DNA of 64,000 nt from NCBI GenBank assembly GCA_964036045.1, contig OZ038378.1, forward strand, positions 178,994,001-179,058,000, read 5' to 3'. Position numbers and translations under genes: made by a program. Origin of the DNA: Eutreptiella sp. 'Long Island Sound 2002'. Taxonomy: Eukaryota; Protista; Euglenida. The notes under the pieces were generated by a model. It searched no databases, was not told where the DNA came from, and saw only the letters and a program-made list of their open reading frames with translations. Each line of letters begins with the position of its first letter. Within the stretch, counting starts at the first letter, position 1. Shown in pieces: positions 1-64,000 of the stretch.

Positions 1-1899
1 TTCACAAACTTGACCATGTTGTGGTTTGCCTTTGCTATGTGCGTGGACTGTGAGCAGAGGTGAGCCACCTCCGAGCCCCTTACAAGGCACATGGGGTGAA
101 GGGCACCCTCAGTGAGAAGGTAAGTTGACCACCCTCTGGGTTGCTTGTCAGCGGGACCTCACTGCGCTGTACAGCCACAATGCAACCCTAATACAAATAT
201 CTTTTTCAAGCACTCTTTGTAGTGCAACTGAACACTATACAACCAAAAAAAAATTGATGACCGCCCCCCCACGCTAATGGTTGACTTGGGGGGGGGGGCT
301 CCAAAATTCATCATCACGGGAATGACTGAATGTGAAGGGTGCTGGTGCCAGCATGAGAGGGACGGTGAGGGGCATAAGCTGCCCTTGTGAGCAGAGGGAC
401 AGTTTTTTCACTCTGACCTGTCAAAAAGTCTTTTCCGCAGTGGCTAAGGACAAGCAATGTACACAATTTCCTCCACAACCAATAAATACATCCAGAAGCT
501 GCAGAGAAGTACCATCCGGCACAGGAATAGCCCTCAAAACCAAGGTTACCATTCTGGTGCAGGCATTCCAAGAGTTCCCGCACACTGCGCCTCTTGGCAA
601 ATCAGCCAAATGGAATCACACTGCTTTTGGTTGACCATGATGACTAGGAGGCACTTCAAACTGCTGATCCCAATTCTGAAAAAGAAAATTGGGTGGTGGA
701 CTGCGTGCTCTAAGTCAAAGCACATGCCCAGATGATATACGTGCACTGGAGTTGGCTGCTTTGGTTGCTGTATTCAAGAAAGATAATGGTAAGTCCTGGA
801 CCAGGGATTGTCCGAATCAGCAGCCCTTACTGATGCATCTCCTAAGAAACCAACTATCCCAACCGCTGCACTGTCAAGTAGGTACATACGGCATGGGAGT
901 GCAGGGCGGGGGGGGGGGGGAGGTCTTTCTGATGGTCAACCAGCCTGTGACCCCTCACCCCACAAAAGAGAGGGACAAGCTTGTGGGGCTGTGAAGCAAG
1001 GGATACTTAGCGACTTACGGTCATACGGAATGTTGCCTTGAGTTCGCCCGACTATTGAATGTTGCATAGGCTGGTTTGGGTCAGCTCAGCTCGATCCCTC
1101 TCCAGGAACCCGATCAGCAACCTGTTGCTTGCACCTTCTTTTCAGCGGGGACTCACCCACACTTGACACCGCACTATCACTGTCGATGCACCTCCCACTG
1201 TTATCGCTGGACCCTGCACTGCGCATGGTGCAGTCACTACTGGTCCCACACTGTGGTCCCACACTGTCTCCGGATCTTCGCACTGTGACAAGCTTGGGGG
1301 GGGGGGGGGTTCAAAGTGTTTGTTGTGGACACATGCCTCAAGGCGCAAGGTGTGTGATCCTGGGAGACTGCGCTGTCCGGTACTTTCAGGTGCTAAATCC
1401 TTCTCGTTTGTGGCCCTGGGCGCAAGTATGCAGTACAAAGGGGTATGTAGGGTCCAATACCTCATGGCCATCATCTGCAAAGTAGTCAGGAATGAACGCT
1501 GGCATTGAATGCATTGAATGACTAGGCGTCCCAGCATCCGGAAGTGGCTGAAAATAGGCCACAGCCTCACGAGTAACAGTAAAGGGCAGCGTAATGCCTA
1601 ACTGCGATGCAAGACTCCCATTCCATGCACCAGCTGAAAAGCAGTGTGAAATAGGAAGAGGGTAGCGTAAGGGTTGTGGGTGCAGGCTCAGCTACAGGGG
1701 ATTGGTGGCACATACATGGCTTACATGGTTTACATGGCTGAAGAGAGCGGGTGAGGGGTGTAGCGGGGTAGCGGGGTGTAAAGTTTGCAGCGGCTTGCTG
1801 ACTTAAGCAGTGAAGGAGGGACAACAAGATTGTTGAGAACTGGACAGGGTTGGAAAAGGTTGGTGAGGGTTGATAAGTAAAGGCATTTACTTGTGTTTG

Positions 1900-2230
1900 C
1901 TTGACCATACATGGACCCCTTTAACCAACTCTGTCTTTGTGCCCCTGGCAGCTTGAGGGATTGGGTTGTTGCATGTACAGACATGGTTGGGGCATGAGGC
2001 CTGGGATGCGGTTTGGGACGTGGTTTGGGATGCAAGTGTACACAGCGCTGGGACGGGGTTTGAGATAGACATGGGTTGGGCATAGGTCTAGGCTGGGGTT
2101 TGCCACACAGTTTCCGATCACAGTGGACACGTGGTTGGGACAGGGTTTGGGATGGACCTAGTTTTTACATGGGGTCTGGGATGGGGTTTGGGACGTAGTT
2201 TGTGATCCAAATGCACACAGGTTGGGAAAG
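1900..2230. repeat. Degenerate ~12-bp GGTTTGGGA-type repeats
   Basis: Recurring GTGGTTTGGGAC / GGGTTTGGGATG motifs. On the minus strand these read as PNHVPN-type peptides in broken frames. Confidence 0.6.
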
Positions 2231-3395
2231 GGTTTGAGTTTCGGCATGGGGTCCCGAATGGCCCCAGCCAGGGAGGTTAGATGAACCCACCAAGGAACAT
2301 CTTGCGGACTGGATGGAGTATGCAGTGAAGGCTGTTTGAAGGCAGGCACTGCTCAAGCAAAGTGGGGGGTCCACACCTGTCTGTTGAGGCTCCAATCTTG
2401 AAGGGGAATTAGGTGGGTACCACCACTCACCAAGAGGGTTCATGACAGGTAGAATGGAGAAAATCACAAAGAGGTGAAGGAGGTTGTCAAATAAAATGGG
2501 CAAGACAACTTCTGGGGGGGGGGGGGGTCCATAACAGCTGGCAGGTTACCTTTGTAGTAGACCTTTGTTCAAGACCACGTCTTGACCTGCTTTTGTTGGC
2601 CGAGGTCAGTTTGTCTGGGGGTGGGGTGTGTGGGGTGTGGGGGGTGTGTGGGGGGTGGGGTGTGTGTGTGGGGGGGGGGGGGGGGGTTGTGGGAATGTTT
2701 GCCCCAGTGCCCACCGTTACAGCCTTCTGGAAGTATGGGGCAGCTAAAACATACTGCCTCAAAACGAGGGACCGAGTGAGAAAATCATGCAATAGAATGC
2801 AAGAAGGAATTCTTGCACTACACACACACTACTTGTGGAACATCTTTCCCAAAACTGCCTCCAGAATGACCCAGTGGTGCAAAACAGTCAGCAGAGCTCA
2901 CATTTGGTGGACCAGTTGAGTACGCATTTCACTCTGAGAAATCCAGGAAAAATTGAATGGTTTCGAGAGCATGAAACCAGCTTGTCAGTACCTAAAAGAG
3001 GTGACGTTATATGTCTACAAACTACAAAATATACCCAATAGAAGCATGCGCTCCTACACTATCCCCTAAAAGGTAGAAACATATAAGATCACATTCTGCA
3101 AGTGCTGGTGGGCTGGCACATTTATTCTGTGTCCCCAGGTTCCACAATCTGTTAGTGCCTAATTTACCTCAACGACAAATAGTTGCACTGTGCTGAATGC
3201 ACCCCCTAACATGCACCATGGTAGGAGGGGTGTTGGGGGGGGGGGGGGTGAAGCTGGTGGCACCTATTGGCCGATACGCACACGGTTCTGGTTGAGGTTT
3301 GGGGCCTGGGGGCATGGGTTTAGGTTGTTGTGAAGAAAGAGAGAGATCAAACAACAGCGGCATGCATCAACACCCCCGGAACAAGCAGTCTCAAC

Positions 3396-3706
3396 CTGCA
3401 ATGATCAATGTTCGAGCGCGAAACCGCTCCCCATTCTCCGCACTGACCTCCACTCCTCCATCAACTGTAGGGTTGATGTGGACCACACGTACATTTCCCC
3501 TGCACGCAGCTCCATTGCTCTCAGCAAGCCTCCACAGGGCCACCGTCGCGGGGGTTGCAAACACTACACCGCACTCATGCCTCTGAAGGATGCCAATCTC
3601 ATCCGGTTTGAGATTGAACTGCGGGAACTGCCTCTGGCACTCCGCCCTCGTCAACACCTCAAAGTTAACAGCATTGGTGGTCCACTGGTCCAGAACGGGC
3701 TGCAGC
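3396..3706 (-). CDS. Exon 2 of the sarcosine/pipecolate oxidase-like gene
   Basis: Acceptor AAACAG|G is phase 2, matching exon 1. Translates to LQPVLDQWTTNAVNFEVLTRAECQRQFPQFNLKPDEIGILQRHECGVVFATPATVALWRLAESNGA...RFRARTLIIAG, the expected continuation of the family fold. Ends at donor GCAG|GTTGAG. The intron is 3707-5825 (2,119 nt). No later exons were recognised in 1-3395. Confidence 0.85.
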
Positions 3707-3783
3707 CTGTTTCGAGGGCAGCGGCAAAACACAATGTGGATAAAGACTGTCTTGGTGCTGCTTTGCGCATTCCGAGCAATGAA

Positions 3784-4352
3784 CCCCCCCCCTTGCGCAA
3801 GCACGGCCAAGGTCAGGAAAACAACGGTCACACGGGGTCCCTGTGCTTAGACAAGCCCGTGCTTGCGCGCGACGCGCAACACAAAGAGACACTACACACA
3901 GAAACCCTGCCCGTACCCCACACCAAGCACATCACTCACAAACATGGCACTAGAACACAACGTGTAGGCAAAATTCAGCATGTCCTCATGTACTTCAAAT
4001 GAATGAAGTCATCTCCACGCGTAGAAGGACCAACGATGGTGGCAGGTGCATGCTCACCAGTGGATCGGATGTATGTGACACCCAAGCCAGCGATAGCAAC
4101 ATTTTTCATGGCTCAAAACCACAGCAAAACAATTACCATTGGGTTGCAGTACCAATCAGAATGTTGTTGTGAGCAAGAGGAACCATCACAAACATGACCC
4201 AGCCCTTCTTTCCCTGTACAATCAGCGCACAATCACGAAACAATGAATTTCTGACCATAAAAACCGTGGTCAGAAAAACCCATCAAAACAACGGTCACAT
4301 GGGGTCTTCGTGCTTAGACAAGGCCGTGCTTGCGCAAGGGGGGGGGGGGGGG
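3784..4352. mobile_element. MITE-like intronic element with terminal inverted repeats
   Basis: Left end C9-TTGCGCAAGCACGGCC (3784-3808) is the reverse complement of the right end GGCCGTGCTTGCGCAA-Gn (4322-4352). An internal direct repeat ACAACGGTCAC..GGGGTC...GTGCTTAGACAAG.CCGTGCTTGCGC occurs at ~3820 and ~4290. Confidence 0.5.
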
Positions 4353-4498
4353 AATGCATGCTCTGAATGCAGCCTTACCAGCGAGGCGCTGGTTCTAAAC
4401 ACACACACACACCCCTGTCCCCCTGCTCCTCTGCTGGTGGGGACTGTGCGCAGTCAGGGGGGGGGGGGATTGCGGTCGGGGGGGGGGGGGGTCGAAAC

Positions 4499-4580
4499 CA
4501 ATTGCGAAAAATTGCGGGAAAATTGCGGGAAATTGCGGGACAATTGCGGAAAATTGCGGAAAATTGCGGGAAAATTGCGA
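4499..4580. repeat. (A)AAATTGCG(G) minisatellite, block 1
   Basis: About 8 degenerate 9-11 bp units. Confidence 0.9.
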
Positions 4581-4856
4581 CATTGTAAGCAACCCTCCGT
4601 AACCCTCAAGGTGCAACAGTTCTGGACAGGTGGCTCAGATTTTTTTTAGTCATACAAAAGGTCCATGGGCAGCACAATTGCAGGAGGCGCCCGTCAATAT
4701 CACCATGGAATTGAAGCATGAACCAAAGGCGGCGGATGTTGTCATCTTCAAGCGTGGGCAAAAAGCAGTCTCATTGTTCTACAAAATTGTGTACACCAGT
4801 ATGGTTCAGCATTGATAGCAAGGGTCACCTGCAGGCACGTAAGAAGGGCAAAGCAG

Positions 4857-4947
4857 AAAAATTGCGGAAAAATTGCGGAAAATTGCGATAAATTGCGGAA
4901 AATTGCGAAAAATTGCGAAATTGCGGGAAATTGCGGAAAATTGCGGA
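4857..4947. repeat. (A)AAATTGCG(G) minisatellite, block 2
   Basis: About 9 degenerate units in the same orientation as block 1, followed by a poly-C run. Confidence 0.9.
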
Positions 4948-5349
4948 CCTCAATTCCCCCCCCCCCTGGCGCAGTGCTGGGATCAGCCCTTTGGTGAACG
5001 TGTGGGTGACTGAGAGTGGCTCAGTGTAGAGGGAACTCAAACGTTGCAGGTGTCTACTTGTGATTGGTTCTCTTTATCCACGGTATGCTCTGGAGAGAAA
5101 CTTGGGAAAATACATTACAGCACAAGCGCAGTCACAGCCGCTGAGAGCGCGGGTCCGAAGAGCATCAAACGGAACCTGTCACCCCACACCTGTCCAAACA
5201 ACGGGCACGAAGCAGCAACCACGTCTGTAATACAGCGAATGACAACGTAGCAACCCCAGAAAAAGGCTTGATTTGTCAAAGAAGCACACAGACAACAATT
5301 TGGTACAGGGCAGTAACAGAGAAATTCGAAATGATGCCAGTCTGAACCT

Positions 5350-5540
5350 GATTGCTTCCGTGGACAGTCCTGTGCTTCTGCGAAGGGCCGCAAATCACAG
5401 TCAACGACACCAGCATTTTTGAGTACCGTACCACACCTGCGCAAGGGTGCAAATTCTGCGGCCACCATCAGGACAGCAGCAATGTGCATCTTGCCACCCA
5501 ATTGACTGTTGATATACTGTTGATATACACGGAATGACCC
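5350..5540 (+). pseudogene. Possible decayed LINE ORF2 C-terminal zinc-finger fragment
   Basis: TPAQGCKFCGHHQDSSNVHLATQ resembles the CxxCG...H...C motif at the 3' end of non-LTR ORF2. Judged by eye only. Confidence 0.3.
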
Positions 5541-5825
5541 GCGCACGGGCCACATGGGGGGCGGGAGGGGGGTGGGGCATGAATAATGAACTGAAACGGT
5601 CAAGTTTAACCAGAGTGTTGCATTGGATGCCACCCTACCTCAACAAGCCTTGCTGCTCCAGTGCCGAATGTTGCCTTGAGTTCGTGACTTGCGTCATTGA
5701 CTGGGGAAGAAAGGGCGCGGGCGGGTGGGGGCAACATAGTGCAGGGGTTGGTGTTCCATCCTTGTGATGTTGCTGCATCATGTCTCTGCCCAATCACCCA
5801 GCGCTGCTACAAAAAAAAAAAGCAC

Positions 5826-6226
5826 CTGTCCAGCTGGTCGTGCCTGCACGTTGTCAATGCCCCACATTCGTGCAACAACGTCTCGCCTGCCTCCTGCTCT
5901 GCCTCCCGCCAAAGCATCAATGCTCGCCGCATAAGAGCCACGTAATCTGCCTCACCGTACAGTGTGCGGTATATCCGGCCGTCGCCATGGGAGCTGCCAT
6001 GCGCATGGCCACAGGTGTATTGCTCCAACAAAGCAACGCTCTGGCTGCGGCGTGCCAGCGCCCAGGCTGCAGATGCTCCCATCACCCCACCACCAACAAC
6101 AATGCAGTCATACTGATGTGTGGGTGCTGACGAGGCTGCTCGGGGATGGTGGTGCCTGTGGTGGCGGAGGAATGGAGGCTTGAGGGTGCCCGCGGCCACA
6201 CGGCAGGCATGTGGCATAAGAAACAT
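5826..6226 (-). CDS. Exon 1 of a FAD-dependent sarcosine oxidase / pipecolate oxidase-like gene (DAO family)
   Basis: Translates to MFLMPHACR...YDCIVVGGGVMGASAAWALARRSQSVALLEQYTCGHAHGSSHGDGRIYR. This has the GxGxxG Rossmann motif and the GSSHG..RI.R motif of monomeric sarcosine oxidases. It ends at a GT donor (GACAG|GTGCTT, phase 2). The Arg/His/Ala-rich N-terminus resembles an organellar presequence. Confidence 0.85.
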
Positions 6227-6231
6227 CGGGC

Positions 6232-6280
6232 CTGGACAGGACAACGGGTGGGGCAGGAGGTCAGTCACAGAGGAGTTAAC
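6232..6280 (-). promoter_or_regulatory. Pyrimidine-rich AG acceptor 5 nt upstream of the oxidase ATG (candidate SL trans-splice site)
   Basis: Minus strand reads CTCCTCTGTGACTGACCTCCTGCCCCACCCGTTGTCCTGTCCAG|GCCCG-ATG. Confidence 0.4.
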
Positions 6281-8429
6281 CAAACAAATGCTGAGGTAAT
6301 GCACTCATTGTGCAAATGCACGACGGCTGCGCCAACCCACGTCAGCAGACTGTAGACTACCCTGTTGATGGGTGGCTAAGCAGCACTTGGGACAGGGCTA
6401 TTGCCTGATGTAGTGGCATCTTGGCAAATGACACCAACAATTTAGGAAACACATGGGTAGTGTTTAACGTTTCATTTTTGAGCTGATTTTTGTAGACTGG
6501 GTCAAAAAAAATTTATATTCGCGGTTTTTTGCTGCATTTGGCCTGGGATTGTAGTCCATTCCTAAACGGGGGCACAAATGTGGATCAGTTGGATTCTAGG
6601 ATTGCAGCCCATAGCACAAACCCTCAGACCAACAAGCAACAGTATCGGATGATTCATGTCTGGCAGTTTCTCAACACAGTAAATTCGTCCAGAATAGTGC
6701 ACATGGCACATCAAATAATTGCATAGAAAGCGATGCCAGATGATTCATGTGTACCAGGTTTCTACAAAACCAGTTTGTAAACTCGTTGATAATAGTGCAC
6801 ATGGCACATCAAATGCTGAATCAATGGCATACAAAATGATGCAAGATGCCAGAAAATTAACATTTGTATGCACTGCAGACACACATGGCAGCAAAGAGAC
6901 AACCAACAATGGAAACCGACATCACTGTGGGCGAAAACTATTTTTTGACAATTTGTTTGTGAATTTCATTTTTGCGAAGGGCATGAAGCTTGAAAAATTA
7001 ACATAACATTAATATTTGTACAGCAGTCAGTTGTTGCATCCCTTGGCATGGCCCCTGTGCGGTGCTCTTGCGTTGTTGTTCTTTTTGGTTGATGGTGCCC
7101 TATTTGCTGCCCAATGCACTAGGTGGGCATCTGCTTTTGATGAGAGCGACTGCTGCAAAAGTGAGGCTGCTCCAGTAGTCAATGAAGATCAAGTGGACGT
7201 ATGGATGCAGGGAAATGGTGCAGACACATTGGATGTACGACACCTGGCACACTAGATGAAGCCAGTCCTTCAGGCATAAGCACTTCAAGCAGGTTGGGTA
7301 GCTGGCAGCAGATAGGAAGCTGGCGTGTCTCTGGTGTGCAATTTAGCATGAATAGGTTCTGCAAGTGCATGGCCCCTCAAGCATTTTGCATAAGCAAGTT
7401 CTGCAAACGGATGCTTATGAACGGATAGGGCTGCCGAGTCGCTAGCCGAGGGCTACCAATTTGATGTGGGGATCAAATTTCGGGTGGCACTGAAATATCC
7501 TCAATCTCATGGCTGCAATTTTGCATTGGACAGCAGTGCAAAAATTCCATTCCCCATGCATGGTTTGCATACAGCTAGTTTTGGCCTCGCTGCTATCACT
7601 GCGGTATTTTCTGTTGCCATGGCCACATGTTTCAACAATGCAACATTTAATTGCTACACTGGCACCAGAAAATTCTGGTGAATGAAGCAAAAGCAAGGCC
7701 TGAAAAGGGAGTGGAGAAGGTTGGAGATCAGATTCGATGTGTGCTACTGGCCGTTGTGGAGTTGCGAGCTTTCGCTGGAGAGTTGGGCAGTAAGACACCT
7801 GTGAACCTGAACACACAAAAATATCGAGGTTTGGTCGACAGATCCGTTTGAGCCACATCACTGCTTGCACACGAAAAAAAAGTGTCGGCCAACCAAAAAA
7901 GTGTCAGCCAACCTACCCCATCAGGTTAGCATTGATATTCACTGCTCATCATGTCTTACTGCCACGGCTCGCATATGAATACAACTGGAGCCCATTATTT
8001 GAAGTTTTGGGTACTGGTTTATACGTTTATACGAGGGACCTATTTGTCTCTGAACCAGAGCTCAAATGCTACAAAGTGCAGGAATCAACCCTTACTCTCC
8101 TACTCTCCTACTTTAGTGCTCCTCCTCCCTCTGAGGGCGCCCTTGCACTGCGCGAGCACTGTGCGCACACGGCGCGCTACTTTTTAGACCAGGTTCCCCG
8201 TGAAGAGTCCCCAAGCACACCCCTTCCAAACGCCCTTATATCACCCCTGCCTTAGGAGCATGTCCCATTGTAGACCCTGTAGACCCTGGGAGACCTCCTT
8301 CAGTGGGGGCGGGAGGTGGTCCATCTTCCACGAATGGGGGTGAGAGGATGGACCCGGGGGTGCGGGGTATGGCCGTCTCGCATAGCCCAGCTGCCGACTG
8401 TGGCGGGATGACAGCATGGTACGTCTTGG

Positions 8430-8810
8430 CTAGCATGAAGGATCCTTGGCGTTGATCAAGCCCGTGAGGTCACCTTCGAGAATAGTACTTGGACGTGATA
8501 CAGCACTTGGAGAGGATGCTGGATTGTCCCTCAGCCTTGATTCAACCGCCACAGCCTCTAGCCTTGAGAGTTGGGCGCTCTCATGATCCACCGGAGTGAC
8601 CCCACCAGGGCGTATGTACCGAATTTGGCAAAACTGTGGCCCATTCGGTGAAGGGCCCACAACAGTGGCCAACACATGTGCACCAAGTGTGCATGAGTGG
8701 TACCGTACATGGTCACCGGGAGAAAACATCTTGGGTGTGAAGTAGCAACACAACACACCCTCCTCCTTAACCACATCAGAAGGGTGAGACTTCCCTACCA
8801 CACTTGACAC
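8430..8810 (-). other. Protein-like ORF fragment, probably repeat-derived (small beta-barrel, SH3/Tudor-like pattern)
   Basis: FSPGDHVRYHSCTLGAHVLATVVGPSPNGPQFCQIRYIRPGGVTPVDHESAQLSRLEAV shows a G-D-x-V start and alternating beta-strand pattern, followed by a low-complexity S/P tail. No splice context was established. Confidence 0.3.
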
Positions 8811-9270
8811 GTTGAGCCGGGGCCGTAGTCTTCACATTGATGGAGTGATGGTGTCAAAAGATCAATGTGTGCTATTTCTCAGTTATGTGGTTTGTTTCCG
8901 GAACAGTCTGCAATAATAAAACAGGTTTCTCAAACCCTGCGGCGCGCAGAAAGCGTAAACAGTAAAGCTATGCATATACCTTACCGCTAGCTCCCCGAAT
9001 GCCCTATGGGTGCCAGTGCGGCGCCCGAGCCGTTTGAAGCCCCCTCCCCATTGTCGTCGTCGCTGCCCCCCCCCCCCCCCCGCCCCCCAGCCCAAACAAC
9101 GTGCGCTGGCGCGCACCTCCCACCGCTAGCACCAGTCGAGGGTGGCCCTCGTGGTGCCTGGAGCAGCAATGCCGCACCCCCGGGTGCCCCTTGCATGACT
9201 TGCACGCGGGGGCCTTGTGCGCGTCGCACAGGGTCTGCATGGGGCGTCGCTGCCCCACCCTCGGGGGAAT

Positions 9271-9399
9271 GTTTGCCCGGCGCGCGCCCGGCGCGCTACT
9301 TTTGTATTAACTATCCCGACTTCAGCCCCAGATTTACCCTCCCATGGAGAAGCCCCCCAAGTAGACCACATTGCACTGCACACCTTCCCTACAAAGCAC
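9271..9399 (+). repeat. Dispersed repeat next to the transposase 3' end; second copy at 21738-21861
   Basis: Shared GTTTGCC.GGCGC.CGCCCGGC..GCTACTTTT...TTTACCCTCCC..(G)AGAAGCCCCCCAAG.AGACCA...CCTTCCCTACA.AGCAC. A partial relative lies at ~8165-8230. Confidence 0.75.
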
Positions 9400-9458
9400 G
9401 TGGCAAAATAAAGCAATATCTGTGACTTCAACCACTCCAACTGTCATTTGTAGTGTAA

Positions 9459-10170
9459 TTAACAAACAACATTGGTCCCACAAGTGTGGGTGTCAATACA
9501 TTCATTACAATAGTGCTCCTTACACTCATCACAAATTGCGACGGTGGAGCGCCTTTGGCAACACAAAACACACACTTCCGCCTCATCCTCTGCCTCATCT
9601 TGCGTGGCGGCCGAGTTGCTTTGGTCAGTCCAAACGCGAGGCGGGACATGCTCCCATGGTCCGTAGGGGGGGTGACGGACTTGCCTCCGGATGCAAAACT
9701 GAGTGAAATGCAACAAAATGCGAACTGACTGGTGCAACTCTTTGGGGCCGCCACGCCAGATGTTCCTAACCAAACCCCAATGCCACAACCGAGCAAACAG
9801 CTGCTCAATGCGTGCCCTGTACCACCCATGGACATCATTGTAACCTTGTTGGCGGGCTGTCAAAGTGCCATTCTTTCTTCCAATGAATGGCACAATGACA
9901 TGAATCCGGCCTTTATAAGCGCCATCATGGCCCCCAACTTCAAAATCAAAGAAATCACCTCGGGTACGAGAAGGTCCGTACCCATCCCAAATCAAAACAT
10001 CTGCTGATGTCCCGGGGGCCAAGGGGCAAATCCATACAATGTTGCTCAACATATCAACGGCAACAGTGACCTTGTAAACATGCGACGCATACTTAGGATT
10101 CCACAGGTCTGCACTCCATATCCCGCCAATGGAACTGATGGGCATGGAGTCTGTGAAATGCGTCATAAAG
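9459..10170 (-). mobile_element. 5'-truncated PIF/Harbinger/ISL2EU-type DDE transposase (DDE_Tnp_4-like) with a C-terminal Cys/His finger
   Basis: Uninterrupted frame with TDSMPI (D1), NPKY..HVYKVTVAVD...IVWICPLAPGTSAD, HDGAYKG (D2) and YN..HGWYRARIEQLF (E). The tail is CVLCCQRRSTVAICDECKEHYCNECIDTHTC. The frame runs into the 170-bp repeat at ~10170. Confidence 0.8.
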
Positions 10171-10171
10171 A

Positions 10172-10600
10172 ATGCTACATCACCCCTGCATTCTCGGGGG
10201 TCCCCAACAAAGGGAAGAAAATCAAAACTCAAAACCTACGCCGAGGGTCACCATGATGCACCACGCAATAAAGCGTGGATTCAAAGATTGTCCCGGTTTC
10301 CTCAATAGCACCGGACGGTTGGGGCCCAAAAGAGGGCGGAAATGCTACATCACCCCTACATTCTCGGGGGTCCCCAACAAAGGGAGACAAAATCGGAAGT
10401 CAAAACCTATGCCGGGGGTCACCATGATGCACCACGCAACAAAGCGTGGATTCAAAGATCGTCCCGGTTTCCTCAATAGCACCGGACGGTTGGGGCCCAA
10501 AAGAGGGCGGAAATGCTACATCACACCTGCATTCTCGGGGGTCCCCAACAAAGGGAGACAAAATCAAAACTCAAAACCTCCGCTAGGGGTCACCATGATG
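10172..10600. repeat. Tandem repeat, ~2.5 copies of a 170-171 bp unit
   Basis: ATGCTACATCAC(C/A)CCT(G/A)CATTCTCGGGGGTCCCCAACAAAGGGA recurs at 10172, 10342 and 10513. A solo inverted fragment of the same motif lies at ~20800-20830. Confidence 0.9.
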
Positions 10601-10670
10601 CCCCTAGGGGCCCCTAGTATCTCAAAGTATGGGTCTCTAGTACGGCCAGACGCCCAAATAGTTGCACTGC
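10595..10670 (+). repeat. Dispersed repeat; second copy at 20069-20135
   Basis: Shared ATGATGCCCCTAG...CAAAGTATGGGTCTCTAGTACGGCCAGACGCCC(C)AAATAGTTGCACTGC. Shorter TTGCACTG-type relatives lie at ~3180 and ~8140. Confidence 0.85.
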
Positions 10671-10689
10671 GCGCGCACTGCGCTTGAGG

Positions 10690-11700
10690 CGCCCCCTAAG
10701 TGCGCCCCCTTAGCGCACCCCCTAAAAGGTCACCGGTGGGGCACGGGTCCAAAAAGATGCCCGGCGCGCTAACGTTCCCCCCTCTTCGCTCCGGCCCGCT
10801 GCGCCGGTGGCAGCATGTGCGGTTGGGGGTCACTGCCGCCCGGCGCCTGTGGCGCAGCACCATCTGGCGCCAGTGCATCCGTGCCCGCGTCTCGCGCCGG
10901 CTGCACCTCCACTGCCTCCTGTGTGAGCGAAGGTGGGGAGGGTAATGGGGGGGCGGAGGCTGGAGCCTCCCCCATTGTGCTGCCTGCCCCCCCGTCTTTC
11001 CCCTCTCCCGCGCGGCGCGGTGGGCAGCGCGCGCGATATTGCCGAAAAAACCTCGCTCACAGGGCGTGGGCCCTTGGCTCCGCCGCCGAGGGTGGTGCTG
11101 CCACCGGGGGCAGTGCCTGCTCCGGGGGTAGGGGGGGGGAAGGGCGGTGCAGCTGCCCTCCCGGCCCCATCAGCCCCGAGCCACTGAGGCTCTCCGCCCG
11201 CTCCGGACCCCCCCCCCTTGCCGGGGCGCCCGCTGGATCCCGGGCGCGCCGGGGCCCCTCCCCCTAGGCAGCGCGGCATGTGCCCCGCCAAGAAATAGTC
11301 CTTGCAACCGGCGCCCGGGGTCGGCAGCCGGCGCGTCCAGGGCTCCAGGCAATGCTGCTGGAGCTGCTGCATGTACCACTGCATGTCGGGCCGGCATGTG
11401 AGCAACGGCCGCTCCGTTCGCCCCATGCTGCGAAAGCCCCCCCAGGGGCACCAGAGAGGCGCATATCTACCGGAAGTTTCCCTCCAGCGGGGTCCCGCCG
11501 GCGAGCAGGGGCTGCACAAGGTCGACCGCCTCCCGCAGCACTCGCGCCCGCTCCCTCAACGACAACACCTGCCGGGCGTGCCGATGGCCAGGCCTGGCCG
11601 GGAGCGCCCGGTTGTAGGTGACCTAGCCTGAGCCCGGTACCCACTGCAGCGCCGAGGCCTCCGCAAAGCCGCGCTCCCATGGGAAAGCAATGCAAGGCCA
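10690..11700. other. GC/CpG-rich block, probably a young repeat insertion
   Basis: Sharply higher GC and CpG than the flanks, with long overlapping low-complexity ORFs on both strands. Confidence 0.4.
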
Positions 11701-13206
11701 TGCGTAAAGCAGATGGGCAACACAAACCAGCACAATACATGTTAACTAGATAAACATGGAACTGACAGTCTCCCGGGGGGGGGGGGGGGGGGCGGGGGAG
11801 AGATTGCAAGGAGTGGGAGTTTGCAGGGGGGGCAATCATGCCAAACGCAGGATGATAGCTGCATAACTTACTTCTCTTGCACCACAGAGGTCCATCCCCA
11901 CATGCATGGTGAACAATAAGATAGGCAGCAACTATTGCACTCCAAACACGAGTCTTACTACACACAACACAATGCACAAATGGCTACACCATGCCCCCCG
12001 CAATCAACCTCAACCTCCTCATATGCACCAGCCCACACATGCAAAGGCACAATTGCGAATGCCATTTTCCAAACATGCCCCACATATCCGAGGTTAAGCT
12101 GGGGGTACCTCTGGTTCTGCACCCTCAGCCCCAAGACAATGCAATTGCATTGACAGAAAGTGCAACACATGGTTTATAAGCAAGCAATGTGTGCCATTGT
12201 ATATTTGTGCATCTATGGGATGCTTGTTACAGAAATGCTGTCGACCAATATTAACATAAAAGGACCATCCAAGATTACCATTAAAAAACAAAAGCTCTGC
12301 CATCTGACACTGATGCAGGCAAAAATGGTTTTGCCACAGGCATGGGCGTTTCTTCTGGAAAAGAATGACATAGGGTGTGCTCCGCGTTCCTGGGTGGGTG
12401 TGGTTTTCTTTTGGGGGGCGGGGGTCAGGTTGGTCTCAGGGGCTGTGCGACACACTGACAAACAACCACTTCAATGACCCCTAGCACATGGAAACGCCCA
12501 TACCAAGGCCTCCTGAAATCATCTGGCAAATACAGCGGATTTCAAGCGATGAATTGGAGCAGTGGTGTGACTGGAGCAGTGGACACTGGATTCTGTGTGC
12601 TTTAACTTGGAACAAAGGCATACTGCATTACTCCTTTGCACCATCAACGTCGAGGAATTGTCGTATACGAACAGGACTGTGTTTCAACAACATGAGCATG
12701 AGGGAAGAACCTGCTGTCCGGAACACCAGAAGAAGCCACAATGGTCAATGATTACACATCAACCACTGGCACCCAAAATACACAACAAGCGTGCCGGTTG
12801 TACCGCTGCCAGATGAGCCATCAAATGCTGAGGAACGCTTCTCCATGTTCAAGCCCCCCCAAAAGGGTAAAAGCGATGAAAGGCTGTAAGCATGCGTCCT
12901 GCTGCTAGCCCCCCCTTCCAGCCCCTGAGGTTGCAGAGCAGGATGATTTTGAAAGAATGGCAGGGTGGGTCACAGCCCACCCAGCGGTCACAGGCCCCAC
13001 GGTCCCGGCATCCTTCCAAGCCAGACACGACTGGAGCCGACACGCTAGGCTGTCCCAGTGCTGGACTTTAGGAGCTGATGACTGCACCCAAACACTGCCT
13101 TGCTTGAGTGTGTTTGACAAGAAAGATTCAAATCATGCACAAACGGCGAGGTTCAACTCCTAGTTTCCTACAGATCAGCTGAAGTATGAGTTGAATATGT
13201 GTGCTG

Positions 13207-13207
<1 letters not shown>

Positions 13208-13239
<32 letters not shown>
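13208..13239. repeat. (TG)16 microsatellite
   Basis: Direct reading of the sequence. Confidence 0.95.
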
Positions 13240-13240
<1 letters not shown>

Positions 13241-13357
13241 ACTGTGCACTGTCCTGGCCGCTCTTGCGACGGGAGGGTTAGGGGTTAGCGGGTTAGAGCT
13301 TGCCTGAAGCCTGCCCTATCCCACCCCTGGCCCCCCGGTATGTCGCGGCGCGGCGGA

Positions 13358-14014
13358 CTATTAACGAGGGAGACCCATATGTGGCAGTAGTGCAATTGCA
13401 ATATTTAACCCGGCACGTGGGCGGGGCTGTGCATATGCTTGTGTTTGCGTTTATCCACGGAGTAAGAACCTCTGTGGTGTTGCGGGTTTCAGTAACTTCC
13501 GATGACGCGCGCCCGTGTCCCATGAAAAACAGGGCCCTCACCACTGTCGTGTCGTCATCATCCACCTGCATCCCCTGTGGCCTTGGGGGGAGGGGGGGAT
13601 TGGGGATTTGGGTCTCCGTCGCTTGGGGGCTGGCGGTGTTGGTGGGTAGGCGGCCCTTTGCGTCGGCGCGGGCACTGCGTGTGCTGCCCGAACTTGCGTG
13701 CAGGAAGACAGTGGGTAGTCGGACCCGCAGAAATGACACCGAGTCTTGCACTCAGTGGCTACCACCACAACTGCGTGAAGGAGCAAGAAAAGTGGCTACG
13801 ATTAAAGGCCTGGACGCTGTGCGACGGGTTGAGCGAGGGGGATATGGGTACTATTAACGAGGGAGACCCATGTGTGGCAGTAGTGCAACCGGTATACTTA
13901 GCCCGGCACCGGGGCGGGGCTGTGCATATATTCGTTATTGCGTCTTTCCACGGAGTCAAAACCTTTGTGGTATAGCGGGATCATGTGACTTCCGAAGATG
14001 CACGCCCGTGGCCC
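13358..14014. repeat. Pair of diverged ~165-bp direct repeats (13358-13521 and 13851-14014) around a degenerate zinc-knuckle-like segment
   Basis: Both copies start CTATTAACGAGGGAGACCCAT.TGTGGCAGTAGTGCAA and end TTCCGA.GA.GC.CGCCCGTG.CCC, with an offset of 493 bp. Between them the minus strand encodes CHFCGSDYPLSSC. Confidence 0.8.
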
Positions 14015-15379
14015 TGTGTGTGTGCGCGCGCCTGCGTATGTGGTGGAGTGTGAGTGTGGGTCTATGTGTGTGTGAGATGCTCAGGACAATTCAAAAATAT
14101 GCGCTGATGTGGCTTTATCCTACAAGAGCCAGGTTGGCCCTGTTAATTTAAAACAATGTGACACATTGCATTATGATACAACTCCTGTGGTCTGTGTGTG
14201 CATGCATGGCTGTGTTTGATAAGGGGTTGGACTCACTGGGGTTTGGCGGTTGTCTGTGGAAAGGTCCATAGCCGCTGGGTGAGTGGGTTGCCACTTGTAC
14301 CCTTGAAATGCTTTAAATGGGCCAGGTGTAGACCTTGTCTAGCCTCCATGAATTTCATTGCCTTCCAGTTCAACGACCTGAAAGGTGCATGCAACTGTTC
14401 CTTAGACCACCATTCAGGTTCATGGAAGAACATTGTGAACCACATCCCTCCCATGAGATGTCAAGCTTCGTTCATTGTGGTACATACACGTGCTAAAACT
14501 GCTGGGTTAGGAAACAACTGCAGGACAGTGTGTTTGGAAGAGACACAAATATGTGAGGGGATTCCTTGCACTGTGCATGAATTTTCAGCCTGAGGCCCTA
14601 ATTGATGTCTCCTCCCAAGTTCTTCCAACACTAATTTTCCCTACCCTCCTGCAGGCAGCACTTTTGTGAACACCTTGTGCTTGAACACATTTGAAACTGT
14701 GCATTACCAATCAGTTGACTGTCGTTATACTGCCACCACACGTCACAGGACGCAAATTGCCAGCAGTCAGCAGTCTGCGGCGATCTTCAACACAAAAACA
14801 TGATTCCTTCCTCCTCATGTGGTGTGCGTATGGGGGAGCAATTGATTCCATCATGCGATGAAGTACCTGGGAACAACATTCAGGGCAATATCCAACTTAC
14901 ATGCCAGGGCTGCTTTTGCCTGATGCTCTTGTGTGTATGGTGGGGGGGGGGATAAGATTCATGAAAAATTGACCAATTGAATCCTGCACAAAGCTTGTCA
15001 TGCTAACAAAATCACAAGTACCTCATTGTCCCATAAACAAACAGCAACACAAAACATCGCTGCTTTGGTTGGTGACTCGTCTACAGTTGGTTCCTGACCT
15101 CAAAATCCGGAGGCTGCACGGGCCTCTGGTTCAGCACCCATGGCCCCAGGACACAGAGATGGTTGACAAAACCTGCAATGCACAGCGTGTAAAGAGACAC
15201 ATGAGACAGCTATCTGTGCCTTTGCACATCTGTATGGAAATAGAACGGCCTTCCTAGTCCTCAACAAAAAAAGTCATGTCCTCATGGGGCTGCCTAACGT
15301 CAAATCTGGCCGCTGTGTGGGCCACTGGTTCAGCACCCATTGTGCTGCCAAGACGCTGTAGGAACCTCAGGGGGCACTG

Positions 15380-16370
15380 ACTACTAGGGTGTCTTTTGAT
15401 AGGTCCTCTCATGCTGCAATAATCCAAGCCAAGTTGCCGTTGCTGACTGACAGGAGCTGTGCAACGGCTGTGCCTGCACAGCATGTGCCTCCTTCTGGTC
15501 AGCAATCCCACGAAATCGTCGTTCGCCAATCACCAACTGGCGCTCATTACATTCCAACAGCCACTACTTAAACATGAAATGGCATCACTTTAAGCAGTCG
15601 GATCCACCTTGGGCTGTCCTTGGTGAAAAAAAATTCATCCTTGCTGGAAGACAGCCGTACAACAATGTCAAATAGATGCGGTATGGGCAGCTTGATGCAA
15701 ATGACGCAACGTTTCGTCGAACGTGCACAAATTCAGGAGGTTGAAGTGCCAGAAAAATGCGCCAGTAAAATGTGGTGTACCCCCTCGGGTCACAGCTTAG
15801 ACCAAGGGTCGCCTGGTGGACAGTCAAGGGTTGGAGGAGGGCAACAACTCCGATAACGAAGGCACAGGCAGGTGATGCGCACACCAGGGTGTGTAGTGTT
15901 GTGTCACGTTGTGGCTTTGATTCGGCCTCTACTGATGTATTTCATCATCAGCACACTTAGAGCATGTGTGCATCTGTGCCTCAGCTCTGTGGAAATATCA
16001 GAGGTGCATGTCCTCTAAGGGGTAGCCGCCATGTACGGTGTGGTAAGCAGCGTTCCGTGGCTCATGGCTCATGTATGTACTGCCTGTGATGAATTTGGCA
16101 TCCTTGTCACGGCTCGGTGTTGTTGTGTGGTTTGGCTGCTTGCTCTTCTGGCGTGTTTTGCTGTCAAACTCCATCCACCTGCCCCATGCCGTGCTGTGCT
16201 GGCTGATTCCCCAATTGACAGTGGGTCTCTGGGCCTGCGCTCACTGGACGTCGCGCTCGCCTCACCTGTGTCCTACACACAAGCCCCAGACAGGGACGCA
16301 AGAGATCAAGAAGCTGTACCCCTGAGACTGGGCCCCTTGTCCCAGTCAACAGAAATGAGGGCCTGAGGCC
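15380..16370 (+). pseudogene. Decayed non-LTR retrotransposon reverse transcriptase
   Basis: Collinear degenerate RT motifs across frameshifts and stops: SFDRSSHAAII (AFDxVxH), KQSDP (KQGDP), DANDATF (YADD) and PIDSGSLGLRSL (GGLGL thumb). Confidence 0.45.
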
Positions 16371-17155
16371 TAAATAAGCGCTTGATCAGCATTTATGTCA
16401 CCACAGCGTATCCGCATGTCACGGCCGATGGGAGCGTGGGGCAAAAGCACACGCGGCAGGGACATGCCCACGTGGCTGGGACATGCAAGGCAGCAAAGCG
16501 AGTGATGAGAGAGGCATCGGAAAGAAAAATGCAAACGGGGGTATATTGTGACGAGCAGAGAGGACATGAGGCACACAGACCAGCAAAGCAGAAAACTAGC
16601 AGAAAAGAGAAGCAGAAAGTCTAGTTGAGGGGGGCTGGGGGTGAACCATAAAGCTGGGCTGTTGGGGGGGGGGGGGGGGCGGGGGATTGCCGTTGAGGCT
16701 GAGTAAGTGCGCCGAGTGTACACACGGGTTTAGATCGGCGGGTCACCTTATCTGAGGAGGGGCTCATGCAGGGCAATGCCGTCGCGCAACTCATTCCCAC
16801 CACTGCCTTCGACTACAGCACTGGTACAACTCCCTGCATTGGGCAATGAGGTCACCATTGCGGTACTGTCTGCGGTGGCATGTTTCTGCTGCCATTCTCA
16901 GACATGTGCCTTGGCGGATCGGGATGAAATGCATTGCTGCACCAGGAGAAACCGGATGCACAGGGGAGGGGGGGGGTATGGGGGAACATGAAGATGCAAC
17001 GGCAAAGACATGGTGTCCGGATGTCAGGGGCGACAGGGCCAGACCCAGTGGGTCCGGGATCGTCAAACATCAGGAATCCCAGTGTCGAGGCAAATCCTTG
17101 TAATTTGGGCCTGATCTTGGCTGTCGGTCCAGCGACCTCTCTTTCGGCAATTGCT

Positions 17156-17700
17156 CTAAAACTGCAGCAGAGACAAGAACATGGCCCAAAACACTGCACA
17201 GACCGCCAGAAATGACACCCGCCAGTTCACCGGCACGAGGCTGAATGTGACGATGTGCACAAACGGCCACACCATCCAGTTGGTCTGCAGCGTCGGCACC
17301 AGGTGCTCCACGGCGCTGTTGTGGGCTGCCTCTAGCGACAGCCCCTTGGTCAAGCTTCTGAAGGTCAGGAACAGCACAGTGCTGGGGGGCGTGAACACGA
17401 GCTGGTCGAGGGCGATTTTAGTTGCGACGCGTTGGGGGCCCTCCATTGCCAGATTAATGCGCTCGTCCAAAAACGCATGCCACCGATGTCCCATTGGAGC
17501 CGCTGCCAGGGCGCCCCACATGGCCATGAAGCAAAATGCTGTGGCATCGAAATCCGTGGAGCCGGACTGGGCAATAACATTGCCCAGGCCGAAGCACAGC
17601 ATGGAGGTACATCCCTTTGCGATGAGGGGACGTTCCTGCAGCTGTGTCTCATACCAGGTGAGCAGCTTGGACTTCTGCCTGGGCAGGCTGACCGTGCGCT
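17156..17700 (-). CDS. Terminal exon: Mpv17/PMP22 membrane protein domain
   Basis: Acceptor CCCTTCCTTAG|AG. Encodes WYETQLQERPLIAKGCTS..LGNVIAQ...HRWHAFLD...KIALDQLVFTP...LQTNWMVWPFVHIVTFSLVPVNWRV..CAVFWAMFLS, with all the hallmark Mpv17/PMP22 motifs. Confidence 0.9.
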
Positions 17701-19283
17701 CTAAGGAAGGGATGTAGGGCACGGGGAGAGGAGAGGAGGCAACAATGGGTGGCAAATGAAGGGGCAGTTAAAGAGAAGGGAGCGGGGAAGGAGAATCGAG
17801 CGAGAGCAGAGAGAGAAGGTGGTGGAGGATGACAAAAGGAAGGCAGCAGACAAGAGAAAGAAGCAAATGTGGGAGACAAGGAGGGGAAAGCACTGTGGCA
17901 TTAAGGAGGACGAAGGGATATAGGTCCTCCCACACACACAGGGCCCCAGGAGGCTGTGACATGCCTGCACTGATTCATTCATGCATTGACAATGGGGGCT
18001 GAGGATAATAAGAGTTTGATCAAATTCTTCCATCCCGAGAACCCCACATGCTCGACCACAACGTTCCACTGGATCTGTCACCAGCCCGTGATCATTCTTC
18101 AAAATAACATATCTCTTTCGTCTTCTCTTCCAGTGCCGCACTACTGTGTGGAAGTAGGTGCAGTAGGGGGCATAGCCAACTATTGAGCCACCACCAACCA
18201 CTGAGCCGCTACTCCACCCTCCTTATTCACATGGAAGAAATCACATTCTCCCCCAAAACTGGTCCTAAGCACGGGTGCTGGCCGTGCGCTGATCTCTCCT
18301 TCGTGCGGACAAACAAATAAAGCAGAGAATGTGTGACCAAAGCAGAAACGGTGTGCGCGATCATCCAGGAAAGGCATAAACAAAAAGAAAAAGCACCTAA
18401 TAACTAAATTACAAGAGCTGCAGGAACCCGTGCAGTTCTATGGCAGAGTGCACTGGAGCTCCCTCTTTTCCCACAGGGGAAATCGGGCTTTCAACCGGCG
18501 GGGGGGGGGGGGGGGGTTGGCACAAGGTCGGCGGGGGGGGGGGGATAGAGCCCCTGAAATTGGACGGTCTAGGAAAAGGACTCAATTGGCGAGGGCCATT
18601 ATTTCCATTGGTGCCAGAAGAAAATTTTGTCGATGTTGGCCGACCACAAAGATGTGTCTGTGATAGGTGTCCTTCACATGTTGCGCAAATGATAGAACGT
18701 ACAGTTGTCCCCGGGGTATGTGAATACAAGCCTGACACCGACCCCCTCTTACCCCTGTTACCCAGTCAGCTGAAGAGGGAAACAGATGTGCAGTGCCATA
18801 GGGGGGTATTTTATGGATGCACTCGTTTGTGGATTCAGTCAACATGGGATGTAAACACCACTCTCCCACAAGCATAACCAGAGTTTTGTGCGGGGGGGGG
18901 GGGGGGCACACCTGGAGTCTGGGCTGACGAAGGTGGGTGTGGAGTTGTGAGCCCAGAAATGTGGATCCCGAAGGTGCGGAATCTTGTTTTCAATGCCTTT
19001 ATGTGCACTTCTTCGCTCCTTTGTACCGCAACCCAGATTTGTTTTGCGACTTTTCTACTTCAACGTGTGCATAACAACAATCCCAGCAGGAGCAGCTGCC
19101 TCACATCAAATGGGTCTTGACCCTGTACCAAGAAGCAAAAGCTTTGCAATATGACGGTGGCAAGTCATGTGATAGGCTGTGCCAAAAAGATGCCATCCCC
19201 TGGCAGGGTGTGTGTAGGCAGCTACAACAACCATAACATTGGTGAGAAGATAGAGTGGAGGCCTTACTGAAGCAGTGACACAC

Positions 19284-19564
19284 TTGATGTGATGCTTGCC
19301 ATTGCCACTGTTGGAGTCTGAGAACGCCTGCAATTCACGTTCTGCATGACTGGCACCATCGCAGCGATCCCAAACCACACAATGAGCAGACTCACTAGAC
19401 CCTGAAGCACATAAAAAGGAACTAAAGCAGCCCATAACAATGCAACCCCCGCCCCCCAAAAAAAACCCTGGGCAGAGTCCACGCTCCCGAACTGCAAGAA
19501 AGTGTCGGTCGGTATGCTTGTCGTATGGGGTGTCCTCCTCAACATGTTCATTGTGCCTTCCGAG
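19284..19564 (-). CDS. Exon 3 of the Mpv17/PMP22-family gene (stop-transfer hydrophobic segment)
   Basis: Acceptor CTTCTCTAG|C is phase 2. Encodes ...SAQGFFWGAGVALLWAALVPFYVLQGLVSLLIVWFGIAAMVPVMQNVNCRRSQTPTVAMASITS. Donor TCAA|GTGTGT is phase 1 and matches exon 4. The donor choice is uncertain. Confidence 0.55.
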
Positions 19565-20418
19565 CTAGAGAAGTTGGTTGGTGAAGCACAAGGGGGTTTC
19601 ATTTCGAGGGGACGACATGGAAATCAAGAAAAGCGGAACAAAATGGGACTGCACGTAGGGACATGCAGAGGGAAAAACAAAGCTGGTCACAATGTCAGCA
19701 CCGATCATCTTGCCCCCTCCCCCCACTAATGTTAAGAAGTTGCATCACATCAGGGACCATGTTTGAACTCCAACACTTGCAATACACATGTAGTGGGGTT
19801 GCAAGGAGAGTGTCACAATGGCAATGTCCCCTCCAAAGATTCACAAGGCTTGGATTTCATGTCTTTCACATGTTTGGTCGTGTGCACTAAATTTCTGATG
19901 GTGCTACCCCCGTCCCCATGGTGGGGGGAAATCAACCTAGAAAAGACTGAATGTGGTGGAAATAAGCAAAAAAGTGTGAGAAAGGGTGGAAATGGGGAAA
20001 CTGTGTAAACATCCGAAAATGACATATTCCCAATGTGGAAGAAGCATCAAAACCCACTCTCAAATACCAATGATGCCCCTAGATCACAAAGTATGGGTCT
20101 CTAGTACGGCCAGACGCCCCAAATAGTTGCACTGCATATGCATTGTGCGCACACTGTGCGCCCACTGCTCTAAGTGCACCCCCTTACACAGCCTACCAAG
20201 AGCTACTGGATTGCAAAATCTCAAGGGCGCGCAACTTCAAAAAGGAGTGGGAAGGAGCGACAAAGCAAATTGGTGTGCGAAAAGGGCACTGTTGAAACAC
20301 AGTGCAAGAGCGAGAACATACTGCATATCAAGAGAAACCTGGAGGGAGGAGGAAGGTCAATAGAGCCCCTCAGCTAGCCCCCCCCCCGAAAATAAAAACC
20401 TCAATTGACAGAACCAAC

Positions 20419-20575
20419 CTGAGAACTTCCACGGTCTCAATGGGAAGGGTGGAAGGCGGGCGGCGGGGGGTCCCTTTGCTAGCTGCGGACTTTGCAGGAG
20501 GGATAAGTGCATGATTGGGGTCAGGGCCCACGTGGGTGGGTGCACTGAGTAGTGCAGGGCCTGAGCTGGCCCTAG
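20419..20575 (-). CDS. Exon 2 of the Mpv17/PMP22-family gene (transit-peptide-like)
   Basis: Acceptor CATTTAG|CT (phase 1) and donor CTCAG|GTTGGT (phase 2) exactly bridge exons 1 and 3. Encodes the S/P/A/T-rich ARASSGPALLSAPTHVGPDP...RRPPSTLPIETVEVL. Confidence 0.5.
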
Positions 20576-21049
20576 CTAAATGTATCTGTTGCCCCCAGAT
20601 GCTGCCCTCATGGCCATGCAGGCTGTGGCTCCCATGCAGATAAAACAATGTCATGTGACAAAGCAACTTTCGGTGTCTCCCAACGATGCTGCTCGTCGTT
20701 GCCAAAACAAACATGAAGTGTGCACCAAAGAGGAAAAGAAAAGAAAAGGGTAGGACACCTCAGCAGCAGACAGCAGTATGAGGAGGAAAACACAGGACGA
20801 CCCCGAGAAGGCAGGAGTGATGTAGCCATATTGATGAATCGGCAATGCAAGATGGATACCTGGGGAAATAAACTGGATATTTTCTACCCAGGTTAAGGCT
20901 AGTGGTCTCCCACCCCAAAACCTGGATACTCTGAAATTTTACTTCAAGATTGTGGTCTGGTTTTGATTCAAACCTGATTAAGTGCCATTCAGTTGCTTGG
21001 TCAAGCCATGGCCATGGAAACCCCTGTGTCTCGAGACATCTGGTGTCCT

Positions 21050-22720
21050 ATATTCCTAACCAATACCCGGGGTGGCGACCATCGCCGTTCATGGCATTTC
21101 CCATTGTGCATGATGTCGTATGTGAAGGGAAGATAGCTTGCAACTGTCTTGAGCTAGGGCCGAAGAGCCTGGGGGCTCTTCGGGGGGAAACTGGTCTAAA
21201 AGTAACGCACAGTGCAAGGACAGCCCCTCGGGTGTAGTGGGTTCTGGCTTTGAAACCTGAATTTTGGAACTTGGCAGTGCCCCGCCTGACTGGAGGAGCG
21301 TGAGGGCATTTTTAACAGCGAGAAATGCTTGCGTCAACTGCGAGAGTCCCTCCCAGCATGCTACCTTGCCAACCAGTGTGATCCATGTTGAAAGGGGGGG
21401 GGGGGGTTTACGGTTGCCAACAATGCAGGAAGCATGCAATACCTTTGCTGCAAAGCCTGGACAGCTTGCCATCTGCCGAATCAAATCAGCGCCGTTCAGG
21501 GGTTTGATATCTGCAGAATTGATGTTGAGGTCAGACCCGCTGAAGAGACTTGGCAGTCGAAAATCCACCATAGCCCCAACAAATGTCTGTTCATCTGCAT
21601 ATACACAGAAGATACACAGAATCTGGCATCAGCATGGAAAGAAGCATGCAGAGGGGCGTGTGTACCGTACACAAATCTATTGAGGCACACAGCATAGGGG
21701 CAGGCGACTTGAGGCTGCTTTCAATTTTGCAGGGAGCGTTTGCCTGGCGCACGCCCGGCATGCTACTTTTGTGCCACGTATCTCAACTTTAGCCCAGTTT
21801 TACCCTCCCTGAGAGAAGCCCCCCAAGCAGACCAGAACCTAAACCCTTCCCTACAGAGCACACAACATTAGTCTCTAAAGCGGAGAGGAGTCAAAGTGGC
21901 GACGTACTTCTGCCTTCTTGGAGTGCCGAGGGTGGGGGAGGCTTGGATAGTGCTTTTTTTGCGCTGGGGCTCCCCTATCCAGGCAGGGCCTCCAGTGAAT
22001 AGTGCTTGGAATAGTGTTGGTTGGGGGCGTTTCGGCCTAACAGTGCAGTAGAGCTCCCTCTTTGGTGTACCATGTGTACCTGATGCGGAAGATGAATGCA
22101 AAACGTGCTCTGTGCAGTGTCCACCTATGCTATGGATGTAGGATCGCATGGTGTGTCAATTTGAGTTCTTTTTTGCCAGCCATTTGTCACTCTTCTGCAG
22201 GTGTTTGTCCTATTCTGCTTTGTTGGATTGGATCTTAGTTGGCGTGTTAATTGGGATCAGAGGATCGATGTCTGTAACTTGGCGGTGGTGCAGAAGCACC
22301 AGAGACGCAAAGGATGAATGCGAACTGATACACGGCTGCCTTGTGTGTGCCTCGACCAAAAGTGCCTGCTAGCAGAGGCATTCGGCAGCCAGTATCCGTC
22401 TCTTGACAAAGACAGAGCTTCTTCAAGTCAAAATGTTCGTTTTGTGAAGTCCCTTCAGGCAGTTGTGATGTGCACAACACCTCCATGACTTACCTGAGTG
22501 TATGCCCCGCCACCACAAGCCCTCTAAAGTCATGTCATGGAGTGGGTATCGGGAGCGCATTTACCCCAATTGCATCATCGAGGCCACATCAAGGGACCCT
22601 GCCATGAAAAAGCACAAAATGCACAATGCAACTTGGGCACACGTCCGCCTGGAAACCACCCCGCCCGCCTGCCCTGCATGCCAGCCTGCCAGCACCCACT
22701 TGCTGCGTTTTTAACAATAC
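21050..22720 (+). pseudogene. Decayed LINE ORF2 remnant (RT end, thumb, C-terminal finger), interrupted by other repeats, inside an intron of the Mpv17 gene
   Basis: MAFPIVHDVV..., ETGLKVT and TLPTSVIHVERGGGGLRLPTM (GGLGLP motif), and further 3' ETTPPACPACQPASTHLLRF. Confidence 0.45.
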
Positions 22721-23094
22721 ACTTTGGAATAAACAATGGGAAGTGCCCAAAAGTGCACAAGTGGGTGAGCAGACAGATGTGATACAGAAAACCAGTTGGC
22801 TGCAGTCCTGAGCTGTTGACATGTCCACCGATCACTTGGTTGATAACAGTAGGGCAGATGGTGAGCGTTAAAGACTCAGAGCTCCAAGACTTCACCATTA
22901 CCAACCTCTTGGTTGTACAGTCAGTTCCTTGTCATGCAGCAGACGTGGGGAAGCTCAACCAACGGTACAGACACATGCACAGGGATGCTGTCTAATGCGC
23001 TACAACACTGAAACATGCTGGGGGAGAATGTAAGGGACAATCATTGCAGGTGTGCACACAGCCTTTGGAATAGACACGGCTCCGCAGCGGCTAC

Positions 23095-23434
23095 CTCGTC
23101 CTCTGAAGCGGCTTTGTGCATTAGAGACGCCTTGTGTTACGGCTGTTGCAAACAGCTTTGATGGCACCTCATGCCTCGCACTGGTTGTTAGTCTCAACAC
23201 TTTATGACCCGCAGGCTGCTGGAGCTGGTTGACAGAAGGCATGATGAGCCACCCACTGCTTGTGCCATACAATCCGTAGGAAGCGCCAACAAACATCGCC
23301 ATTGTTGCCATTGTGACCACAAAGGCAAGATGTGTCAAATTAGCAGGTCGGTGGCAGGAGGAGGCAACAGCTGCATCCTGGCGGTCATTGGCAGCAGTCC
23401 AGTACTTTGTTTGCAGAGAAGAGATGGAAGGCAT
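23095..23434 (-). CDS. Exon 1 of an Mpv17/PMP22-family gene: signal/TM1 plus start of a transit-peptide-like region
   Basis: MPSISSLQ...LTHLAFVVTMATMAMFVGASYGLYGTSSGWLIMPSV is followed by an S/T/A/R-rich segment. Acceptor TTCACAG lies 24 nt upstream of the ATG. Donor CGAG|GTAGCC is phase 1. Confidence 0.6.
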
Positions 23435-24862
23435 CCTGGCACTTGGTTGCAAAGAAGCCTGTGAAGCAAGCACATACAGGGAATACAAGCAGCACAATGC
23501 ATGCGCAATGTGTGCATCATATGTAAATTGAAGTTACTCCTTCCCTTCCCAAACAATGCAAACAATGAGATTGGTTTGTCTCTCTCGTAAAAGTTTATGA
23601 TTGTCTCGACATTTGTGCATGTGGTTGTAATCTAACTAGTCTCTCTTCCGTCTTTCATCCTCAAAGCGAGTGGTGATAGTGTATAAAAGATCTCGTAAAA
23701 TGTTGTCACATTTTTCTGAGATGCCTTCCATTCTGAAAGTAAGGGGTGCTAGGAGGTATAACCCTCATGGGCAAGTCGGGGTGCAACAATTTTGGTGTCA
23801 CTTCCTTGTCAGCCCCGATGTGTGTTATGCTAAGGCGACCCACTGGCTACCTGTGTTCCTATAGGTGCTGGAGTACTTGTATTGTCCCCATATGATGATC
23901 CAAACCCATCCCAGGGCCCACAAAATTCTCTGAAAATTCTGAACACCTGACAACTGTCAAGTCCTCTGGGTAGTGGGAGAAGGGTATTCCCCCACCCCAG
24001 CCCCCTAACCGGCCGCTCACCATCAGCTTGCACCCCGCTTGCACCATGAAACCCCATATTTGAGGGTCCCATATCCAATGGACTTTGTGCCGAAGCCACT
24101 GGGACGCCGTGGAGTTGCCAGAATGTGTTGGGAATTTTATATCCCCACCAACCTGCGACGGACATGGTTTATTTGCCTGAAACCCTGGGACATCCCTATT
24201 GCAAAAGGTCCCAAATCCAATGGAATCATTCCCAGCTCCCAACCTGACGACTCCTACATTACCAAACCTAAAAACACCCAAAATGGTCCTGTGGCGCACG
24301 ATCTCAATGATTGACCTAACAACATCTTTGACGTGATTTTGAAAAAAAGTTTTCGAAAATGTTTTATATTTCATCGTAACCAGGGGCCAAGACGTACGGT
24401 GCTCCTTGTGCAACATCACTGGGCGTGGTCCAACCAGTGAAACCAGTCAACATTCTAGAAAGGTCAAAACCATCACGGTGGATGATCGCATTTAAATCAG
24501 AAAATACGGATTATACAGTGGAAATGGTACTTTGATCTGCTGGTGCTGGGGTAAACATGTTGACCACAATGGAAAAGAGAATCACCAGCAACATCACACG
24601 TGAGACACCAAACGCTGCACTGCCCACATGCGTCGTCCTGCTTCGCAGGCTGTGCAAGTGTAACAGGTTGGAAAAATATGACAGGTTGAGCCAGTTGGGC
24701 AGCATTCTTGCCAAAGAACTTGTTGGATTGTACAGAACGGAATTGTAGCTGCTGCTAGAGGCACATATTGTTGAAATCAATCATTGATGCTCCCTTGGAG
24801 CCACAAAAACAACACTCCAACATATCTGCCCGTGAATGCAGCAACAAAATTGTTTAATATTG

Positions 24863-25224
24863 TTTAATATTGTGTACCCTGTAACCCTGGCCACAGGCAG
24901 TGAGTCGAAGTGGCAACAAACACATTTCCGGGTCGCCAAGGGTCCAGCCCTGGGACTGTTCACCCTGAGGCTGAAATGAAAGAACACTAAACGACTGGCA
25001 TGGGTGGGTGGATGGGTCAGAGTGTCAGGTTTGGGTGGGTGGGTGGGTGCAAGCAAACTAGAAAATCAAAGAGCTCTGATGACACAGAACAGGGGTCACT
25101 CTGTGGCATGAGACTATTGTTTATCGCATCAGGGTTTAATATTGTGTGCCCTATACCCTGGCCGCAGGCAGCAAGTCGAAGTCGCAACAGACACATTTCG
25201 GGGTCGACAAGGGTCCCCGCCCCT
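24863..25224. repeat. Diverged ~90-bp direct repeat pair (24863-24951 and 25135-25224) at the edge of array 1
   Basis: TTTAATATTGTGT.CCCT.T...CCCTGGCC.CAGGCAG..AGTCGAAGT.GCAACA.ACACATTTC.GGGTCG.CAAGGGTCC, with an offset of 272 bp. Confidence 0.8.
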
Positions 25225-25572
25225 TCCTTGCATTCTGCCCCTATGAGGTTCTATGCCAACCCGACCGAAAACGTTCTTTGTCTTTCGCTGTGCCACGAAG
25301 TAGAAAGCCCATGCTTCTGCCTACAGGTCAGTGATTGGGGTACATTCAACTAAATGGTTCGTTTGGGTACACACAAACAAAGGCAAACATGCCGTAATGA
25401 ATCAATTGAATTCTTCTCGTTGTCTATAGGTTTGGAGCATAGCACACCACAATACCATCCAACTGCCAACAAATCTCTCACACAACAACACAACACACAC
25501 AACAAATCTCTCAATGACCACCTCAATAGAAACACATGTCTCCTGAATGCGAATAAGAAATAAAGGGTACCA

Positions 25573-25641
25573 TGTGCTGTTCAGGAGTGGTTCATCAACA
25601 GAATTCAGACAGTCGATTGTGAAAAGCATCCTGGTAGCACA
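25573..25641 (-). ncRNA. Candidate box C/D snoRNA 'B' (first of 44 copies, one per array-1 unit)
   Basis: TGTGCT-acc-AGGATGC(C-like)-18 nt (17 in this first copy)-CTGA(D')-6 nt-TTGATGA(C')-7 nt-CTGA(D)-ac-AGCACA. A perfect 6-bp flanking stem closes it. Box C is non-canonical. Confidence 0.45.
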
Positions 25642-25854
25642 AAAGCAGCAGAATAGTTGACAGTGGAAAACTTACTGGGAAGCCTTTGCATGAACCTTGC
25701 AAAGTAAACACAAAACAAAGTCATTCAAGTACAGAGGACAAAAACAGCATACTGCACCACAACACAGCTCACCTGATTGTCTGCAATGAATGGAACAATG
25801 TTTACACCCATGGCACTCCATACTACATGGTTGGTTAAGGTTGGTGGTGGAGCA

Positions 25855-25913
25855 TCAGACACCAACGGTCAGCAGCAGATTGTCAGTGTGAGTCTCTGAA
25901 TCAAATTCATCAC
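25855..25913 (-). ncRNA. Candidate box C/D snoRNA 'A' (first of 44 copies, one per array-1 unit; last at 50080-50138)
   Basis: GTGATGA(C)-20 nt-CTGA(D')-7 nt-CTGCTGA(C')-10 nt-CTGA(D), with flanking GGAG/CTCC complementarity. No target was verified. Confidence 0.55.
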
Positions 25914-28900
25914 TCTCCCAGAATGTCACACAACTTTGACACAAAGAAAAACTAAAGAACAAATAACAAATACATAAATGAAAAACCTGTCAATGAAAAA
26001 CATAGGACACCACAATACCATCCAACTGCCAACACATCTCTCACACAACAACACAACACACACAGCAAATCTCTCAATGACCACCTCAATAGAAACACAT
26101 GTCTCCTGAATGCGAATAAGAAATAAAGGGTACCATGTGCTGTTCAGGAGTGGTTCATCAACAGAATTCAGATAGTCGATTGTGAAAAAGCATCCTGGTA
26201 GCACAAAAGCAGCAGAATAGTTGACAGTGGAACACTTACTGGGAAGCCTTTGCATGAACCTTGCAAAGTAAACACAAGGCAAGTCATTTAAGTACAGAGG
26301 ACAAAAACAGCATACTGCACCACAACACAGCTCACCTGATTGTCTGCAATGAATGGAACAATGTTTACACCCATGGCACTCCATACTACATGGTTGGTTA
26401 AGGTTGGTGGTGGAGCATCAGACACCAACGGTCAGCAGCAGATTGTCAGTGTGAGTCTCTGAATCAAATTCATCACTCTCCCAGAATGTCACACAACTCT
26501 GAAACAAAGAAAAACTAATGAACAAATAACAAATACATAAATGAAGAACCTGTCAATGAAAAACATAGGACACCACAATACCATCCAACTGCCAACACAT
26601 CTCTCACACAACAACACAACACACACAGCAAATCTCTCAATGACCACCTCAATAGAAACACATGTCTCCTGAATGCGAATAAGTATTTAGGGCACCATGT
26701 GCTGTTCAGGAGTGGTTCATCAACAGAATTCAGACAGTCGATTGTGAAAAAGCATCCTGGTAGCACAAATGCAGCAGAATAGTTGACAGTGGAACACTTA
26801 CTGGGAAGCCTTTGCATGAACCTTGCAAAGTAAACACAAAACAAAGTCATTCAAGTACAGAGGACAAAAACAGCATACTGCACCACAACACAGCTCACCT
26901 GATTGTCCGCAATGAATGGAACAATGTTTACACCCATGGCACTCCATACTACATGGTTGGTTAAGGTTGGTGGTGGAGCATCAGACACCAACGGTCAGCA
27001 GCAGATTGTCAGTGTGAGTCTCTGAATCAAATTCATCACTCTCCCAGAATGTCACACAACTCTGAAACAAAGAAAAACTAAAGAACAAATAACAAATACA
27101 TAAATGAAGAACCGGTCATTGAAAAACATAGGACACCACAATACCATCCAACTGCCAACACATCTCTCACACAACAACACAACACACACAGCAAATCTCT
27201 CAATGACCACCTCAATAGAAACACATGTCTCCTGAATGCGAATAAGTATTTAGGGCACCATGTGCTGTTCAGGAGTGGTTCATCAACAGAATTCAGACAG
27301 TCGATTGTGAAAAAGCATCCTGGTAGCACAAAAGCAGCAGAATAGTTGACAGTGGAACACTTACTGGGAAGCCTTTGCATGAACCTTGCAAAGTAAACAC
27401 AAGGCAAGTCATTTAAGTACAGAGGACAAAAACAGCATACTGCACCACAACACAGCTCACCTGATTGTCTGCAATGAATGGAACAATGTTTACACCCATG
27501 GCACTCCATACTACATGGTTGGTTAAGGTTGGTGGTGGAGCATCAGACACCAACGGTCAGCAGCAGATTGTCAGTGTGAGTCTCTGAATCAAATTCATCA
27601 CTCTCCCAGAATGTCACACAACTCTGAAACAAAGAAAAACTAAAGAACAAATAACAAATACATAAATGAAGAACCTGTCAATGAAAAACATAGGACACCA
27701 CAATACCATCCAACTGCCAACACATCTCTCACACAACAACACAACACACACAACAAATCTCTCAATGACCACCTCAATAGAAACACATGTCTCCTGAATG
27801 CGAATAAGAAATAAAGGGTACCATGTGCTGTTCAGGAGTGGTTCATCAACAGAATTCAGACAGTCGATTGTGAAAAAGCATCCTGGTAGCACAAAAGCAG
27901 CAGAATAGTTGACAGTGGAACACTTACTGGGAAGCCTTTGCATGAACCTTGCAAAGTAAACACAAGGCAAGTCATTTAAGTACAGAGGACAAAAACAGCA
28001 TACTGCACCACAACACAGCTCACCTGATTGTCTGCAATGAATGGAACAATGTTTACACCCATGGCACTCCATACTACATGGTGGGCTAAGGTTGGTGGTG
28101 GAGCATCAGACACCAACGGTCAGCAGCAGATTGTCAGTGTGAGTCTCTGAATCAAATTCATCACTCTCCCAGAATGTCACACAACTCTGAAACAAAGAAA
28201 AACTAAAGAACAAATAACAAATACATAAATGAAGAACCTGTCAATGAAAAACATAGGACACCACAATACCATCCAACTGCCAACACATCTCTCACACAAC
28301 AACACAACACACACAGCAAATCTCTCAATGACCACCTCAATAGAAACACATGTCTCCTGAATGGGAATAAGAAAGAAAGGGTACCATGTGCTGTTCAGGA
28401 GTGGTTCATCAACAGAATTCAGACAGTCGATTGTGAAAAAGCATCCTGGTAGCACAAAAGCAGCAGAATAGTTGACAGTGGAACACTTACTGGGAAGCCT
28501 TTGCATGAACCTTGCAAAGTAAACACAAAACAAAGTCATTCAAGTACAGAGGACAAAAACAGCATACTGCACCACAACACAGCTCACCTGATTGTCTGCA
28601 ATCAATGGGACAATGTTTACACCCATGGCACTCCATAATACATGGTGGGCTAAGGTTGGTGGTGGAGCATCAGACACCAACGGTCAGCAGCAGATTGTCA
28701 GTGTGAGTCTCTGAATCAAATTCATCACTCTCCCAGAATGTCACACAACTCTGAAACAAAGAAGAACTAAAGAACAAATAACAAATACATAAATGAAGAA
28801 CCTGTCATTGAAAAACATAGGACACCACAATACCATCCAAATGCCAACACATCTCTCACACAACAACACAACACACACAGCAAATCTCTCAATGACCACC

Positions 28901-31900
28901 TCAATAGAAACACATGTCTTCTGAATGCGAATAAGAAATAAAGGGTACCATGTGCTGTTCAGGAGTGGTTCATCAACAGAATTCAGACAGTCGATTGTGA
29001 AAAAGCATCCTGGTAGCACAAAAGCAGCAGAATAGTTGACAGTGGAACACTTACTGGGAAGCCTTTGCATGAACCTTGCAAAGTAAACACAAGGCAAGTC
29101 ATTTAGGTACAGAGGACAAAAACAGCATACTGCACCACAACACAGCTCACCTGATTGTCTGCAATGAATGGAACAATGTTTACACCCATGGCACTCCATA
29201 CTACATGGTGGGTTAAGGTGGTGGAGCATCAGACACCAACGGTCAGCAGCAGATTGTCAGTGTGAGTCTCTGAATCAAATTCATCACTCTCCCAGAATGT
29301 CACACAACTCTGAAACAAAGAAAAACTAAAGAACAAATAACAAATACATAAATGAAAAACCTGTCAATGAAAAACATAGGACACCACAATACCATCCAAC
29401 TGCCAACACATCTCTCACACAACAACACAACACACACAGCAAATCTCTCAATGACCACCTCAATAGAAACACATGTCTCCTGAATGCGAATAAGAAATAA
29501 AGGGTACCATGTGCTGTTCAGGAGTGGTTCATCAACAGAATTCAGACAGTCGATTGTGAAAAAGCATCCTGGTAGCACAAAAGCAGCAGAATAGTTGACA
29601 GTGGAACACTTACTGGGAAGCCTTTGCATGAACCTTGCAAAGTAAACACAAGGCAAGTCATTTAAGTACAGAGGACAAAAACAGCATACTGCACCACAAC
29701 ACAGCTCACCTGATTGTCTGCAATGAATGGAACAATGTTTACACCCATGGCACTCCATAATACATGGTGGGCTAAGGTTGGTGGTGGAGCATCAGACACC
29801 AACGGTCAGCAGCAGATTGTCAGTGTGAGTCTCTGAATCAAATTCATCACTCTCCCTGAATGTCACACAACTCTGAAAAAAAGAAAAACTAAAGAACAAA
29901 TAACAAATACATAAATGAAGAACCTGTCATTGAAAAACATAGGACACCACAATACCATCCAACTGCCAACACATCTCTCACACAACAACACAACACACAC
30001 AGCAAATCTCTCAATGACCACCTCAATAGAAACACATGTCTCCTGAATGCGAATAAGTATTTAGGGCACCATGTGCTGTTCAGGAGTGGTTCATCAACAG
30101 AATTCAGACAGTCGATTGTGAAAAAGCATCCTGGTAGCACAAAAGCAGCAGAATAGTTGACAGTGGAACACTTACTGGGAAGCCTTTGCATGAACCTTGC
30201 AAAGTAAACACAAAACAAGGTCATTCAAGTACAGAGGACAAAAACAGCATACTGCACCACAACACAGCTCACTTGTTTGTCTGCAATGAATGGAACAATG
30301 TTTACACCCATGGCACTCCATACTACATGGTGGGCTAAGGTTGGTGGTGGAGCATCAGACACCAACGGTCAGCAGCAGATTGTCAGTGTGAGTCTCTGAA
30401 TCAAATTCATCACTCTCCCAGAATGTCACACAACTCTGAAACAGAGAAAAAATAAAGAACAAATAACAAATACATAAATGAAGAACCTGTCAATGAAAAA
30501 CATAGGACACCACAATACCATCCAAATGCCAACACATCTCTCACACAACAACACAACACACACAGCAAATCTCTCAATGACCACCTCAATAGAAACACAT
30601 GTCTCCTGAATGCGAATAAGAAATAAAGGGTACCATGTGCTGTTCAGGAGTGGTTCATCAACAGAATTCAGATAGTCGATTGTGAAAAAGCATCCTGGTA
30701 GCACAAAAGCAGCAGAATAGTTGACAGTGGAACACTTACTGGGAAGCCTTTGCATGAACCTTGCAAAGTAAACACAAGGCAAGTCATTTAAGTACAGAGG
30801 ACAAAAACAGCATACTGCACCACAACACAGCTCACCTGATTGTCTGCAATGAATGGAACAATGTTTACACCCATGGCACTCCATACTACATGGTTGGTTA
30901 AGGTTGGTGGTGGAGCATCAGACACCAACGGTCAGCAGCAGATTGTCAGTGTGAGTCTCTGAATCAAATTCATCACTCTCCCTGAATGTCACACAACTCT
31001 GAAACAAAGAAAAACTAAAGAATAAATAACAAATGAAGTATTGAAGAAACTGTCAATGAAAAACATAGGACACCACAATACCATCCAACTGCCAACACAT
31101 CTCTCACACAACAACACAACACACACAGCAAATCTCTCAATGACCACCTCAATAGAAACACATGTCTCCTGAATGCGAATAAGTATTTAGGGCACCATGT
31201 GCTGTTCAGGAGTGGTTCATCAACAGAATTCAGACAGTCGATTGTGAAAAAGCATCCTGGTAGCACAAAAGCAGCAGAATAGTTGACAGTGGAACACTTA
31301 CTGGGAAGCCTTTGCATGAACCTTGCAAAGTAAACACAAAACAAAGTCATTCAAGTACAGAGGACAAAAACAGCATACTGCACCACAACACAGCTCACTT
31401 GTTTGTCTGCAATGAATGGAACAATGTTTACACCCATGGCACTCCATACTACATGGTGGGCTAAGGTTGGTGGTGGAGCATCAGACACCAACGGTCAGCA
31501 GCAGATTGTCAGTGTGAGTCTCTGAATCAAATTCATCACTCTCCCAGAATGTCACACAACTCTGAAACAGAGAAAAAATAAAGAACAAATAACAAATACA
31601 TAAATGAAGAACCTGTCAATGAAAAACATAGGACACCACAATACCATCCAAATGCCAACACATCTCTCACACAACAACACAACACACACAGCAAATCTCT
31701 CAATGACCACCTCAATAGAAACACATGTCTCCTGAATGCGAATAAGAAATAAAGGGTACCATGTGCTGTTCAGGAGTGGTTCATCAACAGAATTCAGATA
31801 GTCGATTGTGAAAAAGCATCCTGGTAGCACAAAAGCAGCAGAATAGTTGACAGTGGAACACTTACTGGGAAGCCTTTGCATGAACCTTGCAAAGTAAACA

Positions 31901-34900
31901 CAAGGCAAGTCATTTAAGTACAGAGGACAAAAACAGCATACTGCACCACAACACAGCTCACCTGATTGTCTGCAATGAATGGAACTATGTTTACACCCAT
32001 GGCACTCCATACTACATGGTTGGTTAAGGTTGGTGGTGGAGCATCAGACACCAACGGTCAGCAGCAGATTGTCAGTGTGAGTCTCTGAATCAAATTCATC
32101 ACTCTCCCTGAATGTCACACAACTCTGAAACAAAGAAAAACTAAAGAATAAATAACAAATGAAGTATTGAAGAAACTGTCAATGAAAAACATAGGACACC
32201 ACAATACCATCCAACTGCCAACACATCTCTCACACAACAACACAACACACACAGCAAATCTCTCAATGATCACCTCAATAGAAACACATGTCTTCTGAAT
32301 GCGAATAAGAAATAAAGGGTACCATGTGCTGTTCAGGAGTGGTTCATCAACAGAATTCAGACAGTCGATTGTGAAAAAGCATCCTGGTAGCACAAAAGCA
32401 GCAGAATAGTTGACAGTGGAACACTTACTGGGAAGCCTTTGCATGAACCTTGCAAAGTAAACACAAAACAAAGTCATTCAAGTACAGAGGACAAAAACAG
32501 CATACTGCACCACAACACAGCTCACCTGATTGTCTGCAATGAATGGAACAATGTTTACACCCATGGCACTCCATAATACATGGTGGGCTAAGGTTGGTGG
32601 TGGAGCATCAGACACCAACGGTCAGCAGCAGATTGTCAGTGTGAGTCTCTGAATCAAATTCATCACTCTCCCTGAATGTCACACAACTCTGAAACAAAGA
32701 AAAACTAAAGAGCAAATAACAAATACATAAATGAAGAACCTGTCATTGAAAAACATAGGACACCACAATACCATCCAACTGCCAACACATCTCTCACACA
32801 ACAACACAACACACACAGCAAATCTCTCAATGACCACCTCAATAGAAACACATGTCTTCTGAATGCGAATAAGAATTTAGGGCACCATGTGCTGTTCAGG
32901 AGTGGTTCATCAACAGAATTCAGACAGTCGATTGTGAAAAAGCATCCTGGTAGCACAAAAGCAGCAGAATAGTTGACAGTGGAACACTTACTGGGAAGCC
33001 TTTGCATGAACCTTGCAAAGTAAACACAAAACAAAGTCATTCAAGTACAGAGGACAAAAACAGCATACTGCACCACAACACAGCTCACTTGATTGTCCGC
33101 AATGAATGGAACAATGTTTACACCCATGGCACTCCATACTACATGGTTGGTTAAGGTTGGTGGTGGAGCATCAGACACCAACGGTCAGCAGCAGATTGTC
33201 AGTGTGAGTCTCTGAATCAAATTCATCACTCTCCCAGAATGTCACACAACTCTGAAACAGAGAAAAAATAAAGAACAAATAACAAATACATAAATGAAAA
33301 ACCTGTCAATGAAAAACATAGGACACCACAATACCATCCAACTGCCAACACATCTCTCACACAACAACACAACACACACAGCAAATCTCTCAATGACCAC
33401 CTCAATAGAAACACATGTCTCCTGAATGCGAATAAGAAATAAAGGGTACCATGTGCTGTTCAGGAGTGGTTCATCAACAGAATTCAGACAGTCGATTGTG
33501 AAAAAGCATCCTGGTAGCACAAAAGCAGCAGAATAGTTGACAGTGGAACACTTACTGGGAAGCCTTTGCATGAACCTTGCAAAGTAAACACAAAACAAAG
33601 TCATTTAAGTACAGAGGACAAAAACAGCATACTGCACCACAACACAGCTCACCTGATTGTCCGCAATGAATGGAACTATGTTTACACCCATGGCACTCCA
33701 TACTACATGGTTGGTTAAGGTTGGTGGTGGAGCATCAGACACCAACGGTCAGCAGCAGATTGTCAGTGTGAGTCTCTGAATCAAATTCATCACTCTCCCT
33801 GAATGTCACACAACTCTGAAACAAAGAAAAACTAAAGAACAAATAACAAATGAAGTATTGAAGAAACTGTCAATGAAAAACATAGGACACCACAATACCA
33901 TCCAACTGCCAACACATCTCTCACACAACAACACAACACACACAGCAAATCTCTCAATGATCACCTCAATAGAAACACATGTCTTCTGAATGCGAATAAG
34001 TATTTAGGGCACCATGTGCTGTTCAGGAGTGGTTCATCAACAGAATTCAGACAGTCGATTGTGAAAAAGCATCCTGGTAGCACAAAAGCAGCAGAATAGT
34101 TGACAGTGGAACACTTACTGGGAAGCCTTTGCATGAACCTTGCAAAGTAAACACAAAACAAAGTCATTTAAGTACAGAGGACAAAAACAGCATACTGCAC
34201 CACAACACAGCTCACCTGATTGTCCGCAATGAATGGAACTATGTTTACACCCATGGCACTCCATACTACATGGTTGGTTAAGGTTGGTGGTGGAGCATCA
34301 GACACCAACGGTCAGCAGCAGATTGTCAGTGTGAGTCTCTGAATCAAATTCATCACTCTCCCAGAATGTCACACAACTCTGAAACAAAGAAAAACTAAAG
34401 AACAAATAACAAATGAAGTATTGAAGAAACTGTCAATGAAAAACATAGGACACCACAATACCATCCAACTGCCAACACATCTCTCACACAACAACACAAC
34501 ACACACAGCAAATCTCTCAATGACCACCTCAATAGAAACACATGTCTTCTGAATGCGAATAAGAAATAAAGGGTACCATGTGCTGTTCAGGAGTGGTTCA
34601 TCAACAGAATTCAGACAGTCGATTGTGAAAAAGCATCCTGGTAGCACAAAAGCAGCAGAATAGTTGACAGTGGAACACTTACTGGGAAGCCTTTGCATGA
34701 ACCTTGCAAAGAAAACACAAAACAAAGTCATTCAAGTACAGAGGACAAAAACAGCATACTGCACCACAACACAGCTCACCTGATTGTCTGCAATGAATGG
34801 AACAATGTTTACACCCATGGCACTCCATACTACATGGTGGGCTAAGGTTGGTGGTGGAGCATCAGACACCAACGGTCAGCAGCAGATTGTCAGTGTGAGT

Positions 34901-37900
34901 CTCTGAATCAAATTCATCACTCTCCCAGAATGTCACACAACTCTGAAACAAAGAAAAACTAAAGAACAAATAACAAATACATAAATGAAGAACCTGTCAT
35001 TGAAAAACATAGGACACCACAATACCATCCAACTGCCAACAAATCTCTCACACAACAACACAACACACACAGCAAATCTCTCAATGACCACCTCAATAGA
35101 AACACATGTCTCCTGAATGCGAATAAGAAATAAAGGGTACCATGTGCTGTTCAGGAGTGGTTCATCAACAGAATTCAGACAGTCGATTGTGAAAAAGCAT
35201 CCTGGTAGCACAAAAGCAGCAGAATAGTTGACAGTGGAACACTTACTGGGAAGCCTTTGCATGAACCTTGCAAAGTAAACACAAAACAAAGTCATTCAAG
35301 TACAGAGGACAAAAACAGCATACTGCACCACAACACAGCTCACCTGATTGTCTGCAATGAATGGAACTATGTTTACACCCATGGCACTCCATACTACATG
35401 GTGGGCTAAGGTTGGTGGTGGAGCATCAGACACCAACGGTCAGCAGCAGATTGTCAGTGTGAGTCTCTGAATCAAATTCATCACTCTCCCAGAATGTCAC
35501 ACAACTCTGAAACAAAGAAAAACTAAAGAATAAATAACAAATGAAGTATTGAAGAACCTGTCAATGAAAAACATAGGACACCACAATACCATCCAACTGC
35601 CAACACATCTCTCACACAACAACACAACACACACAGCAAATCTCTCAATGATCACCTCAATAGAAACACATGTCTCCTGAATGCGAATAAGTATTTAGGG
35701 CACCATGTGCTGTTCAGGAGTGGTTCATCAACAGAATTCAGACAGTCGATTGTGAAAAAGCATCCTGGTAGCACAAAAGCAGCAGAATAGTTGACAGTGG
35801 AACACTTACTGGGAAGCCTTTGCATGAACCTTGCAAAGAAAACACAAAACAAAGTCATTCAAGTACAGAGGACAAAAACAGCATACTGCACCACAACACA
35901 GCTCACCTGATTGTCTGCAATGAATGGAACAATGTTTACACCCATGGCACTCCATACTACATGGTTGGTTAAGGTTGGTGGTGGAGCATCAGACACCAAC
36001 GGTCAGCAGCAGATTGTCAGTGTGAGTCTCTGAATCAAATTCATCACTCTCCCAGAATGTCACACAACTCTGAAACAAAGAAAAACTAAAGAACAAATAA
36101 CAAATACATAAATGAAGAACCTGTCATTGAAAAACATAGGACACCACAATACCATCCAACTGCCAACACATCTCTCACACAACAACACAACACACACAGC
36201 AAATCTCTCAATGACCACCTCAATAGAAACACATGTCTTCTGAATGCGAATAAGAAATAAAGGGTACCATGTGCTGTTCAGGAGTGGTTCATCAACAGAA
36301 TTCAGACAGTCGATTGTGAAAAAGCATCCTGGTAGCACAAAAGCAGCAGAATAGTTGACAGTGGAACACTTACTGGGAAGCCTTTGCATGAACCTTGCAA
36401 AGTAAACACAAAACAAAGTCATTCAAGTACAGAGGACAAAAACAGCATACTGCACCACAACACAGCTCACCTGATTGTCTGCAATGAATGGAACAATGTT
36501 TACACCCATGGCACTCCATACTACATGGTGGGCTAAGGTTGGTGGTGGAGCATCAGACACCAACGGTCAGCAGCAGATTGTCAGTGTGAGTCTCTGAATC
36601 AAATTCATCACTCTCCCAGAATGTCACACAACTCTGAAACAAAGAAAAACTAAAGAACAAATAACAAATGAAGTATTGAAGAAACTGTCAATGAAAAACA
36701 TAGGACACCACAATACCATCCAACTGCCAACACATCTCTCACACAACAACACAACACACACAGCAAATCTCTCAATGATCACCTCAATAGAAACACATGT
36801 CTTCTGAATGCGAATAAGAATTTAGGGCACCATGTGCTGTTCAGGAGTGGTTCATCAACAGAATTCAGACAGTCGATTGTGAAAAAGCATCCTGGTAGCA
36901 CAAAAGCAGCAGAATAGTTGACAGTGGAACACTTACTGGGAAGCCTTTGCATGAACCTTGCAAAGTAAACATAAAACAAAGTCATTCAAGTACAGAGGAC
37001 AAAAACAGCATACTGCACCACAACACAGCTCACCTGATTGTCTGCAATGAATGGAACAATGTTTACACCCATGGCACTCCATACTACATGGTTGGTTAAG
37101 GTTGGTGGTGGAGCATCAGACACCAACGGTCAGCAGCAGATTGTCAGTGTGAGTCTCTGAATCAAATTCATCACTCTCCCAGAATGTCACACAACTCTGA
37201 AACAAAGAAAAACTAAAGAACAAATAACAAATACATAAATGAAAAACCTGTCAATGAAAAACATAGGACACCACAATACCATCCAAATGCCAACACATCT
37301 CTCACACAACAACACAACACACACAGCAAATCTCTCAATGACCACCTCAATAGAAACACATGTCTCCTGAATGCGAATAAGAAATAAAGGGTACCATGTG
37401 CTGTTCAGGAGTGGTTCATCAACAGAATTCAGACAGTCGATTGTGAAAAAGCATCCTGGTAGCACAAAAGCAGCAGAATAGTTGACAGTGGAACACTTAC
37501 TGGGAAGCCTTTGCATGAACCTTGCAAAGTAAACACAAAACAAAGTCATTTAAGTACAGAGGACAAAAACAGCATACTGCACCACAACACAGCTCACCTG
37601 ATTGTCCGCAATGAATGGAACTATGTTTACACCCATGGCACTCCATACTACATGGTTGGTTAAGGTTGGTGGTGGAGCATCAGACACCAACGGTCAGCAG
37701 CAGATTGTCAGTGTGAGTCTCTGAATCAAATTCATCACTCTCCCTGAATGTCACACAACTCTGAAACAAAGAAAAACTAAAGAACAAATAACAAATGAAG
37801 TATTGAAGAAACTGTCAATGAAAAACATAGGACACCACAATACCATCCAACTGCCAACACATCTCTCACACAACAACACAACACACACAGCAAATCTCTC

Positions 37901-40900
37901 AATGATCACCTCAATAGAAACACATGTCTTCTGAATGCGAATAAGTATTTAGGGCACCATGTGCTGTTCAGGAGTGGTTCATCAACAGAATTCAGACAGT
38001 CGATTGTGAAAAAGCATCCTGGTAGCACAAAAGCAGCAGAATAGTTGACAGTGGAACACTTACTGGGAAGCCTTTGCATGAACCTTGCAAAGAAAACACA
38101 AAACAAAGTCATTCAAGTACAGAGGACAAAAACAGCATACTGCACCACAACACAGCTCACCTGATTGTCTGCAATGAATGGAACAATGTTTACACCCATG
38201 GCACTCCATACTACATGGTGGGCTAAGGTTGGTGGTGGAGCATCAGACACCAACGGTCAGCAGCAGATTGTCAGTGTGAGTCTCTGAATCAAATTCATCA
38301 CTCTCCCAGAATGTCACACAACTCTGAAACAAAGAAAAACTAAAGAACAAATAACAAATACATAAATGAAGAACCTGTCATTGAAAAACATAGGACACCA
38401 AAATACCATCCAACTGCCAACACATCTCTCACACAACAACACAACACACACAGCAAATCTCTCAATGACCACCTCAATAGAAACACATGTCTCCTGAATG
38501 CGAATAAGAAATAAAGGGTACCATGTGCTGTTCAGGAGTGGTTCATCAACAGAATTCAGACAGTCGATTGTGAAAAAGCATCCTGGTAGCACAAAAGCAG
38601 CAGAATAGTTGACAGTGGAACACTTACTGGGAAGCCTTTGCATGAACCTTGCAAAGTAAACACAAAACAAAGTCATTTAAGTACAGAGGACAAAAACAGC
38701 ATACTGCACCACAACACAGCTCACCTGATTGTCCGCAATGAATGGAACTATGTTTACACCCATGGCACTCCATACTACATGGTTGGTTAAGGTTGGTGGT
38801 GGAGCATCAGACACCAACGGTCAGCAGCAGATTGTCAGTGTGAGTCTCTGAATCAAATTCATCACTCTCCCTGAATGTCACACAACTCTGAAACAAAGAA
38901 AAACTAAAGAACAAATAACAAATGAAGTATTGAAGAAACTGTCAATGAAAAACATAGGACACCACAATACCATCCAACTGCCAACACATCTCTCACACAA
39001 CAACACAACACACACAGCAAATCTCTCAATGATCACCTCAATAGAAACACATGTCTTCTGAATGCGAATAAGTATTTAGGGCACCATGTGCTGTTCAGGA
39101 GTGGTTCATCAACAGAATTCAGACAGTCGATTGTGAAAAAGCATCCTGGTAGCACAAAAGCAGCAGAATAGTTGACAGTGGAACACTTACTGGGAAGCCT
39201 TTGCATGAACCTTGCAAAGAAAACACAAAACAAAGTCATTCAAGTACAGAGGACAAAAACAGCATACTGCACCACAACACAGCTCACCTGATTGTCTGCA
39301 ATGAATGGAACAATGTTTACACCCATGGCACTCCATACTACATGGTGGGCTAAGGTTGGTGGTGGAGCATCAGACACCAACGGTCAGCAGCAGATTGTCA
39401 GTGTGAGTCTCTGAATCAAATTCATCACTCTCCCAGAATGTCACACAACTCTGAAACAAAGAAAAACTAAAGAACAAATAACAAATACATAAATGAAGAA
39501 CCTGTCATTGAAAAACATAGGACACCACAATACCATCCAACTGCCAACACATCTCTCACACAACAACACAACACACACAGCAAATCTCTCAATGACCACC
39601 TCAATAGAAACACATGTCTCCTGAATGCGAATAAGAAATAAAGGGTACCATGTGCTGTTCAGGAGTGGTTCATCAACAGAATTCAGACAGTCGATTGTGA
39701 AAAAGCATCCTGGTAGCACAAAAGCAGCAGAATAGTTGACAGTGGAACACTTACTGGGAAGCCTTTGCATGAACCTTGCAAAGTAAACATAAAACAAAGT
39801 CATTCAAGTACAGAGGACAAAAACAGCATACTGCACCACAACACAGCTCACCTGATTGTCTGCAATGAATGGAACAATGTTTACACCCATGGCACTCCAT
39901 ACTACATGGTGGGCTAAGGTTGGTGGTGGAGCATCAGACACCAACGGTCAGCAGCAGATTGTCAGTGTGAGTCTCTGAATCAAATTCATCACTCTCCCTG
40001 AATGTCACACAACTCTGAAACAAAGAAAAACTAAAGAATAAATAACAAATGAAGTATTGAAGAAACTGTCATTGAAAAACATAGGACACCACAATACCAT
40101 CCAAATGCCAACACATCTCTCACACAACAACACAACACACACAGCAAATCTCTCAATGATCACCTCAATAGAAACACATGTCTTCTGAATGCGAATAAGA
40201 AATAAAGGGTACCATGTGCTGTTCAGGAGTGGTTCATCAACAGAATTCAGACAGTCGATTGTGAAAAAGCATCCTGGTAGCACAAAAGCAGCAGAATAGT
40301 TGACAGTGGAACACTTACTGGGAAGCCTTTGCATGAACCTTGCAAAGTAAACATAAAACAAAGTCATTCAAGTACAGAGGACAAAAACAGCATACTGCAC
40401 CACAACACAGCTCACCTGATTGTCTGCAATGAATGGAACAATGTTTACACCCATGGCACTCCATACTACATGGTGGGCTAAGGTTGGTGGTGGAGCATCA
40501 GACACCAACGGTCAGCAGCAGATTGTCAGTGTGAGTCTCTGAATCAAATTCATCACTCTCCCTGAATGTCACACAACTCTGAAACAAAGAAAAACTAAAG
40601 AATAAATAACAAATGAAGTATTGAAGAAACTGTCAATGAAAAACATAGGACACCACAATACCATCCAACTGCCAACACATCTCTCACACAACAACACAAC
40701 ACACACAGCAAATCTCTCAATGATCACCTCAATAGAAACACATGTCTCCTGAATGCGAATAAGTATTTAGGGCACCATGTGCTGTTCAGGAGTGGTTCAT
40801 CAACAGAATTCAGACAGTCGATTGTGAAAAAGCATCCTGGTAGCACAAACGCAGCAGAATAGTTGACAGTGGAACACTTACTGGGAAGCCTTTGCATGAA

Positions 40901-43900
40901 CCTTGCAAAGTAAACACAAAACAAAGTCATTCAAGTACAGAGGACAAAAACAGCATACTGCACCACAACACAGCTCACCTGATTGTCTGCAATGAATGGA
41001 ACAATGTTTACACCCATGGCACTCCATACTACATGGTTGGTTAAGGTTGGTGGTGGAGCATCAGACACCAACGGTCAGCAGCAGATTGTCAGTGTGAGTC
41101 TCTGAATCAAATTCATCACTCTCCCAGAATGTCACACAACTCTGAAACAAAGAAAAACTAAAGAACAAATAACAAATACATAAATGAAGAACCTGTCATT
41201 GAAAAACATAGGACACCACAATACCATCCAACTGCCAACACATCTCTCACACAACAACACAACACACACAGCAAATCTCTCAATGACCACCTCAATAGAA
41301 ACACATGTCTCCTGAATGCGAATGAGAAATAAAGGGTACCATGTGCTGTTCAGGAGTGGTTCATCAACAGAATTCAGACAGTCGATTGTGAAAAAGCATC
41401 CTGGTAGCACAAAAGCAGCAGAATAGTTGACAGTGGAACACTTACTGGGAAGCCTTTGCATGAACCTTGCAAAGTAAACATAAAACAAAGTCATTCAAGT
41501 ACAGAGGACAAAAACAGCATACTGCACCACAACACAGCTCACCTGATTGTCTGCAATGAATGGAACAATGTTTACACCCATGGCACTCCATACTACATGG
41601 TGGGCTAAGGTTGGTGGTGGAGCATCAGACACCAACGGTCAGCAGCAGATTGTCAGTGTGAGTCTCTGAATCAAATTCATCACTCTCCCTGAATGTCACA
41701 CAACTCTGAAACAAAGAAAAACTAAAGAATAAATAACAAATGAAGTATTGAAGAAACTGTCAATGAAAAACATAGGACACCACAATACCATCCAACTGCC
41801 AACGCATCTCTCACACAACAACACAACACACACAGCAAATCTCTCAATGACCACCTCAATAGAAACACATGTCTTCTGAATGCGAATAAGTATTTAGGGC
41901 ACCATGTGCTGTTCAGGAGTGGTTCATCAACAGAATTCAGACAGTCGATTGTGAAAAAGCATCCTGGTAGCACAAAAGCAGCAGAATAGTTGACAGTGGA
42001 ACACTTACTGGGAAGCCTTTGCATGAACCTTGCAAAGTAAACACAAAACAAAGTCATTCAAGTACAGAGGACAAAAACAGCATACTGCACCACAACACAG
42101 CTCACCTGATTGTCCGCAATGAATGGAACTATGTTTACACCCATGGCACTCCATACTACATGGTTGGTTAAGGTTGGTGGTGGAGCATCAGACACCAACG
42201 GTCAGCAGCAGATTGTCAGTGTGAGTCTCTGAATCAAATTCATCACTCTCCCTGAATGTCACACAACTCTGAAACAAAGAAAAACTAAAGAACAAATAAC
42301 AAATGAAGTATTGAAGAAACTGTCAATGAAAAACATAGGACACCACAATACCATCCAAATGCCAACACATCTCTCACACAACAACACAACACACACAGCA
42401 AATCTCTCAATGACCACCTCAATAGAAACACATGTCTTCTGAATGCGAATAAGAAATAAAGGGTACCATGTGCTGTTCAGGAGTGGTTCATCAACAGAAT
42501 TCAGACAGTCGATTGTGAAAAAGCATTCTGGTAGCACAAAAGCAGCAGAATAGTTGACAGTGGAACACTTACTGGGAAGCCTTTGCATGAACCTTGCAAA
42601 GTAAACATAAAACAAAGTCATTCAAGTACAGAGGACAAAAACAGCATACTGCACCACAACACAGCTCACCTGATTGTCTGCAATGAATGGAACAATGTTT
42701 ACACCCATGGCACTCCATACTACATGGTGGGCTAAGGTTGGTGGTGGAGCATCAGACACCAACGGTCAGCAGCAGATTGTCAGTGTGAGTCTCTGAATCA
42801 AATTCATCACTCTCCCTGAATGTCACACAACTCTGAAACAAAGAAAAACTAAAGAACAAATAACAAATGAAGTATTGAAGAAACTGTCAATGAAAAACAT
42901 AGGACACCACAATACCATCCAACTGCCAACACATCTCTCACACAACAACACAACACACACAGCAAATCTCTCAATGACCACCTCAATAGAAACACATGTC
43001 TTCTGAATGCGAATAAGAAATAAAGGGTACCATGTGCTGTTCAGGAGTGGTTCATCAACAGAATTCAGACAGTCGATTGTGAAAAAGCATCCTGGTAGCA
43101 CAAAAGCAGCAGAATAGTTGACAGTGGAACACTTACTGGGAAGCCTTTGCATGAACCTTGCAAAGTAAACATAAAACAAAGTCATTCAAGTACAGAGGAC
43201 AAAAACAGCATACTGCACCACAACACAGCTCACCTGATTGTCTGCAATGAATGGAACAATGTTTACACCCATGGCACTCCATACTACATGGTTGGTTAAG
43301 GTTGGTGGTGGAGCATCAGACACCAACGGTCAGCAGCAGATTGTCAGTGTGAGTCTCTGAATCAAATTCATCACTCTCCCAGAATGTCACACAACTCTGA
43401 AACAAAGAAAAACTAAAGAACAAATAACAAATACATAAATGAAGAACCTGTCATTGAAAAACATAGGACACCACAATACCATCCAACTGCCAACACATCT
43501 CTCACACAACAACACAACACACACAGCAAATCTCTCAATGACCACCTCAATAGAAACACATGTCTCCTGAATGCGAATAAGAAATAAAGGGTACCATGTG
43601 CTGTTCAGGAGTGGTTCATCAACAGAATTCAGACAGTCGATTGTGAAAAAGCATCCTGGTAGCACAAAAGCAGCAGAATAGTTGACAGTGGAACACTTAC
43701 TGGGAAGTCTTTGCATGAACCTTGCAAAGTAAACACAAAACAAAGTCATTCAAGTACAGAGGACAAAAACAGCATACTGCACCACAACACAGCTCACCTG
43801 ATTGTCTGCAATGAATGGAACAATGTTTACACCCATGGCACTCCATACTACATGGTGGGCTAAGGTTGGTGGTGGAGCATCAGACACCAACGGTCAGCAG

Positions 43901-46900
43901 CAGATTGTCAGTGTGAGTCTCTGAATCAAATTCATCACTCTCCCTGAATGTCACACAACTCTGAAACAAAGAAAAACTAAAGAATAAATAACAAATGAAG
44001 TATTGAAGAAACTGTCAATGAAAAACATAGGACACCACAATACCATCCAACTGCCAACGCATCTCTCACACAACAACACAACACACACAGCAAATCTCTC
44101 AATGACCACCTCAATAGAAACACATGTCTTCTGAATGCGAATAAGTATTTAGGGCACCATGTGCTGTTCAGGAGTGGTTCATCAACAGAATTCAGACAGT
44201 CGATTGTGAAAAAGCATCCTGGTAGCACAAAAGCAGCAGAATAGTTGACAGTGGAACACTTACTGGGAAGCCTTTGCATGAACCTTGCAAAGTAAACACA
44301 AAACAAAGTCATTCAAGTACAGAGGACAAAAACAGCATACTGCACCACAACACAGCTCACCTGATTGTCCGCAATGAATGGAACTATGTTTACACCCATG
44401 GCACTCCATACTACATGGTTGGTTAAGGTTGGTGGTGGAGCATCAGACACCAACGGTCAGCAGCAGATTGTCAGTGTGAGTCTCTGAATCAAATTCATCA
44501 CTCTCCCTGAATGTCACACAACTCTGAAACAAAGAAAAACTAAAGAACAAATAACAAATGAAGTATTGAAGAAACTGTCAATGAAAAACATAGGACACCA
44601 CAATACCATCCAAATGCCAACACATCTCTCACACAACAACACAACACACACAGCAAATCTCTCAATGACCACCTCAATAGAAACACATGTCTTCTGAATG
44701 CGAATAAGAAATAAAGGGTACCATGTGCTGTTCAGGAGTGGTTCATCAACAGAATTCAGACAGTCGATTGTGAAAAAGCATTCTGGTAGCACAAAAGCAG
44801 CAGAATAGTTGACAGTGGAACACTTACTGGGAAGCCTTTGCATGAACCTTGCAAAGTAAACATAAAACAAAGTCATTCAAGTACAGAGGACAAAAACAGC
44901 ATACTGCACCACAACACAGCTCACCTGATTGTCTGCAATGAATGGAACAATGTTTACACCCATGGCACTCCATACTACATGGTGGGCTAAGGTTGGTGGT
45001 GGAGCATCAGACACCAACGGTCAGCAGCAGATTGTCAGTGTGAGTCTCTGAATCAAATTCATCACTCTCCCTGAATGTCACACAACTCTGAAACAAAGAA
45101 AAACTAAAGAACAAATAACAAATGAAGTATTGAAGAAACTGTCAATGAAAAACATAGGACACCACAATACCATCCAACTGCCAACACATCTCTCACACAA
45201 CAACACAACACACACAGCAAATCTCTCAATGACCACCTCAATAGAAACACATGTCTTCTGAATGCGAATAAGAAATAAAGGGTACCATGTGCTGTTCAGG
45301 AGTGGTTCATCAACAGAATTCAGACAGTCGATTGTGAAAAAGCATCCTGGTAGCACAAAAGCAGCAGAATAGTTGACAGTGGAACACTTACTGGGAAGCC
45401 TTTGCATGAACCTTGCAAAGTAAACATAAAACAAAGTCATTCAAGTACAGAGGACAAAAACAGCATACTGCACCACAACACAGCTCACCTGATTGTCTGC
45501 AATGAATGGAACAATGTTTACACCCATGGCACTCCATACTACATGGTTGGTTAAGGTTGGTGGTGGAGCATCAGACACCAACGGTCAGCAGCAGATTGTC
45601 AGTGTGAGTCTCTGAATCAAATTCATCACTCTCCCAGAATGTCACACAACTCTGAAACAAAGAAAAACTAAAGAACAAATAACAAATACATAAATGAAGA
45701 ACCTGTCATTGAAAAACATAGGACACCACAATACCATCCAACTGCCAACACATCTCTCACACAACAACACAACACACACAGCAAATCTCTCAATGACCAC
45801 CTCAATAGAAACACATGTCTCCTGAATGCGAATAAGAAATAAAGGGTACCATGTGCTGTTCAGGAGTGGTTCATCAACAGAATTCAGACAGTCGATTGTG
45901 AAAAAGCATCCTGGTAGCACAAAAGCAGCAGAATAGTTGACAGTGGAACACTTACTGGGAAGTCTTTGCATGAACCTTGCAAAGTAAACACAAAACAAAG
46001 TCATTCAAGTACAGAGGACAAAAACAGCATACTGCACCACAACACAGCTCACCTGATTGTCTGCAATGAATGGAACAATGTTTACACCCATGGCACTCCA
46101 TACTACATGGTGGGCTAAGGTTGGTGGTGGAGCATCAGACACCAACGGTCAGCAGCAGATTGTCAGTGTGAGTCTCTGAATCAAATTCATCACTCTCCCT
46201 GAATGTCACACAACTCTGAAACAAAGAAAAACTAAAGAATAAATAACAAATGAAGTATTGAAGAAACTGTCAATGAAAAACATAGGACACCACAATACCA
46301 TCCAACTGCCAACACATCTCTCACACAACAACACAACACACACAGCAAATCTCTCAATGACCACCTCAATAGAAACACATGTCTTCTGAATGCGAATAAG
46401 AAATAAAGGGTACCATGTGCTGTTCAGGAGTGGTTCATCAACAGAATTCAGACAGTCGATTGTGAAAAAGCATCCTGGTAGCACAAAAGCAGCAGAATAG
46501 TTGACAGTGGAACACTTACTGGGAAGCCTTTGCATGAACCTTGCAAAGTAAATACAAAACAAAGTCATTCAAGTACAGAGGACAAAAACAGCATACTGCA
46601 CCACAACACAGCTCACCTGATTGTCTGCAATGAATGGAACAATGTTTACACCCATGGCACTCCATACTACATGGTGGGCTAAGGTTGGTGGTGGAGCATC
46701 AGACACCAACGGTCAGCAGCAGATTGTCAGTGTGAGTCTCTGAATCAAATTCATCACTCTCCCAGAATGTCACACAACTCTGAAACAAAGAAAAACTAAT
46801 GAACAAATAACAAATGAAGTATTGAAGAAACTGTCAATGAAAAACATAGGACACCACAATACCATCCAACTGCCAACACATCTCTCACACAACAACACAA

Positions 46901-49900
46901 CACACACAGCAAATCTCTCAATGACCACCTCAATAGAAACACATGTCTTCTGAATGCGAATAAGAAATAAAGGGTACCATGTGCTGTTCAGGAGTGGTTC
47001 ATCAACAGAATTCAGACAGTCGATTGTGAAAAAGCATCCTGGTAGCACAAAAGCAGCAGAATAGTTGACAGTGGAACACTTACTGGGAAGCCTTTGCATG
47101 AACCTTGCAAAGTAAATACAAAACAAAGTCATTCAAGTACAGAGGACAAAAACAGCATACTGCACCACAACACAGCTCACCTGATTGTCTGCAATGAATG
47201 GAACAATGTTTACACCCATGGCACTCCATACTACATGGTGGGCTAAGGTTGGTGGTGGAGCATCAGACACCAACGGTCAGCAGCAGATTGTCAGTGTGAG
47301 TCTCTGAATCAAATTCATCACTCTCCCTGAATGTCACACAACTCTGAAACAAAGAAAAACTAAAGAATAAATAACAAATGAAGTATTGAAGAAACTGTCA
47401 ATGAAAAACATAGGACACCACAATACCATCCAAATGCCAACACATCTCTCACACAACAACACAACACACACAGCAAATCTCTCAATGATCACCTCAATAG
47501 AAACACATGTCTTCTGAATGCGAATAAGTATTTAGGGCACCATGTGCTGTTCAGGAGTGGTTCATCAACAGAATTCAGACAGTCGATTGTGAAAAAGCAT
47601 CCTGGTAGCACAAAAGCAGCAGAATAGTTGACAGTGGAACACTTACTGGGAAGCCTTTGCATGAACCTTGCAAAGTAAACACAAAACAAAGTCATTCAAG
47701 TACAGAGGACAAAAACAGCATACTGCACCACAACACAGCTCACCTGATTGTCTGCAATGAATGGAACAATGTTTACACCCATGGCACTCCATACTACATG
47801 GTGGGCTAAGGTTGGTGGTGGAGCATCAGACACCAACGGTCAGCAGCATATTGTCAGTGTGAGTCTCTGAATCAAATTCATCACTCTCCCAGAATGTCAC
47901 ACAACTCTGAAACAAAGAAAAACTAAAGAACAAATAACAAATACATAAATGAAGAACCTGTCATTGAAAAACATAGGACACCACAATACCATCCAACTGC
48001 CAACACATCTCTCACACAACAACACAACACACACAGCAAATCTCTCAATGATCACCTCAATAGAAACACATGTCTCCTGAATGCGAATAAGAAATAAAGG
48101 GTACCATGTGCTGTTCAGGAGTGGTTCATCAACAGAATTCAGATAGTCGAATGTGAAAAAGCATCCTGGTAGCACAAAAGCAGCAGAATAGTTGACAGTG
48201 GAACACTTACTGGGAAGCCTTTGCATGAACCTTGCAAAGAAAACACAAAACAAAGTCATTCAAGTACAGAGGACAAAAACAGCATACTGCACCACAACAC
48301 AGCTCACCTGATTGTCTGCAATGAATGGAACTATGTTTACACCCATGGCACTCCATACTACATGGTGGGCTAAGGTTGGTGGTGGAGCATCAGACACCAA
48401 CGGTCAGCAGCAGATTGTCAGTGTGAGTCTCTGAATCAAATTCATCACTCTCCCAGAATGTCACACAACTCTGAAACAAAGAAAAACTAAAGAATAAATA
48501 ACAAATACATAAATGAAGAACCTGTCATTGAAAAACATAGGACACCACAATACCATCCAACTGCCAACACATCTCTCACACAACAACACAACACACACAG
48601 CAAATCTCTCAATGATCACCTCAATAGAAACACATGTCTTCTGAATGCGAATAAGAATTTAGGGCACCATGTGCTGTTCAGGAGTGGTTTATCAACAGAA
48701 TTCAGACAGTCGAATGTGAAAAAGCATCCTGGTAGCACAAAAGCAGCAGAATAGTTGACAGTGGAACACTTACTGGGAAGCCTTTGCATGAACCTTGCAA
48801 AGTAAACACAAAACAAAGTCATTCAAGTACAGAGGACAAAAACAGCATACTGCACCACAACACAGCTCACCTGATTGTCTGCAATGAATGGAACAATGTT
48901 TACACCCATGGCACTCCATACTACATGGTGGGCTAAGGTTGGTGGTGGAGCATCAGACACCAATGGTCAGCAGCAGATTGTCAGTGTGAGTCTCTGAATC
49001 AAATTCATCACTCTCCCAGAATGTCACACAACTCTGAAACAAAGAAAAACTAAAGAACAAATAACAAATACATAAATGAAAAACCTGTCAATGAAAAACA
49101 TAGGACACCACAATACCATCCAACTGCCAACACATCTCTCACACAACAACACAACACACACAGCAAATCTCTCAATGACCACCTCAATAGAAACACATGT
49201 CTCCTGAATGCGAATAAGAAATAAAGGGTACCATGTGCTGTTCAGGAGTGGTTCATCAACAGAATTCAGACAGTCGATTGTGAAAAAGCATCCTGGTAGC
49301 ACAAAAGCAGCAGAATAGTTGACAGTGGAACACTTACTGGGAAGCCTTTGCATGAACCTTGCAAAGTAAACACAAGGCAAGTCATTTAAGTACAGAGGAC
49401 AAAAACAGCATACTGCACCACAACACAGCTCACCTGATTGTCTGCAATGAATGGAACTATATTTACACCCATGGCACTCCATACTACATGGTTGGTTAAG
49501 GTTGGTGGTGGAGCATCAGACACCAACGGTCAGCAGCAGATTGTCAGTGTGAGTCTCTGAATCAAATTCATCACTCTCCCAGAATGTCACACAACTCTGA
49601 AACAAAGAAAAACTAATGAACAAATAACAAATGAAGTATTGAAGAAACTGTCAATGAAAAACATAGGACACCACAATACCATCCAACTGCCAACACATCT
49701 CTCACACAACAACACAACACACACAGCAAATCTCTCAATGATCACCTCAATAGAAACACATGTCTCCTGAATGCGAATAAGAAATAAAGGGTACCATGTG
49801 CTGTTCAGGAGTAGTTCATCAACAGAATTCAGACAGTCGATTGTGAAATAGCATCCTGGTAGCACAAAAGCAGCAGAATAGTTGACAGTGGAACACTTAC

Positions 49901-50433
49901 TGGGAAGCCTTTGCATGAACCTTGCAAAGAAAACACAAAACAAAGTCATTCAAGTACAGAGGACAAAAACAGCATACTGCACCACAACACAGCTCACCTG
50001 ATTGTCTGCAATGAATGGAACAATGTTTACACCCATGGCACTCCATAATACATGGTGGGTTAAGGTTGGTGGTGGAGCATCAGACACCAACGGTCAGCAG
50101 CAGATTGTCAGTGTGAGTCTCTGAATCAAATTCATCACTCTCCCAGAATGTCACGCAGAGACACAGAGACTTGAGCAGGGTATGAGTACCTTGCCTGGCT
50201 CATACACCACCACAGGTGACACGCAGTAATCATGAAAATGGTAAGTGCCAGGTATGCAAGGACACTGTGGAGCAAATGTAAAATCAAAACCTACCTCCAC
50301 AATGAGTGCATCCAAGCCAATCTGGAAAAAACAAATGGAAACCGGGACACAGGGTTTCTTAGCTTTTCCCCCCTCTGTCTTTGCCTTCTCTGCAGTTGCA
50401 GATCCAGCAAGGCATAATCACATTCAGCACCCA

Positions 50434-50500
50434 ACAAGCTCAGACAAAAAATGAAATCATGAATCATATCCCAACCATTAATGATTGCATCATAGCTCAT
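50434..50500 (-). ncRNA. Candidate box C/D snoRNA 'C' (first of 22 copies, one per array-2 unit)
   Basis: ATGAGC-t-ATGATGC(C)-19 nt-ATGA(D'-like)-3 nt-ATGATTT(C'-like)-10 nt-CTGA(D)-GCTTGT. The terminal stem has canonical geometry (6 bp including two G-U pairs). Confidence 0.4.
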
Positions 50501-53500
50501 AGCCACACACAGCAGGACCCATAGCAGGCAACAAACATCATACAGGACAAACACAACCATGGAGGGGATGTAATGTAGTGATTGCGGAAATGGCAAACAA
50601 TGGTATGGTAGTGCATGAAATACCTGGGACTGCCATGCAGTAAACCCAATGCATTATTACATGGTACTGAGCATATCTGGCACACGCTTCTGATCATAAT
50701 TCACACCACGAGAATCATGATACAGGACAAACGGTGCTTCAGGAATACAATCACAGAGACTTGAGCAGGGTATGAGTACCTTGCCTGGCTCATACACCAC
50801 CACAGGTGACACGCAGTAATCATGAAAATGGTAAGTACCAGGTATGCAAGGACACTGTGGAGCAAATGTAAAATCAAAACCTACCTCCACAATGTGTGCA
50901 TCCAAGCCAATCTGGAAAAAACAAATGGAAACCGGGACACAGGGTTTCTTAGCTTTTCCCCCTTCTGTCTTTGCCTTCTCTGCAGTTGCAGATCCAGCAA
51001 GGCATAATCACATTCAGCACCCAACAAGCTCAGACAAAAAATGAAATCATGAATCATATCCCAACCATTAATGATTGCATCATAGCTCATAGCCACACAC
51101 AGCAGGACCCATAGCAGGCAACAAACATCATACAGGACAAACACAACCATGGAGGGGATGTAATGTAGTGATTGTGGAAATGGCAAACAATGGTATGGTA
51201 GTGCATGAAATACCTGGGACTGCCATGCAGTAAACCCAATGCATTATTACATGGTACTGAGCATATCTGGCACACGCTTCTGATCATAATTCACACCACG
51301 AGAATCATGATACAGGACAAACGGTGCTTCAGGAATACAATCACAGAGACTTGAGCAGGGTATGAGTACCTTGCCTGGCTCATACACCAACACAGGTGAC
51401 ACGCAGTAATCATGAAAATGGTAAGTGCCAGGTATGCAAGGACACTGTGGAGCAAATGTAAAATCAAAACCTACCTCCACAGTTTGTGAAGCCAATCTGG
51501 AAAAAACAAATGGAAACCAGGACACAGGGTTTCTTAGCTTTTCCCCCCTCTGTCTTTGCCTTCTCTGCAGTTGCAGATCCAGCATGGCAGAATCACATTC
51601 AGCACCCAACAAGCTCAGACAAAAAATGAAATCATGAATCATATCCCAACCATTAATGATTGCATCATAGCTCATAGCCACACACAGCAGGACCCATAGC
51701 AGGTAACAAACATCATACAGGACAAACACAACCATGGAGGGGATGTAATGTAGTGATTGTGGAAATGGCAAACAATGGTATGGTAGTGCATGAAATACCT
51801 GGGACTGCCATGCAGTAAACCCAATGCATTATTACATGGTACTGAGCATATCTGGCACACGCTTCTGATCATAATTCATAGCACGAGAATCATGATACAG
51901 GACAAACGGTGCTTCAGGAATACAATCACAGAGACTTGAGCAGGGTATGAGTACCTTGCCTGGCTCATACACCACCACAGGTGACACGCAGTAATCATGA
52001 AAATGGTAAGTACCAGGTATGCAAGGACACTGTGGAGCAAATGTAAAATCAAAACCTACCTCCACAATGTGTGCATCCAAGCCAATCTGGAAAAAACAAA
52101 TGGAAACCGGGACACAGGGTTTCTTAGCTTTTCCCCCCTCTGTCTTTGCCTTCTCTGCAGTTGCAGATCCAGCAAGGCATAATCACATTCAGCACCCAAC
52201 CAGCTCAGACAAAAAATGAAATCATGAATCATATCCCAACCATTAATGATTGCATCATAGCTCATAGCCACACACAGCAGGACCCATAGCAGGCAACAAA
52301 CATCATACAGGACAAACACAACCATGGAGGGGATGTAATGTAGTGATTGCGGAAATGGCAAACAATGGTATGGTAGTGCATGAAATACCTGGGACTGCCA
52401 TGCAGTAAACCCAATGCATTATTACATGGTACTGAGCATATCTGGCACACGCTTCTGATCATAATTCACACCACGAGAATCATGATACAGGACAAACGGT
52501 GCTTCAGGAATACAATCACAGAGACTTGAGCAGGGTATGAGTACCTTGCCTGGCTCATACACCACCACAGGTGACACGCAGTAATCATGAAAATGGTAAG
52601 TACCAGGTATGCAAGGACACTGTGGAGCAAATGTAAAATCAAAACCTACCTCCACAATGTGTGCATCCAAGCCAATCTGGAAAAAACAAATGGAAACCAG
52701 GACACAGGGTTTCTTAGCTTTCCCCCCCTCTGTCTTTGCCTTCTCTGCAGTTGCAGATCCAGCAAGGCATAATCACATTCAGCACCCAACAAGCTCAGAC
52801 AAAAAATGAAATCATGAATCATATCCCAACCATTAATGATTGCATCATAGCTCATAGCCACACACAGCAGGACCCATAGCAGGCAACAAACATCATACAG
52901 GACAAACACAACCATGGAGGGGATGTAATGTAGTGATTGCGGAAATGGCAAACAATGGTATGGTAGTGCATGAAATACCTGTGACTGCCATGCAGTAAAC
53001 CCAATGCATTATTACATGGTACTGAGCATATCTGGCACACGCTTCTGATCATAATTCACACCACGAGAATCATGATACAGGACAAACGGTGCTTCAGGAA
53101 TACAATCACAGAGACTTGAGCAGGGTATGAGTACCTTGCCTGGCTCATACACCACCACAGGTGACACGCAGTAATCATGAAAATGGTAAGTACCAGGTAT
53201 GCAAGGACACTGTGGAGCAAATGTAAAATCAAAACCTACCTCCACAATGTGTGCATCCAAGCCAATCTGGAAAAAACAAATGGAAACCAGGACACAGGGT
53301 TTCTTAGCTTTCCCCCCCTCTGTCTTTGCCTTCTCTGCAGTTGCAGATCCAGCAAGGCATAATCACATTCAGCACCCAACAAGCTCAGACAAAAAATGAA
53401 ATCATGAATCATATCCCAACCATTAATGATTGCATCATAGCTCATAGCCACACACAGCAGGACCCATAGCAGGCAACAAACATCATACAGGACAAACACA

Positions 53501-56500
53501 ACCATGGAGGGGATGTAATGTAGTGATTGCGGAAATGGCAAACAATGGTATGGTAGTGCATGAAATACCTGGGACTGCCATGCAGTAAACCCAATGCATT
53601 ATTACATGGTACTGAGCATATCTGGCACACGCTTCTGATCATAATTCACACCACGAGAATCATGATACAGGACAAACGGTGCTTCAGGAATACAATCACA
53701 GAGACTTGAGCAGGGTATGAGTACCTTGCCTGGCTCATACACCACCACAGGTGACACGCAGTAATCATGAAAATGGTAAGTACCAGGTATGCAAGGACAC
53801 TGTGGAGCAAATGTAAAATCAAAACCTACCTCCACAATGTGTGCATCCAAGCCAATCTGGAAAAAACAAATGGAAACCGGGACACAGGGTTTCTTAGCTT
53901 TTCCCCCTTCTGTCTTTGCCTTCTCTGCAGTTGCAGATCCAGCAAGGCATAATCACATTCAGCACCCAACAAGCTCAGACAAAAAATGAAATCATGAATC
54001 ATATCCCAACCATTAATGATTGCATCATAGCTCATAGCCACACACAGCAGGACCCATAGCAGGCAACAAACATCATACAGGACAAACACAACCATGGAGG
54101 GGATGTAATGTAGTGATTGTGGAAATGGCAAACAATGGTATGGTAGTGCATGAAATACCTGGGACTGCCATGCAGTAAACCCAATGCATTATTACATGGT
54201 ACTGAGCATATCTGGCACACGCTTCTGATCATAATTCACACCACGAGAATCATGATACAGGACAAACGGTGCTTCAGGAATACAATCACAGAGACTTGAG
54301 CAGGGTATGAGTACCTTGCCTGGCTCATACACCAACACAGGTGACACGCAGTAATCATGAAAATGGTAAGTGCCAGGTATGCAAGGACACTGTGGAGCAA
54401 ATGTAAAATCAAAACCTACCTCCACAGTTTGTGAAGCCAATCTGGAAAAAACAAATGGAAACCAGGACACAGGGTTTCTTAGCTTTTCCCCCCTCTGTCT
54501 TTGCCTTCTCTGCAGTTGCAGATCCAGCATGGCAGAATCACATTCAGCACCCAACAAGCTCAGACAAAAAATGAAATCATGAATCATATCCCAACCATTA
54601 ATGATTGCATCATAGCTCATAGCCACACACAGCAGGACCCATAGCAGGTAACAAACATCATACAGGACAAACACAACCATGGAGGGGATGTAATGTAGTG
54701 ATTGTGGAAATGGCAAACAATGGTATGGTAGTGCATGAAATACCTGGGACTGCCATGCAGTAAACCCAATGCATTATTACATGGTACTGAGCATATCTGG
54801 CACACGCTTCTGATCATAATTCATAGCACGAGAATCATGATACAGGACAAACGGTGCTTCAGGAATACAATCACAGAGACTTGAGCAGGGTATGAGTACC
54901 TTGCCTGGCTCATACACCACCACAGGTGACACGCAGTAATCATGAAAATGGTAAGTACCAGGTATGCAAGGACACTGTGGAGCAAATGTAAAATCAAAAC
55001 CTACCTCCACAATGTGTGCATCCAAGCCAATCTGGAAAAAACAAATGGAAACCGGGACACAGGGTTTCTTAGCTTTTCCCCCCTCTGTCTTTGCCTTCTC
55101 TGCAGTTGCAGATCCAGCAAGGCATAATCACATTCAGCACCCAACCAGCTCAGACAAAAAATGAAATCATGAATCATATCCCAACCATTAATGATTGCAT
55201 CATAGCTCATAGCCACACACAGCAGGACCCATAGCAGGCAACAAACATCATACAGGACAAACACAACCATGGAGGGGATGTAATGTAGTGATTGCGGAAA
55301 TGGCAAACAATGGTATGGTAGTGCATGAAATACCTGGGACTGCCATGCAGTAAACCCAATGCATTATTACATGGTACTGAGCATATCTGGCACACGCTTC
55401 TGATCATAATTCACACCACGAGAATCATGATACAGGACAAACGGTGCTTCAGGAATACAATCACAGAGACTTGAGCAGGGTATGAGTACCTTGCCTGGCT
55501 CATACACCACCACAGGTGACACGCAGTAATCATGAAAATGGTAAGTACCAGGTATGCAAGGACACTGTGGAGCAAATGTAAAATCAAAACCTACCTCCAC
55601 AATGTGTGCATCCAAGCCAATCTGGAAAAAACAAATGGAAACCAGGACACAGGGTTTCTTAGCTTTCCCCCCCTCTGTCTTTGCCTTCTCTGCAGTTGCA
55701 GATCCAGCAAGGCATAATCACATTCAGCACCCAACAAGCTCAGACAAAAAATGAAATCATGAATCATATCCCAACCATTAATGATTGCATCATAGCTCAT
55801 AGCCACACACAGCAGGACCCATAGCAGGCAACAAACATCATACAGGACAAACACAACCATGGAGGGGATGTAATGTAGTGATTGCGGAAATGGCAAACAA
55901 TGGTATGGTAGTGCATGAAATACCTGTGACTGCCATGCAGTAAACCCAATGCATTATTACATGGTACTGAGCATATCTGGCACACGCTTCTGATCATAAT
56001 TCACACCACGAGAATCATGATACAGGACAAACGGTGCTTCAGGAATACAATCACAGAGACTTGAGCAGGGTATGAGTACCTTGCCTGGCTCATACACCAA
56101 CACAGGTGACACGCAGTTATCATGAAAATGGTAAGTGCCAGGTATGCAAGGACACTGTGGAGCAAATGTAAAATCAAAACCTACCTCCACAATGTGTGCA
56201 TCCAAGCCAATCTGGAAAAAACAAATGGAAACCGGGACACAGGGTTTCTTAGCTTTTCCCCCCTCTGTCTTTGCCTTCTCTGCAGTTGCAGATCCAGCAA
56301 GGCATAATCACATTCAGCACCCAACCAGCTCAGACAAAAAATGAAATCATGAATCATATCCCAACCATTAATGATTGCATCATAGCTCATAGCCACACAC
56401 AGCAGGACCCATAGCAGGCAACAAACATCATACAGGACAAACACAACCATGGAGGGGATGTAATGCAGTGATCGTGGAACTGGCAAACAATGGTATGGTA

Positions 56501-59500
56501 GTGCATGAAATACCTGGGACTGCCATGCAGTAAACCCAATGCATTATTACATGGTACTGAGCATATCTGGCACACGCTTCTGATCATAATTCACACCACG
56601 AGAATCATGATACAGGACAAACGGTGCTTCAGGAATACAATCACAGAGACTTGAGCAGGGTATGAGTACCTTGCCTGGCTCATACACCACCACAGGTGAC
56701 ACGCAGTTATCATGAAAATGGTAAGTGCTAGGTATGCAAGGACACTGTGGAGCAAATGTAAAAATCAAAACCTACCTCCACAATGAGTGCATCCAAGCCA
56801 ATCTGGAAAAAACAAATGGAAACCGGGACACAGGGTTTCTTAGCTTTCCCCCCCTCTGTCTTTGCCTTCTCTGCAGTTGCAGATCCAGCAAGGCATAATC
56901 ACATTCAGCACCCAACCAGCTCAGACAAAAAATGAAATCATGAATCATATCCCAACCATTAATGATTGCATCATAGCTCATAGCCACACACAGCAGGACC
57001 CATAGCAGGCAACAAACATCATACAGGACAAACACAACCATGGAGGGGATGTAATGCAGTGATCGTGGAACTGGCAAACAATGGTATGGTAGTGCATGAA
57101 ATACCTGGGACTGCCATGCAGTAAACCCAATGCATTATTACATGGTACTGAGCATATCTGGCACACGCTTCTGATCATAATTCACACCACGAGAATCATG
57201 ATACAGGACAAACGGTGCTTCAGGAATACAATCACAGAGACTTGAGCAGGGTATGAGTACCTTGCCTGGCTCATACACCAACACAGGTGACACGCAGTAA
57301 TCATGAAAATGGTAAGTGCCAGGTATGCAAGGACACTGTGGAGCAAATGTAAAATCAAAACCTACCTCCACAATGAGTGCATCCAAGCCAATCTGGAAAA
57401 AACAAATGGAAACCAGGACACAGGGTTTCTTAGCTTTCCCCCCCTCTGTCTTTGCCTTCTCTGCAGTTGCAGATCCAGCAAGGCATAATCACATTCAGCA
57501 CCCAACAAGCTCAGACAAAAAATGAAATCATGAATCATATCCCAACCATTAATGATTGCATCATAGCTCATAGCCACACACAGCAGGACCCATAGCAGGT
57601 AACAAACATCATACAGGACAAACACAACCATGGAGGGGATGTAATGTAGTGATTGTGGAACTGGCAAACAATGGTATGGTAGTGCATGAAATACCTGGGA
57701 CTGCCATGCAGTAAACCCAATGCATTATTACATGGTACTGAGCATATCTGGCACACGCTTCTGATCATAATTCACACCACGAGAATCATGATACAGGACA
57801 AACGGTGCTTCAGGAATACAATCACAGAGACTTGAGCAGGGTATGAGTACCTTGCCTGGCTCATACACCACCACAGGTGACACGCAGTTATCATGAAAAT
57901 GGTAAGTGCTAGGTATGCAAGGACACTGTGGAGCAAATGTAAAAATCAAAACCTACCTCCACAATGTGTGCATCCAAGCCAATCTGGAAAAAACAAATGG
58001 AAACCGGGACACAGGGTTTCTTAGCTTTCCCCCCCTCTGTCTTTGCCTTCTCTGCAGTTGCAGATCCAGCAAGGCATAATCACATTCAGCACCCCACCAG
58101 CTCAGACAAAAAATGAAATCATGAATCATATCCCAACCATTAATGATTGCATCATAGCTCATAGCCACACACAGCAGGACCCATAGCAGGCAACAAACAT
58201 CATACAGGACAAACACAACCATGGAGGGGATGTAATGCAGTGATCGTGGAACTGGCAAACAATGGTATGGTAGTGCATGAAATACCTGGGACTGCCATGC
58301 AGTAAACCCAATGCATTATTACATGGTACTGAGCATATCTGGCACACGCTTCTGATCATAATTCACACCACGAGAATCATGATACAGGACAAACGGTGCT
58401 TCAGGAATACAATCACAGAGACTTGAGCAGGGTATGAGTACCTTGCCTGGCTCATACACCACCACAGGTGACACGCAGTAATCATGAAAATGGTAAGTAC
58501 CAGGTATGCAAGGACACTGTGGAGCAAATGTAAAATCAAAACCTACCTCCACAATGTGTGCATCCAAGCCAATCTGGAAAAAACAAATGGAAACCGGGAC
58601 ACAGGGTTTCTTAGCTTTTCCCCCCTCTGTCTTTGCCTTCTCTGCAGTTGCAGATCCAGCAAGGCATAATCACATTCAGCACCCAACAAGCTCAGACAAA
58701 AAAATGAAATCATGAATCATATCCCAACCATTAATGATTGCATCATAGCTCATAGCCACACACAGCAGGACCCATAGCAGGCAACAAACATCATACAGGA
58801 CAAACACAACCATGGAGGGGATGTAATGTAGTCATTGTGGAAATGGCAAACAATGGTATGGTAGTGCATGAAATACCTGTGACTGCCATGCAGTAAACCC
58901 AATGCATTATTACATGGTACTGAGCATATCTGGCACACGCTTCTGATCATAATTCACACCACGAGAATCATGATACAGGACAAACGGTGCTTCAGGAATA
59001 CAATCACAGAGACTTGAGCAGGGTATGAGTACCTTGCCTGGCTCATACACCACCACAGGTGACACGCAGTAATCATGAAAATGGTAAGTGCCAGGTATGC
59101 AAGGACACTGTGGAGCAAATGTAAAATCAAAACCTACCTCCACAATGTGTGCATCCAAGCCAATCTGGAAAAAACAAATGGAAACCGGGACACAGGGTTT
59201 CTTAGCTTTCCCCCCCTCTGTCTTTGCCTTCTCTGCAGGTGCAGATCCAGCAAGGCACAATCACATTCAGCACCCAACAAGCTCAGACAAAAAATGAAAT
59301 CATGAATCATATCCCAACCATTAATGATTGCATCGTAGTTCATAGCCACACACAGCAGGACCCATAGCAGGCAACAAACATCATACAGGACAAACACAAC
59401 CATGGAGGGGATGTAATGTAGCGATTGTGGAAATGGCAAACAATGGTATGGTAGTGCATGAAATACCTGGGACTGCCATGCAGTAAACCCAATGCATTAT

Positions 59501-61131
59501 TACATGGTACTGAGCATATCTGGCACACGCTTCTGATCATAATTCACACCACGAGAATCATGATACAGGACAAACGGTGCTTCAGGAATACAATCACAGA
59601 GACTTGAGCAGGGTATGAGTACCTTGCCTGGCTCATACACCACCACAGGTGACACGCAGTAATCATGAAAATGGTAAGTACCAGGTATGCAAGGACACTG
59701 TGGAGCAAATGTAAAAATCAAAACCTACCTCCACAATGTGTGCATCCAAGCCAATCTGGAAAAAACAAATGGAAACCGGGACACAGGGTTTCTTAGCTTT
59801 CCCCCCCTCTGTCTTTGCCTTCTCTGCAGTTGCAGATCCAGCAAGGCATAATCACATTCAGCACCCAACCAGCTCAGACAAAAAATGAAATCATGAATCA
59901 TATCCCAACCATTAATGATTGCATCATAGCTCATAGCCACACACAGCAGGACCCATAGCAGGCAACAAACATCATACAGGACAAACACAACCATGGAGGG
60001 GATGTAATGTAGTGATTGTGGAAATGGCAAACAATGGTATGGTAGTGCATGAAATACCTGGGACTGCCATGCAGTAAACCCAATGCATTATTACATGGTA
60101 CTGAGCATATCTGGCACACGCTTCTGATCATAATTCACACCACGAGAATCATGATACAGGACAAACGGTGCTTCAGGAATACAATCACAGAGACTTGAGC
60201 AGGGTATGAGTACCTTGCCTGGCTCATACACCACCACAGGTGACACGCAGTAATCATGAAAATGGTAAGTGCTAGGTATGCAAGGACACTGTGGAGCAAA
60301 TGTAAAATCAAAACCTACCTCCACAATGTGTGCATCCAAGCCAATCTGGAAAAAACAAATGAAAACCGGGACACAGGGTTTCTTAGCTTTTCCCCCTCTG
60401 TCTTTGCCTTCTCTGCAGTTGCAGATCCAGCAAGGCATAATCACATTCAGCACCCAACAAGCTCAGACAAAAAAATGAAATCATGAATCATATCCCAACC
60501 ATTAATGATTGCATCATAGCTCATAGCCACACACAGCAGGACCCATAGCAGGCAACAAACATCATACAGGACAAACACAACCATGGAGGGGATGTAATGT
60601 AGTGATTGCGGAAATGGCAAACAATGGTATGGTAGTGCATGAAATACCTGTGACTGCCATGCAGTAAACCCAATGCATTATTACATGGTATTGAGCATAT
60701 CTAGCACACGCTTCTGATCATAATTCACACCACGAGAATCATGATACAGGACAAACGGTGCTTCAGGAATACAATCACAGAGACTTGAGCAGGGTATGAG
60801 TACCTTGCCTGGCTCATACACCACCACAGGTGACACACAGTTATCATGAAAATGGTAAGTACCAGGTATGCAAGGACACTGTGGAGCAAATGTAAAATCA
60901 AAACCTACCTCCACAATGAGTGCATCCAAGCCAATCTGGAAAAAACAAATGGAAACCGGAACATGGGGTTTCTTAGCTTTCCCCCCCTGTGTCTTTGCCT
61001 TTTCTGCAGTCTCTGCAGTCTCTCCAGCAAGGGGCAAAATCACATTCCCCAACAAACTCAGACAAAAAATGAAATCATGAATCATATCCCAACCATTAAT
61101 GATTGCATCATAGCTCATAGCCACACGCAGC

Positions 61132-62179
61132 CAAGGCTGAATTAAACACTGGCCAAAGGGTTTTTGGCCAGTGGCCAGTAAAGTATTGATTTCAATGTTT
61201 ATTTTTGTTTATTTTGTGATTTTTTTGTTATTTTTGCCAATTAACTGATGCTTTTTGCAAGGTCATTTGCACTTCCTACTTGCTTGAGGTTGTTTTCATC
61301 CAAATTTCCTTGAAATACACACTGCTCTTTGGTACCTCGTTGCCGACACGGGCCATACAAGCCTCGTCGACAGTCGCAATACACCTGGTGCAAGAGTGTC
61401 GCACACCACATATGTTCGCACCGCAACAAGCGCAACGCACAGCAGTTAGCCCAAATGATGCCAAAGTGGGTGTGGCTGCCGGCTGTGGACGCACGGGCCT
61501 AGCGACAACCATGGACGCTGGCTCCTTGAAGGTGAAGGAATAGCCGTCCCGGGTGCCGTCGCTTTTGGCTGCACGGGCGACTTGGGTGTGCTTGAGGTGC
61601 CGCAAAGACCCTCCCGCCTCGGAATGCAGGAAACGGAGGGCCTCGGCAACACTGTGGAACTGCAACCAAGCCGCACCCTCAGCCGCAACCGGGCCAAGTG
61701 GGCGCATCCATACGTCAGAACCCGTGAGAACAATGAGGAAGGGAAAGAGAGTCTGACAAAGGGATATACGGAACAATAAAAAATGTTACTGACACACATG
61801 CACACATGCACATGACATGAATGCGGGGCATGAATGAGTGTACATGGTGTGTCCGTGTGTCCTTTCATGCCATGAGCCACATGCTAGATCTTCCCGCTAT
61901 GATGCACCATGCCGGCCGACACACAATACTATTCACCCTTCCCTGCACCACATTCTAACTTTGATACCCTCAAACATGCACAAATGCACAATGCTCTAAA
62001 ATTACGTCACACAAGGTACAGAAACCATCATCGATATATGCAGGAATGTCAATAAACACCAATAAACGCCGATAAACAACGGTTATCCCCCCGAAAAGGG
62101 CGCTTTTCGAAAAATAAACGCAAAAACGCGTTTATTTGCCATTTGGCCAGTGGCCTGGCCAGTACTTAATTCACCCTTG
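61132..62179. mobile_element. Non-autonomous hAT-like DNA transposon inserted in array 2
   Basis: 24-bp TIRs CAAGGCTGAATTAAACACTGGCCA / CAAGGGTGAATTAAGTACTGGCCA (21/24 match). 8-bp TSD CACGCAGC (61124-61131) / CACCCAGC (62180-62187), where the empty-site consensus is CACACAGC. Subterminal TGGCCAG and ATAAAC repeats are present. Confidence 0.85.
61276..61730 (-). pseudogene. Coding-like cargo in the hAT-like element: NUMOD1-like HTH plus Cys-rich finger
   Basis: WLQFHSVAEALRFLHSEAGGSLRHLKHTQVARAAKSDGTRDGYSFTF shows an F.S..EA.R.L...GY.F.F pattern. It is followed by CACCGANICGVRHSCTRCIATVDEAC. There is no transposase catalytic core. Confidence 0.4.
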
Positions 62180-64000
62180 CACCCAGCAAGACCCATAGAA
62201 GGTAACAAACATCATACAGGACAAACACAACCATGGAGGGGATGTAATGTAGTGATTGTGGAAATGGCAAACAATGGTATGGTAGTGCATGAAATACCTG
62301 GGACTGCCATGCAGTAAACCCAATGCATTATTACATGGTACTGAGCATATCTGGCACACGCTTCTGATCATAATTCACACCACGAGAATCATGATACAGG
62401 ACAAACGGTGCTTCAGGAATACAATCACAGAGACTTGAGCAGGGTATGAGTACCTTGCCTGGCTCATACACCAACACAGGTGACACGCAGTAATCATGAA
62501 AATGGTAAGTGCCAGGTATGCAAGGACACTGTGGAGCAAATGTAAAATCAAAACCTACCTCCACAATGAGTGCATCCAAGCCAATCTGGAAAAAACAAAT
62601 GGAAACCGGGACACGGGGTTTCTTAGCTTTCCCCCCCTCTGTCTTTGCCTTCTCTGCAGGTGCAGATCCAGCAAGGCACAATCACATTCAGCACCCAACA
62701 AGCTCAGACAAAAAATGAAATCATGAATCATATCCCAACCATTAATGATTGCATCATAGCTCATAGCCACACACAGCAGGACCCATAGCAGGCAACAAAC
62801 ATCATACAGGACAAACACAACCATGGAGGGGATGTAATGTAGCGATTGTGGAACTGGCAAACAATGGTATGGTAGTGCATGAAATACCTGGGACTGCCAT
62901 GCAGTAAACCCAATGCATTATTACATGGTACTGAGCATATCTGGCACACGCTTCTGATCATAATTCACACCACGAGAATCATGATACAGGACAAACGGTG
63001 CTTCAGGAATACAATCACAGAGACTTGAGCAGGGTATGAGTACCTTGCCTGGCTCATACACCAACACAGGTGACACGCAGTAATCATGAAAATGGTAAGT
63101 GCCAGGTATGCAAGGACACTGTGGAGCAAATGTAAAATCAAAACCTACCTCCACAATGTGTGCATCCAAGCCAATCTGGAAAAAACAAATGGAAACCAGG
63201 ACACAGGGTTTCTTAGCTTTTCCCCCCTCTGTCTTTGCCTTCTCTGCAGTTGCAGATCCAGCAAGGCATAATCACATTCAGCACCCAACAAGCTCAGACA
63301 AAAAATGAAATCATGAATCATATCCCAACCATTAATGATTGCATCATAGCTCATAGCCACACACAGCAGGACCCATAGCAGGTAACAAACATCATACAGG
63401 ACAAACACAACCATGGAGGGGATGTAATGTAGCGATTGTGGAACTGGCAAACAATGGTATGGCAGTGCATGAAATACCTGGGACTGCCATGCAGTAAACC
63501 CAATGCATTATTACATGGTACTGAGCATATCTGGCACACGCTTCTGATCATAATTCACACCACGAGAATCATGATACAGGACAAACGGTGCTTCAGGAAT
63601 ACAATCACAGAGACTTGAGCAGGGTATGAGTACCTTGCCTGGCTCATACGGTACACCAACACAGGTGACACGCAGTAATCATGAAAATGGTAAGTGCCAG
63701 GTATGCAAGGACACTGTGGAGCAAATGTAAAAATCAAAACCTACCTCCACAATGAGCGCATCCAAGCCAATCTGGAAAAAACAAATGGAAACTGGAACAT
63801 GGGGTTTCTTAGCTTTTCCTCCCTCTGTCTTTGCCTTCTCTGCAGTCTCTGCAGTTCTTCCAGCAAGGTGCACAATCACATTCCCCAACAAGCTCAGACA
63901 AAAAATGAAATCATGAATCATATCCCAACCATTAATGATTGCATCATAGCTCATAGCCACACACAGCAGGACCCATAGCAGGCAACAAACATCATACAGG

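Follow-up and report, generated by a model that had tools for sequence, protein, structure and literature searches.

The locus described here raises the question of whether two long tandem arrays in a euglenid chromosome, which at first sight resemble satellite DNA, are in fact genes for guide RNAs. The window, a 64,000-nt stretch of contig OZ038378.1 from Eutreptiella sp. 'Long Island Sound 2002', contains both arrays (Table 1), and a preliminary description made from the letters alone had read them as Euglena-type box C/D guide-RNA genes in amplified form. Our analysis favors a related reading, namely that the locus represents a head-to-tail amplification of minus-strand snoRNA genes, with array 1 encoding guides for rRNA methylation and array 2 most likely encoding a third C/D RNA. 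From the sequence evidence presented below we assign this reading a probability of roughly 0.8.

Table 1. Positions of the arrays, representative cassettes and inserted element, numbered from the first nucleotide of the window
Feature	Position	Strand	Details
Array 1	25438-50161	-	44 tandem units of 563/564 bp, cassettes A and B in each
Array 2 (part within window)	50162-64000	-	590-bp units, cassette C in each
Cassette A, representative	39928-39998	-	box C 39992-39986, D' 39965-39962, D 39937-39934, flanking GGAG/CUCC stem
Cassette B, representative	39652-39719	-	box C 39711-39705, D' 39686-39683, C' 39675-39670, D 39662-39659, GUGCU/AGCAC stem
Cassette C, representative	56326-56388	-	box C 56383-56377, D 56333-56330, 5-6 bp terminal stem
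TIR element, ~1.05 kb	61141-62190		inside one array-2 unit, ~30 nt upstream of cassette C

Array 1 has its outer boundary at ~25438, and its units follow one another with a start-to-start spacing of 563/564 bp apart from two exceptions (559 and 562 bp, one of each). The copies are 96-100% identical and show a weak two-unit periodicity, identity being 98.0% at lag 2 versus 97.25% at lag 1. Array 2 adjoins array 1 at ~50161/50162 with no spacer between them, and no homology was found between the two arrays. Within the window, the copies of cassette C in array 2 are spaced at 585-600 bp except for a single gap of 1646 bp, which is due to the inserted TIR element; this element is an interruption of the array and not part of the RNA genes. 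Another ~12.4 kb of array 2 lies beyond the end of the window and extends to ~G000:C1:179070375, bringing the total to 41 copies of cassette C. Since array 2 passes the window edge, the earlier estimate of at least 39 kb is borne out by a locus of ~51 kb, with ~129 cassettes. Sequence-pattern searches of the 2.28-Gb genome found cassettes A, B and C confined to these arrays, all on the minus strand, and a genome-wide search for the 17-mers consisting of guide plus D' found them only in array 1. The arrays had also been placed upstream of two minus-strand genes, which is only loosely true: the closest recognizable coding pieces on that strand are a fragment of a DDE transposase and, 7.7 kb downstream, an exon of Mpv17/PMP22. 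The candidate region for a transcription start lies immediately upstream of array 2, near G000:C1:179070375. No recognizable promoter was found upstream of array 2.

The three minus-strand cassettes share the layout first reported for them, in which boxes C, D', C' and D are enclosed by flanking stems, here of 4-6 bp. In cassette A, GUGAUGA is followed by 20 nt, CUGA, 5 nt, UGCUGA, 10 nt and CUGA; all four boxes are perfect and the terminal stem is 4 bp. As had been described, cassette A occurs in every array-1 unit (44/44), and from box C to box D (59 nt) 42 of the 44 copies are identical. Cassette B has the layout AGGAUGC, 19 nt, CUGA, 7 nt, UGAUGA, 7 nt and CUGA. Its box C is degenerate, with two mismatches and the GA core retained, and its terminal stem of 5-6 bp is offset by 2-3 nt. 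It was recovered from 43 units at no more than three mismatches and from a terminal copy that lacks 1 nt, and 35 copies are identical over the whole RNA. Cassette C, found in all 22 array-2 units of the window, consists of AUGAUGC, 19 nt, AUGA, 4 nt, UGAUUU, 10 nt and CUGA, with both D' (AUGA) and C' (UGAUUU) degenerate. None of the cassettes is structured (z 0.35 to 1.67), in keeping with what is expected of guide RNAs.

The D' guide of cassette A is antisense to SSU rRNA over 13 nt of Watson-Crick pairs at offset 0, or over 16 nt if the CUG of D' is included. The match corresponds to L009 2487-2502. This stretch was present in 10 of 10 sampled rDNA copies and falls in the alignable core of the SSU, at position ~302 of the Rfam model. 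A 16-nt match located exactly at D' is expected ~0.001 times per unit. The pairing predicts methylation of SSU A350, at L009 2494, in the sequence GUGUG[A]GUCUCUGACC. The modification map of E. gracilis 18S rRNA contains Gm390, Cm393, pseudouridine 403 and Am407; with a numbering offset that we estimate at 57 nt, three of these four sites would fit the bases found here and Am407 would fall on A350.

Cassette B matches the LSU rRNA. Its D' guide is perfectly antisense over 11 nt, at offset 1 from D', to L009 7619-7629, which we take to be a conserved stretch of the LSU core, placed by reading the conserved sequence on its flanks; a 261-nt piece with this target gave no match to the Rfam LSU model. 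The nucleotide predicted to be methylated is the bracketed U of GGGUCAG[U]CGAUUGU, a conserved LSU sequence, at L009 7622. An 11-nt match to rDNA is expected about once per unit if its position is ignored. The D guide of the same cassette has a perfect 8-nt match at offset 0, located 57 nt upstream of the D' target in the same rRNA, and both guides match within one 70-nt stretch of LSU rRNA. The 8-nt D guide could provide an accessory or second pairing, at the G in GAGU[G]GUU, L009 7565. The preliminary description had considered a high-copy orphan guide system; for cassettes A and B this idea is refuted by their SSU and LSU matches. The search that it proposed, for antisense matches of at least 10 nt, gave positive results in rRNA for these two cassettes and a negative one in the rDNA unit and five snRNAs for cassette C, which is discussed below.

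In order to judge how often such patterns arise, dinucleotide-shuffled units were used as controls. A loose pattern of box C, box D and stem occurred in 37-46% of shuffled units, so that the boxes by themselves say little. The full C-D'-C'-D layout was found in 4.3% of shuffles of array 1 and 1.5% of those of array 2, and two full layouts within one unit in 0.23%; the plus strands of both array units contain none. When the layout was combined with a guide of at least 11 nt next to D or D', only 0.8% of 2000 shuffled array-1 units qualified, while the real unit has two such cassettes. The earlier caution that similar box patterns might appear in shuffled units is thus justified for the loose pattern and not for the layout with a guide. 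The same scan applied to both strands of 84 kb returned 84 matches to A and B, all on the minus strand, and the only other match was a weak one of 10 nt on the plus strand. Other rRNA matches of 10-12 nt within the units were dismissed as chance level, since the control strand yields a 13-mer.

The variation among array-1 copies was also compared between cassettes and spacers. Differences per site amount to 0.086 in the cassettes versus 0.98 in the spacers, ~11 times fewer, and sites with a minor allele in at least three copies number 1 of 139 in the cassettes versus 32 of 424 in the spacers (p = 0.0013). Parts of the spacers vary as little as the cassettes do, and the contrast is consequently supportive rather than decisive. 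The proposal of Euglena-type amplified C/D genes is thereby upheld for array 1, by antisense to rRNA at D', rarity in shuffles and low cassette variation; for array 2 the evidence consists of the box layout.

Profile searches and scans for further RNA genes were carried out as well. No Rfam family was matched in the window at the gathering score, and at E values up to 10 there were weak generic C/D and H/ACA matches only, all on the minus strand. Scanning the units for AGA/ACA-box pseudouridine guides gave marginal matches only; these contained two G.U pairs, their stems were minimal, and two lay at an artificial wrap-around junction. A sub-threshold match to snoF1_F2 (E = 0.58) was rejected because its 31-nt hairpin offers no usable pocket. 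Inspection by eye for extra C/D genes turned up a 17-nt motif occurring twice in the array-2 unit and several box-C-like sites, none with a D box or stem.

Array 2 is probably a third array of box C/D RNA genes, whose RNA is a candidate without a found target. For cassette C, nothing above chance was detected in the complete rDNA unit with its spacers or in U1, U2, U4, U5 and U6, and the best rDNA duplex scores 12.2 versus a shuffle mean of 11.95. The best matches of its D guide, at L009 7234 and 4137 (10 bp with two G.U pairs), were rejected as chance level for a U-rich guide; in one of the two, the nucleotide to be methylated would lie in a G.U pair. Such a cassette is also what would be seen if only array 1 were a snoRNA array and array 2 an ordinary satellite or amplified spacer with a chance C/D-like pattern, or a former snoRNA gene that has decayed. 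The degenerate D' and C' boxes, the frequency of the loose layout in shuffles and the lack of homology to array 1 are all compatible with that alternative. So are the copies themselves, which show no significant deficit of variation in cassette C and no clean compensatory change in its terminal stem: the majority have a G-C pair, four of the 41 have G.U, two have A-U and seven carry an A.C mismatch. However, the full layout with no more than one mismatch in box C and a stem of at least 5 bp arises in just 0.4% of shuffles, the first 30 nt are the same in 38 of the 41 copies, and cassette C lies on the same strand as the cassettes of the directly adjoining array 1. Its sub-threshold Rfam matches, moreover, are to C/D families on the minus strand and cover the whole model, as with SNORD47 (E = 0.21). 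On balance we find a satellite or decayed origin of array 2 doubtful, although it deserves serious consideration, and prefer to view array 2 as a third C/D array. Taking that view, we suggest only tentatively that cassette C might be a highly expressed, high-copy orphan C/D RNA, made solely from the 41-copy array and guiding neither rRNA nor the five spliceosomal snRNAs. It might then have another target, such as the spliced-leader RNA, a tRNA or an mRNA, or a non-guide role in the folding or processing of pre-rRNA.

Under the preferred reading of the locus as amplified snoRNA genes, each 563-bp unit of array 1 would encode a pair of compact box C/D snoRNAs, ~59-71 nt and 53-68 nt long, and each 590-bp unit of array 2 would most likely encode a third, cassette C. 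The snoRNAs would be cut from a longer transcript and assembled with Snu13, Nop56, Nop58 and fibrillarin. The stretch just upstream of D', for which the complementarity is seen in the sequences, would then pair with rRNA, and by the standard rule 2'-O-methylation would fall on the rRNA nucleotide that faces guide position five. The arrays are the only genomic carriers of the A and B guides and therefore must be the source of those RNAs. High copy number and concerted evolution (97-98% identity between units) probably serve a high output, in the manner of other multi-copy small-RNA genes in euglenids.

It could also be argued that these are real snoRNA genes by descent in an array that is now largely silent heterochromatin, with few or no copies transcribed and a copy number without function. 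The transposon insertion tolerated in array 2, the guide or box changes in some copies and the lack of an identified promoter would agree with this; but the genome carries the A and B guides nowhere else, so that modification of the sites would require expression of at least part of each array, and the 42 A and 35 B copies identical across the whole RNA also argue against silence, which we regard as unlikely. That both arrays are plain satellite DNA, with coincidental box patterns and rRNA matches, would suit the high identity and higher-order periodicity, the lack of an Rfam match at the gathering score and the commonness of the box layout by itself, but is extremely improbable in view of the 16-nt match placed exactly at D', the two layout-plus-guide cassettes per unit where so few shuffles have even one, the restriction of the A and B matches to one strand, the variation kept out of the cassettes and the convergence of both cassette B guides on one 70-nt stretch of LSU rRNA.

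If the genes are read in this way, 51 kb of apparent 'satellite' in a euglenid chromosome would be working gene space. Two concrete guide-target predictions are obtained, SSU A350 and the U in the LSU core, in a group that to our knowledge has the most heavily modified rRNA. The long assembly gives a direct view of the size of these snoRNA arrays, and shows that one locus alone encodes each guide. Because the arrangement has already been described in Euglena and trypanosomatids, the gain is one of cataloguing and not a new principle; the point of wider interest is cassette C, for which a target was not found.

The snoRNA genes of Euglena are clustered and expressed polycistronically, and the very heavily modified rRNA of E. 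gracilis carries 349 modifications. The snoRNA clusters of E. gracilis are reportedly repeated in tandem. Its SSU rRNA is 2305 nt and its rDNA an 11-kb circle, whereas in the present organism the SSU is 2227 nt and the rDNA is chromosomal, in tandem copies of 9.4 kb. What the present locus has in common with the E. gracilis guide clusters (Russell, Schnare and Gray 2004, 2006; Moore and Russell 2012) is compact C/D RNAs of ~55-70 nt in which D' and C' boxes can be recognized, a single working guide in most of the RNAs, several genes per unit on one strand, and a clustered organization. It differs from them in that the scale can be read straight from the assembly (44 + 41 copies, ~51 kb), two unrelated arrays are joined directly, genes are sparse, with one or two in each unit of 0.56-0.59 kb, and the scan found no pseudouridine guide. 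In the trypanosomatids Leptomonas collosoma and Trypanosoma brucei, snoRNA gene clusters likewise occur as repeats, and their RNAs are processed out of polycistronic transcripts. The presence of snoRNA genes in repeated clusters is shared with them, but trypanosomatid clusters usually mix C/D RNAs with single-hairpin H/ACA-like RNAs in few repeats, while only C/D-type cassettes, in 41-44 repeats, were found here. Measured against the repeated clusters of euglenozoans in general, the locus fits the pattern, with two genes per unit in array 1 and one candidate per unit in array 2, all on the same strand.

The locus consists of two tandem arrays in direct contact, with zero spacer at their junction, in a genome of 2.28 Gb (window, G000:C1:178994001-179058000, G000 being the assembly of this organism). 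Both arrays are T/G-rich on the minus strand, and comparison of array 1 units with array 2 units revealed no homology. A pattern search with a 30-mer from cassette C located 41 copies in a single run ending at ~G000:C1:179070375. Array 2 therefore passes the end of the window and the locus covers ~51 kb, which confirms and enlarges the two-array locus of at least 39 kb first proposed. Array 1 is a faint dimeric higher-order repeat: between ~33000 and 50000 of the window two unit sub-variants alternate, with spacings of 563 and 564 bp and an identity alternating by ~2%, and unit identity is 98.0% at lag 2 versus 97.25% at lag 1.

Features of the locus, its surroundings and the rDNA (L009, rDNA sequence; L012, stretch beyond the window end, upstream of array 2)
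Feature	Location	Strand	Description
Array 1	window ~25438-50161	minus	44 head-to-tail units, 563/564 bp, 96-100% identity
Array 2	window 50162 to window end, continuing beyond	minus	units ~590 bp
Cassette A		minus	C GUGAUGA, 20 nt, D' CUGA, 5 nt, C' UGCUGA, 10 nt, D CUGA; stem GGAG/CUCC
Cassette B		minus	C AGGAUGC, 19 nt, D' CUGA, 7 nt, C' UGAUGA, 7 nt, D CUGA; stem GUGCU/AGCAC
Cassette C		minus	C AUGAUGC, 19 nt, D' AUGA, 4 nt, C' UGAUUU, 10 nt, D CUGA; stem 5-6 bp
Stable imperfect hairpin	window 56132-56218	minus	once per array 2 unit
Non-autonomous DNA element, ~1.05 kb	window 61141-62190		inside one array 2 unit; terminal inverted repeats
Mpv17/PMP22 ORF/exon	window 17156-17755	minus	domain E=3.3e-17
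DDE_Tnp_4 (Harbinger/PIF-type) transposase fragment	window 9459-10232	minus	E=1.8e-6
Harbinger-like transposase remnant	L012 2700-3700 = G000:C1:179070700-179071700		just upstream of array 2
Short tandem repeats outside the arrays	window 10171-10601 and 4500-4947		171-bp x 2.5 copies; AATTGCGG(A)-type 10-bp microsatellites
SSU	L009 2145-4371		rDNA unit
5.8S	L009 4471-4649		rDNA unit
LSU	L009 5128-9806		rDNA unit

Each unit of array 1 carries two minus-strand cassettes (A and B) and each unit of array 2 carries one (C). Re-reading of the boxes, spacers and stems of all three showed that the layout in the preliminary description is accurate. The boxes by themselves are weak evidence, since under loose matching 37-46% of dinucleotide-shuffled units also contained box C and box D together with a stem of at least 4 bp. 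The complete C-D'-C'-D layout was found in 4.3% of array 1 shuffles and 1.5% of array 2 shuffles, two complete layouts within one unit in 0.23%, and a layout at the stringency of cassette C in 0.4%. A scan of the plus strands of both array units found no complete layout. When a guide of at least 11 nt adjoining D or D' was also required, 0.8% of 2000 shuffled array 1 units scored, so that the shuffling control suggested earlier leaves the combination rare; two such combinations occur in the real unit. Applied to both strands of 84 kb, the same detector returned 84 A and B matches, all on the minus strand, and its sole further match was a weak one of 10 nt on the plus strand.

Guide targets were sought in the rDNA unit of the organism itself, taken from G000. 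The preliminary description had proposed searching the D' guides and one D guide for antisense matches of 10 nt or more, and both D' guides of array 1 have one. In cassette A, the 13 nt running directly up to D' are an exact complement of SSU (L009 2490-2502), and the pairing extends over the CUG of D' to a total of 16 nt. By the fifth-nucleotide rule, SSU A350 (L009 2494) is the predicted methylation site; this nucleotide falls within a core region that can be aligned to the Rfam model, at position ~302. The 16-mer target was present in 10/10 rDNA copies sampled. In cassette B, 11 nt located one base off D' are perfectly complementary to LSU (L009 7619-7629), with the U at L009 7622 as the predicted methylated nucleotide. 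This target lies within GGGUCAGUCGAUUGU, which appears to correspond to a conserved stretch of the LSU core. The D guide of B, at just 8 nt, pairs without a mismatch at L009 7561-7568 and abuts box D directly; the matched stretch is 57 nt upstream of the D' target of B. Because an 8-mer match that near the first target is expected only ~0.3% of the time, it may represent a second or accessory pairing.

For both A and B, a genome-wide pattern search placed the 17-mer that joins guide and D' solely at this locus, which is therefore the sole source of these guides. Among the 44 copies of array 1, differences per site were 0.98 in spacers versus 0.086 in cassettes, and at least three copies deviated at 32/424 spacer sites versus 1/139 cassette sites (p=0.0013). 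No difference was seen from box C to box D among 42/44 copies of A and among 35 copies of B. This sparing of the cassettes is supportive, short of decisive, because certain spacer stretches are just as invariant. The cassettes showed no excess folding over shuffles (z 0.35 to 1.67), as should be the case for open guide regions. The guide matches of A and B, together with the shuffle controls, strongly support the view that array 1 is an amplified C/D snoRNA array.

For array 2 the same reading is plausible, and cassette C has a good box architecture. The best sub-threshold Rfam matches of cassette C were full-length C/D models (SNORD47, E=0.21). Against the whole rDNA unit including spacers, its best duplex scored 12.2 versus a shuffle mean of 11.95. 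Box-adjacent matches reached at most 10 bp with two G.U pairs, a level that chance alone gives when the guide is rich in U, and in one of them a wobble pair falls at the methylation position. No credible target was found in the genome's own U1, U2, U4, U5 and U6, and variation in cassette C was not significantly lower. In its 5' stem strand a G-to-A change is common, with a compensating C-to-U in only 2 copies and an A.C mismatch in 7. We lean moderately towards cassette C being a real C/D RNA. The idea of an orphan guide system fails for A and B, given their rRNA matches; C alone, for which no convincing match was found in rDNA or these snRNAs, could still be such a guide.

A scan of the units for pseudouridine guides (pocket plus AGA/ACA) yielded none. 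The array 2 hairpin is long, with ~16 bp paired in its inner stem and a further stem outside it; its folding energy is -28.9 kcal/mol (z=-3.0 versus shuffles). It is not followed by an AGA/ACA box, a search for an rRNA pocket in it found none, and it could be a processing signal. The non-autonomous element, with terminal inverted repeats GG[G/C]TGAATTAA..ACTGGCCA, interrupts its unit ~30 nt upstream of cassette C. Going downstream from array 1, the first minus-strand coding sequence that could be recognised is the Mpv17/PMP22 exon, 7.7 kb away, followed by the DDE_Tnp_4 fragment. The sequence upstream of array 2 is unique; a Pfam search there found no recognisable gene, and the Harbinger-like remnant is flanked by two 10-11-nt tandem-repeat blocks (CACGCAGTGCG-like).

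By the mechanism of box C/D snoRNPs, the minus strand would be transcribed, probably over many units, and the RNAs would be processed down to the terminal stems, would assemble with Snu13, Nop56, Nop58 and fibrillarin, and would then guide 2'-O-methylation at two sites, A350 of the SSU and the U at L009 7622 in the LSU. The high copy number, the 97-98% homogeneity and the faint two-unit periodicity suggest that unequal crossing-over and gene conversion keep up a high-output locus.

The rDNA of this organism (L009/L010, G000:C1267) is a chromosomal tandem repeat of ~9.4 kb, with SSU starts 9383 bp apart and an SSU of 2227 nt. In contrast, the rDNA of Euglena gracilis is an 11-kb extrachromosomal circle, and its SSU is 2305 nt. 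The published E. gracilis modification map is therefore not directly transferable to this different euglenid. At a numbering offset of 57, our own estimate, E. gracilis Gm390, pseudouridine 403 and Am407 correspond to G, U and A350 here, and Cm393 to a U; this correspondence is suggestive only. The rRNA of E. gracilis carries 349 modifications, mostly Nm and pseudouridine. In that species the genes for guide snoRNAs lie in clusters with polycistronic expression, and snoRNA genes of trypanosomes form repeated clusters. The E. gracilis clusters are reported by Moore and Russell (2012) to be tandemly repeated. The present locus is a large, clean and fresh example of this known euglenozoan arrangement.
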